From: Pyrinomonadaceae bacterium
GTDB taxonomy: Bacteria; Acidobacteriota; Blastocatellia; Pyrinomonadales; Pyrinomonadaceae
Assembly: GCA_036563455.1 (NCBI GenBank)
Contig: DATCMK010000029.1
Coordinates: 2,396-66,395 of the forward strand
Length of the DNA: 64,000 nt
Reading direction: 5' to 3'
In this document: one piece after another, positions 1 through 64,000 of the stretch
Layout: every line of letters begins with the position of its first letter
How positions within the stretch are numbered: the first letter of the stretch is position 1
Made by a program: the position numbers and the translations under genes
Notes under the pieces: model-generated
The model's input: the letters and a program-made list of their open reading frames with translations, nothing else
Told to the model about the DNA's origin: nothing
The model's database searches: none

Positions 1-366
1 AACAGCCTCGAAATAACAAACTGGGCAGATTATTTTAAGGATTTTTCGGTCAGAAACTTCAAGCGCCCCGTCAAGCTCGAAGTCTTCGGCGAAAAATGCG
101 TGATCGAGGAAGTGAAAAAGTTGCCGCTCGCCGGCGTTTACCTCCAGTTGACGGGCGAAAACGCGCCGCGCGTCGAAATTCTGCTCGGCGGCATTTCCGC
201 GAAAGAAATCGAATACGCCGCGCACACGGTGGCGAACGTTCGAACGGTCACGGCGGTTACCGACAGCGATCAATCCGAACGCGCGCTCGAATTCGCGGCG
301 CGGACGGCGTCCGCACCCGCCTCAGTTTCGAAACCGGCGCGGCGGAATCGAAAGCGGCTTAAAGCT
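1..366 (+). CDS. Possible 3' end of a gene entering from upstream of the window (partial). The frame is open from position 1 with GC-rich third codon positions, but it has no stop before running antisense through ackA, so the true end is undefined.
   Basis: Frame +1 is open from nt 1 and reads a protein-like sequence (..VFGEKCVIEEVKKLPLAGVYLQLTGENAPRVEILLGGISAKEIEYAAHTV..) with mostly G/C third positions. No similarity recognised. This frame is exactly the codon-aligned antisense frame of ackA beyond 367, which explains the absent stop. Confidence 0.2.
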
Positions 367-1599
367 TTAGATTTTGTGGTGAATGAGCCGCACGGTATCG
401 CGGGCGATGAGCAGCTCTTCGTTCGTCGGGATGACGCCGATTGCCGGACGCGAAGCCGGCGCGCTGATCACGCCCTCGCGTCCACCGACGCACGCGGAAT
501 TCTGCGTTTCGTCGAGTGCGACGCCGCACCAGGCGAGGTTTTCGCAAATCTTCGATCTGATTCGCGCCGAGTTTTCGCCGATCCCGCCCGCGAAAATGAT
601 CGCGTCCGCGCCGTTCAGCGCGGCCAGATACGCGCCGATGTATTTACTGACGCGGTAGCAGAAAATCTCGATCGCGAGCCGCGCGCGGCGGTCGTCGGAT
701 TCCGCCGCTTCCGCAAGGAGTTCGCGCATGTCGTTTGTCAAACCGGAAATTCCGAGAAGTCCCGACTGCTTGTTGAGCAGCATCTCGGTTTCGTGAATCG
801 TCAAACCTTCTTTCGCGCCGATAAATTCGAGGATCGCCGCGTCGAGATCGCCCGAACGGGTGCCCATCACCAGACCTTCGAGCGGAGTTAAACCCATCGA
901 AGTGTCGATCGAGTCGCCGTTCTTGATCGCGGCGAGCGAACAGCCGTTGCCGAGATGCAGCGTGATGATGTTGACGTTTTCCCGCGGAATGTTGTTGATC
1001 GTGCGGTAGCGGTAAGCGATATAGCGATGCGAGGTGCCGTGAAAGCCGTAGCGGCGAATCTTGTGCCGCCGGTAAAGCTGGTACGGGATCGCGTACAGAA
1101 ACGCCTTTTCCGGCAGCGTCTGGTGAAACGCCGTGTCGAAGACCGCCGCCTGCGGCAGCTGTTTGCCGAAAATTTCCCTGACGGCCTGAATGCCCTTGAT
1201 GTTCGCCGGATTATGGAGCGGCGCGAGCTCGATGCAGTCCTCGATCGCGCGCAGAACTTCGTCCGTGATGAGCACCGATTTCGAAAAATGCTCGCCGCCG
1301 TGCACGACGCGATGCCCGACCGCGTCGATGTCGCCGAAGTTGCGGACGCCGTCGATCGACTGCGCCGAAATCCATTTGAGAACCGCGTCGAGCGCCGCCG
1401 GGATGTCGCGGATCGGCGCGGCGCTTTTTTCGGTCGCGCCGCCTTCGACCGCGAAATTCAGAATCGCCGCGCCGCCGATGCGCTCGACGACGCCGGAAGC
1501 GAGCCGCCGGTCGGCGTTCTGCTCGATGCGTTCGAGGTCGGTCGCGATCAATTGAAACTTAAGCGACGAGCTGCCGCAGTTCAAGACGAGAATATTCAT
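367..1599 (-). CDS. ackA: Acetate kinase
   Basis: N-terminus [17 protein letters not shown] matches the canonical acetate/propionate kinase signature. The length (410 aa) and internal motifs (HLGNG, TSMG, IGEN) also fit. Confidence 0.9.
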
Positions 1600-1722
1600 A
1601 CATTCGCTGCGCTCATGATTTCAGATTTCGGATTTGAAATTTCAAGTAATATGAAAGCCGAAATTGCGTCTGAAGGAGGCCTTGCCGAAAATCCGTCATT
1701 CGACGAAAATAAAGTATAACAA

Positions 1723-2922
1723 ATGCTGACTTCCGATTTAGCCGTCAGCTTTCGGCGCGGCGACAAAATTTACCCGTTTCTGATCGACCCCGACAACGCC
1801 GGTTATCTGCGCGACGCGGCGAGCTTGATCGAAATTTTCGAAGCTTTCACGGGCGAGACGCGCGGCGCGCTCGAACGCGAGCTCGAAGAATTCATCGGCA
1901 CCGGCACCGATTATAAAATCCTGCGCGGACTGATTAAACTGCTCGACGACCGCGCGGAATTCGAAACGAGCGCGCCCGCCGATCCGGTCGAAATTCGTCA
2001 AAAAGTCTTTCTCGAAGCGCGCAAAACGCACCCGGTTTTTCCCGATTCGGAAACGAAAACCGAGGTTTTGGAACGCGTCGCCGCAGAATTTATGTGCGAC
2101 ATCGCCTCTCTCGAAGCCAATCTGTACGCCGATCTGCCCGCGCAGCAGCGGCTCGCTTCGTTCGACGCGATCGAACCGCAGGATCTGCTCGATCGCTATA
2201 ACCTCGCGCAGGCGCAGGCGCTGCTGTACCGCGCGCTCGAAATGAAGATCCGCGTCGAGCCTTCGGATTTGGCGAATTACCGCGCCGTTTTCGGTTGGGT
2301 CAAGCATTTCGGGCTGATCCATTCGGTCGCCGGCAACGCCGCGAACGGCTACGAAATCACATTGACGGGCGCGGCTTCGCTTTTCCACCGCTCGCAGAAA
2401 TACGGCATCCAGATGGCGGTTTTTCTGCCCGCGCTGCTGCTCTGCAAAAACTGGCGCTTGCGCGCCGAAATCGCACAGAAACAGGGCAAAAACCTGTTTT
2501 TCGAACTCGCCAGCGACCAGCCCGGAATCGTTTCCAACCGCTTCGACGAAACGCCTTACGAGAACCCGGACATTCAAAAACTGCAGAAAAACTGGGAAAA
2601 GCTGGCGACCGACTGGCGTCTGCAAGAGAACCGCGCGGTGCTCGATCTCGGCAAAATCGCGTTCGTGCCGGATTTGGTTTTGATTTCGCCCGCCGGCAGG
2701 AAAATCTATCTCGACGTGCTCGGCTTCTGGACGCCGAAATCGCTGCAGAAAAGGCTCGATGAATTCAGTGCGGCGAATTTTCAGGATTTTGTCATCGCGG
2801 CTTCGAACGAGCTGCGCGGCAGCCGCGAAGAATTTACGTCGGAAAGCGCGCATCTGATTCTTTATAAATCCAAAATCGAGCCGCTTTTACTGGTTCAAAC
2901 GGCGGAAAAGCTGATTGGCTGA
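1723..2922 (+). CDS. DUF790 family protein (Bax1-like nuclease, XPB-associated)
   Basis: The 399-aa protein has the architecture and length of DUF790/Bax1. Its C-terminal region (..FVPDLVLISPAGRKIYLDVLGFWTPKS..) looks like a PD-(D/E)xK nuclease core. It lies immediately adjacent to an XPB-type helicase gene, which is the known genomic partner of this family. Confidence 0.65.
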   Translation: MLTSDLAVSFRRGDKIYPFLIDPDNAGYLRDAASLIEIFEAFTGETRGALERELEEFIGTGTDYKILRGLIKLLDDRAEFETSAPADPVEIRQKVFLEARKTHPVFPDSETKTEVLERVAAEFMCDIASLEANLYADLPAQQRLASFDAIEPQDLLDRYNLAQAQALLYRALEMKIRVEPSDLANYRAVFGWVKHFGLIHSVAGNAANGYEITLTGAASLFHRSQKYGIQMAVFLPALLLCKNWRLRAEIAQKQGKNLFFELASDQPGIVSNRFDETPYENPDIQKLQKNWEKLATDWRLQENRAVLDLGKIAFVPDLVLISPAGRKIYLDVLGFWTPKSLQKRLDEFSAANFQDFVIAASNELRGSREEFTSESAHLILYKSKIEPLLLVQTAEKLIG

Positions 2923-2983
2923 CGAAACGAGCGCTCGGAACGGGTTTAAGTTCCGACAGTAACTTCTTGAAGGATTTCGCCCT

Positions 2984-4378
2984 TTAACTAAATAAATTTC
3001 GGCTCGTGCCTTTTTTCGCGTCGTGGAACTGGCGCGCGTCCGAGCGTTTCTGCGACGTGTATTCCTCGGTCGTGTCGCGCGTCACGACTTCGTAGAGAAT
3101 CGCCTGTTTGTCGCCTTTTTTGCGGAGGATCCGCCCGAGGCGCTGAATATGTTCGCGCGATGAGCCGGAACCGGAAAGAACGATCGCGACCGAGGCGTCG
3201 GGAATGTTGACGCCTTCGTTCAGGACTTTCGAGGTCGCGAGCGCGAGCACGTCGCCGTTGTTGAAGGCGTCGAGCCAGAATTTGCGTTCCTTGACGTTTG
3301 TTTCGTGCGTGATCGCCGGGATCAGGTAATCGTTCGAAATGCGGTAAACCATTTCGTTTTCGGCGGTGAAGATGAGCACTTTATCGTGTTTATGCCGGAC
3401 GAGCAGATCCTGCAAGACGTGGATTTTAGACTCGGTGCCGAGCGCGATTTTTTTGTAATTGCGGTAGGCTTTCATCGCGCGGCGACCTTCCTCGCTTCGA
3501 GCGCTTTGAATCAGAAACATGCGCCAGCCTTCCTGCCCGAACGGCAGATTTTTCGCGCGCCGGAAATCGGTGTAAATCTGCCGTTCCTTTTGATACGCTT
3601 CGCGCTCATCGTCCGAGAGCTCGACCTCGACGCGCTCGATAAGATAATCCGCGAGATACTCGCCCGCCAATTGCTGCGCTTCGAGCCGAAAAGCGTACTT
3701 GCCGATCAATTCCTCCAGTTTGTCTTCGCCGCCGTCGGTGCGTTCGGGCGTCGCCGTCAAGCCCAGTCGAAACGGCGCGAGCGCGAATTCCGCCGCGTAT
3801 TTGTAGCCTTCCGACGGCAAGTGATGCGCTTCGTCGAAGATTATTAACCCGAATTGATTGCCGATGCGTTCCTGATGCCGGAAGGCGGACGCGTAAGTCG
3901 TCACCGTGATCGCGCCGATCTCGTAGAAACCGCCGCCGATCAGTCCGATTTCGGCGTTAAAGGTCGAAACCAAAAGGTCGTACCACTGATTCATCAGATC
4001 GAGCGTCGGCACGACGACCAACGTTTGCCGCTTGCACATCTCGATCGCCATCGTCGCGACGTGCGTTTTGCCCGCGCCGGTCGGCAGGACAACGACGCCG
4101 CAGCGTTCGCGCGCGCGCCACGCCTCGATCGCTTCGGCTTGAAACGGGCGCGGCTCGATATGGTATTTCTGCTTGAAATCGAACGCCGCGTAAGCCTTCG
4201 CCGCGTCTTCATACGGCGTTTTGTTACGGATAAAGTCTTTGACGATCTCGCGGTAAAGATAGGCGGGCGCGCGAAAATTTCTGGTTCGCGAGTCCCAGAC
4301 GAAGGCTTTCGGAACCGACGATTTTTCGTCCGCGTTTTCGAGAATCAAGGTGCCTGAATCGAATTTGAGTGTGAACAT
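2984..4378 (-). CDS. XPB/ERCC3 (Rad25)-like superfamily-2 DNA helicase
   Basis: Walker A motif VLPTGAGKTH, DEAH box IFDEAHH and the helicase C-terminal motif SGSGSSREHIQRLGRILR are present. The length (464 aa) and an N-terminal non-helicase domain resemble archaeal/bacterial XPB. A DUF790 gene is adjacent. Confidence 0.75.
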   Translation of the reverse strand: MFTLKFDSGTLILENADEKSSVPKAFVWDSRTRNFRAPAYLYREIVKDFIRNKTPYEDAAKAYAAFDFKQKYHIEPRPFQAEAIEAWRARERCGVVVLPTGAGKTHVATMAIEMCKRQTLVVVPTLDLMNQWYDLLVSTFNAEIGLIGGGFYEIGAITVTTYASAFRHQERIGNQFGLIIFDEAHHLPSEGYKYAAEFALAPFRLGLTATPERTDGGEDKLEELIGKYAFRLEAQQLAGEYLADYLIERVEVELSDDEREAYQKERQIYTDFRRAKNLPFGQEGWRMFLIQSARSEEGRRAMKAYRNYKKIALGTESKIHVLQDLLVRHKHDKVLIFTAENEMVYRISNDYLIPAITHETNVKERKFWLDAFNNGDVLALATSKVLNEGVNIPDASVAIVLSGSGSSREHIQRLGRILRKKGDKQAILYEVVTRDTTEEYTSQKRSDARQFHDAKKGTSRNLFS

Positions 4379-4386
4379 TTATGGTA

Positions 4387-4502
4387 TTTTCCCGCAAAGG
4401 CGCGAAGATGCAAAGATAAGACGGCGAAGTTTGATAAAAATCTTCGCCGGAATTAAAAATCCTTTGCGTTTTTCCTTTGCGTCTTTGCGCCTTTGCGGGA
4501 AA
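4387..4502. repeat. Family-2 element between the M1 peptidase stop and the XPB start: terminal inverted repeats TTTCCCGCAAAGGCGC / GCGCCTTTGCGGGAAA with an internal hairpin and four CTTTGCG tandem units
   Basis: Read directly: ..ccTTTGCGtttttccTTTGCGtcTTTGCGccTTTGCGGGAAAc. Confidence 0.8.
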
Positions 4503-4503
4503 C

Positions 4504-7287
4504 TTACTTCCCGAATTTTTCCCGAATTTTCACCGCGCGTTCCAATCCGTCGACGTTTTCCAGTATTTTCAGCCGCAAATCTTTATCGAGACTCTGATTG
4601 CTCGCCAGGAATTTGTTGACCGTGTCCAAAGCCTCCCGGCTTTTTTGCCCGCCGAGAAAGGCGCCGAGCCAGCCGTTGACGAAGAAGATCTTGCGCGTGC
4701 GCTTGAGATTCGGCAGTTCGGCGAGCGCGGTTTCCAGGTACGGCAGCGTCAGTTCGGAATGCCGGGCGGAATTGAACGGCACGAACGCCGCTTCGATCCA
4801 GCTTTCCGAAATGTTTTTGTCGGTCATAAAATCCCGGAAATACTTCGCTTTCGATTCGGTCGTCGCGATTCCGGCGCGCGCCGCGTATGCGTAGCGTTTC
4901 GCGTCGTCCGAGGTTTCCGTTTTTTCGAGATTCGCCAAAAGCTGCGGCGCGTCATTGTCGCCCAAAACGAGCAGGCGCGTGACGAGATCGAATTTGTCCT
5001 TCGTGCGCAATTGAAATACGGCGAGCTTCGATTTTCCGGCGAGAATGTCTTTCAGATTCTGCCGCGCCTGCGCGCTCGACGCCAGATTCAAGTACGCGCG
5101 GTAAAACGTGATGCGCTGACCGGGCGTTTTGGCGCTGCCGATGCGCTCGGTCAACACCGTTTCGAGCCGGGTCGAAAGCTGGTCGCGCGCGGCGTTCGGA
5201 ATGTAGTAATTCAGCGCCGTGCCGACGCGCGACAGAATCGCGTTGATCGTCGATTCATCCTCTTCGACGGCGATGTTTTTGATCGCCAGTTCGACGTAAT
5301 CTTTCGGATTTAGTTCCGCTTCGCGGACCGAATCCCACAAGCTGCCCCACATCATCGAGCGCAGAAAATCGTCCTTTTCCGTCTCGATATTTTTCAAGAC
5401 GTAATCGCGGCTTTTCTCGTCGAGCAAAAAGATGCCGTAGCCGTAATCCTGATAGTTCGGGAAAATCAAATCGGGCATCGGATGATTGCGGTTATAGTTT
5501 TTATCCTTATCAAACAATCGGGGCAGATAGTCGGTGTACGGATTTCCGGACACAAGGTTCTCCTGAATTTCCGTTTCCGCGCCGTATTTGTATAAGGTTT
5601 TAACTCGTATCGCCCAGGGAGAATCGGCGAAAGGAGCGCTCAGCTCCAATCCGAGCGCGGGGACCATCAACGAGCCCGCCGTGAATTTTCCTTGCGAGTC
5701 GGTCTGCGATTTTTCGTAATGACCTTCGATCAGCTTAACGCGAATAATCGGAACGCCGGGCTGCTTGACCCAATACTCCGCCCACTCCGGCAATCCGCGG
5801 CGGTCGTAAACTTTATTGAATTCATTGACCAAATCTTTCCATTCGGCGTTCGCGTATTCGTGTTTTTTCAAAAACGCGCGCACTGCCGCTTGAAATTTGT
5901 CCTCGCCCAGATAAAATTCCGCCTGCCGCAAAAACGACGGCGCTTTGCGGTAAACGATGTTGCCGTAAGCGCTTTTGGCGGCTGAAAGATTCGGGATTTC
6001 CTGATAGATCGGCGTCGTGCCCTTCGTCGAATCCGTTAAGTAGGCGAGCGGCTTGTTGCGCTCGTAAAAGGCTTTCCAAGCGTTGTATTCGGGCATCACT
6101 TTTTCGAGCGTTTTATACGCCATGAACTCGGCGAAACCTTCTTTCAGCCATAAATCGTCGAACCATTTCATCGTCACCGTGTCGCCGAACCATTGGTGCG
6201 CGGCTTCGTGAAAGATCAGGTTCGCGCGCGAGACGTAATCGTTCTTCGTCGGCTCGCTCGGAAAGATGACGCTCGCCTCTCTCAAAAACGTCGCGCCGGC
6301 GTGTTCCATGCCGCCGAACGGAAATTCGGGAATCAAAACCGTGTCGTACTTCGAAAACGGGAATTTGTGATCGAAATACGTTTCGAGAGTTTTGACGCCC
6401 TCGCGCGTCAGACGAAAGAATTCCTTTTCGTGCGGCTTGAATTTTTCCGCCTGCGAGCGGCGCACGAAGACGCGGAAATTGTTGACGGTTCCTTCCATCG
6501 CCAAGTCTTTGATCGATTCGCCCTTCTCATTGACCGGACGGTTTTCCTGAAAGTCGACGAAATCGCCGGCGGCAAAAGCGAAAACGTACGTGCTGATCGG
6601 CTTGGTTTCGGCGAACGTGAAACGGTCGGTGTCGGTGTTGTAGTCCGACGTTTTGCCGATCGAATTGCTGACGACGCGTTCGAAAGATTTACTCGCGACT
6701 TCGAGCGTAAAGCGTGCCTTCAAATCCGGCTGATCGAAGACGGGAAAAGCGGTGCTCGCGTCCGACGGGACGAACAGCGAATAGATATACTCCGCGCCGT
6801 CTTCCTTATCGACGTAGCGCGTGAGCGCGGCGCCGGAAGTCTTGATCGGCGAGCCGAATTTGATGTCGATGACGTTTTCGCCCGCTTTCAAAAGCCTTTT
6901 GGCGATGATGATATGTTCTTTGTCGACCGCATACGCGAAGTTTCCGCTGCCCGGCAATTCTTTGACGACCGATTCGTTGACTTTGACGACCTCGGCGAAC
7001 GGCTTGTCCTTATCGTTCGCAAACTGCGTCGTGCGCCAATCGAGAATCAAATCCTGTTTCGCGCCTTCTTCCGATAAATCGACGCGAATTTCGATCTCGC
7101 CGGCCATCAGCGGCGCTTGCTTTTCGAGCGTCAGATTCAATTTGTAACGCACGTCCGAGTAATGCGCGGCGCGCCATTTCGCGAGCGCCTGCGAAACGCC
7201 CGCCTCGATTTGCGCCGGCGGATTTTGCGCGCAGCTGATTTCCGTCATCATAAGCGTCAGAAACAAAAGGAATGCGAAAAGCTTCAT
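4504..7287 (-). CDS. pepN: M1 family zinc aminopeptidase (aminopeptidase N-like), secreted
   Basis: Carries the HEAAHQWFGD...WLKEGFAEF (HExxH-x18-E) motif and is 927 aa long. N-terminal signal peptide MKLFAFLLFLTLMMTEISCAQ. Confidence 0.85.
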   Translation of the reverse strand: MKLFAFLLFLTLMMTEISCAQNPPAQIEAGVSQALAKWRAAHYSDVRYKLNLTLEKQAPLMAGEIEIRVDLSEEGAKQDLILDWRTTQFANDKDKPFAEVVKVNESVVKELPGSGNFAYAVDKEHIIIAKRLLKAGENVIDIKFGSPIKTSGAALTRYVDKEDGAEYIYSLFVPSDASTAFPVFDQPDLKARFTLEVASKSFERVVSNSIGKTSDYNTDTDRFTFAETKPISTYVFAFAAGDFVDFQENRPVNEKGESIKDLAMEGTVNNFRVFVRRSQAEKFKPHEKEFFRLTREGVKTLETYFDHKFPFSKYDTVLIPEFPFGGMEHAGATFLREASVIFPSEPTKNDYVSRANLIFHEAAHQWFGDTVTMKWFDDLWLKEGFAEFMAYKTLEKVMPEYNAWKAFYERNKPLAYLTDSTKGTTPIYQEIPNLSAAKSAYGNIVYRKAPSFLRQAEFYLGEDKFQAAVRAFLKKHEYANAEWKDLVNEFNKVYDRRGLPEWAEYWVKQPGVPIIRVKLIEGHYEKSQTDSQGKFTAGSLMVPALGLELSAPFADSPWAIRVKTLYKYGAETEIQENLVSGNPYTDYLPRLFDKDKNYNRNHPMPDLIFPNYQDYGYGIFLLDEKSRDYVLKNIETEKDDFLRSMMWGSLWDSVREAELNPKDYVELAIKNIAVEEDESTINAILSRVGTALNYYIPNAARDQLSTRLETVLTERIGSAKTPGQRITFYRAYLNLASSAQARQNLKDILAGKSKLAVFQLRTKDKFDLVTRLLVLGDNDAPQLLANLEKTETSDDAKRYAYAARAGIATTESKAKYFRDFMTDKNISESWIEAAFVPFNSARHSELTLPYLETALAELPNLKRTRKIFFVNGWLGAFLGGQKSREALDTVNKFLASNQSLDKDLRLKILENVDGLERAVKIREKFGK

Positions 7288-7480
7288 ATTTATTTAATCT
7301 TACCGAATCCGACGGGCAAAAGTCAGTTCGATTTCGGATTGCGGATTCACCGGCTAAGGAAATTATTCGTAAATTTAGTTGCACGGGCTTCGCAGAGGGT
7401 TGCGGCGCGCTCGGCAAAAACAAAAAGCGGATGCTTTTCTCTCGAAGCATCCGCTTTCACGCTAAACGATTTTGTCCGCT

Positions 7481-8893
7481 TTACAAATTGAAGTTGAAGC
7501 TCAGATAACCCGTCGCCCTGACCGGCTGCCCGTCGCGCACGAACGGCTTGAACTTCCATTTTTTGACGGCATCGCGCGCCGCCGTCTGCAGCAGCGCCGG
7601 TCCGCTCAGATTCTGCACGGTGCTGACTTTGCCTTCTTCGTCGACGAGGACTTCGAGCCGCACGACGCCGGTCTGACGCATCGCGCGCGCGGTCGGCGGA
7701 TAAACCGGAGTGGTTCTCTGCACCGCAAATTCGATCAGCGAGCCGACATTGAGCGGCGAATTGGGATCGGCGGTTTCGGTTTTCGCGGCGTTCGTCGCGG
7801 GCGCTTCTTCCTTTTTAATTTCTTTATTTTCTTCCGGTGTATTGACGAGACGCTCGCGCCGCGGCTGGACGTTGCTGTTCGCGGCGGTCGTGCTTTCGGG
7901 CACGGTGCGCGTGCTTTCTTCCGGCTTCTTCGAATCTTCGGTCGGTTTCGGAGCTTCCTTGACCGGCTCGTTGACCGCCGGCTTTTCGACTTTCGCCGTC
8001 AGCTCGGGATTGGTTTTCGTTTCCTTGACCGGTTGAAAAGTCGGGACGGTGTTTTCCGGCGCTTTGACGTTCGTCGCCTGATTGCTCGAAGTCGGAGCGT
8101 TCGGCGTCGGATTGTTGGAAACCGGCAGAGCGTTGGTCGGATTGTTCGAAGCGATCTGCGTCTGCGAAACGTTCGGCGTTTCCGGCATCGCTTCGTTGGT
8201 CGCGTTCAGCACGGTGCTGCGCGAATTGACGAGCATTTCGCGCGAATCGGCGACTTCGTCCTTCCAGCGCTTGGCGTCGTAATCGTCGCGCGCCAAAAGG
8301 CTGCGGGCGTTCGAAGTTTCTTCGAGCAGCACCGACGCGGTCGACGTCTGTTTCGTGTCTTTGCTTAAGGTTTTCGACTGCTCGACGATCTTTTCGAGCG
8401 TCTCGCGCATCTTTTCGAGATCGGTCGCGGCTTCGACCGGCAGATTGCGGTCGGAAACCATCAGGCCGAGCGCCTTGTAGCGTTCCGATTGGTTGCGCGC
8501 GCCCTTGATGACCTGTCCGGCGGCGGCGTAATAATTCGCCGCGGCGTTCGGTTTGTTCGATTTGATGTCGTTGAAAAGCGTGGCGAGAAAGTCCTGCGCG
8601 CGTTTGTAATCTCCCTGTTCGAGATAACAATTCACGAGCAGAACGTTCGAGACGCCGTGCACGGTCTGGTCGTTCGTTTCGCGGCGGATGTTTTCGAGTT
8701 CGTAAATGGCGGCGTTGTAATTCTTGACCGCGATAAAGGCTTTCGCCTTCGAAATTCGCCCGCGCATGATGTCGCCCGAGGTCGGGGCGACCGTGGCCTG
8801 CGGCTGCATTTGCGGCTGCTGCGCGTTGACGATGATAAAGCTAAATACTACTAAAAAGAATGAAGCGAACGACCTTCTGACGTTTAGCGGCAT
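7481..8893 (-). CDS. TonB family protein (N-terminal signal/anchor, TPR-like region, Pro/Thr/Asn-rich linker, C-terminal TonB_C domain)
   Basis: C-terminus VYPPTARAMRQTGVVRLEVLVDEEGKV...AVKKWKFKP matches the TonB C-terminal domain. A low-complexity proline-rich spacer precedes it. A strong SD (AGGAGG) lies upstream. Confidence 0.7.
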   Translation of the reverse strand: MPLNVRRSFASFFLVVFSFIIVNAQQPQMQPQATVAPTSGDIMRGRISKAKAFIAVKNYNAAIYELENIRRETNDQTVHGVSNVLLVNCYLEQGDYKRAQDFLATLFNDIKSNKPNAAANYYAAAGQVIKGARNQSERYKALGLMVSDRNLPVEAATDLEKMRETLEKIVEQSKTLSKDTKQTSTASVLLEETSNARSLLARDDYDAKRWKDEVADSREMLVNSRSTVLNATNEAMPETPNVSQTQIASNNPTNALPVSNNPTPNAPTSSNQATNVKAPENTVPTFQPVKETKTNPELTAKVEKPAVNEPVKEAPKPTEDSKKPEESTRTVPESTTAANSNVQPRRERLVNTPEENKEIKKEEAPATNAAKTETADPNSPLNVGSLIEFAVQRTTPVYPPTARAMRQTGVVRLEVLVDEEGKVSTVQNLSGPALLQTAARDAVKKWKFKPFVRDGQPVRATGYLSFNFNL

Positions 8894-9040
8894 TTTCAGT
8901 CCTCCTTGGTTTTTGACTTAAATTTTCCGTAAAGGTCAAGCGAACTACAATCTGACGAAGGCTCACTTGTGCGACCTGCTAATTATTTTTTCAAAACTCG
9001 CTTCAAAAAATCATTTATTCAAGTTTTTTGGAACCTGTTT

Positions 9041-10480
9041 TTAATTGCCGGACAGACTATTGATGATTTTTTGACGATAGAGGTTTGCGTCTTTCTTTAT
9101 AACATTTTCGTCCAGGGTGAGCAAACGCCGGTCACGCATCACGACTTTACCATCGATTATGACGTGCCGCACGTCGTCCGCCTTGGTGGCGTAAACGAGA
9201 CTCGAATAGACGTTGTAAACCGGCGTTTGATTGAGGTTATCGAAATCGACTATACAGATGTCGGCGCGTTTTCCCGCTTCGAGTGAACCGATTAAGTTTT
9301 CTAAGTGGAGCGCCCGCGCGCCGCCGATCGTGGCCATCATAAAAGCCTGTTCGGCTGAGACGACCTTCGGGTCTTTCGCGAAAACCTTATGCAGCTTCGC
9401 CGCCGTGTCCATCTCTTCCCAGAGGCTCAGATCGTTGTTCGACGCCGCGCCGTCCGTGCCGAGGCCGAGTCGCATGTCTTTCGAAAGCATCGCCGGCACG
9501 GGCGCGACGCCGGCGGCGAGCTTCATGTTCGATTGCGGATTGTGCGCGATGCCGACGCCGCGCTGTTTCAAAATTTCGAGTTCCGCGTCGTTCGCCTGCA
9601 CGACGTGCGCGGCGATCGTCTTGTCCGACAGAAAACCGATCTTCTCGACGTATTCGATCGGGCGAACGCCCTGGTGTTTCTGCTGGATAAAGGCGGTTTC
9701 GGTTTCGGCTTCCGCGAGGTGAATGACGAGCGGCGCGTTCAGGCGATCGGACAGCGCGCGCGTCGCCAAAAGATGTTCCTCGGAAACCGTGTACGGCGCG
9801 TGCGGCGCGATCGCCGGCACGATCAGCGAATTGCCCTGCCATTTTTTGACGAATTTTTCGGTGTAGGCGAGCGCTTCGTCGAAAGTTTTATTGTCCGGCG
9901 CGGGAAAATCGATCAGCGTTTCGCCGAGCAAGCCGCGCACGCCCGCCTTGAAAGTCTCGTCGGCGATCGCGTCCTCGAAATAATACATGTCGCAGAACGT
10001 CGTCGTGCCGCCGCGAATGAATTCCGCCAATCCCAAACGCGTGCCGGCGCGCACGAATTCCTCGTTGACGTTTTTCGCTTCCGCCGGAAAAATGTATTTC
10101 GTGAGCCATTCCTGCAGATCGAGATCGTCGGCGATGCCGCGGTAAAGACTCATCGGCACGTGCGTGTGCGTGTTGATCAGGCCGGGAATGACGACCTTGC
10201 CCGCCGCGTCGATCGTCTGTTTGGCGCGCAAATTTTTCGTGACCGCCGCGCGCGTGCCGACGAGCGCGATCCTGCCGTCTTTGACGGCGACCGCGCCGTC
10301 TTCGATGAGACGCCGATCCTTGTCCATCGTGACGACGGTGCCGCCGACGATCAGCAGATCACAATTCCAATTTGGAACGTTTTTTTCAGGCAAAGGCTTA
10401 TTATTTTGAGCGAAAACGGACTGCGGGAAAATTAAAAGAAATGAAATAAAAACAACCGAATAAATTTTCAACTTTTCCAT
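9041..10480 (-). CDS. Amidohydrolase family metal-dependent hydrolase (nucleobase/nucleoside deaminase-like), secreted
   Basis: Contains the VIPGLINTHTHVPMSLYRG (HxH) motif and conserved downstream metal ligands typical of the MtaD/guanine-deaminase-like amidohydrolase superfamily. N-terminal signal peptide MEKLKIYSVVFISFLLIFPQSVFAQ. Confidence 0.7.
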   Translation of the reverse strand: MEKLKIYSVVFISFLLIFPQSVFAQNNKPLPEKNVPNWNCDLLIVGGTVVTMDKDRRLIEDGAVAVKDGRIALVGTRAAVTKNLRAKQTIDAAGKVVIPGLINTHTHVPMSLYRGIADDLDLQEWLTKYIFPAEAKNVNEEFVRAGTRLGLAEFIRGGTTTFCDMYYFEDAIADETFKAGVRGLLGETLIDFPAPDNKTFDEALAYTEKFVKKWQGNSLIVPAIAPHAPYTVSEEHLLATRALSDRLNAPLVIHLAEAETETAFIQQKHQGVRPIEYVEKIGFLSDKTIAAHVVQANDAELEILKQRGVGIAHNPQSNMKLAAGVAPVPAMLSKDMRLGLGTDGAASNNDLSLWEEMDTAAKLHKVFAKDPKVVSAEQAFMMATIGGARALHLENLIGSLEAGKRADICIVDFDNLNQTPVYNVYSSLVYATKADDVRHVIIDGKVVMRDRRLLTLDENVIKKDANLYRQKIINSLSGN

Positions 10481-10544
10481 AGCTGAATTTACTATAAAGT
10501 CGCCCGAAAAGGCAATATGAAATTTATCGGCGCATCATTTCAGT

Positions 10545-10943
10545 TTATTTCAAAAAATTCGCGTCGAACGCGCGCGGCAGCAGTTCGCTCATCTTTACGG
10601 TTTCGGTTTTCTCATTTAAATTCGACATAATGACCGGAATGTCGCCGCAAAACTCCCAGATGATCTGGCGGCACGCGCCGCACGGCGGCGTCAGTTCCTC
10701 CGTGTCGGCGACGACGGCGAGCCGCGCGAATTGCTTTTCGCCTTCGGAAATTGCCTTGAAGATCGCGACGCGCTCGGCGCACATCGTCAGCCCGTACGAC
10801 GCGTTTTCGACGTTGCAGCCCGTAACGACGTCGCCGCTTTCGGTTTCGAGCGCCGCGCCGACCTTAAAACCGGAAAACGGCGCGTGCGCCCGCGCGCGCA
10901 CCGCGCGCGCGGCTTCGATCAATTCTTGGTCAGTTTTTTCCAT
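10545..10943 (-). CDS. cdd: Cytidine deaminase
   Basis: Carries the CAERVAIF...PCGACRQ zinc-binding signature of the cytidine/deoxycytidylate deaminase family. Length 132 aa. Confidence 0.85.
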   Translation of the reverse strand: MEKTDQELIEAARAVRARAHAPFSGFKVGAALETESGDVVTGCNVENASYGLTMCAERVAIFKAISEGEKQFARLAVVADTEELTPPCGACRQIIWEFCGDIPVIMSNLNEKTETVKMSELLPRAFDANFLK

Positions 10944-11659
10944 TAAACAAAAATCTCTTTTTCGACGTTGCCGCTGATTTCCTCACGGATTTTGCTGCAG
11001 ATAAACTCGATGCCGACGTCGGTGTTCGCGCCTTCGGGGATGATGATGTCGGCGTGGCGCTTCGACGGCTCGACGAATTCCTGGTGCATCGGGCGAACGG
11101 TCGCGAAATACTGCGCGATGACCGATTCGACCGTGCGCCCGCGCTCGACGATGTCGCGCTGCAGACGGCGAATGAACCGGATGTCGTCGGGCGTGTCGAC
11201 GAACACGCGAAAGTCGAGCAGATCGAGCACGAGCGGCTCGGCGAAAATCAGAATTCCTTCCAAAACGATCACGGGCTTCGGTTCGAGGTGGATCGTTTCC
11301 TCGCTGCGGACGTGGTTTTTGTAATCGTAAACCGGCATTTCGATCGATTGCCCCTGTTTGAGCCGCTTGAGGTGATTGACGAGCATGCCGTTGTCGAACG
11401 CGTCGACGTGGTCGAAGTTCGCCTGGTGACGTTCATCGAGCGGCATGTCCGCCAGGTTTCGATAATACGAGTCCTGTTCGACGAGAATGACGTTGTCGCT
11501 GCCGACCGAATCGATGATGCGCCGCGCCAGCGTCGTTTTTCCCGAACCCGTTCCTCCGCAAATTCCGATAATCATTAAATTTGACCCTTGATTTTTGGTC
11601 TTCGATTTTTGACCGGACGCTTTTCGCAGAAACGTCGAGGGTCGAGAATCAAAGATCAA
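10943..11659 (-). CDS. udk: Uridine kinase. The start is uncertain; the internal Met at MIIGICGG is an alternative.
   Basis: P-loop IGICGGTGSGKTT and the uridine/cytidine kinase fold. The ORF track start overlaps the upstream PNP stop by 4 nt (ATGA coupling). The true start may be roughly 28 codons downstream. Confidence 0.8.
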   Translation of the reverse strand: MIFDSRPSTFLRKASGQKSKTKNQGSNLMIIGICGGTGSGKTTLARRIIDSVGSDNVILVEQDSYYRNLADMPLDERHQANFDHVDAFDNGMLVNHLKRLKQGQSIEMPVYDYKNHVRSEETIHLEPKPVIVLEGILIFAEPLVLDLLDFRVFVDTPDDIRFIRRLQRDIVERGRTVESVIAQYFATVRPMHQEFVEPSKRHADIIIPEGANTDVGIEFICSKIREEISGNVEKEIFV

Positions 11660-12513
11660 GCGATTTTTGCGATAACTCTCCGCAATAACTCTTTAAAGAT
11701 ACCCGCCACGCGCGCGCCGGTTTCCATCACTTCGGCGTGGTTTATCAAACCGCCGCTCATGCCCGCGGCGAGATTCGTGATGCAGGAAACGCCCAATACT
11801 TTCATGCCCTGATGGCGCGCCGCAATCGCTTCCGGGACGGTCGACATGCCGACCGCGTCGGCGCCGATCATTCGAAAAACACGAATCTCGGCGGGCGTTT
11901 CGTACGTCGGGCCGGACAGCGCGCAGTACACGCCGCGCCACATGAAACGATTAAATTCCTTATCGACGCCGGCCGCGAATCGCTCATCGGCGATCGCCAT
12001 CGCTTCGTCGTAAACGACGTTTTGTAAAGCCTTATCGTAAACTTCGGTCATGTCGGGAAACCGCGGGCCGAAACGCTCGTCGTTCGCGCCGCGCAGCGGG
12101 TTCGCGCCCATGAAATTGATGTGATCGCGAATCAGCATCAAACTGCCGGGTCGCAGGCTCGTTCGCACGCTGCCCGCCGCGTTCGTCAGAATGACTTTTT
12201 CGATTCCCAAAAGACCGAAAACGCGCATCGGAAACATGACCTGCTCCATGTCGTAGCCTTCGTAAAAATGAAACCGCCCCTGTTGCACGGCGACCGACAC
12301 GCCGCCGACTTCGCCCAACACCAATTGTCCGGCGTGTCCTTCGACCGTCGACCGCGCGAAATGCGGAATTTCTTCGTAAGGAATCCGCACGGCGTTTTCC
12401 AGTTCATCGGCGAAGGCGCCCAAACCGCTGCCCAAAACCAGCGCGATTTTTATCTCTTTATCATACTTCGAGCGGATAAACTCCGCCGCTTCCAATGCTT
12501 TTTCGTAGCTCAT
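11656..12513 (-). CDS. punA: Purine nucleoside phosphorylase (family-1 trimeric type)
   Basis: Motifs ALVLGSGLG, VGMSTVPEA and GVSCITN match PNP/MTAP family 1. The ORF track begins at a TTG (12528); I chose the in-frame ATG at about 12513 (MSYEKALEAAEF..). Confidence 0.8.
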   Translation of the reverse strand: MSYEKALEAAEFIRSKYDKEIKIALVLGSGLGAFADELENAVRIPYEEIPHFARSTVEGHAGQLVLGEVGGVSVAVQQGRFHFYEGYDMEQVMFPMRVFGLLGIEKVILTNAAGSVRTSLRPGSLMLIRDHINFMGANPLRGANDERFGPRFPDMTEVYDKALQNVVYDEAMAIADERFAAGVDKEFNRFMWRGVYCALSGPTYETPAEIRVFRMIGADAVGMSTVPEAIAARHQGMKVLGVSCITNLAAGMSGGLINHAEVMETGARVAGIFKELLRRVIAKIA

Positions 12514-12618
12514 ATCTAAGTCAAACAACTCAATTAAGGGAATTATTTTTTACCACACAGGCAAGGCTTTGAGGAAATTGGGAAATGAAGTTTGGGAGAA
12601 ATAAAACGAATAAAGCCG

Positions 12619-13539
12619 TTAATGCAGCGATCTTTTTTTGATCATGCCGCCGCGCGTGTCGTTGATTGTGTGCTGAATGACGAAGGCGTCGGCGTCGATT
12701 TTATCGATTTCGACGATCAGGCGCTGCACTTCGAGGCGCGTTACGACCGCGAAAAGGATTTTTCTTTCGCCTTCGACCAAACCGCGTTTGCCGTAGCCGC
12801 CGATGCCTTTATAAACCGTCACGGCTCTGCCGAGATTATTGACGATCGACTCCTTGATCTTGTCGGCTTTGTCGGAAACGATCGTCACGCCGATGTATTC
12901 TTCGATTCCCGCGATGATGAAATCGATCGTTTTCGAAGCGGAAAAATAAGTCAGCATCGAATAAAGCGCCGTTTCGAGATTGACCAGAAAAACGGCTGCC
13001 GTAAAAAGCAGGACGTTGAACAGCGCGATGAAATCGCCGACCGAAAGGCTCGAATGGCGGCTGATCCAGACCGCCAAAACTTCCGTCCCGTCGATCACCG
13101 CGCCGCCGCGCATCGCCAGGCCGATGCCCGCGCCGAGAAAGAATCCGCCGAAGACGGCGATCAGCAAACGATCGTGCGTCAGTTCCGGAATTTCGACGAA
13201 GTGGACGACGACCGCGAAACCCGCGACCGCGAAAAACGTCTTGACCGCGAAAGATTTCGAGACCTGCCGCCAGCCGATATAGATCAGCGGCAGATTGATG
13301 AGCATGATCAAAACGGAAATATCGAACTGCGTGACGCGGTTGATGAGCAGCGAAATTCCGGTCGCGCCCCCGTCGAGCAAGCCTTCCGGCAGCAAAAAGC
13401 CCTTCAGGCCGAACGTCGCCGCCGCGATTCCGGCGCCGATCAAAAAGGAGTTTTTGACATGTGTCCAGAACGCCAAACGCTGGAGTCTCTGGGTCTCTCT
13501 GGTTTCGGTATCGTGGATCTGCGGATTTTTTTCGGTCAT
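12619..13539 (-). CDS. YitT family membrane protein (DUF161/DUF2179)
   Basis: Polytopic membrane N-terminal region plus a C-terminal DUF2179-like domain (..VYKGIGGYGKRG..), typical of YitT/YqfU. Confidence 0.65.
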   Translation of the reverse strand: MTEKNPQIHDTETRETQRLQRLAFWTHVKNSFLIGAGIAAATFGLKGFLLPEGLLDGGATGISLLINRVTQFDISVLIMLINLPLIYIGWRQVSKSFAVKTFFAVAGFAVVVHFVEIPELTHDRLLIAVFGGFFLGAGIGLAMRGGAVIDGTEVLAVWISRHSSLSVGDFIALFNVLLFTAAVFLVNLETALYSMLTYFSASKTIDFIIAGIEEYIGVTIVSDKADKIKESIVNNLGRAVTVYKGIGGYGKRGLVEGERKILFAVVTRLEVQRLIVEIDKIDADAFVIQHTINDTRGGMIKKRSLH

Positions 13540-13549
13540 TAATTGGAAG

Positions 13550-14455
<906 letters not shown>

Positions 14456-14464
14456 AAGTAAGAA

Positions 14465-14492
14465 GTCAGTAGTCAGTAGTCAGTAGTCAGTA
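14465..14492. repeat. Tandem heptamer repeat (GTCAGTA)x4 in the 78-bp spacer between the two permease genes
   Basis: Read directly: gtcagtagtcagtagtcagtagtcagta. Confidence 0.85.
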
Positions 14493-14533
14493 AAAACCAG
14501 TTTTTATGCTGAGGGCTGACTGCAGTGAGCCGA

Positions 14534-15640
14534 TTACTTTTTCGAAAACCTTTGAAGTGAAGCCACGAATAAAATAACGATCGCCTGCAAAACCTCAACC
14601 AAATCTTTGGAAACGTGTTCGGTAAAGGCGTCAACGAAAATGCCGCCGCGCGACAAAATTGCGAAAAATATCGCGGCGAGAAAGACTCCGAGCGGGTGAT
14701 TCCGACCGAGAAGCGCGACCGCGATTCCGAGAAAACCGACCTCGCCCGAAAAATCGTGATAGTAAAGATAGCGGTTGCCGAGCACCTCGCCGATCGCGAC
14801 CATCCCCGCCAAAGCGCCGGAAATCGTCATCGCGATGATGATCTGTTTGCGCGGCGAAATTCCGCCGTACTCCGCCGCCGAAGCATTTTGCCCGACCGCG
14901 CGCAGCTCGTAGCCCCATTTGGTTTTCCATAAAAAGACGTAAACCAGCACGCACATCAAAATCGCGATCAGAAACGCGACGCTGAGCGGCACGAAAGCCG
15001 ACATGCCCGGGATGAACTGGCTGATGCGCGGAATCTGCGCCGCCGCGCCGATCGGCGCGGTCTGCAGAATCGGATCGCCCGGCACTTTGTAGTAATACTG
15101 CGTGAAATAGCTGACCAGCGAGATGGCGATGAAGTTCAGCATGATGGTGTTGATGACTTCGTGCGAACCGAACTTTGCTTTCAGGAATCCGGGAATCGCG
15201 CCCCATAAACCGCCGACCGCCATCGCCGTCAAAATGCATAAAGGAACCAGCAGAAAAGCCGGAAGCGACGCCCACGACCAGTTTTCCTGCGTGCCGGCGA
15301 CGTCGACGATCGTGCCGCCGAATTTGATGCCGACCCAGGCGGTCGCGAACGACGCGACGTAGAGCTGCCCTTCCGCGCCGATGTTCAGAAGCCCGCAGCG
15401 AAACGCCACGGCGACCGCCAGCCCCGTGAAAATCAGCGGCGTGGCGATAAAGAGCGTGTAACCGAAACTGTCCAGAGAATTAAAAGAATTTCCGATTAAT
15501 TCGGCATACGCCCGAAACGGGTTGTCGCCGATCAGCAGAACGATGATGCCGCCGACGACGAGCGCCGCAATAACCGCGACGAGAGGCGAAATTATTTCAC
15601 GAAGTATGTTCATTTTTACAAAATTAGCCGCGCGTCTCAT
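14534..15640 (-). CDS. ABC transporter permease (RnsC/YufP-like). The start may be the internal Met (MNILREI..).
   Basis: Multi-pass permease paired with 13550..14455. The N-terminal 9 codons are encoded by an AATTAGCCGCG-like sequence. Confidence 0.75.
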   Translation of the reverse strand: MRRAANFVKMNILREIISPLVAVIAALVVGGIIVLLIGDNPFRAYAELIGNSFNSLDSFGYTLFIATPLIFTGLAVAVAFRCGLLNIGAEGQLYVASFATAWVGIKFGGTIVDVAGTQENWSWASLPAFLLVPLCILTAMAVGGLWGAIPGFLKAKFGSHEVINTIMLNFIAISLVSYFTQYYYKVPGDPILQTAPIGAAAQIPRISQFIPGMSAFVPLSVAFLIAILMCVLVYVFLWKTKWGYELRAVGQNASAAEYGGISPRKQIIIAMTISGALAGMVAIGEVLGNRYLYYHDFSGEVGFLGIAVALLGRNHPLGVFLAAIFFAILSRGGIFVDAFTEHVSKDLVEVLQAIVILFVASLQRFSKK

Positions 15641-15787
15641 ACGTTAAAAAAGCGAATGTATCAAGATGTTGGGGCTTAGATTTTTGGAAAGAGACTCTCG
15701 CTAAATATAACCGACGAGGGCTTAAGGTGTCATCTGAGAAGGATGAAAAGTTAATTTTTTACGGATTCAAAATTTTTTGTAAAAAGA

Positions 15788-15817
15788 CTTGACAAGAAGG
15801 CACTCAAGTTTTATTAT
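15788..15817 (+). promoter_or_regulatory. Sigma70-type promoter (TTGACA-17-TATTAT) overlapped by a HAIR-like inverted repeat CTTGACA-N7-ACTCAAG (HspR-type operator) upstream of hsp20
   Basis: cTTGACAagaaggcACTCAAGttTTATTATgg. The -35 and -10 hexamers are near-consensus with a 17-bp spacer. The IR matches the HAIR consensus CTTGAGT-N7-ACTCAAG at 13 of 14 positions. Confidence 0.6.
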
Positions 15818-15822
15818 GGTTT

Positions 15823-15853
15823 CAGACTACAATTTATTTATAAATCTAGTCTG
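15823..15853 (+). promoter_or_regulatory. Near-perfect 31-bp palindrome CAGACTAcaatttatttataaatcTAGTCTG at or just after the predicted TSS of hsp20 (operator or 5'-UTR hairpin)
   Basis: Read directly. It lies between the -10 box and the SD (AGGAGG at about 15871). Confidence 0.5.
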
Positions 15854-15885
15854 AATAAATCAAACATTTTAGGAGGAAACATACA

Positions 15886-16395
15886 ATGAACATCATCAAA
15901 TACGACCCTTTTCGTGAAATGCGCAGTTTGCAGGATGAAGTGAACCGTCTGTTTGCTTCAAGTTTCTCGCGCGGCAGCAGCAGTGAAAGCGATTTAATGC
16001 GCGGCGCGTGGACGCCGAGCGTCGACATCTTCGAAAACCAGAACGAAATCGTGCTCGAGGCGGAATTGCCGGGCATGAAACCGGAAGACGTCAATATTTC
16101 GATCGAAAACAACGTTCTGACGATTCACGGCGAACGCAAATTCGAAAAGAAAGACGAAGGCGATAATTTCCATCGCGTCGAACGTTCCTACGGCGGCTTT
16201 ACGCGCTCGTTCACGCTGCCGCCGACCGTTTCGAGCGAAAACGCGAACGCCGAATTCGAAAACGGCGTCCTGCGCTTAACGCTCGCCAAACGCGAGGAAG
16301 CCAAGCCGCGCCGCATCGAAATCAAAGCGACCGGCGGCGGTTCGCAGCCGAAAACGATCGACACAAAAGCCAAATCGGACACGGCTAACGCATAA
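15886..16395 (+). CDS. Hsp20/alpha-crystallin family small heat shock protein
   Basis: The alpha-crystallin domain is present (..WTPSVDIFENQNEIVLEAELPGMKPEDVNISIENNVLTIHGER..) with a strong SD. Confidence 0.9.
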   Translation: MNIIKYDPFREMRSLQDEVNRLFASSFSRGSSSESDLMRGAWTPSVDIFENQNEIVLEAELPGMKPEDVNISIENNVLTIHGERKFEKKDEGDNFHRVERSYGGFTRSFTLPPTVSSENANAEFENGVLRLTLAKREEAKPRRIEIKATGGGSQPKTIDTKAKSDTANA

Positions 16396-16498
16396 CAAAT
16401 GTAAGGGCGACGGCTTGTCCTCGCCCGTTCGTTTCTTAATGAACAATCAGCGGGCGACCACAAGGGTTCGCCCCTACAATTTTACGGATTTATAAAAA

Positions 16499-19096
<2,598 letters not shown>

Positions 19097-19100
19097 AGAT

Positions 19101-19190
19101 TTTTAGCCGCGAACAAACACGAAAGGGCGCGAAATTTTCATGTTTGAAGTTAGATTAATTCGTGAAGTTTCGTGTTTGTTCGCGGCTGAT
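19101..19190. repeat. Family-1 palindromic intergenic element (copy a), immediately after the clpB stop
   Basis: ttttAGCCGCGAACAAACACGAAA...TTTCGTGTTTGTTCGCGGCTgat, with arms of about 20 bp perfect. Confidence 0.85.
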
Positions 19191-19250
19191 TTTTCCCAAA
19201 AGATAAATGGTTTGTTAGACTAAAACCTTACGATCTATTTATCGAAATTT

Positions 19251-19910
19251 ATGAGTTGGTTTAATAAAAAAAAGATGAACGAGAAAGATTTTAATAACGA
19301 AGAAATATTAGAAGATATTTTGGAAGAAAACGACGGTCAGGAAAGCGGCTTCGATTCGGAAGCGCCGAAACAGCAGGTCAAATCGATGCGCGAAACCGAG
19401 CTTGAAAACAAGCTGAAAGCCGAAACCGAGCGGCGCGAAGCGGCCGAAGCCAAACTCGTCGGCGTGCAGACGAAGTTCGAAGAAATCAAAACGCAGATGG
19501 AGCGCGAGACGCAGGAAATGCGCGGACGCATGCAGAAAACGCTCGAAGACCGCGCTAAACAGGGTCAGTTCAGCTTTTTGACGACGCTGCTGCCCGTTTT
19601 GGACAACTTGAACTTGGCGATCGATCACGCCGAAAAAGATTCGTCGCTCGAACATCTTTTGGGCGGGGTCAAAGGCACGGCGCGCTCGTTCGAGCAGGCG
19701 CTGATAAGCGTCGGCGTCGAGCCGGTCAAGTCGATCGGCGAGGAATTCAATCCCGAATTCCACGAGGCGGTCGATATGGTCGCGGTCGAACCGGAAAACG
19801 ACGGACGCATCACGGCGGAATATTCGCGCGGCTATCGTTTCGGCGACCGGCTGCTGCGTCCGGCGCGCGTGCAGGTCGGAAAAGCGATGGCGCAAACCGC
19901 CGGCGAATGA
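19251..19910 (+). CDS. grpE: Nucleotide exchange factor GrpE
   Basis: Coiled-coil N-terminus plus the GrpE C-terminal domain (..LLPVLDNLNLAIDHA.., ..HEAVDMVAVEPEN..). Confidence 0.85.
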   Translation: MSWFNKKKMNEKDFNNEEILEDILEENDGQESGFDSEAPKQQVKSMRETELENKLKAETERREAAEAKLVGVQTKFEEIKTQMERETQEMRGRMQKTLEDRAKQGQFSFLTTLLPVLDNLNLAIDHAEKDSSLEHLLGGVKGTARSFEQALISVGVEPVKSIGEEFNPEFHEAVDMVAVEPENDGRITAEYSRGYRFGDRLLRPARVQVGKAMAQTAGE

Positions 19911-19914
19911 TCTT

Positions 19915-20226
19915 ATGACCGCGAAAATTCCGCTCGCCTGTCGCCTGACCGATAAAGAGCTGCAGGCGCGACGAAAAAACTATCTCGATAAAGCCGCCGA
20001 ATCGCTGATCGATTCGGCGGAACTGTCTGACGGGTTCGTTTATCGTTTCCCGCTCCGCGACTCGACGCTCCGGGATTTGGCCGAGATCATCGAGCTCGAG
20101 CGAAAATGCTGCCCGTTTTTGAACTTCCGGCTGATCGTGAACGCCGGCGACGATTTCGTTTCGCTCGAGCTGACCGGCGCGGAAGGAACGAAAGAGATCG
20201 TCGAATCGCTATTTAACTGGAATTGA
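19915..20226 (+). CDS. Hypothetical small protein (103 aa, conserved CC pair), tightly coupled to grpE
   Basis: Starts 4 nt after the grpE stop. GC3-rich coding signal. No family recognised. Confidence 0.45.
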   Translation: MTAKIPLACRLTDKELQARRKNYLDKAAESLIDSAELSDGFVYRFPLRDSTLRDLAEIIELERKCCPFLNFRLIVNAGDDFVSLELTGAEGTKEIVESLFNWN

Positions 20227-20798
20227 AACACCTTTTGAAAATTACCGCCTTTACGGGGCTGAGCCTCGCCTTTTCGCTGACGTTGATCGCTTCGGGCTGC
20301 CGAACCGCGCCGGAAACGAAAACGGAAAATGCGAGCGCGCCGCCCGCTTCGGTGCAGCCCGCCGGAACGCCGCCGCGCGTTTCTCCGATATCCGTCCAGA
20401 CAATTCCGATCGACGTCCCGCGACTCGCCGGTAAATCCATCGACGAGCTCGATGAAGTTTTCGGCGCGCCGGAGGAAGCGAGTTCGATCGAGAGCGGCGG
20501 CGAGTTTCGTTTGTACCGGATCGGCGGGCAAAGCAAGGGCTTGGCGGTTCGCTTTTACGGCAAACGGGCGAAAAGTTTCAATTTGATTTTGGACGAACCC
20601 GTTTCGACGTCGCAATCGGCATTGAAACAAATTTTTAATATCGATGTCGGCGAATCCGCGCCGCTCAAAGACGCCCGGGAGCCGTTGACGGACGTTTACC
20701 GCGGCGTTTTCGGCGGCGTGAAGTTTAAAAAAGTTTCCGCCAAAAAACAGGAAAACGGAAAGGGATACATCTTCGTCCTCGCCGAGGTCGGGGAATAA
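20223..20798 (+). CDS. Hypothetical lipoprotein (TTG start, lipobox LIASGC)
   Basis: The TTG start overlaps the upstream stop. Signal peptide plus Cys lipobox. No family recognised. Confidence 0.5.
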   Translation: MKHLLKITAFTGLSLAFSLTLIASGCRTAPETKTENASAPPASVQPAGTPPRVSPISVQTIPIDVPRLAGKSIDELDEVFGAPEEASSIESGGEFRLYRIGGQSKGLAVRFYGKRAKSFNLILDEPVSTSQSALKQIFNIDVGESAPLKDAREPLTDVYRGVFGGVKFKKVSAKKQENGKGYIFVLAEVGE

Positions 20799-20955
20799 AC
20801 CTTTCAAGCGAAAGAATTTACCGCTCGGAAGCCCGTTATTTTCGGCTTTTCCCGAAAAAACTTTCAGCAAACGGTCGGCGAAATGATATGATATTTAAGG
20901 CAGAACGGACATGCTTTTCGGCATCAAAGTCTTAGTTTTAACAAGAGAGAAATAT

Positions 20956-23235
<2,280 letters not shown>

Positions 23236-23254
23236 ATTACAAATAATCTTGTCA

Positions 23255-23295
23255 AAAAAGGCTCAAACGAAGTATTATCGTTTGAGCCTTTTCTC
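23255..23295 (+). terminator. Rho-independent terminator after the ClpA/C-like gene
   Basis: aaaaaaGGCTCAAACGaagtattatCGTTTGAGCCttttctcg, a stem followed by a T-run. Confidence 0.7.
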
Positions 23296-23322
23296 GTTTC
23301 GAGAAAGAATCCCCAAAATAAT

Positions 23323-23997
23323 ATGATCAAACAAAACTCAATGCTCCGCCTGTTTTTTCTGTGTTTATTTTTCGCTTTTCCGACCGCCGCGCAGGCGCAG
23401 GAAATTTCCTTCAATTATTTTTACCGATTCGGTCGCGTCGAGGCGGACGAAGCGCCGCGCATCAACGGCGTCGACATCGATTATCCGGAAACGGCGCGCA
23501 AAAACGGAGTCGAAGGCACGCTGAAGGCCAGTTTGGTACTCGGCGAAGACGGCAAGGTTCGAGACATCAAGATTTTGCAAACCCTGCCGCACGGCGTCGA
23601 ACCGGCGGTCATGAAGGGCTTGCAGGGCTTGTATTTCGTGCCGGCGAAGCTCGAAGGAAAGTCGGTCGCGATTCCGATGGAATTCGATTTCGTCGTGACG
23701 GCCGTTTACGGCGAAGAAGACAAAAACGTCGCCAAACCGAAAATCCTCGAAAAGCCCGCGCCGGTTTATCCCGCCAAATACGCGGCGGAAAAAGTAAAGG
23801 GCAAGGTTCTCGTCAGCGTCTTATTTTTCGCCGACGGAAAGGTCAAGGTTTTGGGCGCCCAAAGCTCGATGCCGAAGGAATTCGACAAAGCCGCCATCGA
23901 AGCCGCCGGGAAAATTCGTTTTCTGCCCGCCGCGCACAAGAAAAGCAAGGCGGACGTCGCCCAGAAAATGATGGTCGAATACGACTTTAAGCCGTAA
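23323..23997 (+). CDS. Secreted protein with two tandem TonB C-terminal-like domains
   Basis: Signal peptide MIKQNSMLRLFFLCLFFAFPTAAQA. Two TonB_C-like repeats (..DYPETARKNGVEGTLKASLVLGEDGKV.. and ..PVYPAKYAAEKVKGKVLVSVLFFADGKV..). Confidence 0.6.
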   Translation: MIKQNSMLRLFFLCLFFAFPTAAQAQEISFNYFYRFGRVEADEAPRINGVDIDYPETARKNGVEGTLKASLVLGEDGKVRDIKILQTLPHGVEPAVMKGLQGLYFVPAKLEGKSVAIPMEFDFVVTAVYGEEDKNVAKPKILEKPAPVYPAKYAAEKVKGKVLVSVLFFADGKVKVLGAQSSMPKEFDKAAIEAAGKIRFLPAAHKKSKADVAQKMMVEYDFKP

Positions 23998-24076
23998 TTT
24001 TTTCGCGCCCGATCGAACCAAAAACAACTTCTCGCATCAAAGGCTTTAGTGGTAAAATCCCTAAAGCCTTTTTACT

Positions 24077-24874
24077 ATGAAGACAAAACATTATTCTCTT
24101 TCGAAAACTTTGATTTTGATGCTCTGCCTTTGTTTTCCGGCAACCAGCGTTTTGGCTCAGACGCCGGACGAAAAGGCCGAAGCGATCTTGAAAAAAGCCG
24201 TGCAGCAAATGGGCGGCGAAAATTACTTAAAGGTCAAAACGCAGATCGGGCGCGGAAAATTCAGCCTCATGCGCGAAGGCATGAACGGTTCGTTTCAGTC
24301 GTTCGTCGACGTCATCGTTTATCCCGACAAAGAGCGCACGGAATTTAAGGAGTTCGGCAGAAAAAGCGTGCAGACAAACAGCGGCGACAGCGGCTGGACT
24401 TTCGACGAAAAAACGGCGGCGATCGCCGACCAAAGCGAAACGCAGGTCGGCGAGTTCAAACGCGGCATGAGCACGAATCTCGACAACTTTCTGCGCGGCG
24501 CGTGGCGCGGCAAAGCGGCTTTGAGCTACGTCGGGCGGCGCGAAGCCTCTCTGGGCAAACGCAACGACGTCGTTAAATTGACTTATAAAGACGGCTTCGC
24601 GGTCGAGTTCGAATTTTCCGACACGGGCTTGCCGGCAAAAGCCGTTTACAAACGCACGAATCCGGAAGGCGCGGAATCGAAGGAGGAAGACCGTTACGCG
24701 CAATTCGTCGACATACAGGGCATCAAAGTGCCGTTCATCATCGACCACTGGTCGGGCGGCGCGCACGTTTCGCGCATCAATTACGAAACGATCGAATTCA
24801 ACAAACCGATTTCCGACGCGATTTTCGCGAAGCCTTCGAATTTGAAAGAGTTGAAGAAAGATTTGAAATTATGA
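24077..24874 (+). CDS. Hypothetical secreted protein
   Basis: Signal peptide. No family recognised. Confidence 0.5.
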   Translation: MKTKHYSLSKTLILMLCLCFPATSVLAQTPDEKAEAILKKAVQQMGGENYLKVKTQIGRGKFSLMREGMNGSFQSFVDVIVYPDKERTEFKEFGRKSVQTNSGDSGWTFDEKTAAIADQSETQVGEFKRGMSTNLDNFLRGAWRGKAALSYVGRREASLGKRNDVVKLTYKDGFAVEFEFSDTGLPAKAVYKRTNPEGAESKEEDRYAQFVDIQGIKVPFIIDHWSGGAHVSRINYETIEFNKPISDAIFAKPSNLKELKKDLKL

Positions 24875-24911
24875 GAATTCTGACGCGGTTTCAATTTGAT
24901 CGGTCGTATCA

Positions 24912-24951
24912 GAAGCGAAAATCCCGTAAATATTTACGGGATTTTCGCTTC
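24912..24951. terminator. Perfect 40-bp palindrome GAAGCGAAAATCCCGTAAATA/TATTTACGGGATTTTCGCTTC between convergent genes (bidirectional terminator candidate)
   Basis: Read directly. Confidence 0.65.
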
Positions 24952-24981
24952 GAGGCTTAATAATTTTGGTCAAAACGAGTT

Positions 24982-25245
24982 TCACATTTCGGTCAGACTC
25001 TCGCCGGGAAAGAGTTCGTGCAGTTCTTTCATCAGATGCGGTTTCGCGCCCGCCGTGTGATAAAGCTGAATTTCGGCGGAAGTGTTTTTGTGTTTATAGG
25101 TCACGTCATAGACGAGCCACTGCGACATTAAAAATAAGACCGCCTTTTCGTCCGATCGATTCAGGCCGCGATTCATCGAAATTGTAATTCCCATCTTATT
25201 CATCGATTTACTCCTTTTTAATACCGGGAAATGCTTGATTTCCAT
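24982..25245 (-). CDS. Hypothetical small protein (87 aa) in a lower-GC island
   Basis: ORF only. GC is visibly lower than the flanks. No family recognised. Confidence 0.3.
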   Translation of the reverse strand: MEIKHFPVLKRSKSMNKMGITISMNRGLNRSDEKAVLFLMSQWLVYDVTYKHKNTSAEIQLYHTAGAKPHLMKELHELFPGESLTEM

Positions 25246-25593
25246 TTAAAAAAATAAACAGGTACGAAGTCACCGTGCTTCATACCTGCAGAAACATTAC
25301 CGTGTCCTTCTTTGACATGCTTACGAGGTTAGCTGACGGGCTAGAAGCAAAGAAGTCTTCCGCATCAATCGCTTGATGCTGCGCCCCGTGTTTCGTTTCG
25401 AAACTCTGGTTCCCCCGCGCCGCCTGCATTAAATTCAAGCGGCTTCAGCGACAAATTGTATTTAAGTTTATATAATTTCCGGACAAGAAAATCAAGTTTT
25501 AACAAAGCGCGCATTCGATCCGAGCAGCGCCGCACGCGTTGAATTTCATTCCCGAATAAAAATAAAAACGCCGTCAAGTATTCGAGCGTTGGT

Positions 25594-25645
25594 GCGCCGA
25601 AAACCAGCCGGACTGATCAGCTTGCGTCTTCGGCGCCTTTTAGGC
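25594..25645 (+). terminator. Stem-loop GCGCCGAAA...TTCGGCGCC followed by TTTTA (terminator-like). The transcript it would end is unidentified.
   Basis: Read directly at the end of a 410-bp low-GC noncoding stretch. Confidence 0.4.
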
Positions 25646-25653
25646 GAAGCGTT

Positions 25654-26178
25654 TTATTTATTCAGCAGATTGGTCGTCGACTCGGTCACGCTCGAATGGT
25701 GAATCATTTCCGCCGTATTCGCGCCCGGCATTACCAGATCGACCGGAATGCTTTGTGCCGAAGGCAACCCGGAATTTTGCCTTTCGCTCGTTGAAAAATT
25801 CGAAACCGGTTTTGAAGATAAATTTCTTTCGCCTCGCCCGCCGTTATCGCCGCGCATAAAATATTCGACGATCGGCTTGACGTTTATCAAGAGCGAAAGC
25901 AAAAGCCATGCGACGACCAGCGCGACGATCCGGTTGCTGTGTCCGGGCGGCAATTCGACCGTCACCGCGGCGACGACGAGCGCAAAAAAGAACATCAGCG
26001 CCGCGCCGATCGTGAGATCGCGCTTGCGGAGCGAACGATCCGTTTTTTGAATTTCGGGCGATTGCGGCAAGCCGTCTTCGCTGAGCAGCGCTTTAACGAC
26101 GTTCAGCTGAAAACCGCACCGCGAACAAAAACGCGTCTCGTCGGAAATTTGTTCCTGACTGCATTTTGGACAGTACAT
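25654..26178 (-). CDS. Zinc-ribbon domain membrane protein
   Basis: N-terminal CPKC..x16..CSRC zinc ribbon, then two hydrophobic helices. Confidence 0.55.
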   Translation of the reverse strand: MYCPKCSQEQISDETRFCSRCGFQLNVVKALLSEDGLPQSPEIQKTDRSLRKRDLTIGAALMFFFALVVAAVTVELPPGHSNRIVALVVAWLLLSLLINVKPIVEYFMRGDNGGRGERNLSSKPVSNFSTSERQNSGLPSAQSIPVDLVMPGANTAEMIHHSSVTESTTNLLNK

Positions 26179-26270
26179 TTTTTTAAGACCTCGCGGATTA
26201 TTGAAATTTGAAGAACCTGTTATGAGCGATTACGAGGTCGGATTCATTAAAGTTCCTTTCGTTTTCAACA

Positions 26271-27272
26271 TCAATTCTCCAAACGCATTTCCCCGCTTTC
26301 GCCGACGTCGATTCTGCCCTTTCGATCGTGACAGAAGCTGCTCACGAGCGACGTGAAAAGCTCGGGTTTTTCCTCCTGCGGAACGTGCCCGCAGTCTTTG
26401 AGGACGACGAAGCGCGAATTAAGAATCGAATTGTAAAGCGATTCGCCGCATTTGATCGGAATCACCGTGTCCTCCTCGCCCCAGACGATCAGCGTCGGTT
26501 GGCTGACTAAATGCGCGTCGCGTTCGATGCGGTTCGCGTCCCAGTTTCTGCCCGACTGCAAAACGGCGCGATGCCCTTCTTTCGACTGCAGCGGGCGGAT
26601 CACCGATTCGATGCGGTCTTTCGTAATCAGATGATGGTTGACCGGCGCGAGCGTGCCCTGCATCCGGAATTTCATGAACCGCTTCGAATCGACCAGAAAC
26701 GGCGTGATGACCTCGCCGACGCCCGGAATCTTCGCGAGCCGCATGATCGGATGACTCGTCGCTTCGTCGTTGATGACCGCGTCGACGAGCACCAGTTTTT
26801 CGACGCGTTCCGGATAATCGAGCGCCAGGGTCAAAGCGACCGCGCCGCCGTACGAGCTGCCGACAATATCGGCGCGTCCGATGCCGAGCCGGTTCATGAA
26901 CCGCGAGATCATGCGCGCCTGCGACGATATTTTGTAATCGAACCACGCGGGTTTGTCCGAGTAGCCGAAGCCGATCAGATCGACCGCGACGACGTGAAAA
27001 TCTTCGTCGGCGAGCGCCGGCGCGACCTGGTTCCAGACGTACACGGACGCGGTAAAACCGTGAATCAAAAGCAGTGTCGGGCGGCTGCGGTCGCCGAATT
27101 CCTGGTAATGCACGGTCGCGCCGTCGATTTCGACGAAATGCGAGTTTTCCGAGTGCAGCACCTTTTCCGAAACTTTGTCCCATTCGACCGCGCCGGGACG
27201 CGTCAGTAATTTCCACGCGACCGCCGCGCCGACCGCCCCGCCGATGCCGAGCGCTAAGTGTTTTGTTTTCAT
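26271..27272 (-). CDS. Alpha/beta hydrolase
   Basis: Motifs LLLIHGFTAS and GSSYGG (nucleophile elbow), plus an N-terminal hydrophobic segment. Confidence 0.75.
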   Translation of the reverse strand: MKTKHLALGIGGAVGAAVAWKLLTRPGAVEWDKVSEKVLHSENSHFVEIDGATVHYQEFGDRSRPTLLLIHGFTASVYVWNQVAPALADEDFHVVAVDLIGFGYSDKPAWFDYKISSQARMISRFMNRLGIGRADIVGSSYGGAVALTLALDYPERVEKLVLVDAVINDEATSHPIMRLAKIPGVGEVITPFLVDSKRFMKFRMQGTLAPVNHHLITKDRIESVIRPLQSKEGHRAVLQSGRNWDANRIERDAHLVSQPTLIVWGEEDTVIPIKCGESLYNSILNSRFVVLKDCGHVPQEEKPELFTSLVSSFCHDRKGRIDVGESGEMRLEN

Positions 27273-27299
27273 GTCAAAATTCCTCTTTTTTTCAACATT

Positions 27300-28223
27300 C
27301 TACACCAAAACCAATTTCGGCTGCACGGCTTTTTCCGCCGCGCTGTAAAAACCGATCGCGAGCAGATTTTCGCCTTCCGTCAAACGCAAAAACGCGCCGT
27401 CGGCGAATTCGCCGGATGGGCCTTTCAGCTTCATGCCGTTTTTGATTTTCGCGACTTCTTCGGGCGATAAATTCACTTCAGCGAGATGCGAAACCGCTTC
27501 GTTCATCGGAATCAAAATTTCGCCGACTCCGTTTTCCGCCGCTATTTCTTCCAGCTTTTCGAGCGTCACGGCTTTTTCGATCGCGAACTTCCCGGCTTTC
27601 GTCCGGCGCAGTTCCGCGAGGTGCGCGCCGGTTTTCAAACTTTTTCCGATGTCTTCGGCGAGCACGCGAATGTACGTTCCGGCGGAGCATAAAACCTTGA
27701 GTCCGAAGTCCAGAGTCCGGAGTCCGGAGTCGCCGGTTCTTTCGACGATCTCGGAATTCGTCACTCGTAATTCGTAAATCGTAATTTTTACCGGCTCGCG
27801 CTCGATCTCGATGCCCTTTCGCGCGAGTTCGTAAAGCTTTTTGCCGTCGATTTTTTTCGCCGAATACATCGGCGGCGTCTGCCGAATCTCGCCGCTGAAT
27901 TCCGGCAGAACGGCTTCGATTTCTTCCTTTGTAATTTGTAATTCGTGATCTGAAGCCGCCCGATCTTTCGGCGCGCCGGTCCGGTCGCCGGTGTCGGTTT
28001 CGAATCCGAGCCGTACGATTGCTTCGTATTCCTTCGCGTCCCGGTCAAGAAACTGTGCGAGCCGCGTGGCGCGTCCGACCAAAACGACCATTACGCCCGT
28101 CGCGAACGGGTCGAGCGTTCCGGTGTGCCCGACGCGCTTCGTGCGCAGAATCCGCCGGCAGCGCGCGACGACGTCGTGCGAGGTGATTCCCTCGGGTTTA
28201 TCGATTATTAAAATTCCGTTCAT
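27300..28223 (-). CDS. truB: tRNA pseudouridine(55) synthase
   Basis: Carries the HTGTLDPFATGVMVV catalytic motif. Length 307 aa. Confidence 0.9.
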   Translation of the reverse strand: MNGILIIDKPEGITSHDVVARCRRILRTKRVGHTGTLDPFATGVMVVLVGRATRLAQFLDRDAKEYEAIVRLGFETDTGDRTGAPKDRAASDHELQITKEEIEAVLPEFSGEIRQTPPMYSAKKIDGKKLYELARKGIEIEREPVKITIYELRVTNSEIVERTGDSGLRTLDFGLKVLCSAGTYIRVLAEDIGKSLKTGAHLAELRRTKAGKFAIEKAVTLEKLEEIAAENGVGEILIPMNEAVSHLAEVNLSPEEVAKIKNGMKLKGPSGEFADGAFLRLTEGENLLAIGFYSAAEKAVQPKLVLV

Positions 28224-28230
28224 ATATTAT

Positions 28231-28341
28231 GAAGACGGAAGACAGTAGACAGTAGGCAGTAGATAGAATGTAGTGGGCGAAAATAATTTGTTTGTCCTCA
28301 ATCTACTACCTACTACCTTCCGTCTTCCGACTACTGTCTTC
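28231..28341. repeat. Large imperfect hairpin built from CAGTAG heptamers between the truB start and the esterase stop
   Basis: Left arm GAAGACGGAAGACAGTAGACAGTAGGCAGTAGAT and right arm ATCTACTACCTACTACCTTCCGTCTTC, plus a third arm GACTACTGTCTTC pairing with GAAGACAGTAG. Confidence 0.8.
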
Positions 28342-28347
28342 TATCCT

Positions 28348-29139
28348 CTATTCTTCCCCCATCGTCGGGTACAAAAATCTCAAGACTTCGCCGAAGCGCG
28401 CCGCCCATGCGGATTCTTCGTGACGGGCTTCGGGAAATTCGTAATAGGCGAAATCGAGATCGTTCCGCCAGCCGTTCGCGAGCAGGATTTCCTTGAGCGC
28501 GCGCACTTGATGCTTGATGCGCGAGCCTTCTTTTTTGCCGATGTCGAGCCAAATCCTGAGCGGCAGACGCTCGCCGGTTTTGGCGACCTCGCGAATGATC
28601 TGATTGTTCGCCCACCAGACCGACGGCGACAAAACCGCGAGCCGGCTGAAAACGTCCGGTCGTTTGAAGCCGAGATAAAGCGAAACCAACCCGCCTAAAG
28701 AAGAGCCGCCCAAACCGGTGTGCTCGCGTTCGGGCTTCGTCAGGTATTCGCGGTCGATGAACGGCTTTAATTCTTCGATGAGCATGCGCCCGTAATGATC
28801 GGCCTTGCCGCCGTGCCCGCGCATTTTGCCGGCGGCGCTTTTAACCGGCGTGTACTCGTCGATCCGCTTCTCGCCCGCATTGTAAATGCCGACGATGATC
28901 AGCGGTTCGATCGCGCCCGCCAAAATAAGATCGTTCGCCGTCCGGTCGACGCCCCAGACGATGCCGCCGAACGCGTCTTCCGGTCGGATCAGATTCTGCC
29001 CGTCGTGCATGTATAAAACCGGGTAGCGCCGCTTCGGCTCTTCGCCGTAACCGGGCGGCAGATAAACCAAAACCTTGCGCGGCGCGTCGAGGTGCTGCGA
29101 GCCGAAATTTTCATGTACCCTTACCTGTTCGTTTAACAT
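28348..29139 (-). CDS. Esterase (putative esterase/enterochelin-esterase-like family)
   Basis: Motifs LYMHDGQNL and GGSSLGG. Confidence 0.7.
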   Translation of the reverse strand: MLNEQVRVHENFGSQHLDAPRKVLVYLPPGYGEEPKRRYPVLYMHDGQNLIRPEDAFGGIVWGVDRTANDLILAGAIEPLIIVGIYNAGEKRIDEYTPVKSAAGKMRGHGGKADHYGRMLIEELKPFIDREYLTKPEREHTGLGGSSLGGLVSLYLGFKRPDVFSRLAVLSPSVWWANNQIIREVAKTGERLPLRIWLDIGKKEGSRIKHQVRALKEILLANGWRNDLDFAYYEFPEARHEESAWAARFGEVLRFLYPTMGEE

Positions 29140-29213
29140 ATGCTTTTAAGTGTATGAAAATTGCGCCGCGCGGCTCAAATCCGGCGCGCCGTGTTTTGTG
29201 TTAAAATTGCGAT

Positions 29214-29756
29214 ATGTGGCGCAAAAGGCTGGAAATTAAAGAAGAAAAGGAACGCATCATCGAGGATTTCGAAAAGGCGCGCCAGCGCACGCTCGACCGC
29301 GCCGTCAATCTTTTGACTTACAAGCCGCGCTCGGTCAAAGAACTGCGCGAGCGGCTGCTCGAAAAGGACTGGACGAACGAGCAGATCGTCGACGAAACGA
29401 TCGAAAAGCTCAAGTTTTACGGCTACGTCGACGACGCGCAGTTCGCGAAAAGCCTCGCCGCGTCGCAGATCCGCCAGAAGCCGGTCGGCAAGCGCGTCCT
29501 TAAACAAAAGCTCGCGCAGAAAAAACTCGACCGCGAAACCGTCGACGAGGCGATCGAAAAAGCTTTGGAAGAAACGCCCGAAGAGGAAATCATCGACCGC
29601 GCGATCGAAAAAAGATTGCGCCTCAAAGGCAAGCCGGAAACGCGCGAAGACGCCAAGAAATTTTACGATTTCCTGCTGCGGCAGGGCTTTTCCTACGATC
29701 TCGTGAGCCGCAAAATGCGCGAGATCGCAGCGAGAAGCTACGACGAAGGAAATTAG
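29214..29756 (+). CDS. recX: RecX family regulatory protein
   Basis: Repeated three-helix modules and a basic, coiled character. Size and composition fit RecX. Confidence 0.65.
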   Translation: MWRKRLEIKEEKERIIEDFEKARQRTLDRAVNLLTYKPRSVKELRERLLEKDWTNEQIVDETIEKLKFYGYVDDAQFAKSLAASQIRQKPVGKRVLKQKLAQKKLDRETVDEAIEKALEETPEEEIIDRAIEKRLRLKGKPETREDAKKFYDFLLRQGFSYDLVSRKMREIAARSYDEGN

Positions 29757-29830
29757 CCGCGAATTAACGCGAAAGCCCACGAAAAATATTTATAAGTTTC
29801 GTGGGCTTTCGCGTTAATTCGCGGCTAAAG
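29751..29830. repeat. Family-1 palindromic element (copy b). The recX TAG stop lies inside AATTAGCC.
   Basis: aattAGCCGCGAATTAACGCGAAAGCCCACGAAA aatatttataag TTTCGTGGGCTTTCGCGTTAATTCGCGGCTaaag, a perfect stem of about 30 bp. Confidence 0.9.
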
Positions 29831-29834
29831 AATC

Positions 29835-30176
29835 ATGAAAATCAATTACCACAACCGCGTATTCAAATCCGTCAGCAATTCCGAGACCGGAGAAGTTTCC
29901 GGCGAGACGCGATTTTTTTACCACCAGCGAGGAAACGTCGTCTGGGCGGAATACGAGGGCGGCGCAATTATTTTCGGCAATTTGATCGCGAGGGTTTATG
30001 AAGACGATTCACTCGAAATGTGCTACCAGCATTTGAACACGCGCGGCGAATTCATGACCGGAAAATGTTTGTCGACGCCCGAGATTTTAGTCAGCGGGAA
30101 AATCCGCCTGCATGAGAAATGGCAATGGACGAGCGGCGATTTTTCGAGCGGCGAATCTGTTATTGAAGAAATTTAG
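29835..30176 (+). CDS. Hypothetical protein (113 aa)
   Basis: ORF with coding-like composition. Confidence 0.45.
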   Translation: MKINYHNRVFKSVSNSETGEVSGETRFFYHQRGNVVWAEYEGGAIIFGNLIARVYEDDSLEMCYQHLNTRGEFMTGKCLSTPEILVSGKIRLHEKWQWTSGDFSSGESVIEEI

Positions 30177-30265
30177 AACTTAATTTAAATTATGAGCGTA
30201 TAACCAAACGACGAGGGCGGCGCTTCGGAAGGTGTTAAAGATCGCGAGCGTTCGCCCGGGCAAAA

Positions 30266-30799
30266 ATGCTCATCCTTTTTACAATTCTGGTCGTTTTATC
30301 GGCTGTCGCGGCGCTGGCGATCTCTTTCAAGCGCCGAAGCTCCAACTTTCCCGAACAAAATCCGCCGAAAAATTTTGAAGCAGAATCTTTCCGCCCGCTC
30401 TTTGAGCCGACGGAAGACGAGCTGCGCGCGTTCGCGCGCGAAGAAAATGCGCTTCGCGAGGCAAAAATGGCGGACGAAGCGCGTCGGGTTTTAGTTGAAA
30501 AATCCGAAATAGTTTCTGAATTTGAAAGAACGTGGCAGTCCGCGCCCGACCGAAAAGGGGCGATCGAACTACTTTTTCTGGCGTCGGCGAGCGAAAGCGC
30601 GCAAACCTTTGGCAAAGCGGCTGAAAAGGTCATAAATCTTTGGCGAGAAAACCGGATAGAAAATTTAACGGCACGGGATTTGGCTGACTTGTTGGACAGC
30701 CACTTCCGAATTTTACCCCAACAGGAAAGAACTTCGGGCGCGTTGTTTTGGCTGAAAGAAGAAATCCAGGCGCTGCGCGGCGAGGTCAGAGGAAATTAA
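30266..30799 (+). CDS. Hypothetical membrane-anchored protein upstream of the flotillin gene
   Basis: N-terminal transmembrane helix followed by a helical, charged domain. Not NfeD-like. Confidence 0.5.
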   Translation: MLILFTILVVLSAVAALAISFKRRSSNFPEQNPPKNFEAESFRPLFEPTEDELRAFAREENALREAKMADEARRVLVEKSEIVSEFERTWQSAPDRKGAIELLFLASASESAQTFGKAAEKVINLWRENRIENLTARDLADLLDSHFRILPQQERTSGALFWLKEEIQALRGEVRGN

Positions 30800-30890
30800 T
30801 CAAAAGGAGCGTGAAAAGACGACGAACTCGGCTGTCTGAGACGAATTTCGGCGTTTTTTCACTCCTGCCAATTTTCTTGAGGAAATAAGA

Positions 30891-33110
30891 ATGGAGAATA
30901 CGAATTTAATCGCTTTGGCTTTCGTGATCGGTCTGGCGCTGATCGGGCTCGGCATCGTCTGGTACATCATTACGCGCTTTCTGGTCAACATCGGCGCGAC
31001 CGAAGTCGGCATCAAAGAGCGCCGCTACTGGGGAACGAAAATGGCGCAGGGCCGGGTCGTCGCGACCGACGGCGAGATCGGCATTCAGGCGGAAGTCTTG
31101 AAACCGGGCTTGCACGTCGTCTTTTTCCCGATCGAGCGCGTGATTCAAAAAGTCCCGCTCGTCGAGATCGGCGCCGACGAAATGGGCGTCATCGAGGCGA
31201 TCGACGGCGAACCGATGCAGACCGGCTCGATCTTCGCGCCCGACCGCGCGCAGAACGCGCACAACAACTTCCAGGACCCGATCGCCTACATCAAACAGGG
31301 CGGCGTCAAAGGCATTCAGCTGCGCACGCTGCCGCCCGGAAAATGGGCGATCCACCCGTACCTGTTCCGCGTTTCGATCGCCAAGGCGACGGTCGTGCCG
31401 CCGGGAAAAGTCGGCATCATCACTTCGGCCGACGGCGCGCAGCTCGATCAGGGACGGCTGCACGGCAAAGCGATCGCGAAGCACAAAAACTTTCAGGACG
31501 CCGAATCGTTCATCTACAACGGCGGCCAGAAAGGTCCGCAGGTCGAAATCCTGACGCCCGGCACGTACCGCATTCACACGCAGTCGGTCGCGCTCGACAA
31601 CTCGAACGACTTCAAACCCGGACTTTTTACCGTCAGGCTGTTTGACGCGACCGTCATCACCGAAAATCAGATCGGACTCGTCGAAGCGCTCGACGGCGCG
31701 CCGCTCGATCCGCGCGATTACGTCGCGCAGGCCGTCACCGGACACGACAATTTCCAGGACAGTAACGAATTTATCGCGAAAGGCGGTCAGCGCGGACCGC
31801 AGAAGGACATTCTTTTGCCCGGCACTTACTACATCAACCCTTTGGTTTTCAAAGTCATTACCGAAACGGCGAAAGAAGTCAAACCCGGCGAGGTCGCGGT
31901 GATCGTCTCGAACGTCGGCAAAGACCCGGGCGCGGAAATCCGGCAGGCGATGGCGGCGAAGGTGCGCGAGCGGCTCGAACGCGAAGAACGCGAACAGATC
32001 AGCCGCGCCGCCGAACAGCTCGACAAGGTCGACGGCGACAACATCTCGGTCGAAGAGATCAAAGCCGAACTGCAGGCCGACGGCGACCCGGCGGACAAGC
32101 GTCTCGACGGCGGCGCGCACGAGGCGTACGTCGTGCCGGAAGGTTTTCGCGGCATTCAGGAAACGGTCGTCGGTCCCGGCAAATACTACATCAACACGCT
32201 CGCGATGACGCCGATCATCATTCCGACGACGAACATGACGGTCGAATGGACGGCGGAAGAGATCGACAATTCGTTCGACCCGTTCGCGGTCATTTCGAAA
32301 GACGGCTTCACGATGCAGCTCGAAGTGCGCGTCGTGTTCCGCGTCAAACCGGAAGACGCGCCGTTTATGGTCGCGAAAATCGGCAACACGGATCGCCTCA
32401 TTCAAAACGTGATGCATCCCCTGATCGATTCGATCTTCCGCAACCAGGCTTCGGAATCCTCCGCGATGGCGTATCTGCAGAACCGCCACGAAGAACAGGA
32501 ACGCGCCGAAGCGCGCGTGCGCATGCATCTTCTGAAATATCACGTCGACGTCGTCAACGTTCTGATCTGCCACATCCATCTGCCGGAAGAGCTGATGAAG
32601 ACGCAGACCGAAAAAATCCTCGCCGAGCAGAAACAGAATATGTTTTCGGCGCAGCGCGAGGCGGAAGTCAAACGTATCGAACTCGAAAAGACGCGCGCGC
32701 ACGCCGACAATCAGAAGAATCTGATGGAGGCGACCGTCGGCGTCGAAATCGCGGCGAAACGCTCGGAACAGCGCAAGAACGAGGCGGACGGCGAAGCGTA
32801 TTACATCTCGTCGACCGGTAAAGCCGAGGCAGAAAAAATGCGGCTCATCGGCGAAGCGCAGGGCGTCGCGTACAAAGAACAGGTCAACGCGCTCGGCGCG
32901 AACGGCGTCGCGCTCGTCGAAACCCTGAAAGTGATCGGCGAAAAAGGCGTCCGCATCACGCCCGACATCATGGCTTCGGGCGGCGGCGCCGGGAGCGAAG
33001 GCGGCGGCATCGGGACTTTGCTGCTCTTGAATCTCTTCCGCGACCAGATGCAAAAGCAAAACGGCAACGGCGCGGTCGTCGCGGCGCCGACGAACGGCGA
33101 TAAAAACTGA
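30891..33110 (+). CDS. Flotillin-like SPFH/band-7 protein
   Basis: N-terminal transmembrane helix, SPFH domain, long EA-rich coiled coil and a Gly-rich tail. Three internal repeats of ..NFQD..(F/Y)I..GGQ(K/R)G(P/I)Q.. are present. Confidence 0.8.
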   Translation: MENTNLIALAFVIGLALIGLGIVWYIITRFLVNIGATEVGIKERRYWGTKMAQGRVVATDGEIGIQAEVLKPGLHVVFFPIERVIQKVPLVEIGADEMGVIEAIDGEPMQTGSIFAPDRAQNAHNNFQDPIAYIKQGGVKGIQLRTLPPGKWAIHPYLFRVSIAKATVVPPGKVGIITSADGAQLDQGRLHGKAIAKHKNFQDAESFIYNGGQKGPQVEILTPGTYRIHTQSVALDNSNDFKPGLFTVRLFDATVITENQIGLVEALDGAPLDPRDYVAQAVTGHDNFQDSNEFIAKGGQRGPQKDILLPGTYYINPLVFKVITETAKEVKPGEVAVIVSNVGKDPGAEIRQAMAAKVRERLEREEREQISRAAEQLDKVDGDNISVEEIKAELQADGDPADKRLDGGAHEAYVVPEGFRGIQETVVGPGKYYINTLAMTPIIIPTTNMTVEWTAEEIDNSFDPFAVISKDGFTMQLEVRVVFRVKPEDAPFMVAKIGNTDRLIQNVMHPLIDSIFRNQASESSAMAYLQNRHEEQERAEARVRMHLLKYHVDVVNVLICHIHLPEELMKTQTEKILAEQKQNMFSAQREAEVKRIELEKTRAHADNQKNLMEATVGVEIAAKRSEQRKNEADGEAYYISSTGKAEAEKMRLIGEAQGVAYKEQVNALGANGVALVETLKVIGEKGVRITPDIMASGGGAGSEGGGIGTLLLLNLFRDQMQKQNGNGAVVAAPTNGDKN

Positions 33111-33132
33111 TCGATAAAAGCCGGAACGCGAT

Positions 33133-33162
33133 AAAAGGCCGGGGAATTTCCCGGCCTTTTTC
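33133..33162 (+). terminator. Rho-independent terminator after the flotillin gene
   Basis: aaaaGGCCGGGGaatttCCCGGCCtttttcg. Confidence 0.8.
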
Positions 33163-33685
33163 GCGTTTGTAACGGGATTAATCGAAAAGGCGTCAAAATT
33201 TCGAATACGACTTAACTTCAAAAAATTTTGAATCCGAATTCGTATTCCCGACGAAATAGATTAACGAGACCGTAGATATTTGCTCTGCCGAAGCAACGGT
33301 CTCGGATGTGCATGGGAAGAAGCGAACGGCTGATGAGCAGCGAAAAAAATCGACGTTTTTCCGCCGCTCTCGTTCGCCGGGTCGGTATTTTAGGTTTGCT
33401 TGCCGACGCTCCTCCAGAGAGAAAGCTGCGCGCATAAAATTCCGACAGCGCAGCAACCTCAATGTAGTTAATCTCCTTTCTACATTGACGCCGGACGTTT
33501 CCGCTGAAAAACGTCCGGCATTTTTTCGCGGCGGCGTTCGGAAAGATTTCCTCGCTCGGCTCCCGCCGCGGCGCTTTTCCTGTACGGTTTGACGCGGTTT
33601 TTCTTTTCCCTCAAAATTATATATTTCCCGTCGGCGTTAAAAGCGGCTCGCCATTGATTTCATGCCGCCGGGCGGGATTTAAGTT

Positions 33686-34222
33686 ATGATAAAAAGGCGT
33701 TTTTACATCGATTTCGGGCGAAGCGCCGATCACGCGCTCGATTATTTTCTCGGAATTGTCGAGGACGCGCGCGTGACGACCGTTCAGCAGGTCGAAAAGC
33801 TGCCAATCGAGGCGCTGCACTGGCAGTATCAGCCGGGCTGGAACACGATCGGCGCGCTATTGTCGCACATTACGGCGATCGAGCATTACTTTCGCATCGA
33901 ATTCGTCGAAGGGCGAAAGTTGACCGACGAAGAAAATAAAAGATGGGGGCCGGCGCTCGACATGGGCGATTTTCTGCCGCGGCTGATCACGAACGAACCG
34001 GTCGAAAAATACATCGCCGGGCTCGAAGAATCGCGTCGACTGTTGCTCGAAGCGCTGAAAAACGTGACGTTCGAGGATTTTGCGAAACGGCGCGCGGGCT
34101 ACGACGAGGAAACGGGCTGCAATCTCGCCTGGGTTTTGTACCACATGGCGGAGGACGAAGTTCATCACCGCGGGCAGATCAGTCTTTTGCGCAAGCTTTA
34201 CAAATCGGCGACGCAAGTCTGA
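33686..34222 (+). CDS. DinB/YfiT-like (DinB_2) metal-binding protein
   Basis: Four-helix DinB_2 pattern with a conserved H..H..H triad (LSHITAIEHY.. and EDEVHHRGQI). Confidence 0.7.
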   Translation: MIKRRFYIDFGRSADHALDYFLGIVEDARVTTVQQVEKLPIEALHWQYQPGWNTIGALLSHITAIEHYFRIEFVEGRKLTDEENKRWGPALDMGDFLPRLITNEPVEKYIAGLEESRRLLLEALKNVTFEDFAKRRAGYDEETGCNLAWVLYHMAEDEVHHRGQISLLRKLYKSATQV

Positions 34223-34394
34223 AAATGCTTATAAGCGGGCGAGAAAAGATGTATTTCTCCGCCGCCGAGACGAAGCGCTCCGAATCGGGAAAACCGGCAT
34301 CTAAAATATTTACTTTTATAAAAAACCGCGGGCGGCGAATTCGGACGGCGCCCGCCAAAGACTTATCATAAAAGGTATTTAATAAATTATTTAT

Positions 34395-37088
34395 ATGACT
34401 GGAAACGAAATCAGACGCAAATTTTTAGAGTATTTTGAGAAAAACGGGCACAAAGTCGTTCATTCGTCGCCGCTTCTGCCGGCGAACGACCCGACGCTGC
34501 TTTTCACGAACGCGGGCATGAACCAGTTCAAGGACGTTTTCACCGGTCAGGAAAAACGCGATTACAAGCGCGCCGCGTCGAGCCAGAAATGCATCCGCGC
34601 CGGCGGCAAGCACAACGACCTCGACGAAGTCGGCAAGACCGCGCGCCATCACACGTTTTTCGAAATGCTCGGCAATTTCTCGTTCGGCGATTATTTCAAG
34701 GAAGACGCCATCAAATTCGCGTGGGATTTTCTCGTCAATGAGCTCGGCTTGGAAGAATCGCGGCTCTGGTTTTCGTATTTCGGCGGCGACGCGGAAGTTC
34801 CGGCGGACGAGGAAGCGCGCGATTTGTGGATCAAAGTCGGCGCTCCGCCCGAACGCGTGCTGCCGTTCGACCGCAAGGACAATTTCTGGCAGATGGGCGA
34901 CACCGGACCGTGCGGACCGTGCTCGGAAATCCATTATTACATGGGCGACGATCCCGACGATCCGGAAAAGAACCGCGCCGATCTGGTCAACGCCGAAAAC
35001 GGCGATTTGACGATGGAAATCTGGAATCTCGTCTTCATGCAATTCGAGCGAAACGAAATCGAAAAGGGCGTTTTCGAGCTCACGCCGCTGCCCGCGCCGT
35101 CGGTCGACACCGGCGCCGGTTTGGAGCGCATGGCGGTCGTTCTGCAGGGCGTCAAATCGAACTACGACACGGATTTGATCAAGCCGATCATCAACAAAAC
35201 CGCCGAATTAGCCGAAAGATTTTACGAGCCGGAAACGCAGAGCGGTTTCGCGATGCGCGTCGTCGCCGATCACGCACGCGCGGCGGCTTTCGCGATCGCC
35301 GACGGCATTTTGCCGGGCAACGAAGGCAGAAATTACGTTTTAAGAAAGATCATGCGCCGCGCGATTTATCACGGGCGCGATCATTTGGGATTCGAAACCT
35401 TATTCTTTCATAAAGTCTGCGATTTCGTTATCGAATTGATGAAGGAAGCTTTTCCCGAACTCGAAACGCAGCGCGAATTTATCGGCAAGATGGTGCGGCT
35501 CGAAGAAGAAAGATTCGCCAACACGATGACTGTCGGGTTGAAAAAATTGGATGAATTTTTCGCTAAAAGCGATGAACCCGACTTTATCGAATTCGCCAAG
35601 CTTTACGACACGTTCGGGACGCCGCGCGATCTGGTGCGCGTCAAACTCGAAGAACGCGGCATCGAAATGAGCGAAGAGGAATTTAACGAAAAATTCGACC
35701 GGGCGCTGCAGGAATTACAAAAACAGAGCGACATCGGAAAAACTCGGCAAGCCGAAAAAATCAATCCGATTTACGCCGATCTGCAAAATCTCGGAATTAA
35801 ATCGAATTTTCACGGCTACGACAAAACGGAAGTCGAAGACGCGAAGGTTCTGGCGTTGGTGAAAAACGACGAGCGCGTCGACGTGCTCGACGAAGGCGAA
35901 GAAGGTTTGGTCGTTTTGGACGAAACGCCGTTTTACGCCGAAGCGGGCGGTCAGGTCGGCGATACCGGCGTGCTTTTCAACACGAACGCGCAAATCAAAG
36001 TTTTCGACACGTTCGCGCCGATCGGCGGAATCGTTTTGCATAAATCAAAAGTAGAACGCGGAAGTTTGTCGGTCGGCGACGAGGTGACGGCGACCGTCGA
36101 CGTTCTCAAACGCGACGCGACGCGCCGCAATCACACGGCGACGCACCTCGTTCACGCCGCTTTGAAGGAAGTTTTGGGCACGCACGTCAAGCAGGCGGGC
36201 TCGGTCGTCGCGCCGAATTACCTGCGGTTCGATTTCACGCATTACCAGCCGATCTCGCCGGCAGAATTGCAGGAAATCGAAGATCTGGTCAACCGCTACA
36301 TCCTCGAAAATCATCCGGTGACGACGAACGTCATGGCGATCGAGGAAGCGATGCGCTCGGGCGCGGTCGCGCTCTTCGGCGAAAAATACGGCTCGTCGGT
36401 TCGCGTTTTGAGCGTCGGCGGCGGTGAATTTTCGCGCGAATTATGCGGCGGCACGCACGTCCGCGCGACCGGCGACATCGGCTCGTTCAAAATCACGTCC
36501 GACGAAGCGATCGCTTCGGGCGTCCGAAGAATTCGCGCAATCACCGGTTTCGACGCGTTCGAGCGTTTCCGCGAAGACGAAAAACTGATCGCCGATTCGC
36601 TCGGCATTTTGAAAACGCAGCGCGATAATCTGCCGAACGCGATCGAGAAATTGCAGGAAGAACTGAAACGTACGCGCAAGGAAGTCGACGAGCTGAAGAT
36701 GAAGATCGCGACCGGCGCGGTCGGCGGCGCGTCTTCGAACGGCGACGAGGCGAAAGACGTTTCCGGCGTCAAAGTCATCGCGAAAACGGTCGAAGGTTTG
36801 GACAAAGGCGGCATGCGGCATCTTTCCGACACGTTGATGTCGAAAATCAAATCCGGCGTCGTCGTTTTGGGCAGAACCGACGAAGGCAAAGTCTCGTTCA
36901 TCGTGCGCGTGTCGGACGATTTGACCGGCAAAGTTTCCGCCGGCAACATCGTGCGGGAAATCGCGCCGATCGTCGGCGGTCGCGGCGGCGGCAAACCCGA
37001 CATGGCGGAAGGCGGCGGCACGGACGGATCGAAATTAAACGAGGCTTTGGAAAAAAGCTACGAAGTCGTCGGGCAAATGCTCGGCTAA
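34395..37088 (+). CDS. alaS: Alanine--tRNA ligase
   Basis: 897 aa. Class II core (FTNAGMNQFK..), editing domain and a C-terminal C-Ala domain. Confidence 0.95.
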   Translation: MTGNEIRRKFLEYFEKNGHKVVHSSPLLPANDPTLLFTNAGMNQFKDVFTGQEKRDYKRAASSQKCIRAGGKHNDLDEVGKTARHHTFFEMLGNFSFGDYFKEDAIKFAWDFLVNELGLEESRLWFSYFGGDAEVPADEEARDLWIKVGAPPERVLPFDRKDNFWQMGDTGPCGPCSEIHYYMGDDPDDPEKNRADLVNAENGDLTMEIWNLVFMQFERNEIEKGVFELTPLPAPSVDTGAGLERMAVVLQGVKSNYDTDLIKPIINKTAELAERFYEPETQSGFAMRVVADHARAAAFAIADGILPGNEGRNYVLRKIMRRAIYHGRDHLGFETLFFHKVCDFVIELMKEAFPELETQREFIGKMVRLEEERFANTMTVGLKKLDEFFAKSDEPDFIEFAKLYDTFGTPRDLVRVKLEERGIEMSEEEFNEKFDRALQELQKQSDIGKTRQAEKINPIYADLQNLGIKSNFHGYDKTEVEDAKVLALVKNDERVDVLDEGEEGLVVLDETPFYAEAGGQVGDTGVLFNTNAQIKVFDTFAPIGGIVLHKSKVERGSLSVGDEVTATVDVLKRDATRRNHTATHLVHAALKEVLGTHVKQAGSVVAPNYLRFDFTHYQPISPAELQEIEDLVNRYILENHPVTTNVMAIEEAMRSGAVALFGEKYGSSVRVLSVGGGEFSRELCGGTHVRATGDIGSFKITSDEAIASGVRRIRAITGFDAFERFREDEKLIADSLGILKTQRDNLPNAIEKLQEELKRTRKEVDELKMKIATGAVGGASSNGDEAKDVSGVKVIAKTVEGLDKGGMRHLSDTLMSKIKSGVVVLGRTDEGKVSFIVRVSDDLTGKVSAGNIVREIAPIVGGRGGGKPDMAEGGGTDGSKLNEALEKSYEVVGQMLG

Positions 37089-37091
37089 TTT

Positions 37092-37216
37092 TAAGCCGCG
37101 AATGAAAAGATTTTTTTACTTAGCGGCTTCGCGCCTTTGCGGGAGAAATAGTTTCCCGCAAGGGCGTAAAGCCGCATAAGAAAACCAAGACCGAAATCCG
37201 CGAAATTCGCGGCTAA
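37092..37216. repeat. Composite element after alaS: family-1 outer arms enclosing a family-2 hairpin
   Basis: Outer arms AGCCGCGAAT...ATTCGCGGCTaa. Inner hairpin GCGCCTTTGCGGGAGAaatagTTTCCCGCAAGGGCG at about 37129-37167. Confidence 0.8.
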
Positions 37217-37230
37217 TTTTTTTAACTCAT

Positions 37231-37977
37231 ATGGCTAATTTCGTTTTGATTCCCGGATTCTGGCTCGGCGCGTGGGCGTGGAAGGACGTCGCGCGGGCTT
37301 TGCGCGAAAAGGGTCACGAAGTTTTCCCGCTGACTTTGACCGGGCTTGCCGAAAAAGCGCATCTCGGCACGCCCGAAACCGATCTTTCGACGCACGTCGC
37401 GGACGTCGTGAATTTGATTCGTTACAACGAACTCGCCGACGTTTATCTCGCCGGGCATTCCTACGCCGGCGTTTTGATCACGCAGATCGCCGACGAGATT
37501 CCCGAAAAACTCGCGAAACTGATCTACGTCGATTCCGCGCCGCTGCCCGACGCCACCGCGCAGATCGACTTTTATTCGCCCGAACAGCTCGCGAAATTCG
37601 AAAAATCGGTCGCGGAAGACGGCGACGGCTGGCTTTTGCCGCTGCCTTCGTGGGCGGATTTGGACGACGGCAAAACGCTGCGCGATCTGACCGGCGAGCA
37701 CAAAAATCAGATCGAACGGCTCGCGACGCCGTTTCCCTTCGCCGCCGCGCGGCAAAAAGTCGGTTTGACGAACCCGAAGCGCCGCGATTTGCCGAAACTG
37801 GCGATCTGGTGCGAAGACCCGTCGGAAGACGTTCGCGAATTGCTGAAACAGGACTTCCCGCTTTTCAGCGAACTCAAAGACCCGAATTTCGAGTTCGTCG
37901 ATCTTCCGACCGGACACTACCCGATGTTCACGCGCGCGGCGGAGCTCGCCGAAATTTTAGATCGAGCGGCGAAATAA
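37231..37977 (+). CDS. Alpha/beta hydrolase (esterase)
   Basis: Carries the GHSYAG nucleophile elbow. Length 248 aa. Confidence 0.7.
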   Translation: MANFVLIPGFWLGAWAWKDVARALREKGHEVFPLTLTGLAEKAHLGTPETDLSTHVADVVNLIRYNELADVYLAGHSYAGVLITQIADEIPEKLAKLIYVDSAPLPDATAQIDFYSPEQLAKFEKSVAEDGDGWLLPLPSWADLDDGKTLRDLTGEHKNQIERLATPFPFAAARQKVGLTNPKRRDLPKLAIWCEDPSEDVRELLKQDFPLFSELKDPNFEFVDLPTGHYPMFTRAAELAEILDRAAK

Positions 37978-37983
37978 AATGGT

Positions 37984-38062
37984 TTTTAGCCACGAACAAA
38001 CACGAAATAACACGAAAACCGGTTGAATTTATTTCGTGTTGTTTCGCGTGTTCGCGGCTGAT
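37984..38062. repeat. Family-1 palindromic element (copy d)
   Basis: ttttAGCCACGAACAAACACGAAAtaaCACGAAAA...TTTCGTGTTGTTTCGCGTGTTCGCGGCTgat. Confidence 0.85.
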
Positions 38063-38125
38063 TTCAAGGCAACTTTAAGCCCCGTAATTCATCCAAATAA
38101 ATCACCCTAAATTATTGAATTTTCA

Positions 38126-39196
38126 TTGATTTATATGAATTACGACTTTAAGCGCATATTCGTTCAAAAGGCGATTTTCGACGATTTTCTGTGGCGTCAA
38201 TCAGCGGAAAATATCATCGGTCGTTTCCCGTCCGCCGAAATCAGGGAAGTCGAATCGCACTGGCAGATTCCCGAGCTTTTCGAGGCTGACGCGCGCGACT
38301 GGATGCGCAGCAAACGCGAGACGCTCGTGCTCGGCGTCAAATCCGGTTTGACGCACAAGAAAAACGGGCGTTCGGCCGATTTCATCGCCGCTTCGAGCTC
38401 GAACGGCTGTTTAAGCTCGTGCCAGTACTGTTACGTCGCGCGGCGCAAGGGCGGCTCGAACCCTTTGACGATCTTCGTCAACATCGAGGAAATCGCCGAA
38501 TCGATCCGCAAACATCAGAAAAAGCTGGGCGCGAAAACCGAACCCAACCAATGCGACGAACGTTTCTGGACGTACGACATCGGCTGCAACGCCGATCTGA
38601 GCGCCGATTCCTTCGTTTGCGATAATCCCGCTTATTTAGTGCGCGAATTCGCGAAAATGGAGTACGCGAAAGCGACTTTCGCGACGAAAACCGTGCGTGA
38701 CGATTACTGGACGGCGCTCGAACCGCAGGGCAAAACGCGGCTTCGTTACAGTCTCATGCCGCAGCGCGTCGCGCGTTACGTCGACATCGGCACGAGCCCG
38801 ATTTCCGAAAGGATCGAATCGACCAACGCTCTCGTCGAGGCGGGTTACGAAGTGCATTTCAGCTTCGCGCCGATCATCGTTTACGAAGGCGAAAGCTGGA
38901 AGGCGGACTGGCGCGAGCTGTGGCGCGAGATCGACGACACGCTCACGGAAAAAGCGAAGCGGCAGCTCAAATGCGAGGCGTTTTTTCTGACGCATTCCAA
39001 AGGTCTGCACGAGATAAACATGCAGTGGAATCCGAAGGGCGAAGAATTTTTGTGGCTGCCCGAGTTGCAGGTGCCAAAGAAAACCGCGCCCGACACGCTC
39101 GTTTACGATTACGGCTTCCGCCGCCGCGAATTAGCCGCCTTCGAAGCGGAACTGCGCAAATATCTGCCGTATTGCCCGGTGCGCTATTCGTTTTAA
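38126..39196 (+). CDS. splB: Spore photoproduct lyase-like radical SAM DNA repair enzyme
   Basis: Radical-SAM CxxxCxxC motif (CLSSCQYCY). The flanking sequence aligns with B. subtilis SplB, including ..TLVLGVK...SADFIAASSSNGC..CQYCY..PLTIFVNIEEI.. Size is 356 aa. Confidence 0.7.
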   Translation: MIYMNYDFKRIFVQKAIFDDFLWRQSAENIIGRFPSAEIREVESHWQIPELFEADARDWMRSKRETLVLGVKSGLTHKKNGRSADFIAASSSNGCLSSCQYCYVARRKGGSNPLTIFVNIEEIAESIRKHQKKLGAKTEPNQCDERFWTYDIGCNADLSADSFVCDNPAYLVREFAKMEYAKATFATKTVRDDYWTALEPQGKTRLRYSLMPQRVARYVDIGTSPISERIESTNALVEAGYEVHFSFAPIIVYEGESWKADWRELWREIDDTLTEKAKRQLKCEAFFLTHSKGLHEINMQWNPKGEEFLWLPELQVPKKTAPDTLVYDYGFRRRELAAFEAELRKYLPYCPVRYSF

Positions 39197-39204
39197 AAAA
39201 GAAA

Positions 39205-39283
39205 TCAGCCGCGAGCGAACACGAAATGCGCACGAAATAAATTTACTGATTTTTCGTGTCCGTTCGTGTTCGCTCGCGGCTGA
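39205..39283. repeat. Family-1 palindromic element (copy e) between convergent genes
   Basis: atcAGCCGCGAGCGAACACGAAAtgcgCACGAAA...TTTCGTGtccgTTCGTGTTCGCTCGCGGCTgat. Confidence 0.85.
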
Positions 39284-39289
39284 TTTTGA

Positions 39290-40318
39290 TTAAACCGATG
39301 CCGACGCCGCTTTCGCGCCGCTCGTGCGGTGAACGTCGAGCCGCTCTTCCGCGTCTTTGTTTTTGTCTTTGTCGTGCGAAGTAATCAGCACGACCGAACC
39401 GACGATGACGCCCGCGCCGACGAGCATCTGCCCGGTGAAAGATTCCCCCGCGATCAGCCAGCCCAAAAACACCGCGACGATCGGATTGACGTAAGCGTAT
39501 GTCGACACCAGCGCCGGCTGCGCGTTCTTCAAAAGCCAGCTGTATGCCGTGAACCCGATCAGCGAGCCGAAAACGATCAGGTACGCCAAGCCGAAGATCG
39601 AATTTGCCGAAACCGCGGCGAGCTCGAAATTAAACATTTCGCCCGAAAATAAACTGACCAGAAGAAGCACCAGCCCGCCCGAAAACATCTGCATGCCGGA
39701 AGTCAGAATCGAAGATTTCGGCACCGGCGCGCGGAGCCCGTAAATCGAACCGGTCGCCCACGAAAGCGCCGCCGCCATCACGGCGATCGTGCCGAAAAAC
39801 TGCATCGAACCGGCATCGGACGAATCGCCGGCCGTCTGCCCGTTGATCAAGAGCCAGACGCCGAAAAATCCGACCGCGATGCCGAGAATGGTTTTCAGGT
39901 TCGGGCGCGTGCCCTTCAGCCAGAGCCAGCTCAAAAGCACGATCCAGAACGGTTCGGTCGCGACGAGCAGCGCCGCGAGGCTCGACGAAATATAATGCTC
40001 GGCGAAGACGACGCCGCCGTTGCCGCCTAAAAGCAACAGCGCGCCGACGATGAAACTCGTTTTCCAGTGCGCCGCTTTCGGCTTTTCGTAATCTTTACTA
40101 AAGCGCGCCCAAATCATAAGGATCGCGCCCGCGACGACGAAGCGCGTGCCCGCCATCAGAAACGGCGGCAGCGTTTCGATCGCGTACTTGATGGCGAGAT
40201 AGGTCGAGCCCCAAAAGATGTAGATCGCCGCGAACGCCGCGATCAGAACCGTTAATTTTTTGCTGTTATTACGTATAATTGCCTGATTCTGCATGACAAC
40301 TGCCCTCTCTTCGATCAA
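39290..40318 (-). CDS. EamA/DMT family transporter
   Basis: Ten-transmembrane, two-EamA-repeat architecture. Confidence 0.8.
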   Translation of the reverse strand: MIEERAVVMQNQAIIRNNSKKLTVLIAAFAAIYIFWGSTYLAIKYAIETLPPFLMAGTRFVVAGAILMIWARFSKDYEKPKAAHWKTSFIVGALLLLGGNGGVVFAEHYISSSLAALLVATEPFWIVLLSWLWLKGTRPNLKTILGIAVGFFGVWLLINGQTAGDSSDAGSMQFFGTIAVMAAALSWATGSIYGLRAPVPKSSILTSGMQMFSGGLVLLLVSLFSGEMFNFELAAVSANSIFGLAYLIVFGSLIGFTAYSWLLKNAQPALVSTYAYVNPIVAVFLGWLIAGESFTGQMLVGAGVIVGSVVLITSHDKDKNKDAEERLDVHRTSGAKAASASV

Positions 40319-40321
40319 ATA

Positions 40322-40789
40322 TCAATTCGTTTTTTCTTCCGCGTCGCCGATCGGCAGCGCCGTCGTTTCCTTGATCGTCTGCAAAACGATCGTCGTTTTC
40401 GTCGAAGCGACGTTCGGCACGTTTTTTAATCTTTCCCGCAGCAGACGCGATAAATGCTCGGTGTTTTTAACGCGCACCTTCAAAAAATAAGAATCCTCGC
40501 CCGCGACGTCGTGCACTTCCAACACCTCCGGAATTTCGGCCAAAAATTTATCGGTTTCGCTGCAGCACTCGTGCGTGCGGACGGCGACGAACGCCGTCAA
40601 GCCGTATTCGACCGCCGCGGCGTCGAGTTTCGTTTCAAAGCTTTTTATGACGCCGCGCTCTTCGAGTTTCCGGATTCGCTCCAAAACCGCCGACGGCGCC
40701 AAGCCGACCTGACGCGCGATTTCGGCATTGGCGATCCGCGCGTCATTTTGAAGAATATTCAGTATTTTTTTGTCAATTTCGTTAATCAT
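40322..40789 (-). CDS. Lrp/AsnC family transcriptional regulator
   Basis: HTH region (NDARIANAEIARQVGLAPSAVLERIRKLE) plus a RAM domain. I chose the start at MINEIDKK, preceded by an AGGTGA SD, rather than the longer track ORF. Confidence 0.8.
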   Translation of the reverse strand: MINEIDKKILNILQNDARIANAEIARQVGLAPSAVLERIRKLEERGVIKSFETKLDAAAVEYGLTAFVAVRTHECCSETDKFLAEIPEVLEVHDVAGEDSYFLKVRVKNTEHLSRLLRERLKNVPNVASTKTTIVLQTIKETTALPIGDAEEKTN

Positions 40790-40947
40790 TCTGTTAAAAT
40801 CACCTAAAGCAGAATAATATTCGGAAAAACATTTGTCAAGAAAAATCATAAAAAGATGCGCGGAAAATAAATTTCTTGTCAATTTTCTGTCACAATCGTT
40901 ATGTTTTCGGTGTTCTTTAATTAGTAACTCGCGGGGTTCATTCAACG

Positions 40948-43728
40948 ATGCTCATCGGTAAACAATTCGGACGCTACGAAATTCGCTCGAAAATCGGCTC
41001 GGGCGGCATGGGCGAGGTTTACGCCGCCTTCGACGCCGAGCTCGGGCGGCGCGTGGCCGTCAAAATCCTGCCGGCGGAGTTTTCGAGCGACGACGCGCGC
41101 AAAAACCGTTTCCGGCAGGAAGCCCGCGCCGCGTCGGCGCTCAATCACCCGAACATCATCACGATTTACGAGATCGGCGAAAACGAACACGGCAGTTTCC
41201 TCGTCACGGAATTGATCGACGGCGCGACGCTCAGGGAAATCATCAAAAAGGAAAGGCTGCCGCTCGTTCGCGCTCTCAAAATCGTCGAGCAGATCGCCAA
41301 CGCGCTCGTCGCCGCGCACAGCGCGCGCATCGTGCACCGCGACATCAAACCGGAAAACGTGATGGTGCGGCACGACGGAATCGTCAAAGTGCTCGATTTC
41401 GGGCTCGCCAAGCCGACCGCGCCGAGCGAGGAAACGGACGAGCAGATCAAAACGCTGCCGGGCATGGTCATGGGCAGCGTGCGTTACATGTCGCCGGAAC
41501 AGGCGCGCGGGCTGAAAGTCGACGAGCGGACGGATATTTGGAGTCTCGGCGTCGTGTTGTACGAAATGCTGACCGGACACGCGCCGTTCGACGGCGAAAC
41601 GACGAGCGACACGATCGCCGCGCTCATTTATAAAGAGCCCGCGCCGGTCGTTAATTTCGTCCCGAACGCGCCCGCCGAGCTGCAGCGAATCGTTCGTAAA
41701 GCCCTGCAGAAAGACCGCGACGAACGCTACCAGCACGTCAAGGACCTGGCGCTCGATCTGAAGGATTTAATTTACGAGCTCGAACACGTCATGAGCGGCG
41801 AGCGCCTGCGCTCGGTTTCGGCGGATATCGATCTGAGCGAAAATCCGACGATGATTCACCGGACGCACTCCACCAAAGACAATGCGCTGACGACCGCCGG
41901 CATGAGCATTCCGCCGTCGGAAAAAACCTCTAAGAGCCGTTCGATGCTGCCGCTCGCGGCGCTGGCGGCGATCGTCCTGCCGGCGGCGCTGGGCTTCGGC
42001 TTTTACAAATGGTTCGGCGCGAAAACGCTCCCAGCCGTTTCCGCCTTCGAAAAACCGCAGGCGGCGCGCGTCAACACCGACGGCAAGGTCGCGAACCCGG
42101 CGATCTCGCCGGACGGGAAATACGTCGCTTATTTGAGCGGCGACGTCGGAAACAGAAGCCTCGTCGTCCGGCAGGTCGCGACCGACAGCGCCGTGACGAT
42201 CGTGCCGCCGACGCCGCTCAATCTTTCCGGCGTCACGTTTTCGCCGGACGGCGATTACGTTTATTACCTTTTGACGAGCGAAGACGGCGTCATCAACACG
42301 CTTTACCGCGTGCCGGCGCTTGGCGGCACGCCGAAAAGGCTCATCGAAGACGTCGACAGCGCGGTGACGTTCGCGCCCGACGGAAACCGGCTCGCTTTCC
42401 ACCGCAATCTCTCGAAGGAAGCCATCACGATCATCTACACGGCGAACATCGACGGCTCGAACGTCGAGCCGCTCCTCCGATCGGACGAAACCGCATTCAA
42501 CGTCGTCGCCAATCCGCGCTGGTCGCCCGACGGCCGAATCATTCTGGTGCGCGCCTTTAACAATTTCGGCGGCACGGTCGAAAAAAACGAGATCGCCGAA
42601 ATTTTCGTCGCGGAAAAAAAACTCGCCGTCTGGCGCGCCGCCCGCGAGTTCCATTCTGTGTTCGAGTTCAGTTGGCTCAAGGACGGCTCGGGCTTTTTGT
42701 TCACCGGGCAGGAAACGCCGGATTCGCCCGTCCAGATTTTCCGCGCCGTTTATGAAACCGGCGAATTTTATCCGGTCACGAACGACATCAACAGCTACAA
42801 TTCGCTCGGGCTGACGGCGGACGACAAAGCGATCGTGACGCTCAAAAGCAATTTGAGTTCGTCGATCTGGAGTTACAACCCGGCGAGCCGGCAATTCGAC
42901 CAGCTGACCGCCGAGAGCGCCAATCTCGAAGGCAATTACGGTTTGTCCGAAGCGCGCGGCGGCAAGCTCGTCTACGGGCGCAAAGACGGGAACGATGTCA
43001 CGCTCTGGCTCACGGAAGGCGGCAGCGCGCGTCCGCTTTCGGGCGAGATCAGGCGCGTGTTCGTCAACCCGAAGATCACCTTCGACGGACGCTGGATCGT
43101 GTTCAGTTCGAAGCAATCCGGCGCGGCGCGCATCTGGCGCGTCGACGCGGACGGCCGGAATCTCGTGCAGCTGACGCGCGAAAAAACGAACCACGGCGAT
43201 TTCAACCCGCAGCTCACGCCGGACGGAAAATGGATCGTCTATCAGCAGTACGCGAGCGGCGCGAACGCGAAAAGCGCGATCATGAAGGTTTCGATCGACG
43301 GCGGCGAGTCGAGCGTTCTGTACAGCGACGACCAGCACAACGTGCAGAATGCGACCATTTCGCCCGACGGGAAATTCATCGCCTTCGATTCGTACCGGAC
43401 GAGCGATTTCGATAAAAAGATCCGCGTCGCGACTTTCGAAAACAACGCTTTCGGGCAAATCGTTAAAGAGTTCGACGCCGACCAGATCAACGCCTATCTC
43501 TGGTCGCCGGACGGAAAATCGCTGACCTTTCTGAGCAGCCGCAGCGGCGTGCAGAACTTATGGCGGCTGCCGCTCGACGGCGCCGCTCCGCAGCCCGTGA
43601 CGGACTTTAAAACCGGAAGGATTTTCAATTTCACTTGGGCGGCGGACGGCAAAAAACTGTACATCGTCCGCGGCAACATCAACAGCGATCTGATTTTGAT
43701 TCGCGACAGGACGATTTCGGATTCGTGA
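40948..43728 (+). CDS. Ser/Thr protein kinase with a transmembrane helix and a C-terminal TolB-like beta-propeller
   Basis: Kinase motifs GSGGMGEVY..VAVK, HRDIKPENV and DFGLA. A transmembrane segment follows, then more than 8 PDG-type propeller repeats. Confidence 0.85.
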   Translation: MLIGKQFGRYEIRSKIGSGGMGEVYAAFDAELGRRVAVKILPAEFSSDDARKNRFRQEARAASALNHPNIITIYEIGENEHGSFLVTELIDGATLREIIKKERLPLVRALKIVEQIANALVAAHSARIVHRDIKPENVMVRHDGIVKVLDFGLAKPTAPSEETDEQIKTLPGMVMGSVRYMSPEQARGLKVDERTDIWSLGVVLYEMLTGHAPFDGETTSDTIAALIYKEPAPVVNFVPNAPAELQRIVRKALQKDRDERYQHVKDLALDLKDLIYELEHVMSGERLRSVSADIDLSENPTMIHRTHSTKDNALTTAGMSIPPSEKTSKSRSMLPLAALAAIVLPAALGFGFYKWFGAKTLPAVSAFEKPQAARVNTDGKVANPAISPDGKYVAYLSGDVGNRSLVVRQVATDSAVTIVPPTPLNLSGVTFSPDGDYVYYLLTSEDGVINTLYRVPALGGTPKRLIEDVDSAVTFAPDGNRLAFHRNLSKEAITIIYTANIDGSNVEPLLRSDETAFNVVANPRWSPDGRIILVRAFNNFGGTVEKNEIAEIFVAEKKLAVWRAAREFHSVFEFSWLKDGSGFLFTGQETPDSPVQIFRAVYETGEFYPVTNDINSYNSLGLTADDKAIVTLKSNLSSSIWSYNPASRQFDQLTAESANLEGNYGLSEARGGKLVYGRKDGNDVTLWLTEGGSARPLSGEIRRVFVNPKITFDGRWIVFSSKQSGAARIWRVDADGRNLVQLTREKTNHGDFNPQLTPDGKWIVYQQYASGANAKSAIMKVSIDGGESSVLYSDDQHNVQNATISPDGKFIAFDSYRTSDFDKKIRVATFENNAFGQIVKEFDADQINAYLWSPDGKSLTFLSSRSGVQNLWRLPLDGAAPQPVTDFKTGRIFNFTWAADGKKLYIVRGNINSDLILIRDRTISDS

Positions 43729-43744
43729 TTCTTCGCGATTGAAG

Positions 43745-43905
43745 CATTCATTTGTTCATTGATTCATTGTTAAAAGAAAAATGAACAGTTGAACGAAAAA
43801 TGAACAAATGAATGAATGGCTCAATTTATTTAATCCAAAATCCAAAATCTAAAATTCAAAATGGAAATGTGTTAATCTAAGATTTCAATTCCCGACGAGG
43901 AGAAA
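43745..43905. repeat. AT-rich palindrome (CATTCATTTGTTCATT ... AATGAACAAATGAATG) followed by AAAATCYA-like tandem repeats, upstream of the ALDH gene
   Basis: Read directly. GC is far below the window average. Confidence 0.6.
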
Positions 43906-43908
43906 TCT

Positions 43909-45477
43909 ATGAGCGCAGTGCTGTCTTTCCCTTCTAAACCGGCTGAAATAATTTCCTATAATCCGGCGACCGGCGAGGAGCTCGGGCGCGTGCCCGAAAC
44001 GAGCGCCGAGGACGTTAAAGCGGCCGTCGAAAAATCGCGCGCCGCCTTTCGAAACTGGCGCGAAACCTCGTTCGCGACGCGGCGGAAATACGTCATGAAA
44101 GCGCGCGAGGTGATTTTGTCGGAAATGGACGAGATCGCGCGGCTCATCTCCGACGAATCGGGCAAGCCCGTCGCCGAAGCTTTCGCCATGGAAATCGCGC
44201 CGGTGCTCGATTTGATGCAGTATTTCGCGCGCCGCACCGAAAGGCTTCTCAAACCGCGCAAAATCGACATCGGGCTTTACGGCGCGCTCGGGCGCTCGTC
44301 GAAAATCGTCTATCAGCCGTTGGGCGTCGTCGGCATCATTCCGGCGTGGAATTACCCGTTTTCGATTCCGCTCGGCGAAGCGGCGATGGCTTTGATGGCG
44401 GGCAATACGGTCGTCATCAAGCCTTCGGAACTGACGCCGCTCGTCGGCTTGAAAATCGGCGAAATCTTCCGAAAAGCCGGACTGCCCGAAGCGGTCGTGC
44501 AGATCGTCACCGGCGCCGGAAACGCCGGCGCGGCGCTCGTCGAAGCCGCGCCCGACAAAATCATGTTCACGGGGAGCGTCGCGACCGGCAAGCGCATCGC
44601 CGAAGCGGCGGCGAGAAATTTAACGAGCGTCGTGCTGGAGCTCGGCGGCAAAGACGCGATGATCGTTTTCGCCGACGCGAATTTCGAAATCGCGGCGGAC
44701 GCCGCCGTCTGGGGCGCGTTCTGCAACGCCGGGCAATCCTGTTCGTCGGTCGAAAGACTTTACGTCGAAGAATCAGCCGCCGAGAAACTGACGAATTTGA
44801 TCGTCGAAAAAACAAAAAAATTAAAATTGGGGGCGGGACACGAAACGACGACCGACCTCGGCGCGATGAGCTCGGAACGGCAGCTTAAAATCGTCGAAGA
44901 TCACGTCGCGAGCTTCGAAGCTGAAGGCGCGCGCGTTTTGACCGGCGGCAAATCGAAGGATTTGTTTTTCGAGCCGACCGTCATCGCCGGCGCGACGAAC
45001 GCGATGCGCGCGATGCGCGAAGAAACCTTCGGTCCGACGCTGCCGATCGCGACTTTTCGCACCGAAGAAGAAGCGATCAGACTCGCCAACGATTCGGAAT
45101 TCGGTTTGACGGCGAGCGTCTGGACGCGCGATTTGTCGAAGGGAAAGCGCGTCGCCGAGCGCATCGAAGCCGGCACGGTCTGCGTCAACGAGGTTTTATA
45201 CACGCACGGCATCGGGCAGACGCCGTGGGGCGGATTCAAAAATTCCGGGCGCGGACGCACGCACGGCGTCGAGGGCTTGATGGAACTCGTGCAGCCGCAG
45301 CACATTCACGTCAACCGCGTCGCGGTTTTGCCGAACGCGTGGTGGCTGCCCTACGGCGCGACGGCGATCGAAACGTTTAAGGGCTTCGCCAAATATTTTG
45401 CTTCGGGCTCGATGCTGCAGACCTCGAAGCTGACGCCGCAGCTTCTAAAACGCATCAAGGAGCTGCGCCGAAAATAG
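43909..45477 (+). CDS. Aldehyde dehydrogenase family protein
   Basis: Catalytic Cys in FCNAGQSCSSVER, and ELGGK. Confidence 0.85.
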   Translation: MSAVLSFPSKPAEIISYNPATGEELGRVPETSAEDVKAAVEKSRAAFRNWRETSFATRRKYVMKAREVILSEMDEIARLISDESGKPVAEAFAMEIAPVLDLMQYFARRTERLLKPRKIDIGLYGALGRSSKIVYQPLGVVGIIPAWNYPFSIPLGEAAMALMAGNTVVIKPSELTPLVGLKIGEIFRKAGLPEAVVQIVTGAGNAGAALVEAAPDKIMFTGSVATGKRIAEAAARNLTSVVLELGGKDAMIVFADANFEIAADAAVWGAFCNAGQSCSSVERLYVEESAAEKLTNLIVEKTKKLKLGAGHETTTDLGAMSSERQLKIVEDHVASFEAEGARVLTGGKSKDLFFEPTVIAGATNAMRAMREETFGPTLPIATFRTEEEAIRLANDSEFGLTASVWTRDLSKGKRVAERIEAGTVCVNEVLYTHGIGQTPWGGFKNSGRGRTHGVEGLMELVQPQHIHVNRVAVLPNAWWLPYGATAIETFKGFAKYFASGSMLQTSKLTPQLLKRIKELRRK

Positions 45478-45479
45478 AT

Positions 45480-46052
45480 ATGCTGAGTGGCGAAAAACTT
45501 CCCGTCATCGAAGCTTCGCGCGTGCGTCTGCGGCATCTGGAGGAATCCGACACCGATTCGCTTTTCGAGATTTTTTCCGACCGCGAAGCGCTGCGGTACT
45601 GGGGTTTTCCGCCGTACGGCGAGCGCGCGCAGGCGGCGAAACTGCTCGCGGAAATTCACGAATACTTCCGGCAAAAATCGCTTTTTCAATGGGGCATCGC
45701 GCTTGCGGACACGGATGAAGTTATCGGCACGACGACGCTTTTCCGGCTCGACGACCAAAGCCGGCGCGCGGAAATCGGCTATATTCTGAACCGTCGTTTC
45801 TGGGGCGGCGGTTATATTAACGAGGCTTTAAGCGCGCTGTTTGATTTTGCCTTTAAAGAAATGAATCTGCACCGCATCGAAGCCGACATCGAGCCGCGCA
45901 ATTCAGCTTCCATCAAAGTCGTCGAGCGGCTCGGATTTCAACGGGAAGGATTCCTGCGCGAGCGCTGGATCGTCGGCGGCGAATTGCATGACTCGCTTTT
46001 TTACGGGCTTCTCGAAAGCGATTGGCGCGCATCAAAGCAAAATCATGACTAA
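45480..46052 (+). CDS. GNAT family N-acetyltransferase (RimJ/RimL-like)
   Basis: GNAT motifs are present. Length 190 aa. Confidence 0.75.
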   Translation: MLSGEKLPVIEASRVRLRHLEESDTDSLFEIFSDREALRYWGFPPYGERAQAAKLLAEIHEYFRQKSLFQWGIALADTDEVIGTTTLFRLDDQSRRAEIGYILNRRFWGGGYINEALSALFDFAFKEMNLHRIEADIEPRNSASIKVVERLGFQREGFLRERWIVGGELHDSLFYGLLESDWRASKQNHD

Positions 46053-46824
46053 CGCGATGCCGGCAATTTTTTTCGGACACGGCAATCCGATGAACGCGCT
46101 TTACCAAAACGCATGGACGGAGGGATGGGCGCGCGTCGGGCGCGAAATTCCGCGCCCCGCGGCGATTTTGTGCATTTCGGCGCACTGGTACATTCCCGAA
46201 ACCGCGGTGACGGTCGCCGAACGCCCGCGAACGATTCACGATTTCGGCGGTTTCCCGCAAGCGCTTTTCGAATTTCAGTATCCGGCGTGGGGATCGCTCG
46301 CGCTCGCCGAACGCGTCTCGTCGCTGCTCCGACCGACCGACGTGAAAATGGACAAGCGCTGGGGTTTAGACCACGGCGCGTGGTCGGTTTTATGCCACGT
46401 TTATCCGGAGGCCGACATTCCGGTCGTGCAGTTGAGCATCGACGAAGCGCAGCCCGCCGAATTTCATTACGGTTTGGCGATGAAATTGGCGCCGCTGCGC
46501 GATGAAAACGTGCTTATCTGCGGCAGCGGAAACCTGGTGCATAACCTGCACGCCTACGCGTGGGGCAGACACGTTCCCGAACCGCTCGACTGGGCGCGGC
46601 GCTTTGAAAATCTCGCGCGCGAAATGATCCTGAACGGCGAGCACGAACCGCTGATCGATTACGAACTGCTCGGCAAAGACGCGCTTTTGAGCGCGCCGAC
46701 GCCCGAGCATTATCTGCCTTTGATTTATATACTGGCTTTGCAGCGCGACGGCGAAAAGGTTTCGTTTCCGGTCGAAGGCTTCGACGGCGGCTCGATTTCG
46801 ATGCTCACCGTGCAGATCGGTTAG
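46045..46824 (+). CDS. Class III extradiol dioxygenase (LigB/4,5-DOPA dioxygenase YgiD-like)
   Basis: Carries the FFGHGNPMNA, SAHW and GSGNLVHNL motifs. I chose the start at an internal ATG that overlaps the GNAT stop by 8 nt. Confidence 0.7.
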   Translation: MTNAMPAIFFGHGNPMNALYQNAWTEGWARVGREIPRPAAILCISAHWYIPETAVTVAERPRTIHDFGGFPQALFEFQYPAWGSLALAERVSSLLRPTDVKMDKRWGLDHGAWSVLCHVYPEADIPVVQLSIDEAQPAEFHYGLAMKLAPLRDENVLICGSGNLVHNLHAYAWGRHVPEPLDWARRFENLAREMILNGEHEPLIDYELLGKDALLSAPTPEHYLPLIYILALQRDGEKVSFPVEGFDGGSISMLTVQIG

Positions 46825-46901
46825 AAATTTTCACGCCGAGCGCAAAACCAGAACTTCGCGGCAAAAAATAACCGAAATTTGAAATCGCGTTTGCGAAACG
46901 C

Positions 46902-47843
46902 CTATTGTTCTTCCTTCATCCGTTTTTGAATTTGGACGATAAACGAGCGGAAGGTTTCGGCTTCCGGCAGTTCGGGAAAAGCGCGCAGAAACTCCTCGTA
47001 AATCTTGATCGCTTCCGGATACATTTTCGCGCGTTCGTAGGCGTCGCCGAGCTGCTGGTAAATGACGACCGCGTCGGGCGCGCGGGCGAGCTGCGCGGCG
47101 GCTTTTTTCAGTTCGGCGGCGGCGAGCACGTAATTTTGTTTTTCGGCTTCGAAATCCGCCTCGCTCGCGGCGGCTTCGGCGCGATCCTTATACAGCAAGC
47201 CGAGACCGGTCAGCGCTTCGGGCTGATAGCCTTTGCCTTCCGTGACCGCGCGTTTGAAGGACGCGATCGCTTTCGTCTCGTTGCCCATCTCCTTGTAGAT
47301 TCTGCCTTCGACGGCGGACGCTTCCGCGAACGCCGGGCGCGCGCGGCGGGCGCTCTGAATCGCTTTGAGCGCTTCCGAATGTTCGCCCATGCCGGCTAAA
47401 GTGCGCGCCAGACCGAGAAGGGCTTCCGGGTATTTCGGGCGCAGGCGGGCGGCTTTTTTATAAAGCTCGGCGGCTTTTTCGCGATCGAGCGCCGCCATTT
47501 CCTCGGCTTCCTGAAAAGCGAGTTCGGCTTGGTCGGTCGTTTTGACGAGTTCGATCTTCAGCTCGCCGGTCTGCGCGGGCAGCAAATTTTGCGACACTTC
47601 CTTGAAGCCGTTGGCGCGCACGCGGATTTTATGCGCGCCGGTCGCGAAGGTTTTGAGCGCGAGTTTGCCGCCGGCGTCGGTTTTGCCGTAGTTGACGTCG
47701 TCGATCCAGACCGCCGCTTCCGGCTCGGTGACGATCGTCAAACTCCGTAAAGAAGAATTTTGCGCCCGCGCGGCGAGCGTCAAAACACCTATACACGCGC
47801 AAAATAAAATCGCCGCCCTTAGTTTTCTTACGTTGCTTCGCAT
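46902..47843 (-). CDS. Secreted PEGA-domain/TPR-repeat protein
   Basis: Signal peptide, a PEGA-like beta domain (VTEPEAAVWIDDVNYGKT) and TPR repeats. I chose the start at MRSNVRKL. Confidence 0.6.
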   Translation of the reverse strand: MRSNVRKLRAAILFCACIGVLTLAARAQNSSLRSLTIVTEPEAAVWIDDVNYGKTDAGGKLALKTFATGAHKIRVRANGFKEVSQNLLPAQTGELKIELVKTTDQAELAFQEAEEMAALDREKAAELYKKAARLRPKYPEALLGLARTLAGMGEHSEALKAIQSARRARPAFAEASAVEGRIYKEMGNETKAIASFKRAVTEGKGYQPEALTGLGLLYKDRAEAAASEADFEAEKQNYVLAAAELKKAAAQLARAPDAVVIYQQLGDAYERAKMYPEAIKIYEEFLRAFPELPEAETFRSFIVQIQKRMKEEQ

Positions 47844-47943
47844 TGTCTTTCTTCCCTCCCTGTTTCCGATCTTGTTTGATGTCCGCAGCCGCCGATTTTG
47901 TTGCAGCCCTAACCACGACGGCGGACTCTTCGAAATAAACGCT

Positions 47944-49146
47944 TTAATCGCCGTGAAAATCCATCGTTTCGAAATCCACATCAGAATCTTCGGGTTTTCC
48001 GAAAATTTTAAGCCAGAGAAAACCTAGTATGCCCGCTGCGAGCGACGCCAGCAGGATCGCCATTTTCGAGACGTTGATCGTTTCGGCTTCGCCGGCGAAC
48101 GCGAGATTCGTGATAAAAATCGACATCGTAAAGCCGATGCCGCCCAGAATTCCGGCGCCGAAAATATGTTTCCAGTTCAGATCGAGCGGCAGGCGGCAAA
48201 TTCCGAGACCGACGACAAGCAGGCACGCCAAGGTGATGCCGAACGGCTTGCCGCATAAAAGCCCGAAGATAATGCCGAAACTATTAAGACTCGACAGATT
48301 CTGCAGGGCGTGCGCGTCGATGACTATCGCCGTATTGCAGAGCGCGAAAATCGGCAGGATCAGAAATGCGACCGGTTTATGCAGAAAATGTTCGAGCCGG
48401 TGCGACGGCGATTCTTCGTCGTCTTCGCGCGCCGAAAACGGAATCGCGAAGGCGAGCAGCACGCCGGCGATCGTCGCGTGCACGCCCGATTTGAGCATCA
48501 GAAACCACAGCACCGCGCCGACGACGAGATACGGCGCGAGCGATTTCACGCCGAGCTTTTTCAGCAGAAACAAAACGCCGAAAACGAGGAACGCGCCGAA
48601 AAGATAGCCGATCGCGAGTTTCGCCGTGTAAAAAACGGCGATCACGATGATCGCGCCGAGATCGTCGATCACGGCGAGCGCGGTCAGAAAGACCTTCAAA
48701 GACGCCGGCACGCGGCTGCCTAAAAGCGCGAGCGCGCCGAGCGCGAACGCGATGTCGGTCGCCATCGGAATGCCGATGCCGGCTTGCGCCGGCGTGCCGC
48801 GATTCAAACTGAAATGAATCAGCGCGGGCACGACGATTCCGCCGAGCGCCGCGAAAATCGGCAGCAGCGCGTTTTTAACGTCGGACAATTCGCCGACCTT
48901 CAGCTCGCGCTGCAGCTCGAGCCCGATGAGCAGAAAGAAAATCGCCATCAGAAGGTCGTTGATCCAGAGCTCGACGCTCAAGCCGGCGAATTCGAGGTGC
49001 CATAAATGCAGGTAGTTCGCGCCCAGAAACGAGTTTGCCGCGAGAATCGAGAGAGCCGTGCAGACGATCAGCAGCACGCCGCTCGATTTTTCGGAATCGA
49101 AAAAATTCTTGAAAGTCCGCGATAGTTTTCTCTGTACGACGCCCAT
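47944..49146 (-). CDS. nhaA: Na+/H+ antiporter NhaA
   Basis: Typical NhaA topology and motifs. Length 400 aa. Confidence 0.85.
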   Translation of the reverse strand: MGVVQRKLSRTFKNFFDSEKSSGVLLIVCTALSILAANSFLGANYLHLWHLEFAGLSVELWINDLLMAIFFLLIGLELQRELKVGELSDVKNALLPIFAALGGIVVPALIHFSLNRGTPAQAGIGIPMATDIAFALGALALLGSRVPASLKVFLTALAVIDDLGAIIVIAVFYTAKLAIGYLFGAFLVFGVLFLLKKLGVKSLAPYLVVGAVLWFLMLKSGVHATIAGVLLAFAIPFSAREDDEESPSHRLEHFLHKPVAFLILPIFALCNTAIVIDAHALQNLSSLNSFGIIFGLLCGKPFGITLACLLVVGLGICRLPLDLNWKHIFGAGILGGIGFTMSIFITNLAFAGEAETINVSKMAILLASLAAGILGFLWLKIFGKPEDSDVDFETMDFHGD

Positions 49147-49263
49147 AATTTACCCGTTTGCCGCAGCGAAAATCAACGATCCGACCGCCTCGGTTTTCAA
49201 CCCCCTCGCCGCATGTCTTGGTATCTATAATACGATTCGGAACGATTTTCGCCAAAATTCGCT

Positions 49264-49293
49264 TGATTTTTTTGTCCGGCGAACTATAATTGA
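49264..49293 (+). promoter_or_regulatory. Sigma70-type promoter TTGATT-N16-TATAAT about 10 nt upstream of the tRNA
   Basis: cTTGATTtttttgtccggcgaacTATAATtgaatgttcgtG(tRNA). Confidence 0.55.
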
Positions 49294-49301
49294 ATGTTCG
49301 T

Positions 49302-49378
49302 GGCTGGGTAGCTCAGCTGGTTAGAGCGTGGGATTCATAACCCCAAGGTCGGGAGTTCAAGTCTCCCCCCCGCCACCA
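49302..49378 (+). tRNA. tRNA with anticodon CAT (elongator Met-like; Ile2 not excluded); CCA encoded
   Basis: A cloverleaf can be drawn by hand with D-stem GCTC/GAGC, anticodon loop TTCATAA, T-arm GGGAG-TTCAAGT-CTCCC, acceptor GGCTGGG/CCCCGCC with one U-C mismatch, and a 3' ACCA. The G1-C72 pair argues against an initiator. Confidence 0.85.
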
Positions 49379-49446
49379 CAACAATTTTATAAATTATCGG
49401 GAGCAGATTTTGCTCCTTTTCTATTTTCCGCTCGAATATTTACCGC

Positions 49447-49851
49447 ATGAACACCAGATTATTGATGATTTTCAGCGCATTGTTAATGGGAGTTGCCGGC
49501 TTGCTGATGGAATTCATGCCGCATGAAATACTGCGTTTTTTCGGCGAAGCGCCGATCGGCGGCATCGCCCCGCTGCTCGTCCAGCTCGCGGGCGCGCTTT
49601 ACCTCGGATTCGCGATGACGAACTGGATGGCGAAGGGCGTGCTGATCGGCGGAATATACGCGCGTCCGCTCGCCGTCGGAAATTTCGCGCATTTTCTGAT
49701 CGGCGCGCTCGCGCTGCTCAAATTCGCCGTCGGGCTTCCGAACTTATGGCTCGTCTGGGTTTTCGCCGTCATTTATGCGCTGCTGGCGATTCTCTTCGGC
49801 TTCGTCTTTTTCACGCATCCGCTCAAAACGAAAGACGCTTCCGGAAAATAG
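49447..49851 (+). CDS. Hypothetical membrane protein (4 transmembrane helices)
   Basis: Hydrophobic ORF. Confidence 0.5.
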   Translation: MNTRLLMIFSALLMGVAGLLMEFMPHEILRFFGEAPIGGIAPLLVQLAGALYLGFAMTNWMAKGVLIGGIYARPLAVGNFAHFLIGALALLKFAVGLPNLWLVWVFAVIYALLAILFGFVFFTHPLKTKDASGK

Positions 49852-49971
49852 AATGGCTCTAAAAGGTTACGTTCTCCGGCGGTGAAAAGCCTCGTTACCA
49901 AACGGCGAAACGCGGCATTTTTACCGTGAATTTTCTTGCCAAATTTTACTTGAACGGTTTATCTTATTGAT

Positions 49972-51294
49972 ATGCAAAAAGTTCTGCTATTCTTCGCAAC
50001 GCTTTTTATCCTGCTCATGAACATCGAAACAAGCGCGCAATCAGCGAAAGATTTCGCCGAAATCTGGGAAAAACATCACATTTCGAACATCCTGCCCTCG
50101 AACGTCCGGCATAAGGATTTGCAGAAATACCTCGCGCAGCTCAAAGAAACCGGGTTGAAGGTCGAAGAAGTCGGGCGCAGCTTCGCCAACCGCGAAATTT
50201 ATCAAATCGAATGGGGCAAAGGCGCGACGCGCGTCTTTTTGTGGTCGCAGATGCACGGCGACGAGCCGACCGCGACGAGCGCCCTTCTCGATATGTTCTA
50301 TTACCTGCAGAAACACGGCGATAAAAAATGGGTCAAAAAGTTCGAAGAAACCTTCACGATCCGCGCCGTGCCGATGCTCAATCCGGACGGCACCGAGCTT
50401 TTTCAGAGACGCAACCTGCAGGGCATCGACATCAACCGCGACGCGGTGAATTTGAAGACGCCGGAAGCGCAGCTTTTGAAAAAACTGCGCGACGAATGGT
50501 CGCCGCAGATCGGTTTCAATCTGCACAACCAGCAGGGTTTGACGACCGCCGGCGATTCGACGCGGCAGGCGGCGATTTCGTTCCTCGCCGTGCTCGGCAA
50601 CGCGGAAGGCGTCACGAACGCCGGACACGAGCGCAACAAACGCGTCATTTCGGCGATGGTCACGGCGCTCAATCAGTTCATCAACGGCCATATCGGGCGC
50701 TACGACGAGGATTACAACGCCGTCGCGTTCGGCGATAACTTTTCCGCCTGGGGGACGCCCGTTATCTTGATCGAAACCGGCGGACTGCACGGAAAAGACG
50801 AAATGTTCCTCGTGAAGATGAATTTCGTCGCTTTTCTGACGGCACTGCAGTCGCTCGCCGACGGCACGGAAGCGCGCCTCAGCCCCGCCAATTACGATCT
50901 GCTGCCGCGCAACACGTCCGGAAAACTCGTTTATTTTATGTTTCGCAAAGGAACGATCGTCAATTACGCCGACGAAACGATCGCGCCGTTCGTCTCGGAC
51001 GTCGCCGTCAATAAAGAACGCCGCCGCGCCGAAATGGTCGCGCCGACGTACGTCCGCGCCGTCGGCAACGCGCTCGCGCAGACCGGCCTCGAAGAATACG
51101 ACGCCTCGGATTTTTACATCGTGCCGCGCTTCGGCAAACTAAAACCCGGCGAGATGGGCGAGCTTCTCTTTTACAAAAAATCGCGCTCAATCGACTGGAA
51201 AACGCCGAACCTCGAAACGGCGGTTCCGCCCGACGCGATTTTCAGCCAGGGCAGATGGTTCAAGGGCGAAGGCGCGCTGCAAAAAAAAAACTGA
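49972..51294 (+). CDS. M14 family zinc carboxypeptidase-like protein, secreted
   Basis: Signal peptide and an HxxE zinc motif (SQMHGDEPTAT). Confidence 0.65.
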   Translation: MQKVLLFFATLFILLMNIETSAQSAKDFAEIWEKHHISNILPSNVRHKDLQKYLAQLKETGLKVEEVGRSFANREIYQIEWGKGATRVFLWSQMHGDEPTATSALLDMFYYLQKHGDKKWVKKFEETFTIRAVPMLNPDGTELFQRRNLQGIDINRDAVNLKTPEAQLLKKLRDEWSPQIGFNLHNQQGLTTAGDSTRQAAISFLAVLGNAEGVTNAGHERNKRVISAMVTALNQFINGHIGRYDEDYNAVAFGDNFSAWGTPVILIETGGLHGKDEMFLVKMNFVAFLTALQSLADGTEARLSPANYDLLPRNTSGKLVYFMFRKGTIVNYADETIAPFVSDVAVNKERRRAEMVAPTYVRAVGNALAQTGLEEYDASDFYIVPRFGKLKPGEMGELLFYKKSRSIDWKTPNLETAVPPDAIFSQGRWFKGEGALQKKN

Positions 51295-51314
51295 AATTCA
51301 AGCGAATAAAGTAA

Positions 51315-51396
51315 ATTCGGCCGCGAAGTAGCACGAAAATTCACGAAAGGTTTTTAAAGTGTTTTTCGTGTTATCTCGTGTTATTTCGCGGCTAAG
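51315..51396. repeat. Family-1 palindromic element (copy f) upstream of recN
   Basis: attcgGCCGCGAAGTAGCACGAAAattCACGAAA...TTTCGTGttatcTCGTGTTATTTCGCGGCTaag. Confidence 0.8.
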
Positions 51397-51426
51397 TTTT
51401 ATGCTAATCTGTGATTTACAATTTTT

Positions 51427-53112
51427 ATGCTTTCTCTGCTGAAAATCAGAAACATCGCGCTGATCGACGAGCTCGAGCTCGAATTCGCGGGCGGGCTGAA
51501 TCTTTTGACCGGCGAAACCGGTTCGGGAAAATCGATCATCGTCGACTCGCTCGGCGCGCTGACCGGCGAGCGCATTTCGTCCGAACTGATCAAGGAAGGA
51601 ACGACGAGCGCGCGAATCGAAGGGCTTTTTACGGTGCGCCCCGACGAAAGCCTGCACGAAACCTTCAATGAAAGCGGCATCGAGCTCGACGACGCGGACG
51701 AAATCGATCTGATCGTGCGGCGCGAGCTCGCCGCGACCGGCAAAAACCGGATTTTCATCAATAATCAATTAGTCACGCAGGCTTTTTTGCGCAAGATCGG
51801 CGCGCACCTCGTCGACATTCACGGGCAGGGCGAACAGGCGACGCTTTTTAACGCTTCGACTCACCTGGAAATGCTCGACGAGTTCGCGAATCTGAAATCT
51901 TTGCGCGACAAAGCCGGCGAAAAATTTCGGAAACTGGCGGAAATCCGGCGCGAGATCGAAAATCTGCACGAAGACGAAGCGCAGAAACTCCAACTGCTCG
52001 ACATTTTGCAGTTTCAGGTCGACGAGATCGGCAAGGCGAATCTGCAAACCGGCGAGGACGAGCAATTGGAAGAAGAAAAACGGCGGCTGAACAACGTCGA
52101 AAAACTCTCGTCTTTGAGCGAAGAATCCTACCTTTTACTTTACGAAAACGAGGAGGCGACGATCACGACGCTCGAAAAGGTCGTGCGCCGGGTCGCCGAG
52201 CTTTCCGAGTACGAATCTTCTTTCGCCGAATACAACGAATCGCTCGCGACGGCGCAGGCGGTTCTCGAAGACCTTGCGTTTTCCGTGCGCGACTTTCGCA
52301 ATTCGCTGGAATTTTCGCCCGAACGCCTGACGGAAATCGAAAACCGGCTCGCGGAAATTTCGCGTCTCAAACGCAAATACGGCGGCACGATCGAAACCGT
52401 GCTCGCGCATTACGCCGAATCTTCGGAGCGCCTGAAAAACATCGAAACCGCCGAACTGCGGGAAGCCGAACTGAACAAAGAATTAAAGGCGGCGCGCGAA
52501 GATTATCTGAAAACGGCGCGCGAACTGCACGAACGGCGCGAAAAATCGGCGAAAAAGCTGGAAAAGGACATCGAGGCGAACTTAAAGGCGGTTTCGCTCG
52601 AAAAGGCGCGGTTCGAAGTGCGCATCACGGCTGACCCGGACGACGACAAGTCCTTTTCTGCGAAGGGTTTGGACCGCGTCGAGTTTTACTTTTCCGCTAA
52701 TCCCGGCGAAAGCGTGCGACCGATCGCCCGGGTCGCGTCCGGCGGCGAATTGTCGCGCCTGATGCTGATCCTGAATACGACGACGAAACTTTCGGAAAGC
52801 GCGAAAACGATGGTTTTCGACGAAATCGACACCGGCATCGGCGGGCGCGTCGCCGAAGCGGTCGGGCTGAAACTGAAAGAACTGGCGAAAACGCAGCAGG
52901 TTTTATGCGTCACGCACCAGCCGCAGGTCGCGTCCTTAGCCGATCATCATTTCGTCGTCCGCAAGGAATCGGACAAGAACCTGACGCAGGTGCGCGTGCG
53001 CGAGCTCGACGAGACCGAAAAGGTCGAAGAAATCGCGCGCATGCTCGCCGGCGAAAAGATCACCGACACCGCCCGACAGCACGCCCGCGAAATGCTGGCG
53101 GAAGCTAGATAA
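51427..53112 (+). CDS. recN: DNA repair protein RecN
   Basis: N-terminal Walker A (GETGSGKSI), long coiled coil and a C-terminal SMC-like signature/Walker B. Confidence 0.9.
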   Translation: MLSLLKIRNIALIDELELEFAGGLNLLTGETGSGKSIIVDSLGALTGERISSELIKEGTTSARIEGLFTVRPDESLHETFNESGIELDDADEIDLIVRRELAATGKNRIFINNQLVTQAFLRKIGAHLVDIHGQGEQATLFNASTHLEMLDEFANLKSLRDKAGEKFRKLAEIRREIENLHEDEAQKLQLLDILQFQVDEIGKANLQTGEDEQLEEEKRRLNNVEKLSSLSEESYLLLYENEEATITTLEKVVRRVAELSEYESSFAEYNESLATAQAVLEDLAFSVRDFRNSLEFSPERLTEIENRLAEISRLKRKYGGTIETVLAHYAESSERLKNIETAELREAELNKELKAAREDYLKTARELHERREKSAKKLEKDIEANLKAVSLEKARFEVRITADPDDDKSFSAKGLDRVEFYFSANPGESVRPIARVASGGELSRLMLILNTTTKLSESAKTMVFDEIDTGIGGRVAEAVGLKLKELAKTQQVLCVTHQPQVASLADHHFVVRKESDKNLTQVRVRELDETEKVEEIARMLAGEKITDTARQHAREMLAEAR

Positions 53113-53194
53113 ATTAGCCACGAAAAAACACGAAAAAGGTAAAAATTTCAGTGAGATCTTTCGTGAAATTTCGTGTCTGTTCGTGGCAAAAATA
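53112..53194. repeat. Family-1 palindromic element (copy g), directly abutting the recN TAA stop
   Basis: taaATTAGCCACGAAAAAACACGAAAA...TTTCGTGaaaTTTCGTGTCTGTTCGTGGCaaaaat. Confidence 0.85.
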
Positions 53195-53198
53195 TATT

Positions 53199-54221
53199 AT
53201 GCAATCGGAAATCTTAGCGAAAGTGATTCGCGGCGAAACAGTCGAGTCCGTGCACCGCGGGCATCTCTTCATCGTCGACGGCGCGGGCAACGAAATCGTT
53301 AACATCGGCGACGCGGAAACCTTGGCGTTTATTCGTTCTTCGGCGAAGCCTTTTCAGGTTTTGCCTTTTTTGATGAGCGGCGGCGCGGAAAGGTTCGGTT
53401 TTCTGGAATCGGAGATCGCGCTCGCGTGCGCGTCGCATTCGGGCGAAAAGATACACACGACGATCGCCGAAAAAATGCTCAAAAAAATCGGATTGGCGGA
53501 ATCGGATCTGCGCTGCGGCGCGCATCTGCCGTTCAACGAACAGCGCGCCGAGGAAATGATCCGCGCGGGCGAACGGCCGACGCAGCTGCATAACAACTGT
53601 TCGGGCAAACACGCCGCGATGCTCGCCTTCGCGCTTCTTCTCGGCGCCGACATCGAGACTTACGATTCGGTCGACAATCCGGTTCAGCGGGCGATTTTGC
53701 GGACGATCGCGGATTTCACCGAAACGCCCGCCGAAGAAATCCCGATCGCCGTCGACGGCTGCGCCGCGCCGAATTTCGCTTTGTCGGTGAGGGCGATGGC
53801 GAAAGGCATTTTGAAGCTCGTTTTTCCGCCCGCCGATTTCGGCGCCGAGCGGCGCGAAGCCTGCCGCCGCGTCGTCACCGCGATGATGAATTACCCAGAG
53901 CTCGTCGGCGGTACGGAAAGGTTGGACACGCTTTTAATGACGGCGGCGCGCGGGCGGTTCGTCTCGAAAATCGGCGCGGAAGGCGTCTGGCTGTGCGGCG
54001 TTTTGCCCTCCCCGCGATGGGAAAAAGGCTTGGGCATCGCGCTGAAGATCGACGACGGCGACGACAAGCGCGCCCGCGCCGTCATTTCGATCGAGGTTCT
54101 GCGGCGGCTCGGGATTTTTGAAGAATCGACGCTCGCCGAATATTCGCCGCTGCCGATCAAAAACCGCCGCGGCGATACGGTCGGCAACGTCGAGACAAGC
54201 GTAAAATTAGCCACGAATTAA
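53199..54221 (+). CDS. Asparaginase-II-like (PF06089) family protein
   Basis: Carries the HNNCSGKHAAML motif and has the overall size of the family. I chose the start at MQSEIL, outside the repeat. The last five codons (KLATN) and the stop are encoded by the next repeat copy. Confidence 0.55.
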   Translation: MQSEILAKVIRGETVESVHRGHLFIVDGAGNEIVNIGDAETLAFIRSSAKPFQVLPFLMSGGAERFGFLESEIALACASHSGEKIHTTIAEKMLKKIGLAESDLRCGAHLPFNEQRAEEMIRAGERPTQLHNNCSGKHAAMLAFALLLGADIETYDSVDNPVQRAILRTIADFTETPAEEIPIAVDGCAAPNFALSVRAMAKGILKLVFPPADFGAERREACRRVVTAMMNYPELVGGTERLDTLLMTAARGRFVSKIGAEGVWLCGVLPSPRWEKGLGIALKIDDGDDKRARAVISIEVLRRLGIFEESTLAEYSPLPIKNRRGDTVGNVETSVKLATN

Positions 54222-54285
54222 CTCGAATTAACGCGAATTTATTTTAATTCATTTCGTGAAATTTCGTGTCTATTCGTGGCGAAAT
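54203..54285. repeat. Family-1 palindromic element (copy h), containing the stop codon of the preceding gene
   Basis: aaaATTAGCCACGAATTAACTCGAATTAACGCGAA...TTCGTGaaaTTTCGTGTCTATTCGTGGCgaaat. Confidence 0.85.
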
Positions 54286-54309
54286 GTTTTTTGCGTTAAA
54301 ATCTCTTTT

Positions 54310-54843
54310 ATGGCAGAAGCAACACCGCAGGAAAATTACCCGCCGAAATTGCGGCAGACGGCGACCGGCGACATCGACGTCAATTCGCTGGCGGACCTTT
54401 TGGAATGGTTTTTGAATTACGATCAGCGCGTCGCGCTCGTCCGGCATCCGCACGTCGAGGAGCTTTATCAATGGAAACAGAAGGACGACGCGGCGCACGG
54501 CACGGAAGTCTACCCGTTCGACAACGCCGAAGCGCGGTTCGCGGTCGGCGCGTTTCAGGCGCTGGCGGAAAACCCGACCGAAGAATCTTTGGCGCGCTGG
54601 ATCACCGACGTTTTGCAGGCTTTAGGCGAAGCGAAGCAGACGAACGAGGACATCGCGGCGGAGCATAAATTAGACCCGGCGAAATCGCATCTGGCCGAAA
54701 GCGGGAAAATCCCGATGAACACCGAAAGACGATTGTATCTGACGAGCTGCTGGGTCGAAGCGCTCTGCACGGCGGAAGTCAGATTTCTCGGATGGGTTTA
54801 TCAGGAACTGTACGGCAAGCCGTTTCAGCCGGTTGCCGAATAA
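54310..54843 (+). CDS. Hypothetical protein
   Basis: GC3-rich ORF. I chose the start at MAEATPQ, outside the repeat. Confidence 0.5.
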   Translation: MAEATPQENYPPKLRQTATGDIDVNSLADLLEWFLNYDQRVALVRHPHVEELYQWKQKDDAAHGTEVYPFDNAEARFAVGAFQALAENPTEESLARWITDVLQALGEAKQTNEDIAAEHKLDPAKSHLAESGKIPMNTERRLYLTSCWVEALCTAEVRFLGWVYQELYGKPFQPVAE

Positions 54844-54844
54844 A

Positions 54845-55081
54845 ATGCTGTTATGTGAAGGAAGATTCGAAGGAATCGTCGGCTCTGATTTGGAACGCGG
54901 CGGAATGTTTTTGGAAGTCAGCGAAACTCCCTACAATGCGCTTGAAATAGTTTTGGAAATCTTTTATTCGGACGCAACGAATAAGTTTTCGATGACACTT
55001 TTCAAAGAAAACGTCGTGTCGGAAGTTATCGAAGAAGCCGTGAAAACAGCGAAAGAAAGACTCGTTCCGGTAAATTCATAG
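54845..55081 (+). CDS. Hypothetical small protein in a low-GC segment
   Basis: ORF only. GC is clearly lower than neighbours. The track start is a TTG at 54833; I used the ATG. Confidence 0.25.
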   Translation: MLLCEGRFEGIVGSDLERGGMFLEVSETPYNALEIVLEIFYSDATNKFSMTLFKENVVSEVIEEAVKTAKERLVPVNS

Positions 55082-55091
55082 GAGATAATTC

Positions 55092-55856
55092 ATGACGCAG
55101 GCTACCGTTTCAGTGAAAGGCAAAGTTTCGGCGGAGGAATGGCGGGCGCGCGTCGATCTGGCGGCGCTTTACCGTCTGGTCGCGCTTTACGGCTGGGACG
55201 ATCTGATTTTTACGCACGTTTCGATGCGCGTGCCGGGCGAAGACGGGCATTTTCTGATTAACCCGTACGGCTTTTTGTTCGAGGAAATCACGGCTTCGAG
55301 CCTCGTCAAAGTAAACTTAGCGGGCGAGATCGTCGGCGACACCGAACATTTCATCAATCCGGCGGGTTTTACGATTCACAGCGCGATTCACGCCGCGCGG
55401 CACGACGTCGCCTGCGTGCTGCATATTCATTCGCTGCACGGCGTCGCGGTGTCGGCGCAAAAAGACGGCCTTTTGCCGCTCTCGCAGCAGTCGCTCTTGC
55501 CGCTGTCGTCGCTCTCGTACCACGATTACGAAGGGGTCGCGCTGAGCGCGGACGAAAAGCCGCGCCTCATTGCGGATTTGGGCGCGAAAAATTTTCTGAT
55601 CCTGCGCAATCACGGGCTTCTAACCTGCGGCAGATCGGCGGCGGAAGCGTTTTTGTTCATGTACATTTTAGAAAGCGCGTGCCGCATCCAGATTCTCGCG
55701 CAGAGCGGAGGAAAGGAGTTGATAACGATTCCGGATCCGATTCTTGAAGGCATTTCCGCGCAGGTGGAAATGGTCACGAAAGGCTTGGGCGCCGAGCTTA
55801 TTTTTCCCGCGCTCTTGAGAAAACTGAACCGGATTGACGCGGGTTACAAAAATTGA
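55092..55856 (+). CDS. Class II aldolase/adducin family protein
   Basis: Metal-binding histidines (HIHSLHG) and the fold signature. SD GGAG upstream. Confidence 0.75.
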   Translation: MTQATVSVKGKVSAEEWRARVDLAALYRLVALYGWDDLIFTHVSMRVPGEDGHFLINPYGFLFEEITASSLVKVNLAGEIVGDTEHFINPAGFTIHSAIHAARHDVACVLHIHSLHGVAVSAQKDGLLPLSQQSLLPLSSLSYHDYEGVALSADEKPRLIADLGAKNFLILRNHGLLTCGRSAAEAFLFMYILESACRIQILAQSGGKELITIPDPILEGISAQVEMVTKGLGAELIFPALLRKLNRIDAGYKN

Positions 55857-55913
55857 ACGCCTTCCGGCGTTGAACCGCGACCGAAAGCTATCTCGATGAT
55901 CCTTAAATTCTTA

Positions 55914-55977
55914 CTTTGCGGCTTTGCGGCTCTGCGGGAGGACGAAAATTTCCCGCAAAGACGCAAAGCCGCAAAGG
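55914..55977. repeat. Family-2 element: CTTTGCG tandem repeats forming an inverted repeat around GCGGGAGG...TTTCCCGC
   Basis: CTTTGCGGCTTTGCGGCTCTGCGGGAGGacgaaaatTTCCCGCAAAGACGCAAAGCCGCAAAGG. Confidence 0.8.
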
Positions 55978-56027
55978 AAAACGCGAAAAATTTCGACCGG
56001 TTAAATTGTTTTTGAGATAGCTGCCGG

Positions 56028-56067
56028 AAAAAAACGCGACCGTTTATTAAACGGTCGCGTTTTTTTA
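56028..56067. terminator. Bidirectional terminator: A-run, perfect hairpin, T-run between convergent genes
   Basis: aaaaaaACGCGACCGTTTattAAACGGTCGCGTttttttt. Confidence 0.8.
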
Positions 56068-56097
56068 TAAAAGCCGTCGAAATCTCGCCCGTTCGTT

Positions 56098-56925
56098 TTA
56101 CCGGCCGAAAGTGTTGCACTGGCGCATGTCGCCCGACTGCAAGCCGCGTGAAAACCAGTTTACGCGCTCGCGCGACGAGCCGTGCGTGAACGACTCGGGA
56201 ACGACGTAGCCCTGCGAGCGTTTCTGGATCGTGTCGTCGCCGACCGACGACGCGGCGGTCAGGGCTTCTTCGTAATCGCCCGATTCGATCAAGCCCTGCT
56301 GATTGGCGTAATACGCCCAAACGCCGGCGTAACAATCAGCCTGTAGTTCGAGCGCGACCGACAATTGATTCGAATTTCCCGCGCGCTGCACTTGATCCAT
56401 CGTGCCTAAGATATTCTGCACGTGATGCCCGACTTCGTGCGCGATGACGTAGGCCTGCGCGAAATCGCCGGGCGCGCGGAACTGGGTTTTCAGCTCGCGG
56501 AAAAACGCGAAATCGAGATAGAGCTTCTGGTCGCCCGGGCAATAAAACGGTCCGGTCGACGAGCTCGCGTTGCCGCACGCCGACTGCACCGCGTCGGTGA
56601 AAAGCACGAGCTTCGGATTGACGTAGCGGCGATTCGCCTGCTGCGGCAGAACTTTGCCCCACACGTCCTCGGTGCTGCGCAGAACGGAGGACGCAAAGCG
56701 TTTATCATCGTCGGTGACGTTCTGATTCCGCTGCTGCTGCTGCTCCTGCTGCGTCTGTCCCTGATCGAGCACGCCGCTGTCGAGCAGCTGGCGCGGATCG
56801 ATTCCGCAGACGAGCGCCGCGATCAGCACGACGATCATTCCCAACCCGCCGCCGCCGAGCGCGATTCCTTTACCGCCCAAACCGCGAATATCTTCGATAT
56901 TGCTGCTTTCTCCGCCGATTTTCAT
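56098..56925 (-). CDS. YpfJ-like neutral zinc metallopeptidase
   Basis: N-terminal transmembrane segment and an HExxH motif (AHEVGHHVQN). Resembles the Zn_peptidase PF04228 family. Confidence 0.7.
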   Translation of the reverse strand: MKIGGESSNIEDIRGLGGKGIALGGGGLGMIVVLIAALVCGIDPRQLLDSGVLDQGQTQQEQQQQRNQNVTDDDKRFASSVLRSTEDVWGKVLPQQANRRYVNPKLVLFTDAVQSACGNASSSTGPFYCPGDQKLYLDFAFFRELKTQFRAPGDFAQAYVIAHEVGHHVQNILGTMDQVQRAGNSNQLSVALELQADCYAGVWAYYANQQGLIESGDYEEALTAASSVGDDTIQKRSQGYVVPESFTHGSSRERVNWFSRGLQSGDMRQCNTFGR

Positions 56926-57008
56926 TTTCCTGTTTTCCCCTCTTGCTAAAATATTTACCGAAATTTTAGCATTTTGTTGAAACCTGCGTAAATCACTATG
57001 ATAAAAAA

Positions 57009-57875
57009 ATGAAGTTAAACGATTGGAAGGAAAGCGGAAAATATTTCGACTGCGATGGCTTGCCGATCTTTTATCATCTGACGAAAAATTCGGACGAAGT
57101 TCTGCTCTGCCTGCACGGATTTCCGGCTTCGTCGTTCGATTATCACAAGATTTGGAGCGAGTTAGCCGAAAGGTTCGCGGTTTTGAGCTTCGATCTCGTC
57201 GGCTACGGCTTTTCCGCCAAACCGGCGGATTTCGAGTACACGACTTTTCGGCAGGCGGACGTTCTGCAGGCGCTGCTCGCGCATCTCCGCATCAAGCGCA
57301 TGCACATTCTCGCGCACGATTACGGCAACACGATCACGCAGGAGCTGCTCGCGCGCGGCGAGGAAAAGCGGCTTGATTTTTCCATCGAAACGATCTGCAT
57401 GCTGAACGGCGCGCTCTTTCCCGAAACGCACCGCCCGATCCTGGCGCAGAAAATCCTCATCAGCCGCGCCGGATTTTTGTTCGCCAAATTGATCACCGAC
57501 CGCCTTTTCAAAAAAAGCCTCGCTTCGGTTTTCGGCGCGCGAACGCAGCCGACCGCAGCGGAACTCGAAGATTTCGCGACGCTCTTTAAGTACAATCGCG
57601 GCAAGCACATCGCGCATAAATTGATCCGTTACATGGCGGAGCGCGCGCGCTTTCGCGCGCGCTGGGTCGGCGCGCTCGAAACGATGCGTCAGCCGTTCCG
57701 GATGATTAACGGATCGGATGATAAAGTGTCGGGCCGGCACCTCGTCGAAAGATTCCGCCAAATCGTGCCGCGGCAGACGGATATCGTCGAACTCGAGGGC
57801 GTCGGTCATTTCCCGCACCTCGAAGCGCCGGAAATCGTCCTCGATAATTTTTTTGAATTTCATCATAAAAATTGA
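57009..57875 (+). CDS. Alpha/beta hydrolase (Asp-nucleophile, epoxide hydrolase/haloalkane dehalogenase-like)
   Basis: Motifs LCLHGFPASS and AHDYGN (Asp in the nucleophile elbow). Confidence 0.7.
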   Translation: MKLNDWKESGKYFDCDGLPIFYHLTKNSDEVLLCLHGFPASSFDYHKIWSELAERFAVLSFDLVGYGFSAKPADFEYTTFRQADVLQALLAHLRIKRMHILAHDYGNTITQELLARGEEKRLDFSIETICMLNGALFPETHRPILAQKILISRAGFLFAKLITDRLFKKSLASVFGARTQPTAAELEDFATLFKYNRGKHIAHKLIRYMAERARFRARWVGALETMRQPFRMINGSDDKVSGRHLVERFRQIVPRQTDIVELEGVGHFPHLEAPEIVLDNFFEFHHKN

Positions 57876-57988
57876 TTAAATTCACGAACGCTTTGTTTTT
57901 CGGTCGGTTCCGCGGATCGGGCGAATCGTGTGTTTTTGTAAAACACGAATTTTAATAGATTTAGCCTCGATTTTTTGACGAAAAATTC

Positions 57989-58018
57989 TTGACAGAAAGG
58001 GGTGTCGTATTTATCATC
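57989..58018 (+). promoter_or_regulatory. Sigma70-type promoter TTGACA-N17-TATCAT upstream of the HU/IHF gene
   Basis: cTTGACAgaaaggggtgtcgtattTATCATcaataaaag. Confidence 0.55.
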
Positions 58019-58072
58019 AATAAAAGCCAATAAAGTTAGTTCTTTCAATATTTTCGAGGGAGGAAAAGAATA

Positions 58073-58351
58073 ATGATTAAACTCGACATCGTTAATCGCG
58101 TCGCGGATAAAACAGGTGTTCCCAAACAGAAAGCCGAACAGGTTGTTGATTCGCTTTTCAACGCAATGAAGGACGCATTGGCGAAGGGGAAACGCATCGA
58201 GCTCAGAGGGTTCGGCGTTTTCGTAGTAAAGGCCCGCAAGCGCGGTGTCGGACGCAATCCGCGCACCGGTAAAGAAGTTCCGATCCCATCGGGCAAAACC
58301 ATCCGTTTCAAACCCGGCAAGGATTTACAAGCCAAAGCGGTCAAGAAATAG
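58073..58351 (+). CDS. HU/IHF family DNA-binding protein
   Basis: Carries the GFGVF..R.GRNPRTGKEV.IP signature. Length 92 aa. SD GGAGG upstream. Confidence 0.85.
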   Translation: MIKLDIVNRVADKTGVPKQKAEQVVDSLFNAMKDALAKGKRIELRGFGVFVVKARKRGVGRNPRTGKEVPIPSGKTIRFKPGKDLQAKAVKK

Positions 58352-58451
58352 ATCAAACTCGAAAGTTCGCCCCTTTATCAATTGTGAATCGTAAATCGCA
58401 AGATGCTAGAATTATATCTCAAGCGATTTACGATTTTTTATTTGCGCCTCG

Positions 58452-59489
58452 ATGTCTCAAGATTTAAACTCAGCCGCCAACCAATTTTTCAGCCGCCGCG
58501 AAGCGATGCGCCCGACCGCGCGCACCTGGGCGAAACATATCGGGCTCCTTCTCGTCACGTTCTGCACCGTCACGATCGCCGGACTGCTGCCGCCGTTCGG
58601 CATCAAGTACGACATTTTTTCCGGTCTCAATCCGCAAACCTGGACGGAGACCTTGTACGCGCTGCTGTCGCTGCCCGCCGCTTACGTGCAGGAACTTTTC
58701 CAGGTCGTCGGACTTCTTTTCACGAGCTCTGAATACCGCGCGTACGGGCTCAGCTTCTCGTTCTCGCTGCTTTTCATCCTGACTTCGCACGAAATGGGGC
58801 ATTACGTGGCGTGTCGCCTTTACGGCGTCGACGCGACGCTGCCGTTTTTCATCCCGACGCCGCCGCTCGTCGGTCCCGCCGGCACGTTCGGCGCGTTCAT
58901 CAAGATCGTTTCGCCGCTGCCGTCGCGCCGCGCGACGTTCGACATCGGCGTCGCGGGACCGATCGCCGGTTTCGTCGCGCTGATCCCGATCGCCGTGATC
59001 GGTTTTTTAACGCTGCAGCCGGCGCCCCCCGTCCCAAACGTCGAGGGCGGGCAGATCGTTTTCTCCAACCCGCTGTTTTTTCATCTTTTAAGCGCCGTTT
59101 TCGGCGCCGGTTCCGAGCTGCGGCAGCATTCGCCAAACCCGTTTTACGCGGCGGCGTGGCTCGGGATGCTGGTGACGAGCCTCAATCTGATTCCGTCCGG
59201 GCAGCTCGACGGCGGGCACGCGGTTTATTCGGTTTTCGGCGAGCGTCTTCACCGCTGGACGGGCAGAATCGCGTTCGCCGCGATGATCGTGCTTTCGATC
59301 TCCGGGCTTTATTTTTACAACAGCCCGAGCGGCATTCTCTTCGCGGTGCTGCTCGGCGTGATGATGCGCATTCGACATCCCGAACCGCTCGACACGACGC
59401 CGCTCGACGCGCCGCGCCGATTCGTCGCGATTCTGACGCTGCTGATTTTCGTTCTTTCTTTCACGCCGTTTCCGATTCAGATTCAATAA
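58452..59489 (+). CDS. M50 family (site-2 protease-like) membrane metalloprotease
   Basis: HEMGHY (HExxH) inside a transmembrane helix; polytopic membrane protein. Confidence 0.7.
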   Translation: MSQDLNSAANQFFSRREAMRPTARTWAKHIGLLLVTFCTVTIAGLLPPFGIKYDIFSGLNPQTWTETLYALLSLPAAYVQELFQVVGLLFTSSEYRAYGLSFSFSLLFILTSHEMGHYVACRLYGVDATLPFFIPTPPLVGPAGTFGAFIKIVSPLPSRRATFDIGVAGPIAGFVALIPIAVIGFLTLQPAPPVPNVEGGQIVFSNPLFFHLLSAVFGAGSELRQHSPNPFYAAAWLGMLVTSLNLIPSGQLDGGHAVYSVFGERLHRWTGRIAFAAMIVLSISGLYFYNSPSGILFAVLLGVMMRIRHPEPLDTTPLDAPRRFVAILTLLIFVLSFTPFPIQIQ

Positions 59490-59513
59490 GAGCGACATAA
59501 ACGGCTTTTCTCT

Positions 59514-59578
59514 AACGCGAAGACGCGGAGGGCGCAAAGAAATTATAAAAATCTTTGCGCCCTCCGCGTCTTCGCGTT
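59514..59578. terminator. Perfect 27-bp-stem hairpin between convergent genes, followed by a T-run (bidirectional terminator; family-2-related core GCGCAAAGA/TCTTTGCGC)
   Basis: AACGCGAAGACGCGGAGGGCGCAAAGAaattataaaaatTCTTTGCGCCCTCCGCGTCTTCGCGTTgaaatttttt. Confidence 0.8.
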
Positions 59579-59586
59579 GAAATTTT

Positions 59587-60621
59587 TTATTCCGAAGCCT
59601 GCGGCAACATGCCTTTGACTTCGCGCACGATTTTCTGCACGTCTTCGTGATCTTCGAGCGCGATCATAAAGAAGTCGTAACTCGTTTTGAAGCAGACCAT
59701 GCCGTTGCCGAAAAACCAGACGCCTTCGAGCAGCGGATTGCCGCCGAGCAGCCAGTCCAGGGGAGCGCCGGTGATCGTTTTCGGGTTGACGATGTTCGTC
59801 ATCATGACCGCGCCGGACGCGAACGAAAAAGCGCCGAGCAGCGGCGCGCCGACGTACTTCGCGATGTCGCGCTCGAACTGCACCTTTTCCGCTTCGGCTT
59901 TCGACAGATCGCCTTTCGTGATGAGCGTTTCCTGATTTTTCAGGTAATCGTTGAAAAACTCGGCGACTTTTTTGACCGACCACGCCGGCAGCGCGGAATT
60001 GAACAGCCAGTGCGAACTGAGCCCCGTAAAAACGACGCCGCCGACCGCGCCGACCGCCATCGAAACGCCGGTCGCCGCCGCCTGCAAGGGTTTGTCCGCG
60101 ATCCATTCGGAAGTCTGCTGCAACGTCTTCCACGCCGAATCGAACGTGCGCGTCCAGCTCGCGCCGAAATTGAAGATGCCCGACGCGGTGCGCGCGCCTT
60201 TATTGAATTTTTCCGACGCGTCCTCGAAAACCTCGTTCGCTTTTTCGCTCGCGACCGAGAAAACTTCGCCGGCTTTTCTGCCCGCTTCCTTCGCGGCATC
60301 GGCGGCTTTGCCGGTCACTTCGCCCGCCGCGTCGCGCAGCGGCTCGCTGACTTCGTACACTTTTTTGGCGGTTTCGCCGGCGGTTTTGAACGCGCCTTCG
60401 GCGACGCCGACGGCTTGTTTGCCGACTTCGGATTTTTCGGCTTCCGACTTGATCTTTTCCGCGCCTTCCTTGAGGACTTCCGCGCCCTTCTGCGCCGTGT
60501 CCTTTAACACCTTCGCGCCTTCTTCGAGCTTTTCCTTAAAGCCGATTTGCTTGTCGAAATCTTCGAAGCGTTCCTTCGCTTCGCGCTGCCATTTTTCAAA
60601 GCGTTCCTTGTAGTCGTTCAT
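59587..60621 (-). CDS. Hypothetical protein: N-terminal apolipoprotein/LEA-like amphipathic repeats and a C-terminal hydrophobic domain
   Basis: Repeated K/E/A-rich 11-mer-like units (..AEKIKSEAEKSEVGKQAVGVAEGAFKTAGETAKK..). Three hydrophobic segments in the C-terminal half. Confidence 0.5.
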   Translation of the reverse strand: MNDYKERFEKWQREAKERFEDFDKQIGFKEKLEEGAKVLKDTAQKGAEVLKEGAEKIKSEAEKSEVGKQAVGVAEGAFKTAGETAKKVYEVSEPLRDAAGEVTGKAADAAKEAGRKAGEVFSVASEKANEVFEDASEKFNKGARTASGIFNFGASWTRTFDSAWKTLQQTSEWIADKPLQAAATGVSMAVGAVGGVVFTGLSSHWLFNSALPAWSVKKVAEFFNDYLKNQETLITKGDLSKAEAEKVQFERDIAKYVGAPLLGAFSFASGAVMMTNIVNPKTITGAPLDWLLGGNPLLEGVWFFGNGMVCFKTSYDFFMIALEDHEDVQKIVREVKGMLPQASE

Positions 60622-60681
60622 TTCGCGTTCCTCTCCGTTTTGTTGCTAAAAAAATTACGTCTTTCGCCGCCGATTTGTTCG

Positions 60682-60736
60682 CTTAGATGCAGAAAACGCA
60701 TCTAAGCTTTGTATGATTATACAATTGGCGGCAAGA
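60682..60736. promoter_or_regulatory. Two adjacent palindromes in a divergent promoter region: CTTAGATGC-N7-GCATCTAAG and TTGTAT-GATT-ATACAA
   Basis: Read directly. Confidence 0.45.
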
Positions 60737-60781
60737 TTCAACTTTCTTCCCCTTTGTGCTAATCTAACTCTTTAAAAAATT

Positions 60782-60991
60782 ATGCCTTTAGTGAAATGTC
60801 CATCCTGCGGAAAGGAAATCGAATACTCGAGCGAGAACGAATTTCGCCCGTTCTGCTCGGAACGCTGCAAATTGATCGACTTCGGCGCGTGGGCTGACGA
60901 AGAATACGCTTTGCCGACGCAAGACACCGCGCTCGCGGAAGAAGATCTGGAAAAAATCGAACGCGCTCTCAAGGAAAAAGGAGAATTATGA
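60782..60991 (+). CDS. yacG: DNA gyrase inhibitor YacG (zinc-binding)
   Basis: CPSCGK..x..FCSERCK zinc ribbon. Length 69 aa. Confidence 0.8.
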   Translation: MPLVKCPSCGKEIEYSSENEFRPFCSERCKLIDFGAWADEEYALPTQDTALAEEDLEKIERALKEKGEL

Positions 60992-61236
60992 TTTCGACGA
61001 TTCTACTGATCGAGCTTCTGCCCGTTTTCGGCGTCGTGTTTTTTCTGATTTTCGCCGCCGTCGCCTTCATCGCCTACAAAATGCTGAAAAGAACCGTCAA
61101 AATGGCGGTGCGCATGACGATCGTCGTCGCGATTCTGCTGATCGCGCTCGTCGGTTCGGTCGCGCTTCTGATGTTCGCCGGCAGCAGCAAAACTTCGACG
61201 CCGACCAAACCGGCGCCGACTCGCACGAACCGCTGA
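60988..61236 (+). CDS. Small hypothetical membrane protein (2 transmembrane helices)
   Basis: Overlaps the yacG stop (ATGA). Hydrophobic. Confidence 0.45.
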   Translation: MISTILLIELLPVFGVVFFLIFAAVAFIAYKMLKRTVKMAVRMTIVVAILLIALVGSVALLMFAGSSKTSTPTKPAPTRTNR

Positions 61237-61242
61237 TCCTGA

Positions 61243-62475
61243 ATGATCCAAAGGATAAAAAAATTCTTTGCCCGGTACCAAAACATGTCGGGCAATGTCT
61301 TCGCTTTAAGTCTGGTCAGTCTTTTGAACGACACTTCGAGCGAGATCATTTATCCTCTTTTGCCGACCTTTCTCGCCTTGACGCTCGGCGCGTCGCCGTT
61401 CGCGATCGGGCTGATCGAGGGCTTCGCCGAATCGGTCGCCGCGCTTTTGAAGCTTTTTTCCGGCTACCTGAGCGACAAATTCAATAACCGCAAACTTCCC
61501 GTTTTCATCGGCTACGCGCTCGCGAGCGTGACGCGCCCGCTGCTCGCGTTCGCCGGCAGCTGGCAGCAGGTCTTGGCCGTGCGCGTGACCGACCGGGTCG
61601 GCAAAGGCATTCGCGGCACGCCGCGCGACGCGCTTTTAGCCGATTCCGTCGCGCCCGAAAAGCGCGGGCTCGCCTTCGGTTTCAACCGCGCCGCCGACCA
61701 CATGGGCGCGGTTCTCGGTCCGGTCTGCGCGTTCGTTCTGCTTTATTTTCTGGCGGGCGATCCGCAGAATCCGACGGCGCGCGATTACCGGCAGGTTTTT
61801 CTGTTCGCTTCCGTTCCGGTCGCGCTCGGGCTTTTCGTGATCGTCTTTTTCGTCAAGGAAAAACCGCACGAAACGCCGATCGCGAGCGGCGCGCTGACGC
61901 CGATCAGGCTTTCGCTCACGGAGTTCGACGGCAACTTCAAACGCTTTCTGCTCGTCGTCGCGGTTTTCACGCTGTCGAATTCGACCGACGCGTTTCTGCT
62001 GCTGCGCGCCGAGCAGTCGGGCGTCGCGCCGCCCCTGCTGCCGCTTTTGTGGATGGCGCTGCACGTCAGCAAGGTTTTGTTCTCGCTCGTCGGCGGCGAT
62101 CTTTCCGACCGTTTCGGACGCAAAACGCTGATCTTTGCGGGCTGGCTCGTTTACGCGCTCGTTTACGCCGGTTTCGCGTTCGTCGCTTCCGAGTGGCAGG
62201 CGTGGGCTTTGTTCATCGTCTACGGCGTTTATTTCGGACTCACCGAAGGCGTCGAAAAGGCGCTCGTCGCCGATCTCGTTTCGCCGGAAAAACGCGGCAC
62301 GGCGTACGGGTTTTACAACCTCGCCTTTTCGATCACGGTTCTGCCCGCCTCGATTTTGTTCGGGCTTTTCTGGAGCAGGCTCGGCGCGGCGCCCGCCTTT
62401 CTGATCAGCGCCGCGATTTCGCTGTGCGCCGCCGTTTTGCTTTTGACCGTTAAAGCCAAACAGGAAGAAAATTAG
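61243..62475 (+). CDS. MFS transporter
   Basis: 12-transmembrane architecture and MFS loop motifs (..RVTDRVGKGIRGTPRDA..). Confidence 0.8.
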   Translation: MIQRIKKFFARYQNMSGNVFALSLVSLLNDTSSEIIYPLLPTFLALTLGASPFAIGLIEGFAESVAALLKLFSGYLSDKFNNRKLPVFIGYALASVTRPLLAFAGSWQQVLAVRVTDRVGKGIRGTPRDALLADSVAPEKRGLAFGFNRAADHMGAVLGPVCAFVLLYFLAGDPQNPTARDYRQVFLFASVPVALGLFVIVFFVKEKPHETPIASGALTPIRLSLTEFDGNFKRFLLVVAVFTLSNSTDAFLLLRAEQSGVAPPLLPLLWMALHVSKVLFSLVGGDLSDRFGRKTLIFAGWLVYALVYAGFAFVASEWQAWALFIVYGVYFGLTEGVEKALVADLVSPEKRGTAYGFYNLAFSITVLPASILFGLFWSRLGAAPAFLISAAISLCAAVLLLTVKAKQEEN

Positions 62476-62554
62476 CCACGAACGAACACGAAAGGACACG
62501 AAACATAACTTAAAAATCTTTCGTGAAAATTCGTGCCCGTCCGTGGCTAATTTT
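62468..62554. repeat. Family-1 palindromic element (copy i), containing the TAG stop of the MFS gene
   Basis: aaaATTAGCCACGAACGAACACGAAAggaCACGAAA...TTTCGTGaaaaTTCGTGCCCGTCCGTGGCTAATtttt. Confidence 0.85.
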
Positions 62555-62760
62555 TACTCCGCCCTTCTGAAATTAACACTTAATTAAGATTCGATTCACA
62601 TCCATTTAACCCGCGCGTCATATTCTCTCTTCTTGAAAGGCAATCCTATAAAAAAACAAACAAATATAATCCTCGTCGATCGCGCTTCAGAGAAAGCCGG
62701 TTGGCGCTGATTTTTATAAGGAATATCGAAAAATAAGGGCTCTTTTTAAGGAGACAATTT

Positions 62761-64000
62761 ATGAATTTATCGAAACTTAAATCTTTATTAACGCCGGCGC
62801 TGACCGCCGCGTTAACGATCATGCTCGCAGCCGGCGCGGTTTTCGCGCAGTCGTCCGACGCGCGCATTTCGGGAACCGTGACGGACGCCAACGGCGCGCT
62901 CGTCGCGGGCGCGACGATCGTCGTCAAAAACGAAAAAACCGGCGAGGAGCGCACAATCGTCGCGGGCGACGACGGCAGATTTCTCGTGCCGGCGCTGCAG
63001 CCTGCGAGTTACACGATCACGGCGAGCGCCAACGATCTGGAATTCGCGCAGCAGGGCGTTCAATTGCTCGTCGGGCAGGAAACGAACGTGCCGGTCGTCC
63101 TGCAAATCAAAGGGACGGTCGTGCAAGTCGACGTGGTTACAAACGAAGAGCTCGCCATCAACACTTCCTCGGCGAGCATCAGCGCGAACGTCAACCAGCG
63201 CGAAGTGCAGGGTTTGCCGGTCAACGGCCGGCAGCTCTCGCAGCTCTATCTGCAGGCGCCCGGTTCGGTCAACAGCGGCACCGGCACGTTCGGCGACGTG
63301 CGGTTTTCCGGGCGCGCCGTCCAGCAGAACGTGATTCGCTACGACGGCGTCGAGGGCACGGCGATCATCGACGCCTCGCCCGGCAATTTGAACGGCGAAG
63401 TGCCGTCGCCTTTCCGTTTGCAGTCTTCTCTCGAAAACGTGCAGGAATTCCGCGTCGATTCGTCGAACTTTCCGGCGGAATACGGAACCGGCACGGGCGG
63501 GCAGATCAACGTCGTGACGAAATCCGGCGGCAACGAATTTCACGGCTCGGCGTTCGAATACCTGCGCCGCGATTCGCTCGACGCGCGCAACTTCTTCGAC
63601 AACGTGACGCCGGGCGTCTCGAAAAGCAAGCTCACGCTCGACCAGTTCGGCGGATCGGTCGGCGGACCGCTCGTCAAAGATAAATTTTTCTTCTTTTTCT
63701 CTTACGAGCAGTATCGCGGGCGCTTCGGCCTGAACTTCGTCGAAGCCGCGCCGAGCCTCAGCCTCGCGCAGCCGGGCGCGATCATTCCCGGCTCGGTGAC
63801 GGCACAAAACCCGAACGGAACGCCCGTCAATCCCGCCATTCAGCCGTTCGTCGCCGCCTTCCGCTCGCCGGACGCGACCGTCATCCCGAACGCTTCGGCG
63901 ACGAACGGCTTTGAGATCCTGCAATTGCAGGCGGAGGAAAAGACCGACGAACGCTCGTTCGCGCTGAGGCTCGATTACCAGCTCAACCAGATGAACAAGG
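62761..64000 (+). CDS. TonB-dependent receptor with an N-terminal carboxypeptidase-regulatory-like domain (partial, runs off the window)
   Basis: Signal peptide MNLSKLKSLLTPALTAALTIMLAAGAVFAQ. A CarbopepD_reg-like domain (RISGTVTDANGALVAGATIVVKNEKTGE..), then a plug-like region (..NVVTKSGGNEFHGSAFEY..). Confidence 0.7.
   Translation, partial: MNLSKLKSLLTPALTAALTIMLAAGAVFAQSSDARISGTVTDANGALVAGATIVVKNEKTGEERTIVAGDDGRFLVPALQPASYTITASANDLEFAQQGVQLLVGQETNVPVVLQIKGTVVQVDVVTNEELAINTSSASISANVNQREVQGLPVNGRQLSQLYLQAPGSVNSGTGTFGDVRFSGRAVQQNVIRYDGVEGTAIIDASPGNLNGEVPSPFRLQSSLENVQEFRVDSSNFPAEYGTGTGGQINVVTKSGGNEFHGSAFEYLRRDSLDARNFFDNVTPGVSKSKLTLDQFGGSVGGPLVKDKFFFFFSYEQYRGRFGLNFVEAAPSLSLAQPGAIIPGSVTAQNPNGTPVNPAIQPFVAAFRSPDATVIPNASATNGFEILQLQAEEKTDERSFALRLDYQLNQMNK

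What the first reader, a model, noticed from the sequence alone, without database searches (positions are those of the whole stretch)
15788..15885. hsp20 promoter carries an HspR-type HAIR-like operator overlapping a consensus sigma70 -35, plus a second 31-bp palindrome at the transcript start
CTTGACA-N7-ACTCAAG matches the HAIR consensus (CTTGAGT-N7-ACTCAAG) bound by HspR in Actinobacteria, Deinococcus, Helicobacter and relatives. Here the left half-site doubles as a perfect TTGACA -35 with a 17-bp spacer to TATTAT.

Immediately downstream, CAGACTACAATTTATTTATAAATCTAGTCTG is a near-perfect palindrome at or just after the TSS. It could be a second operator or a 5'-UTR hairpin.

No hspR (MerR-family) gene is in the window and no CIRCE element was seen. 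The regulator is therefore encoded elsewhere, or the site is bound by something else.

The heat-shock island (hsp20-clpB-grpE-103aa-lipoprotein-clpA/C) lacks dnaK/dnaJ next to grpE, which is unusual.
Basis: partly seen in the sequence, partly recalled or inferred. Interest (0 to 1): 0.55.

Follow-up and report, generated by a model that had tools for sequence, protein, structure and literature searches.

The report
Heat-shock repressor site in hsp20 promoter
The promoter of a small heat-shock gene in an uncultured soil acidobacterium carries a conserved switch sequence that most likely binds the known heat-shock repressor HspR, followed by a small RNA hairpin at the start of the message; this is a known kind of control seen in a phylum where it has not been described.

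Summary
CTTGACA-N7-ACTCAAG (15788-15808) overlaps a TTGACA-17-TATTAT promoter, and a 31-nt palindrome follows (15823-15853).

The window is a Pyrinomonadaceae (Acidobacteriota, Blastocatellia) metagenome contig. In 43 of 44 related hsp20 loci the block aCTTGACA-N7-cACTCA-NN-TTTTATTAT is kept, but the last two bases of the right arm vary. So an ACTCA box at about -22 to -18 is conserved, not the full dyad.

They precede hsp20 (101), clpB (9), dnaK (9) and lon (1); one is cut off. That is the classical HspR regulon.

In five separate lineages the same box heads operons that contain hspR. This is the signature of an autoregulated repressor. I therefore read the site as a HAIR-type HspR operator fused to a strong promoter.

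I could not show an hspR gene in Pyrinomonadaceae. Relatives do carry a separate hrcA-grpE-dnaK-dnaJ operon, which explains why dnaK is missing from this island.

The second palindrome is best read as a 5'-terminal mRNA stem-loop, not a second operator. Its loop length varies, changes are compensatory or G·U, and the short loops are mostly GNRA. Its left arm, (G)ACTAA, is also a fixed box in promoters that have no hairpin.

The parts
15769..15778 (+). A4-T6 tract, an UP-element-like sequence upstream of the -35
   Evidence: aaaa.tttt is conserved at -20 to -12 from TTGACA in 44 Blastocatellia promoters, about 1 bit per position. Its function is inferred.
15788..15794 (+). CTTGACA: the left HAIR-like half-site, which contains the -35 hexamer TTGACA (15789-15794)
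   Evidence: Invariant in the relatives; the unforced C at -1 is present in 44 of 44. The same geometry occurs in hspR operons.
15795..15801 (+). 7-nt gap of the operator; variable sequence except for the last base (mostly C)
   Evidence: Information is 0.5 bit or less at positions 7-11; C is present in 35 of 44 at position 12.
15802..15808 (+). ACTCA box (15802-15806) plus AG: the right HAIR half-site ACTCAAG, at about -22 to -16
   Evidence: ACTCA is kept in 43 of 44 relatives (GCTCA in L046). The next two bases vary: TA 15, AG 10, GG 9, GA 7, CA 2, AC 1.
15809..15817 (+). TTTTATTAT: a T-tract that flanks the half-site, plus the -10 hexamer TATTAT (15812-15817)
   Evidence: The bifidobacterial HAIR consensus also ends in CTCAAsTTTT (PMC9004370).
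15824..15830 (+). Predicted transcription start (A15824 or G15825) and the GACTAA-type box (GACTAC in this window)
   Evidence: The register is fixed at positions 36-41 after the TTGACA. The box is found before hsp20, clpB and dnaK genes, with or without a complementary arm. The start site is inferred from the -10 only.
15823..15853 (+). 5'-terminal mRNA stem-loop (the 'second palindrome')
   Evidence: -8.3 kcal/mol. A hairpin at the same place is seen in most relatives. A perfect 6-nt right arm occurs in 46% of CTAA-class promoters against 1% of shuffles; there are 8 G·U against 2 A·C mismatches, and compensatory variants. Loops are mostly GNRA.
15871..15876 (+). Shine-Dalgarno AGGAGG, predicted unpaired
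15886..16395 (+). hsp20 (169 aa), the first gene of the operon
   Evidence: Pfam HSP20, 4.5e-25.
16400..16478 (+). Intercistronic hairpin between hsp20 and clpB
   Evidence: -38.2 kcal/mol, z = -4.1. A strong hairpin of unrelated sequence sits at the same place in the relatives that could be read.
16499..19096 (+). clpB, with no promoter motif of its own here; probably read through from the hsp20 promoter
   Evidence: Pfam. There is one motif per locus. In other contigs clpB carries the motif directly.
19251..23235 (+). grpE paralogue, orf103, orf191 and a clpA/C-like AAA+ gene: the conserved downstream part of the island
   Evidence: Co-transcription with hsp20-clpB is not shown: a terminator-like hairpin at 19105-19187 intervenes.

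Best explanation
The region 15769-15885 is a strong housekeeping-type promoter: UP-like tract, TTGACA, a 17-nt spacer, TATTAT. An operator of the HspR/HAIR family is built into it, CTTGACA-N7-ACTCA(AG)-TTTT.

Proposed mechanism:
1. At normal temperature a MerR-family HspR dimer, encoded elsewhere in the genome, sits on the -35 and spacer and blocks RNA polymerase. In Streptomyces, DnaK acts as its corepressor.
2. Under heat or protein-folding stress the repressor leaves, and hsp20-clpB is transcribed at a high rate.
3. The transcript starts at about 15824 and at once folds into a short A/U-rich stem-loop (15823-15853). This most likely protects the 5' end from decay; it does not mask the ribosome-binding site.

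Shown: the conservation, the link to heat-shock genes, and the link to hspR operons in other lineages.
Inferred: binding by HspR in this organism, the start site, and the role of the hairpin.
For: 1. Source and conservation. The contig is a JGI metagenome contig and its relatives are Pyrinomonadaceae/Blastocatellia MAGs. Of 44 related hsp20 loci with upstream DNA, 43 keep TTGACA-N7-ACTCA-NN-TTTTATTAT and one has GCTCA. The gap and the flanks vary.

2. Regulon. They precede hsp20 (101), clpB (9), dnaK (9) and lon (1); one is cut off. These are the HspR regulons reported for Streptomyces (dnaK operon, clpB, lon) and M. tuberculosis (hsp70 operon, clpB, acr2) (PMC2687793).

3. Autoregulation signature. 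The box heads operons that contain hspR:
- L064, L065, L127: dnaK-dnaJ-hspR. The 136-aa product reaches the NCBIfam HspR equivalog cut-off (106.3 against 105) and matches Pfam MerR_1.
- L177, L180: the GCTCA variant.
- L191: GC 70%, TTTACA-N7-ACTCAAG-TTTTATACT.
- L185: KSB3/Moduliflexus, dnaJ-hspR.
- L193.
- That is every hspR operon I examined for which the DNA upstream of the first operon gene was available.
- L052, an Anaerolineaceae hsp20-hspR locus, has the symmetric CTTGACA-N7-TGTCATG in the same register.

4. Geometry. TTGAs-N9-CTCA matches the published HAIR consensus CTTGAGT-N7-ACTCAAG (PMC6102357) and the bifidobacterial form AAAsTTGAGysw-N6-CTCAAsTTTT, T-tract included (PMC9004370).

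5. Hairpin.
Against: - No hspR gene was found for Pyrinomonadaceae or Blastocatellia. None lies in the window or in about 700 kb of related DNA, and the capped searches did not reach a labelled Blastocatellia HspR.
- The dyad is only half kept. A symmetric dimer would be expected to constrain both outer positions.
- The metagenome pattern fixed 21 bases, so it says nothing about regulon members whose -10 differs.
- The lineage has HrcA, so another heat-shock repressor is present, although its own operon lacks the box.
- The start site and the RNA role of the hairpin are not measured. The hairpin energy alone is not unusual (z = -1.4).
- The left arm is conserved even without a right arm, so part of that signal lies in the DNA or the promoter.
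Confidence: 0.68

Rival explanations
1. The ACTCA box is a heat-shock operator, but in Blastocatellia it is bound by a regulator other than canonical HspR. This could be an unrecognised repressor, or a factor that reads ACTCA together with the downstream GACTAA box. The resemblance to HAIR would then be partial.
For: - No hspR was found for this lineage.
- Only a half-site is invariant.
- A second fixed box, (G)ACTAA at +2 to +7, is shared by hsp20, clpB and dnaK promoters.
- dnaK in this lineage sits in an hrcA operon, not with hspR.
Against: - The same box, in the same register, heads hspR operons in five other lineages.
- The regulon equals the classical HspR regulon (PMC2687793).
- The only unassigned operon gene I tested, orf103, shows no DNA-binding fold.
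Confidence: 0.17
2. The block is only a very strong, conserved promoter, or a promoter for an alternative sigma factor, with no repressor. ACTCA and the T-tract would be polymerase or sigma contacts.
For: - The -35, the spacing and the -10 are near consensus, and an UP-like tract is present.
- The left arm varies like a -35 (TTTACA in L191).
Against: - No known sigma factor reads bases at -22 to -18 (my own knowledge).
- The full motif is confined to heat-shock genes.
- The hrcA operon promoters of the same lineage have TTGACA without ACTCA.
- The link to hspR operons is unexplained by this reading.
Confidence: 0.08
3. The second palindrome is a double-stranded DNA operator for a second dimeric regulator, not an RNA structure.
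For: - The stem sequence GACTAA/TTAGTC is conserved rather than freely covarying.
- The left arm is kept where the right arm is missing.
Against: - The distance between the arms ranges from 3 to 25 nt, and some stems extend. A dimer needs fixed spacing.
- G·U-compatible mismatches on the sense strand outnumber A·C by 8 to 2.
- Variants are compensatory: AGCTAA/TTGGCT, GGCTAA/CTAGCC, CGCTAA/TGAGCG.
- GNRA loops predominate.
- clpB and dnaK promoters carry the box without any right arm.
Confidence: 0.07

Closest known systems
HspR/HAIR heat-shock repression (Streptomyces, Mycobacterium, Bifidobacterium, Helicobacter/Campylobacter, Deinococcus-Thermus)
   Same: - Half-sites TTGAs and CTCA spaced as in CTTGAGT-N7-ACTCAAG.
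- A T-tract after the right arm, as in the bifidobacterial consensus.
- The operator overlaps the -35 and spacer.
- Targets are hsp20 (acr2-like), clpB, dnaK and lon.
- hspR lies at the end of a dnaK-dnaJ operon that carries the site, in other Acidobacteriota and in KSB3.
- It coexists with HrcA, as in Streptomyces, Bifidobacterium and Helicobacter.

   Different: - The left arm is the -35 consensus TTGACA instead of TTGAGT.
- The outer two bases of the right arm are free, so the conserved unit is a half-site plus T-tract.
- About 21 positions are near-invariant across classes of a phylum.
- dnaK of this lineage is in the hrcA operon.
- No hspR gene has yet been shown for Pyrinomonadaceae.
HrcA/CIRCE
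   Same: - A repressor system for chaperone genes.
- HrcA is encoded in Pyrinomonadaceae relatives.
- CACTC occurs in both elements.
   Different: - No CIRCE in the window.
- The spacing from CACTC to CTAA is 21 nt, not 14.
- The hrcA operon promoters lack the ACTCA box.
5'-terminal stabilising stem-loops of bacterial mRNAs (for example the ompA leader; my own knowledge)
   Same: A hairpin that begins within 1-2 nt of the predicted 5' end and leaves the ribosome-binding site free.
   Different: - The stem sequence is itself conserved and overlaps a promoter-proximal DNA box.
- The stem is A/U-rich and weak.
- No half-life data exist.
RNA thermometers (ROSE, fourU) of small heat-shock genes
   Same: A structured leader in front of an hsp20 gene.
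   Different: The Shine-Dalgarno sequence is predicted unpaired, and no Rfam family matches.

Membership tests
HspR/HAIR operator | Inverted repeat CTTGAGT-N7-ACTCAAG, or close to it | tested here: inconclusive
   The window has 12 of 14 bases. Across relatives only TTGA..N..TCA plus the inner AC is kept; the outer AG is present in 10 of 44 and 13 of 111.
HspR/HAIR operator | Lies in the promoter of heat-shock genes of the HspR regulon (dnaK operon, clpB, lon, hsp20/acr2) | tested here: met
   The 121 metagenome sites precede hsp20 (101), clpB (9), dnaK (9) and lon (1); one is cut off (PMC2687793).
HspR/HAIR operator | Present upstream of the operon that encodes hspR (autoregulation) | tested here: met
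   Met in five other lineages: L064/065/127, L177/180, L185, L191 and L193. Not testable for the window's own genome.
HspR/HAIR operator | An HspR (MerR-family) gene in the same genome | not testable with these tools
   None in the window or in about 700 kb of related DNA.
HspR/HAIR operator | Binding by HspR and derepression on heat shock or hspR deletion | not testable with these tools
   Needs EMSA or footprinting and expression data.
HrcA/CIRCE | TTAGCACTC-N9-GAGTGCTAA | tested here: not met
   No match with up to 3 mismatches in the window.
RNA thermometer | The leader structure pairs with the Shine-Dalgarno sequence or start codon | tested here: not met
   The Shine-Dalgarno sequence is unpaired in the minimum-energy and centroid folds. 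No Rfam hit.
5'-terminal stabiliser hairpin | A stem-loop at the very 5' end of the transcript, kept by selection for pairing | tested here: inconclusive
   Pairing is enriched (46% against 1%), with G·U and compensatory changes. The 5' end is only predicted, and the effect on stability is untested.

The most novel reading that the evidence does not exclude
Blastocatellia may lack canonical HspR. In that case the composite element, the ACTCA box at -22 to -18 plus the fixed (G)ACTAA box at +2 to +7, would be read by an undescribed factor. The GACUAA-GNRA-UUAGUC 5' hairpin would add a second, RNA-level layer, for example heat-labile 5'-end protection. Together they would form a two-tier heat-shock switch specific to this group.
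Probability: 0.13. Interest if true: 0.6.

Novelty: new member of a known kind. Interest (0 to 1): 0.4.

Why it matters
Acidobacteriota are among the most abundant soil bacteria, yet my literature searches found no description of their heat-shock regulation.

This work gives a testable operator consensus, aCTTGACA-N7-cACTCA-NN-TTTTATTAT, and a candidate regulon: hsp20, clpB, dnaK-dnaJ-hspR and lon. It also suggests how the work is divided with HrcA in Pyrinomonadaceae.

The motif is a compact example of a repressor site merged with consensus promoter elements. It could be used to annotate stress regulons in MAGs, or as a tightly controlled strong promoter.

It does not change the picture of how HspR systems work.

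Tried and rejected
- **HspR in Blastocatellia.** I tried to find one through three protein searches, one search of cluster representatives, three cluster look-ups and contig look-ups. All HspR contexts came from other lineages (Terriglobia-like, a GC-70% group, KSB3, unknown) or had no DNA.
- **Composition screen.** Choosing candidates by amino-acid composition did not help.
- **CIRCE/HrcA as the regulator.** Rejected.
- **RNA thermometer or a known RNA family.** Rejected.
- **Second HAIR at the palindrome.** Rejected: the half-sites do not align and the spacing varies.
- **orf103 as a hidden regulator.** No family, PDB or fold match, and no helix-turn-helix in the model.
- **My first hairpin test.** The 7-nt arm version was mis-registered and was replaced.
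- **Control for ACTCA-less promoters.** The check is not independent, because the loci were fetched through the motif.

Full report
**Observation**

The sequence is as described:
- CTTGACA at 15788-15794, a 7-nt gap, then ACTCAAG at 15802-15808.
- TTGACA at 15789-15794, a 17-nt spacer, then TATTAT at 15812-15817. This scores 11 of 12 and is the best promoter-like site in 15000-24000.
- The palindrome at 15823-15853.
- GGAGG at 15872-15876, and hsp20 starting at 15886.

Taken alone the statistics are modest. HAIR with up to 2 mismatches is found once against 0.09 expected. With up to 3 mismatches it is not significant. The hairpin energy has z = -1.4.

The window holds no MerR, HspR, HrcA or CtsR gene and no CIRCE element.

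**Source and relatives**

The window is part of JGI metagenome contig Ga0436436_00134. A genome scan with the Hsp20 protein gave 52 loci. L003-L047 are Pyrinomonadaceae or Blastocatellia MAGs.

**Conservation of the promoter**

- Of the 44 relatives with upstream DNA, 43 keep TTGACA-N7-ACTCA-NN-TTTTATTAT. One, L046, has GCTCA.
- The C before TTGACA is invariant. The gap is variable, and the base before ACTCA is mostly C.
- An A4-N-T4 tract lies 12-20 nt upstream.
- The two bases after ACTCA are TA 15, AG 10, GG 9, GA 7, CA 2, AC 1. The full HAIR right arm ACTCAAG is therefore the minority state.
- Only TGA...TCA and the inner AC are symmetric or HAIR-like in all relatives.
- Each 12-kb locus has one such site, always before hsp20.

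**Regulon**

I scanned metagenomes with CTTGACA-N7-ACTCA-NN-TTTTATTAT, which fixes 21 bases. By BLAST, reading and Pfam they precede:

| Gene downstream | Sites |
|---|---|
| hsp20 (35-90% identical to the window's) | 101 |
| clpB | 9 |
| dnaK | 9 |
| lon | 1 |
| cut off | 1 |

No site precedes a gene of any other kind. This set matches the HspR regulons described for Streptomyces (dnaK operon, clpB, lon) and M. tuberculosis (hsp70 operon, clpB, acr2) (PMC2687793). In these hits the dinucleotide after ACTCA is TA in 63 of 111 unique sites and AG in 13.

**Link to hspR**

| Loci | Lineage | Operon | Promoter |
|---|---|---|---|
| L064, L065, L127 | Terriglobia-like | dnaK-dnaJ-hspR | CTTGACA-N7-ACTCAAG-TTTTATTAT |
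| L177, L180 | GC 60% | dnaK-dnaJ-permease-hspR | CTTGACA-N7-GCTCAGG-TCTTAGCAT |
| L191 | GC 70% | dnaK-dnaJ-hspR | TTTACA-N7-ACTCAAG-TTTTATACT |
| L185 | Ca. Moduliflexus/KSB3 (named hits) | dnaJ-hspR-sigma factor | CTTGACA-N7-ACTCATA-TCTTATTAT |
| L193 | unknown | dnaK-dnaJ-hspR | CTTGACA-N7-ACTCACA-TTCAATACT |

- The 136-aa product of the L064 group reaches the NCBIfam HspR equivalog cut-off (106.3 against 105) and matches Pfam MerR_1.
- In L191 the -35 differs but the box is kept.
- The box was present in every hspR operon whose upstream DNA I could read.
- L052, an Anaerolineaceae locus with hsp20-hspR, has the symmetric CTTGACA-N7-TGTCATG in the same register.
- A site in front of the regulator's own operon is the usual comparative signature of an autoregulated repressor.

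**Comparison with the published motif**

HAIR is CTTGAGT-N7-ACTCAAG (PMC6102357). The bifidobacterial form is AAAsTTGAGysw-N6-CTCAAsTTTT (PMC9004370). The window reads AAAGACTTGAC-N9-CTCAAGTTTT, so the half-site spacing and the flanking T-tract agree.

The differences are the -35-like inner bases of the left arm (CA in place of GT) and the free outer bases on the right. H. pylori HspR protects 70-80 bp around a central HAIR. Conserved bases outside the core, including the +2 to +7 box, could therefore still belong to the same operator. That is an inference.

**What is missing**

I could not show an hspR gene in Pyrinomonadaceae or Blastocatellia. Nothing in the window or in about 700 kb of related DNA matches an HspR profile. 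The capped protein searches returned other lineages only.

Pyrinomonadaceae relatives, including a contig syntenic with the window and the MAG that also gave L040, carry an hrcA-grpE-dnaK-dnaJ operon. Its promoter has TTGACA but no ACTCA box and no canonical CIRCE core. The grpE in the window is a paralogue, 33-35% identical. This accounts for the 'missing' dnaK/dnaJ and points to two systems, HrcA for the dnaK operon and the ACTCA box for hsp20-clpB, as in other bacteria that have both repressors.

**The second palindrome**

- In most relatives a hairpin starts at position 35-36 after the TTGACA, which is the predicted start site.
- Among 94 unique promoters with CTAA at positions 38-41, 46% have a perfect 6-nt complement within 3-32 nt, against 1.0% of shuffles. 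At 5 of 6 or better the figures are 62% against 16%.
- The loop is 4 nt in the majority, but 3-25 nt overall.
- Mismatches are G·U on the sense strand 8 times and A·C twice.
- Variant left arms come with matching right arms: AGCTAA/TTGGCT, GGCTAA/CTAGCC, CGCTAA/TGAGCG.
- Four-base loops are mostly GUAA or GUGA.
- The ribosome-binding site stays unpaired, and no Rfam family matches.

This favours an RNA stem-loop at the 5' end of the message over a duplex operator or a thermometer. I infer a stabilising role.

One observation is not fully explained. The left arm, (G)ACTAA, is kept at a fixed register in clpB and dnaK promoters and in hsp20 promoters that lack the right arm. It is therefore also a DNA-level or start-site element.

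**Operon**

- hsp20 is followed by a strong hairpin at 16400-16478 (-38.2 kcal/mol, z = -4.1).
- All relatives that could be read have a strong hairpin of unrelated sequence there, 15-30 nt before the clpB ATG. So clpB probably depends on read-through from the hsp20 promoter.
- In other contigs clpB carries the motif itself.
- After clpB there is a terminator-like hairpin (19105-19187) and a conserved grpE leader. Co-transcription of grpE-orf103-orf191-clpA/C is therefore open.

**Verdict**

This is a real, strongly conserved heat-shock promoter-operator. It most likely belongs to the HspR/HAIR family, in a phylum where my literature searches found no description of it, and it comes with a 5' mRNA stem-loop.

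- Confidence that it is a heat-shock-specific cis element: about 0.9.
- Confidence that HspR is the factor in this organism: about 0.68.

The mechanism is ordinary. The value lies in the consensus and the regulon for Acidobacteriota.

Noticed in passing
window 16396-16498: A long hairpin (16400-16478; -38.2 kcal/mol, z = -4.1) lies between hsp20 and clpB. The relatives that could be read have an equally strong hairpin of unrelated sequence at the same place, 15-30 nt before the clpB ATG. It is probably an intercistronic attenuator or 3' stabiliser that sets the hsp20:clpB ratio.
   Followed up: partly
window 19186-19250: About 17 relatives share a conserved ~65-nt grpE leader, TTTTCCCAAAAGATAAATGGTTTGTTAGACTnA...ATTTATCAAAATTTATG. 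It holds the only AGACTAA heptamer of the whole 64-kb window (19217-19223). The outer stem GAUAAAUGG/..AUUUAUC changes only by G·U, and there is no Shine-Dalgarno sequence before the ATG. It may be a weak promoter, a new leader RNA, or both.
   Followed up: partly
window 19105-19194: A long terminator-like hairpin, AGCCGCGAACAAACACGAAA...TTTCGTGTTTGTTCGCGGCT, is followed by a T run after clpB. It gave weak chance matches to microRNA precursor families in Rfam.
   Followed up: partly
window 19915-20226: orf103 (motif ERKCCPFLNF) is conserved between grpE and the clpA/C-like gene in 8 loci. It has no Pfam, NCBIfam or PDB match. The single-sequence AlphaFold model (pLDDT 75) is an alpha-beta-beta-alpha-beta-beta-alpha sandwich with no significant fold match and no helix-turn-helix.
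   Followed up: partly
window 20911-23235: The ClpA/C-like AAA+ gene after grpE is 88-96% identical across Blastocatellia relatives, far more conserved than its neighbours. hsp20-clpB-grpE-(orf103-orf191)-clpA/C is a conserved island.
   Followed up: partly
L066, L067, L079, L080, L083, L094, L099 and others (metagenome loci): Terriglobia-type hsp20 promoters with the same operator have very short leaders, GCAaTCACyttaGGAGGTGC. In these, CACC can pair with GGUG of the Shine-Dalgarno region, so they may be RNA thermometers.
   Followed up: no
L181 6015-11104; L183 5998-11113: Pyrinomonadaceae have an hrcA-grpE-dnaK(601 aa)-dnaJ operon. Its promoter region shares GTTTAACGAATAAnCTTGACA but has no canonical CIRCE core (GCACTC-N9-GAGTGC). 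The HrcA operator of this lineage may be divergent.
   Followed up: partly
L052 about 5900-6740: An Anaerolineaceae hsp20 is directly followed by an hspR-like gene and preceded by the symmetric CTTGACA-N7-TGTCATG. This is a HAIR variant whose half-site equals the -35 consensus.
   Followed up: partly
L065 7553-8320; L191 8468-9391: An IstB/DnaA-like AAA+ gene directly follows hspR in several dnaK-dnaJ-hspR operons. In two other lineages (L185, and the places that have no DNA) a sigma-70-family gene follows hspR.
   Followed up: no

Follow-up and report, generated by a model that had tools for sequence, protein, structure and literature searches.

Intergenic palindromes of a Pyrinomonadaceae genome as probable short relatives of elements carrying a GxxExxY nuclease gene

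In this study, we have described a family of palindromic repeats dispersed between the genes of a 64,000-nt stretch of Pyrinomonadaceae DNA (hereafter, the window), and we consider it probable that they are short, gene-less members of a widespread palindrome superfamily whose full-length form carries a GxxExxY nuclease. No GxxExxY gene lies within the window, and the link to the nuclease is therefore drawn from relatives sharing the arm sequence; because in those relatives the same arms flank GxxExxY, the window copies are best read as ORF-less, MITE/REP-like elements. Only the short form, of about 80 bp, is present in the window; its short AT-rich loop would stand in place of the gene, in a relationship like that of a MITE to its IS or of REP sequences to a RAYT gene.

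All nine copies reported by the first-pass annotation were recovered, at the same positions or a few bases off. Eight are canonical and one, at 37092, is composite, the palindromes measuring 75-125 bp. Each arm consists of TTAGCC followed by three CRCGAA boxes (a clamp box plus two more), with A/T tracts on the flanks. The phased box array noted earlier has three boxes per arm rather than a clamp and one or two units, and a period of exactly 10 bp rather than about 10. The arms had also been called near-perfect, which is not always the case, since complementarity ranges from 71% to 100% among the window copies. The copies, none of which is assigned a strand, are as follows.

19103-19189, no strand: canonical three-box palindrome in the clpB/grpE gap; left arm 19103-19134, right arm 19158-19189; arm scores 37.1 and 35.2 bits; fold -46.2 kcal/mol, z -8.4
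29753-29828, no strand: canonical palindrome in the gap between recX and an avidin-like gene; arms 37 nt, 95% complementary; fold -58.2 kcal/mol, z -12.4
37092-37216, no strand: composite, degenerate copy in the gap between alaS and an alpha/beta hydrolase gene; outer clamp TAAGCCGCGAAT ... ATTCGCGGCTAA; left arm truncated, outer clamp and part of the right arm kept; fold -65.3 kcal/mol, z -8.8
37123-37175, no strand: nested inner palindrome within the 37092 element, of another box type (CTTTGCG / CGCAAAG), from sequence and fold
37986-38061, no strand: canonical palindrome in the gap between the alpha/beta hydrolase and SPL-like genes; left arm 43.2 bits, 1-nt indel in the right arm; fold z -5.8
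39205-39283, no strand: canonical palindrome in the gap separating the SPL-like and EamA genes, which converge; clamp variant TCAGCC; outer arms 24 nt, 100% complementary; fold -57.5 kcal/mol, z -12.3
51317-51395, no strand: canonical palindrome in the gap between an M14 peptidase gene and recN; arms 28.1 and 36.7 bits; fold z -9.4
53114-53190, no strand: canonical palindrome in the gap between recN and an asparaginase-like gene, from arm matrix and fold; starts 1 nt past the recN stop codon and ends 8 nt ahead of the asparaginase-like gene
54207-54283, no strand: canonical palindrome at the 3' end of the asparaginase-like ORF, from arm matrix; fold z -5.0
62472-62550, no strand: canonical palindrome 3' of an MFS transporter gene, from arm matrix; fold z -7.9

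A strict two-arm pattern gave 5 matches in the window versus 0.00 in 100 shuffles, and an arm weight matrix found 17 arms of at least 16 bits versus 0 in shuffles, with no further window copies. Each copy folds much better than its own shuffles (z -5.0 to -12.4). The copy at 19103-19189 has an ortholog in a Pyrinomonadaceae MAG locus (L026), in whose clamp a G-C pair has been replaced by A-T, a compensatory change. As had been claimed, the copies occur only between genes (9/9), an outcome with a chance probability of about 8e-12, given that just 8.7% of the window is intergenic. A TAG or TAA within or just before the start of many copies was said to provide the stop codon of the upstream gene, and the TAG within TTAGCC does so for recX and the MFS gene; elsewhere the arrangement differs, the asparaginase-like ORF running 15 nt into the 54207-54283 element to end at a TAA there, while recN, clpB, alaS and the genes for the alpha/beta hydrolase, SPL and the M14 peptidase have their stops 1 to 22 nt upstream of the elements. 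An independent assembly of the same strain (L003) begins at window position 29799, in the right arm of the 29753-29828 copy and just past its loop.

The apparent bracketing of single genes turned out not to mark cassettes: elements occupy one intergenic gap after another among conserved housekeeping genes, and the order recN to asparaginase-like gene is syntenic in relatives without the element. Integron attC sites, which are also imperfect palindromes placed after ORFs and seem to bracket single genes, were considered and found unsupported: the repeats lack the core sites RYYYAAC / GTTRRRY, the genes they appear to bracket are housekeeping genes kept in synteny, and the window holds no integrase.

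The evidence for a gene-bearing form comes from related Pyrinomonadaceae genomes, in which the same arms flank a 124-aa GxxExxY / PDDEXK_3 gene in the loop. The first 22 nt of these arms are identical to those of the window copies, and a matrix derived from the short elements gives them 30-43 bits. Arms beginning TTAGCCACGAACAAACACGAAA... flank the GxxExxY ORF in loci L166, L167, L169 and L180, in L178 and L179, and in L096. In L190, L191, L197 and L200, the arms are of the CACGGAT type and enclose members of a second GxxExxY clade, about 40% identical. The full-length element, of about 435-530 bp, comprises a left arm (the TTAGCC clamp and three boxes of 6-7 bp, in 10-bp phase), the gene (~124 aa) in the loop and an inverted right arm. 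The arm-gene-arm layout recurs with other box sequences in Planctomycetes, Caldithrix, Bacteroides, Bernardetia and Sphingomonas, with the reservation that taxonomy labels of MAGs may be wrong where contigs are short; among cultured bacteria, the layout is seen with CACAGAG or CGCGAAG boxes in Bacteroides finegoldii, Bernardetia and Sphingomonas. Among seven plasmid examples, one (Persicobacter) has no arms and two have variant layouts. In untargeted sequence, there is about one gene-bearing copy for every 100 gene-less copies.

The sole domain of the gene between the arms is PF13366 / TIGR04256, which is uncharacterised, and no recognised transposase is present; the family comprises about 29,000 clusters at 50% identity without an assigned function. 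Residues E31, D70, E80 and K82 are invariant in 145 sequences, and the AlphaFold model has pLDDT 94.9. The protein combines the E ... D ... (D/E)xK catalytic residues of PD-(D/E)XK enzymes with their alpha-beta-beta-beta-alpha-beta core. GxxExxY is thus a minimal PD-(D/E)XK nuclease and, judging from the model and the conserved residues, looks active. Its ORF always points the same way as the host gene upstream.

Rather than being private to this genome, the short form occurs in many phyla, the strict pattern giving at least 111 matches in species-representative genomes of several phyla, including multi-megabase contigs of Planctomycetota and Chloroflexota. The family had not been recognised as a described one and had been likened to REP/BIME or MITE-like elements, and indeed its members are dispersed, extragenic and 3' of genes, and no Rfam family matches them. 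The element ends TTAGCCRCGAA ... TTCGYGGCTAA are base-paired, with GAAT in place of GAAC in most of the family. Although the search pattern did not cover it, the third box is retained across 139 arms, its positions being conserved in about 63-91% of them. In the inner spacer, by contrast, arm-to-arm complementarity is no higher than between random partners, and this conservation of boxes and phase next to a spacer free of pairing constraint lends weight to the earlier idea of a phased, putatively protein-binding array.

How such elements arise has to be weighed against their position. The 95 elements classified comprise 56 in tandem, 32 in convergent and at most 6 in divergent gaps, with 1 inside an ORF, the intergenic background being 235 tandem, 73 convergent and 81 divergent gaps. 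Distances to the stop codon have one peak at -3, where the element supplies the stop through its TAG, and another at 2-10 nt. This placement at gene 3' ends and depletion between divergent genes would be expected of ordinary bidirectional intrinsic terminators or mRNA-stabilising hairpins evolving in place, their boxes homogenised by slippage and quasi-palindrome correction with no mobility involved. The strong folding, the symmetric A-tract and T-tract flanks, the perfect tandem 10-mers of some copies, suggestive of slippage, and the many unrelated unit sequences built on the same architecture in relatives agree with that explanation, which we nevertheless find improbable. The same 32-nt arm is found across phyla, composites are copied as units, the inner spacer is free of pairing constraint, and the T-tracts are only moderate. 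Compared with the usual intrinsic terminator, T frequency is 50-78% at +3 to +8, the upstream A-tract is equally strong in either gene direction, and stems of at least 30 bp contain internal loops; a simple terminator scan, with 52 sites versus 46 expected, points neither way. Selection on the sense-strand RNA was considered and found unsupported, since G:U pairs number 98 on the sense and 100 on the antisense strand. The earlier notion of a combined stop-plus-terminator module is unproven; related elements lie within operons, essential ones among them (fabD-fabG, prfA-prmC, hemN-hemH). Still less probable, in our judgement, is a pure host function in which the boxes form phased arrays of operators, bound for instance by a nucleoid protein or a response regulator, and nothing about the elements is selfish. 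The exact 10-bp box phase, the variable spacers and loops and the strand symmetry of the elements would fit such arrays, whereas the location 3' of genes instead of at promoters, the unrelated neighbouring genes with no apparent regulon logic, the nesting and unit copying, and the presence of several box types within one genome speak against them.

Nesting and turnover bear on whether the nuclease drives the elements. The kind of nesting seen at 37092 is also found in loci L178, L166 and L097, and a composite with outer CACGAA and inner CACAGAT boxes occurs at three or more sites, the copies being 84% identical through linkers and loop as well and having an asymmetric box in common; in L166 its loop holds a 207-aa gene, and in L178 the same composite is empty. 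Box type changes between orthologous sites, one of which is empty, and the site of the 53114-53190 copy is, in relatives, either vacant or occupied by other box types. A target-site duplication could not be defined, nor was a clean filled-versus-empty pair present among the orthologous sites compared; the flanking A/T tracts are palindromic in their own right, and a TA beside GCC would be self-complementary. The loops of copies in one genome are unrelated, so any burst of copying would be old, or the arms would be held by conversion or selection. The closest GxxExxY homologues occupy the same syntenic sites across species (hemN|hemH, M14 peptidase|NfeD), which has the look of prolonged vertical descent, not of active movement, and arms also enclose other cargo, namely phage genes and ORFs of 207 aa (lipoprotein-like) and 70 aa, so that GxxExxY could be a frequent passenger and not the driver. 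The synteny of the GxxExxY copies and the unrelated cargo, together with the co-orientation of the ORF, expected if its expression depends on read-through, support the idea that the hairpins came first, as host 3'-end structures or an independent repeat, with GxxExxY lodging in their loops like a homing endonuclease or as a passenger and mobilising no short copies. We regard this as unlikely, though as the most plausible of the alternatives: the arm-gene-arm layout is nearly universal for the GxxExxY family, the two protein clades compared come with different box sequences, as do the plasmid examples of other phyla, and no alternative mobilising gene was found. Another candidate mobiliser, a RAYT/TIRYT tyrosine (HUH) transposase acting on REP/REPIN-type or TIR-type repeats, is very improbable, although the position and dimer-like palindromic form are REPIN-like and TIRYT genes that have repeat families of their own are known in Acidobacteria (PMC3733652). 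REP/REPIN sequences are defined as short imperfect palindromes with a conserved unpaired GTAG (or CGTC) tag (PMC3733652), and neither tag is present in the consensus of 139 arms. The RAYT gene that the first-pass annotation had suggested looking for was not found flanked by arms in the sample of loci, where the sole Y1_Tnp-like gene (L178, 14687-15292) has unrelated 28-bp flanking repeats.

There are nonetheless likenesses to REP/REPIN-RAYT systems: both show hundreds of extragenic palindromes 3' of genes, often within ~15 nt of a stop codon and chiefly following tandem or convergent genes, and one or few vertically inherited copies of an enzyme gene flanked by inverted copies of the same repeat. 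They differ in that the arms here are three phased tandem boxes instead of a 20-40 bp hairpin, and the partner is a PD-(D/E)XK nuclease instead of a HUH tyrosine transposase. Similarly, in MITEs and their parent IS (Correia/NEMIS, RUP, ERIC, Nezha), a short non-coding form shares terminal inverted repeats with a gene-bearing element and is intergenic, co-transcribed and hairpin-folding; the parent here, in contrast, is just ~0.5 kb, without a known transposase family, and the element is almost all arms. Cyanobacterial STRR heptamer repeats and small dispersed repeats, reportedly described by Mazel in 1990 and Elhai in 2008, may offer a further analogy, with intergenic tandem 7-nt arrays, often in inverted blocks, and nested small elements; to our knowledge, no link to a nuclease gene has been described for them.

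Returning to gene-less members of a nuclease-bearing superfamily, we propose that the elements would spread by copying, with the nuclease recognising the boxes and driving either transposition or break-induced copying ('homing') between arm-sharing copies. In transcripts, the arms may form a long three-segment stem, either tolerated by the host or put to use for RNase III cleavage, for stabilising mRNA 3' ends or for leaky bidirectional termination. A bolder suggestion, which we make tentatively and with less than even confidence, is that GxxExxY proteins are nucleases dedicated to a so far unrecognised class of compact, palindromic mobile elements spread across bacteria. Each GxxExxY clade would recognise its own 6-7 bp box, present three times per arm, and would propagate itself together with hundreds of gene-less hairpins, settling directly behind stop codons. 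If true, this would make 23S rRNA intervening sequences (IVS) a special case of the same element design. The IVS of Coxiella burnetii and Leptospira, with an S23p ORF, have terminal inverted repeats forming a ~28-bp stem; in Coxiella, three GACAGAT heptamers adjoin the small ORF in the loop; and their sporadic distribution suggests horizontal transfer, the elements being regarded as selfish, with their means of movement unexplained (PMC4990558). The long terminal stem, tandem short repeats, small loop ORF and scattered distribution hinting at horizontal transfer are shared with the gene-bearing palindromes. However, IVS lie inside 23S rRNA helices (9, 25 or 45), are excised by RNase III and encode a four-helix-bundle protein, whereas the palindromes lie between protein-coding genes, carry a PD-(D/E)XK gene and are vastly outnumbered by gene-less copies; the window contains no rRNA, and all its copies are between protein-coding genes.

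Four other palindromes were found in the window.

4388-4502, no strand: probable member of the same superfamily with another box type (GCAAAG / GCGAAG units); arms 36 nt, 86% complementary
28231-28348, no strand: palindrome of GACAGTAG-like tandem units; build principle shared, unit sequence unrelated
55911-55979, no strand: GCAAAG-type palindrome, tail-to-tail with clamps at the centre, assigned by architecture alone
59514-59578, no strand: GCGAAG / GCAAAG-type perfect palindrome between convergent genes; arms 27 nt, 100% complementary

The 4388-4502 palindrome probably belongs to the same superfamily, an assignment by architecture alone, and its box type is similar to that of the arms around the Sphingomonas GxxExxY gene.

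We read the repeats of the window as the gene-less form of a palindromic element that is associated with GxxExxY, a small PD-(D/E)XK nuclease-type gene, and that is built like the intervening sequences (IVS) of 23S rRNA, a reading that is well supported by association. All nine dispersed palindromes claimed by the first-pass annotation are present in the window (55% GC, mostly covered by gene calls with Pfam domains, with a gene content and nearest relatives indicative of Pyrinomonadaceae / Blastocatellia, Acidobacteriota), and, as it had stated, they lie only between genes (9/9, with intergenic sequence amounting to 8.7% of the window; chance probability about 8e-12). A strict two-arm pattern gives 5 matches in the window against 0 in shuffles, and a weight matrix for the single arm, i.e., one half of the palindrome, gives 17 arms at 16 bits or more against 0 in shuffles, its scan of the window adding no further copies to the nine. 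Every copy folds far better than its own shuffles (z -5 to -12), and eight of the nine show the canonical architecture, namely an A-tract, TTAGCC-RCGAA, N4, CRCGAA, N4, CRCGAA, an AT-rich loop, and the mirror image down to GGCTAA and a T-tract. The use of the element's TAG/TAA as the upstream stop codon was borne out for recX and the MFS gene, whose stop codon is the TAG of TTAGCC; the asparaginase-like ORF reaches 15 nt into the element, and the remaining upstream genes end 1-22 nt ahead of it.

Composite copy and further box types in the window
37092-37216, composite copy reduced to the outer clamp and a portion of the right arm, with a different palindrome enclosed at 37123-37175
4388, further box type
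55911, further box type
59514, further box type
28231, further box type

The boxes follow each other with an exact 10-bp period. In 139 arms from other genomes, collected with a pattern that left the third box out, conservation of this box ranges, position by position, from about 63% to 91% of arms. RNAalifold predicts three helices with unpaired spacers between them, with compensatory changes in six predicted pairs. Across 108 elements, the boxes and the base after each box covary between the two arms, and the complementarity of the inner spacers to their own partner arm (0.30-0.42) is no better than that to random arms (0.31-0.40), which argues that what is conserved is the boxes and their phase, rather than base-pairing as such. 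The upstream flanks are rich in A and the downstream ones in T, to an equal degree for either direction of the upstream gene. In 57 oriented elements, G:U pairs are equally frequent in sense (98) and antisense (100), and there is no asymmetry between G:U and A:C that would point to selection on a sense-strand RNA; thus, the data give no hint of selection acting on the sense transcript alone.

Searched for in species-representative genomes, the strict pattern turned up in at least 111 places, where less than one match is expected by chance. Acidobacteriota make up the majority among the matches listed, the others coming from Planctomycetota (including a 4.9-Mb chromosome), Chloroflexota (a 4.4-Mb contig), Nitrospirota, Nitrospinota, Bacteroidota, Proteobacteria, and further phyla, with the proviso that taxonomy labels of metagenome-assembled genomes (MAGs) may be wrong. 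The arm has lineage versions, GAACAAACACGAAA in Pyrinomonadaceae, including the window, and GAATGAACACGAAT in Terriglobia. In Rfam, at gathering or permissive thresholds, the element has no match apart from spurious miRNA-hairpin models, the consensus element gives no blastn match in a plasmid collection, and a full-text literature search with the arm sequence returned primers only. Viral contigs hold three pattern matches, including a true phage with many arms; this contig (IMG/VR UViG 3300032053_000240) carries tail genes and more than ten arms, some of them inverted, 0.7-1.5 kb apart, around phage ORFs. In a Cryomorphaceae MAG contig (L013, 1-600), four element copies, together with a conserved spacer of about 40 bp, are arranged head to tail and repeat about every 114 bp.

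The gene context could be classified for 95 elements, on the basis of crude ORF calls.

Gene context of the elements and of background intergenic gaps
Tandem genes: 56 elements; background, 235 gaps
Convergent genes: 32 elements; background, 73 gaps
Divergent genes: at most 6 elements; background, 81 gaps
Inside an ORF: 1 element; background not applicable

Distances measured from the facing stop codon have two peaks, one at -3, made up of 18 cases in which the element itself supplies the TAG that serves as the stop, and one at 2-10 nt. Elements found within fabD-fabG, prfA-prmC, and the haem operon count against efficient termination, and, hypothetically, leaky termination, RNase III processing, or 3' stabilisation would be the more likely effect at the RNA level. 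Solo arms, considered as the ends of a larger transposon, were rejected as such, since their neighbours are ordinary genes. A simple terminator scan yields 52 sites against 46 expected. Two perfect short palindromes, at 56028-56066, a classic bidirectional terminator (A7-stem-T7), and at 24912-24951 indicate that ordinary terminators are also used by this genome.

A solo arm in L096, a locus fetched from another genome, gave the lead to the nuclease, a 124-aa ORF that belongs to Pfam PDDEXK_3 (PF13366), the GxxExxY family of NCBIfam (TIGR04256). This ORF has more than 3,300 close homologues, those named coming from Pyrinomonadaceae or Acidobacteriota MAGs, and at every site fetched it occupies the loop of a CACGAA element, with arms that match those of the window; the layout is arm-gene-arm or arm-arm-gene-arm.

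Gene-bearing CACGAA sites in other genomes
hemN/hemH: L166, L178
M14 peptidase/MFS: L167
M14 peptidase/NfeD: L169, L179, L180
L096

A second GxxExxY clade, which shares about 40% identity and has named members in Planctomycetes, Verrucomicrobia, and Caldithrix, has CACGGAT arms on both sides, as found at four further sites including prfA/prmC and an RND pump operon. Examples from cultured bacteria, taken from annotated plasmids and megaplasmids, extend the association to other box types; arms were looked for and not found around the Persicobacter plasmid gene.

GxxExxY genes of cultured bacteria and their arms
Bacteroides finegoldii, radA/FAD protein: CACAGAG arms
Bernardetia: CACAGAG arms
Sphingomonas parapaucimobilis, fabD/fabG: CGCGAAG arms
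Treponema: single box pair
Fusobacteria ZRK30 and Gemmatirosa: variant layouts

In every case examined, the GxxExxY ORF is oriented as the upstream host gene, and at several sites the copies look vertically inherited. The window has no GxxExxY gene, and a profile search of about 1.2 Mb of untargeted loci found no further members, which puts the ratio of gene-bearing to gene-less copies at about 1 to 100. With 28,935 clusters at 50% identity (E ≤ 1e-3), the family is large, and it is nearly absent from viral contigs. Its function was given as unknown in the one survey that covers it, which also reported multiple transfers between divisions (PMC3424549); we found no paper linking the family to inverted repeats. 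A PDB sequence search with the protein detected no solved structure; a model predicted from a 145-sequence alignment has pLDDT 94.9. Four residues do not vary among 145 sequences from both clades: E31, which is the E of GxxExxY, D70, E80, and K82. Among the top matches are many proteins of about 260 aa with two tandem GxxExxY domains (P0241-P0244 and others), which may be fused dimers.

Comparison of orthologous sites reveals both retention and replacement. The clpB-grpE copy of the window is kept in another species (L026), between flanks that are 70-74% identical, with the outer two boxes the same, the third box and the loop diverged, and a compensatory G-C to A-T change in the clamp. Downstream of recN, close relatives (91-92% RecN identity) have palindromes of the same build with CGCAGAT or CGCGGAT boxes, more distant ones have CACAAAA, GCAAAG, and GTTAGAG boxes, and one relative is devoid of any element. 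In a set of four species, three carry a CACGAA element at one and the same site and the fourth a nested CACAGA/CAGGGAT composite. The loops house genes and other elements, with cargo other than GxxExxY also present between arms. In the haem operon of L178, one composite, with outer CACGAA arms and a CACAGAT palindrome nested in the loop, occupies three intergenic sites; an identity of 84% extends across about 210 bp of these copies and takes in the linkers, the inner loop, and an asymmetric box common to all of them, so the composite was copied as one unit. In L166 this composite occurs once with its inner loop occupied by a 70-aa ORF and again with a 207-aa lipoprotein-like gene at a site where L178 has the empty composite. 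The nested window copy at 37092 fits this pattern. A toxin-antitoxin-like pair, consisting of a PIN-domain gene and a DUF2281 partner (weak match), is inserted in the same cluster (L166, 12657-13270), which seems to gather small selfish genes.

The first-pass likening to REP or MITE sequences was partly right. The elements resemble REP/REPIN-RAYT systems in genomic position and in repeats that flank their own enzyme gene; however, the GTAG/CGTC tag and the HUH transposase are missing (PMC3733652). The only visible candidate for a RAYT or TIRYT, a 201-aa Y1_Tnp-like gene (weak match) in the haem operon of L178 (14590-15430), was rejected, as it has its own, unrelated 28-bp inverted repeats (AAAATTCTCGCGGCTGTGCCGCCCGATG) and has the appearance of a TIRtron outside the CACGAA family. 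As in MITEs and their parental IS, short and gene-bearing forms have terminal repeats in common, but the gene-bearing element contains no known transposase and no target-site duplication could be defined. Resemblances to attC and CIRCE were ruled out on sequence. The closest architectural match to the gene-bearing palindromes is the 23S rRNA IVS: that of Coxiella combines a terminal stem of 28 bp with three tandem GACAGAT heptamers and, in its loop, a small ORF, and is excised by RNase III, its origin and means of movement being unknown (PMC4990558).

Arms and nuclease gene are associated in many lineages, and the boxes differ between the two clades compared. In the model we propose, the GxxExxY nuclease would recognise the boxes and might promote spread either by cutting at the element ends (transposition) or by cutting a gene-less copy, whose repair, templated by a gene-bearing copy that shares its arms, would transfer the loop content (homing). 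Uniform arms and diverged loops could also be explained by gene conversion between copies. If the link between arms and nuclease is causal, a very large uncharacterised family gains a function, a common class of intergenic hairpins gains an origin, the unexplained 23S rRNA IVS are tied to a general element design, and a PD-(D/E)XK-based system takes its place beside the HUH-based REP/RAYT paradigm for domesticated or selfish palindromic repeats. The pairing of boxes and proteins suggests a set of small nucleases whose sequence specificity may be readable. Such hairpins, which are present in Acidobacteriota, Planctomycetota, Bacteroidota, and other phyla, give rise to spurious ORFs and seem to interrupt assemblies; with the arm model they can be masked or annotated in MAGs.

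An independently assembled strain contig (L003, Logan SRR13207077) is 100% identical to window 29799-41356, without polymorphism, and begins within the right arm of the 29753-29828 palindrome, directly beyond the loop. Many contigs with GxxExxY are shorter than 2 kb, and many close homologues of the 124-aa ORF lie on very short contigs; the palindromes seem to fragment short-read assemblies. The window also holds a c-di-AMP (ydaO/yuaA) riboswitch (25303-25460, minus strand, 69 bits), followed by small ORFs without Pfam domain, and a tRNA gene (49302-49375, plus strand, Rfam 62.7 bits) in a long gap ahead of a 128-aa ORF. Directly upstream of recN, a TTTACAAT motif is conserved in the window (51396-51426) and in relatives (L121-L127), in several of which tandem AAAATCC heptamers (CAAAATCCAAAATCCAAAATCTAAAATCG) come next; the motif may represent an SOS/LexA-type operator or a promoter element.

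Follow-up and report, generated by a model that had tools for sequence, protein, structure and literature searches.

Palindromic elements flanking an asparaginase-like gene downstream of recN and their overlap with gene termini

Two copies of a palindromic repeat, g and h, bracket an asparaginase-like gene located downstream of recN in the window, i.e. the 64-kb stretch of DNA of a soil acidobacterium analysed here. The locus raises the question whether the peptides that can be read from the repeat are parts of the neighbouring proteins or products of an insertion that remodelled gene termini. A sequence-only reading had proposed remodelling at both ends of neighbouring genes; the proposal is upheld for the C-terminus of the asparaginase, where relatives without a hairpin have no tail, and is not supported for the N-termini.

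The repeat family and the search for its relatives

The family to which g and h belong comprises nine copies in the window, imperfect palindromes of 76-125 nt that end in TTAGCCRCGAA...TTCGYGGCTAA and carry three CRCGAA units of approximately 10 nt in each arm (Table 1). The repeat is no product of chance: six matches to TTCGTGAAATTTCGTGT with at most two mismatches were found compared to 0.06 expected, and TTAGCCRCGAA with at most one mismatch occurred 17 times, in inverted pairs, compared to 5.1 expected. All nine copies fold into a long hairpin (z = -4.6 to -12), g and h being the weakest, and the window sequence is identical over 9,023 nt to an independent Logan assembly. The family members are wholly palindromic and contain no ORF of their own. 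In an alignment of 28 copies, three conserved helices with covarying pairs were recognised, e.g. at columns 7/82 (AU in 15 and GC in 9 copies) and 12/77 (UA in 12 and CG in 10 copies), and the arms within one copy match each other better than arms of different copies (identity of spacer 1 0.70 vs 0.42). The units are conserved and recur with a period of 9-11 nt, the spacers are variable, and the polarity is constant, CRCGAA always coming first and TTCGYG second. Each right arm contains three GTG triplets, and each left end a TAG together with open frames.

Table 1 Positions and characteristics of the elements and genes discussed in the text
Feature	Position	Strand	Remarks
Copy a	19103..19189		7 nt past the stop codon of an 865-aa gene (16499-19096)
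Copy b	29753..29828		Palindrome nearly perfect; recX stops at its TAG (29754-29756)
Copy c	37092..37216		After alaS; outer arms of the family, CGCAAAG-type hairpin nested in the loop
Copy d	37986..38061		After an alpha/beta-hydrolase gene
Copy e	39205..39283		Between convergent spore-photoproduct-lyase-like and EamA transporter genes
Copy f	51317..51395		Between an M14 peptidase gene and recN; followed by a CACAGAT-type hairpin relic (~51399-51416)
recN	51427..53112	+	561 aa; from the ORF list; Pfam SMC_N/AAA_23; ends in its own TAA
Copy g	53114..53190		Decayed palindromic element, 77 nt; TTAGCCACGAA ... TTCGTGGCAAA; fold -26.2 kcal/mol, z = -5.65
Spurious N-terminal extension of asparaginase	53151..53198	+	MRSFVKFRVCSWQKYI; GTG in right arm of copy g; non-coding
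Asparaginase_II (PF06089) gene	53199..54221	+	340 aa; Pfam E = 1e-111, domain to residue 332; identical to annotated protein P0001
Coding overlap asparaginase/copy h	54207..54221	+	TTA GCC ACG AAT TAA (Leu-Ala-Thr-Asn-stop); left terminus and first spacer
Copy h	54207..54283		Decayed palindromic element, 77 nt; TTAGCCACGAATTAACTCGAATTAACGCGAA ... TTCGTGAAATTTCGTGTCTATTCGTGGCGAA; fold -31.8 kcal/mol, z = -4.64
Spurious N-terminal extension of 177-aa gene	54256..54309	+	MKFRVYSWRNVFCVKISF; GTG in right arm of copy h; non-coding
Relic TTTTTTGCGTTAAAATC	54287..54303		Right end of an older CGCAAAG-type hairpin; matches ..CTTTGCGTTAAAATC in L121, L125, L132
Conserved hypothetical gene	54310..54843	+	177 aa; no Pfam match; true start ATG 54310
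Copy i	62472..62550		An MFS transporter gene stops at its TAG (62473-62475)

No transposase or recombinase was found among the approximately 50 window ORFs tested. RAYT (Y1 transposase) genes were absent from the window and from the flanks of 118 loci, no mobility gene recurred within 2.5 kb of the elements in these loci, and an all-versus-all clustering of 1,651 ORFs near them returned only sigma-54 and two-component families. Where two arms lie 0.7-1.7 kb from each other, the DNA between them contains phage structural genes or a VapBC-like cassette and no transposase. Arms considered as autonomous elements were rejected as such in L117, where the two form one element of about 200 nt, in L041, where they enclose a VapBC-like pair, and in L156, where they (4462+, 5974-) flank phage structural genes. 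Integron attC sites (RYYYAAC ... GTTRRRY) were rejected because the TTAGCC ... GGCTAA termini show the opposite arrangement, and an integron cassette context because the genes preceding the copies are syntenic housekeeping genes (recN, alaS, recX). An Rfam scan of the window at gathering thresholds returned only a c-di-AMP riboswitch and a tRNA, and a permissive scan of positions 53050-54350 nothing meaningful. Full-text literature searches with words from the repeat DNA and its encoded peptides yielded only primers and noise, and keyword searches general papers on REP sequences and MITEs and nothing on a TTAGCC...GGCTAA family; the family seems to be undescribed.

Coding overlap at the asparaginase gene and apparent N-terminal extensions

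The end of the asparaginase gene, KLATN and the TAA stop, had been ascribed to copy h. The frame extends 15 nt into the conserved core and, since these five triplets lie within the left arm, the last four codons and the stop do belong to it, whereas the K codon (54204-54206) is part of the A-rich flank outside. Among 120 homologues, the conserved body of the protein ends in ..GRVEASF(K/N)(I/L/F), and about 16 of them continue with a tail of the type xLA(A/T)(N/K), which in some cases reaches deeper into the repeat (LATNEHE, LAANKHE, LAANEHESAQNH). Such tails were found only together with the repeat, which is present at that site in all four LAxN-tailed orthologues for which DNA was available (L001, L122, L124, L126; identity of the copy h orthologues 72-96%). 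Annotations of relatives thus carry repeat-encoded C-terminal tails, as suspected, and in the alignment with orthologues lacking the repeat, which had been suggested as a check, KLATN-like tails were not conserved independently of it. Across the orthologues, the frame through copy h yields LAAN, LAAK, LATN or LAANKHE before the stop. Other hairpin types supply tails as well, such as NLNLTTETQRHREI from the CACAGAG units of L123, relatives without a hairpin end in ..SFKI (L127, L128, L133) or ..SEKIL (L131) directly before the stop, and more distant relatives have empty sites. In a weakly resolved neighbour-joining tree of the 120 homologues the LAxN tails are scattered and polyphyletic, and a single origin of the tail was rejected on this basis. 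As judged from these alignments, the C-terminal tail of the asparaginase is repeat-derived, and about a quarter of the 120 homologues have tails apparently derived from this or another hairpin type.

On the recN side, the core of copy g extends from TTAGCC at 53114 to GGCAAA at 53190. It starts 2 nt after the stop codon, with a single nucleotide between the recN TAA and the core, so that the interval 53112-53194 first assigned to the copy includes A-rich flank; the ORFs around it are as originally described. The left arm has lost its third unit, and 8 nt separate the end of copy g from the asparaginase ATG. Orthologues of copy g are present in L001, L122 and L126, where the recN stop codon is the TAG within TTAGCC, unlike the TAA of the window.

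The longest ORFs of the asparaginase gene and the 177-aa gene indeed begin in the repeats, at GTG 53151 (MRSFVKFRV..) and GTG 54256 (MKFRVYSW..), both in right arms. The repeat-encoded N-terminal extensions suggested by these ORFs are contradicted by the gene calls of NCBI/JGI and Logan, which predict proteins of 340 aa beginning at ATG 53199 and of 177 aa beginning at ATG 54310, and by the homologues, 116 of 120 of which share the asparaginase start methionine. The second gene, with syntenic genes of 176-177 aa in L001 and L120-L123, is called from its ATG in L001, L121, L122 and L123 too. The upstream frames are not conserved: that of the asparaginase contains no in-frame start in L001, that of the 177-aa gene is not kept in L122 because the spacer between repeat and ATG differs by 14 nt, and other orthologues carry a wholly different hairpin type upstream. 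Both extensions are best regarded as longest-ORF artefacts, which owe their existence solely to the GTG within each TTCGTG unit. The relic upstream of the 177-aa gene is also kept in L124, and a CGCAAAG-type hairpin still fills this spacer in other orthologues.

Position and turnover of the elements and their possible origin

At 48 of 141 element ends, a long open frame, of 120 codons or more, stops between -20 and +3 nt from the end, compared to 54 of 2380 random positions (odds ratio 22, p = 6e-36). Among 79 cases elsewhere, the upstream long open frame terminates at the TAG of the element in 17, and 17 of the 22 long open frames stopping within or beyond the left end of an element use its TAG (p = 3e-5). 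Divergent spacers bearing promoters are conserved and lack hairpins. Empty sites are present in L131, where the recN TAA and the asparaginase ATG are 3 nt apart and no hairpin follows the asparaginase gene, and in L121, where only 2 nt separate the convergent aldolase and Zn-peptidase genes; at the latter position, hairpins occur in L001, L122, L123 and the window. These comparisons of filled and empty sites are limited in sample, the metagenome protein-locus scan comprising 11 loci. Nested elements were observed in copy c, L042, L039, L098 and L144, and right-arm relics of displaced elements at orthologous sites. The flanks read ..TTA[GCC..GGC]TAA.., in which TA, itself palindromic and contained in the TTA/TAA symmetry, is either a duplication or part of the inverted repeat, the left flank being fixed by the search pattern.

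On balance we favour the explanation that g and h are ancient and in part decayed copies of a dispersed, non-coding palindromic family of the MITE/REP kind, and the elements look like non-autonomous hairpins of this kind. They would settle in A/T-rich DNA at stop codons or shortly downstream of them, with TA or TTAA as the most likely target. Copy g would have landed at the recN stop and copy h in or next to the last sense codon of the asparaginase gene (TTA, Leu), displacing the native stop codon. The displaced frame would then run through TTA GCC ACG AAT and halt at the TAA in the first A/T-rich spacer of copy h, with a net gain of about three residues beyond the conserved domain, L perhaps being native and A-T-N new. 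The hairpins then lie within a recN-asparaginase-177-aa unit that must be co-transcribed, and they would not be efficient terminators but would serve at most as intercistronic RNA hairpins, forming a barrier to 3'-exonucleases or a partial attenuator; alternatively, they might interfere with the terminating ribosome, as for REP elements near stop codons. What speaks against this explanation is that the same termini and units recur across phyla, which simple selfish spread does not explain, and that the copies within one genome are diverged and not near-identical, unlike those of a recently active MITE. The high conservation of orthologous hairpins, the presence of some hairpin in these spacers in nearly all close orthologues and the failure to find an autonomous partner or mobilising enzyme in the window and the 118 loci count against it as well.

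The hairpins might instead have evolved in situ as RNA elements selected by the host at gene 3' ends or between cistrons, an origin that we regard as rather unlikely. They would function as terminators without U-tract, mRNA stabilisers or attenuators, with the stem placed close to the stop codon and the coding overlap as a tolerated by-product. The strict location at gene 3' ends and the absence from divergent promoter spacers are consistent with such a role, as are the T-runs after copies a, c, e, i and h and the covariation of the arms, seen for example in a two-sided change within one orthologous hairpin (CGCGAAG/CTTCGCG in L001 vs CGCAAAG/CTTTGCG in L122). Both spacers contain a hairpin, of one unit type or another, in nearly all close orthologues, and a hairpin could be needed in the recN/asparaginase/177-aa spacers. 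Orthologous hairpins are at least as conserved as coding sequence, with 82% identity for either between the window and L001 and 96% vs 85.5% between L122 and L126, which points to constraint or gene conversion. However, the sense strand has no folding advantage, its fold being more stable in 13 of 31 cases and the antisense fold in 18 (p = 0.8), and G.U mismatches are not in excess over A.C mismatches (3 vs 3). Across the family, positions +2 to +4 of the 3' flank are rich in A, enrichment of T is confined to +8 to +12, the stem is not followed by a U-tract, and copy g is followed by AAAAATATATTATG on its 3' side; the flank profiles led us to reject a terminator as the primary reading. The stems are long (25-35 bp), A/U-rich and contain internal loops, and a canonical terminator scan did not call g and h as wholes and recognised only a short stem in the right arm of copy f. 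Efficient termination at copy g would silence the asparaginase, since the 8 nt before the next ATG leave no room for a promoter, and g and h form the weakest hairpins of the window. Furthermore, the same signature was found in MAGs of more than ten phyla, in genomes of 30-69% GC and in viral contigs, which is hard to reconcile with independent evolution in situ, and nesting and relics resemble insertion and replacement.

The elements could also function at the level of DNA, with the CRCGAA units, about one helical turn apart, forming an array for a protein such as a nucleoid-associated factor, gyrase or IHF as at BIMEs, or a recombinase, and with the palindrome mattering as duplex or cruciform DNA. 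The conserved units with variable spacers and a period of 9-11 nt, the constant unit polarity, the strand symmetry held at the DNA level and lone arms without a nearby partner, which can flank whole genes (4462+ and 5974- of L156; L041), agree with this idea. We consider it improbable, because no candidate protein was linked to the elements in the 118 loci and because sister hairpin types with other units and periods of 7-8 nt occur at the same sites, which a single binding specificity cannot explain.

That KLATN, MRSFVKF and MKFRVYS are real protein parts and the DNA repeat a shared peptide motif is scarcely credible in spite of the open frames and the LAxN tails in about 16 of 120 homologues, as the tails occur only beside the DNA repeat, vary with its spacers, lie beyond the Pfam domain and are unrelated or missing in other orthologues, as neither gene calls nor homologues include the N-terminal extensions, whose frame is unconserved, and as the same DNA repeat follows nine unrelated genes.

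In addition to our favoured explanation, we tentatively suggest a broader one, which may well not hold: the repeat of the window would be one branch of an undescribed superfamily of hairpin elements that are modular and span phyla, with a conserved TTAGCC terminus and three short units per arm, sister units being CGCAAAG, CACAGAG, CGCGGAT and CATAGAA. Its members would target stop codons and one another's loops, restore a TAG stop when they insert and displace each other at the ends of orthologous genes, with arm symmetry at the DNA level and no linked transposase found.

Significance and comparison with known systems

The effect on gene ends is an ordinary, known side effect of small dispersed repeats, and the family itself is more interesting. 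Longest-ORF gene callers will add false N-termini at the elements, and real proteins gain variable repeat-encoded C-termini. The family shows small palindromic elements turning over at gene ends and rewriting stop codons without harm to the protein. A superfamily, if true, would imply either that the elements are mobilised in trans by a new mechanism or that a host process shared widely creates and maintains them; if the signature reflects one mechanism, it would stand for unexplored biology of mobile DNA or of 3' ends in soil and sediment bacteria, which are poorly studied.

Rickettsia palindromic elements (RPE) become part of protein-coding sequence. They enter genes in frame and lengthen the product by 30-50 residues, whereas the family described here touches only the last few codons and the stop. 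RPE are mentioned together with REP sequences, whose termini often provide a TAG stop to the flanking ORF (PMC3733652). Like REP, BIME and REPIN sequences, the elements are high-copy extragenic palindromes at gene 3' ends, REPINs being long hairpins, and for REP sequences near a stop codon effects on mRNA stability, termination or translation have been proposed. However, REP sequences measure 20-40 nt and carry an unpaired GTAG/CGTC tag, whereas the elements of 76-87 nt are paired at both ends (TTAG/CTAA) and have arms built of three direct CRCGAA units; neither the short tagged palindrome nor the RAYT association of REP/REPIN-RAYT systems was found in the window and the 118 loci.

QMITE1 and QMITE2 of Coxiella burnetii are non-autonomous inverted-repeat MITEs that overlap the 3' ends of functional genes, including recN, by a few bp, and in one strain a QMITE supplies a C-terminal extension and the stop codon (PMC5896051). 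They are unrelated in sequence to the family described here, differ in internal organisation and are confined to a single genus. The target of Correia elements is TA. Correia/NEMIS (Neisseria), ERIC/IRU and enterobacterial RU are described as palindromic, MITE-like, about 100-170 bp long, intergenic and co-transcribed with their neighbours, and as sometimes intragenic or contributing ORF ends (PMC2759123). In contrast to the present family, they are lineage-restricted, near-identical within a genome and without three-unit arms, and their sequences are different.

With Rho-independent terminators, the elements share the stem-loop directly after a gene and, for some copies, a subsequent T-run, but they differ by stems of 25-35 bp with internal loops, A-rich DNA after the stem and a start codon only a few nt away; neither a GC-rich stem with a U-tract nor strand-specific RNA stability was observed. 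Although no related autonomous IS sharing the terminal repeats was found among the window ORFs and in the 118 loci, the elements resemble MITEs in being small, non-coding and bounded by terminal inverted repeats, in occurring as dispersed copies and in their presence/absence polymorphism, with empty sites in L131 and L121 and filled ones in the window, L001 and L122.

Organization of the repeat family and its position at gene ends

The features of the window discussed here are compiled in the table. The region had been correctly described by the sequence-only reading with respect to sequence and open reading frames, and its coordinates of copies g and h were accurate to 2-4 nt, the difference being an A-rich flank. 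Both copies belong to a palindromic family with nine members in the window (a-i), all of which are bounded by TTAGCCRCGAA...TTCGYGGCTAA and whose diagnostic words exceed expectation (6 observed vs 0.06 expected; 17 vs 5.1). Each arm is composed of three CRCGAA units with a period of 9-11 nt and variable spacers between them. A long hairpin fold was obtained for all nine copies (z = -4.6 to -12), those of g and h being the least stable, and an alignment of 28 copies from the window and other genomes revealed three conserved helices with clear covariation (column 7/82: AU 15, GC 9; column 12/77: UA 12, CG 10, GC 2). The arms match better within a copy than between copies (first-spacer identity 0.70 vs 0.42). 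Nested elements, one located in the loop of another, are present in copy c and in the public loci L042, L039, L098, and L144.

Coordinates of the recN-asparaginase region, the family copies, and further features in the window
Feature	Position	Description
recN	51427-53112	Stop TAA; Pfam SMC_N/AAA_23
Copy g	53114-53190	77-nt imperfect palindrome, from 2 bases past the recN stop; 3' end of recN; TTAGCCACGAAaaaaCACGAAaaaggtaaaaatttcagtgagatcTTTCGTGaaaTTTCGTGtctgTTCGTGGCAAA
Asparaginase_II gene (PF06089)	53199-54221	ATG 53199, 8 bases past copy g; Pfam E = 1e-111
Copy h	54207-54283	77 nt; left terminus and first spacer shared with the asparaginase gene end
177-aa gene	54310 (start)	ATG
Longest-ORF starts in right arms	53151; 54256	GTG (MRSFVKFRV..); GTG (MKFRVYSW..)
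Copy a	19103-19189	3' end of 865-aa gene
Copy b	29753-29828	3' end of recX
Copy c	37092-37216	3' end of alaS
Copy d	37986-38061	3' end of alpha/beta hydrolase gene
Copy e	39205-39283	3' end of spore-photoproduct-lyase-like gene
Copy f	51317-51395	3' end of M14 peptidase gene
Copy i	62472-62550	3' end of MFS transporter gene
Right-arm relics	51399-51416; 54287-54303	CACAGAT-type, just 3' of f; CGCAAAG-type, just 3' of h
Other modular hairpins	4388-4511; 28231-28348; 43735-43830; 55913-55985; 59514-59578	At gene 3' ends
Other-unit hairpin	37114-37184	Nested inside copy c
Spacer	54833-55081	250 nt, 177-aa gene to aldolase gene
Paralogous genes	16499-19096; 20911-23235	865 aa; 774 aa
Hsp20; GrpE	15886-16395; 19251-19910	Adjoin the 865-aa gene
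c-di-AMP riboswitch	25303-25460 (-)	RF00379, 69 bits; upstream of 173-aa ORF
173-aa ORF	25654-26175 (-)	No Pfam match

A real gene ends at each of the nine window copies, and the stop codon of both recX and the MFS gene is the TAG within the element's TTAGCC. In a set of 141 element ends drawn from public genomes, the stop of a long open frame falls at -20 to +3 nt in 34%, compared to 2.3% of random positions, and the element's TAG serves as stop in 17 of the 22 long open frames ending within or beyond its left end (p = 3e-5). According to the orthologue comparison, divergent, promoter-bearing spacers are conserved and hairpin-free. Several conserved DNA blocks (D4, D7, D11) recur in both paralogous genes (865 and 774 aa); they look like Clp/AAA+ ATPase motifs and represent coding paralogy outside the hairpin family.

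Termini of the asparaginase and the 177-aa protein

The annotated protein of the window (P0001, 340 aa; source, a Pyrinomonadaceae (Acidobacteriota) MAG) is identical to the product of the asparaginase gene, whose final 15 nt, TTA GCC ACG AAT TAA, lie within copy h. Conservation among 120 homologues extends to ..NRRG..VGRVEASF(K/N)(I/L/F), beyond which the tails diverge; the Pfam domain stops at residue 332. About 16 of the 120 end with xLA(A/T)(N/K), the translation of TTA GCC RCG AAN, and longer tails in some homologues read through further repeat units (LATNEHE, LAANKHE, LAANEHESAQNH). In all four such orthologues with DNA (L001, L122, L124, L126), the repeat is present at the same site and in the same frame, and the stop (TAA or TGA) is located in a repeat spacer. 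Elsewhere, a CGCAAAG-type hairpin immediately follows the stop (L121, L125, L132, L134), a CACAGAG-type hairpin is translated into the protein as NLNLTTETQRHREI (L123), or a CATAGAA-type hairpin occupies the gene end (L120), and in hairpin-free relatives the protein ends with ..SFKI (L127, L128, L133) or ..SEKIL (L131). Since the repeat is in frame in four of four orthologues, and other hairpins or none accompany other endings, the tail is repeat-derived, as had been proposed. The native end in L129, ..ACT TTA TAA, suggests a native Leu codon, at whose TA an insertion may have displaced the stop. LAxN tails are dispersed across a neighbour-joining tree of the homologues, and the CGCAAAG-type relic is kept in the window and L124 and missing in L001, L122, and L126; this scatter and the relic's presence in two of five favour multiple gains or replacements over a single ancient event.

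Repeat-encoded N-termini (MRSFVKF, MKFRVYS), the second part of the earlier proposal, are not supported, and this part is rejected. Gene calls on the same sequence start at ATGs and comprise 340 and 177 aa, and 116 of the 120 asparaginase homologues share the same start Met. The upstream in-frame start is absent in L001, in L122 the spacing between the repeat and the ATG start of the 177-aa gene is altered by 14 nt and the frame is therefore lost, and the upstream DNA in L121, L123, and L125 is a hairpin of a different type. The extensions appear because TTCGTG includes GTG. Three homologues (P0043, P0050, P0060) have long N-terminal extensions unrelated to MRSFVKF, which are probably similar gene calls over-extended into upstream intergenic DNA. 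The spacer behind the 177-aa gene contains a small ORF (78 aa in the Logan assembly), which is missing in L121 and L122 (spacer of 8-13 nt) and at whose position L001 has a GTAG-type short hairpin.

Possible turnover and mode of action of the elements

Presence or absence at orthologous sites is discrete: in L131, only 3 nt separate the recN TAA from the asparaginase ATG, and a gap of 2 nt is all that lies between the convergent aldolase and Zn-peptidase genes of L121, a site at which the window, L001, L122, and L123 carry hairpins. No transposase or recombinase was found among the approximately 50 ORFs of the window and no recurrent mobility gene within 2.5 kb of the 118 listed loci. The data fit a non-autonomous MITE/REP-like element targeting A/T-rich DNA at stop codons. 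Intact older elements at the sites of the relics behind copies f and h are still found in L001 and in L121/L125/L132, and such relics beside intact orthologous elements suggest that elements replace one another. The same-family recN-spacer hairpins of L122 (2918-2992) and L126 (588-666) are only 73% identical with periods of 9 vs 10-11 nt, in two close relatives (CDS 85.5%, downstream hairpin 96% identical), a mismatch suggestive of copy replacement or gene conversion. The other modular hairpins of the window, with arm units CGCAAAG/CGCGAAG, GACAGTAG, and TGAATGA, resemble sister families of the CACGAA type; polarity is reversed in the hairpin at 55913, whose pyrimidine-rich arm comes first.

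The hairpins may be tolerated insertions within a co-transcribed unit, which at most would act as intercistronic stem-loops or, because the asparaginase stop sits in the stem of copy h, would hinder the terminating ribosome. Constraint or gene conversion is instead indicated by several findings: orthologous hairpins are as conserved as coding sequence (82% vs 82% for window/L001; 96% vs 85.5% for L122/L126), an orthologous hairpin shows a two-sided change between L001 and L122, and nearly all close orthologues carry some hairpin. A host function is therefore retained as a less likely alternative. A role as terminator is poorly compatible with equal folding in sense and antisense (13 vs 18, p = 0.8), equally frequent G.U and A.C mismatches, the A-rich 3' flank, and the end of copy g 8 nt ahead of the asparaginase start codon, so that transcription of this gene must pass through the copy.

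Distribution and relation to known repeats

When TTAGCCRCGAANNNNCRCGAA was searched for in one genome per species, at least 118 loci were obtained. Among the 135 matches listed, 73 have a third unit at the correct spacing (background 0.8%) and 64 have inverted units within ≤170 nt. The MAG labels of the matches listed, which may be wrong, include several Acidobacteriota classes, Planctomycetota, Nitrospirota, Nitrospinota, Chloroflexota, Bacteroidota, Zeta-, Beta-, and Deltaproteobacteria, Omnitrophota, and others. It is difficult to attribute this spread to contamination alone, given the local GC content of the listed loci (30% to 69%) and the existence of unit variants specific to lineages (CACGAAT, CACGAAA/C, CACGAAG). 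The pattern also occurs in 27 viral-contig stretches, with at least nine arms on the 36.5-kb contig IMGVR_UViG_3300032053_000240 (L156, L140, L147, L158), where several single arms of opposite orientation flank whole structural genes (e.g. 4462+ and 5974-). In an Aminicenantes MAG (L041, 4691-6374), inverted arms of about 200 nt opening with family units surround a 1.2-kb insert with ORFs of 73 and 138 aa, a candidate antitoxin-toxin pair in VapBC-like arrangement.

Entry into coding sequence is a property of Rickettsia RPEs. No Rfam family matched the element and no publication describing it was found. GTAG REP termini provide TAG stops (PMC3733652), Coxiella QMITEs overlap with gene 3' ends, including that of recN, and extend EnhC (PMC5896051), and enterobacterial RU elements can enter coding sequence (PMC2759123). 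The window family differs from REPs by the missing GTAG tag and by its length, tested negative as REP, integron attC site, and intrinsic terminator, and agrees with MITEs only in part, since no target-site duplication could be demonstrated and no autonomous partner was found in the window or near the 118 loci. The effect of the repeat on gene ends is well precedented and ordinary; its carrier is apparently a widely distributed, undescribed palindromic-repeat variant.
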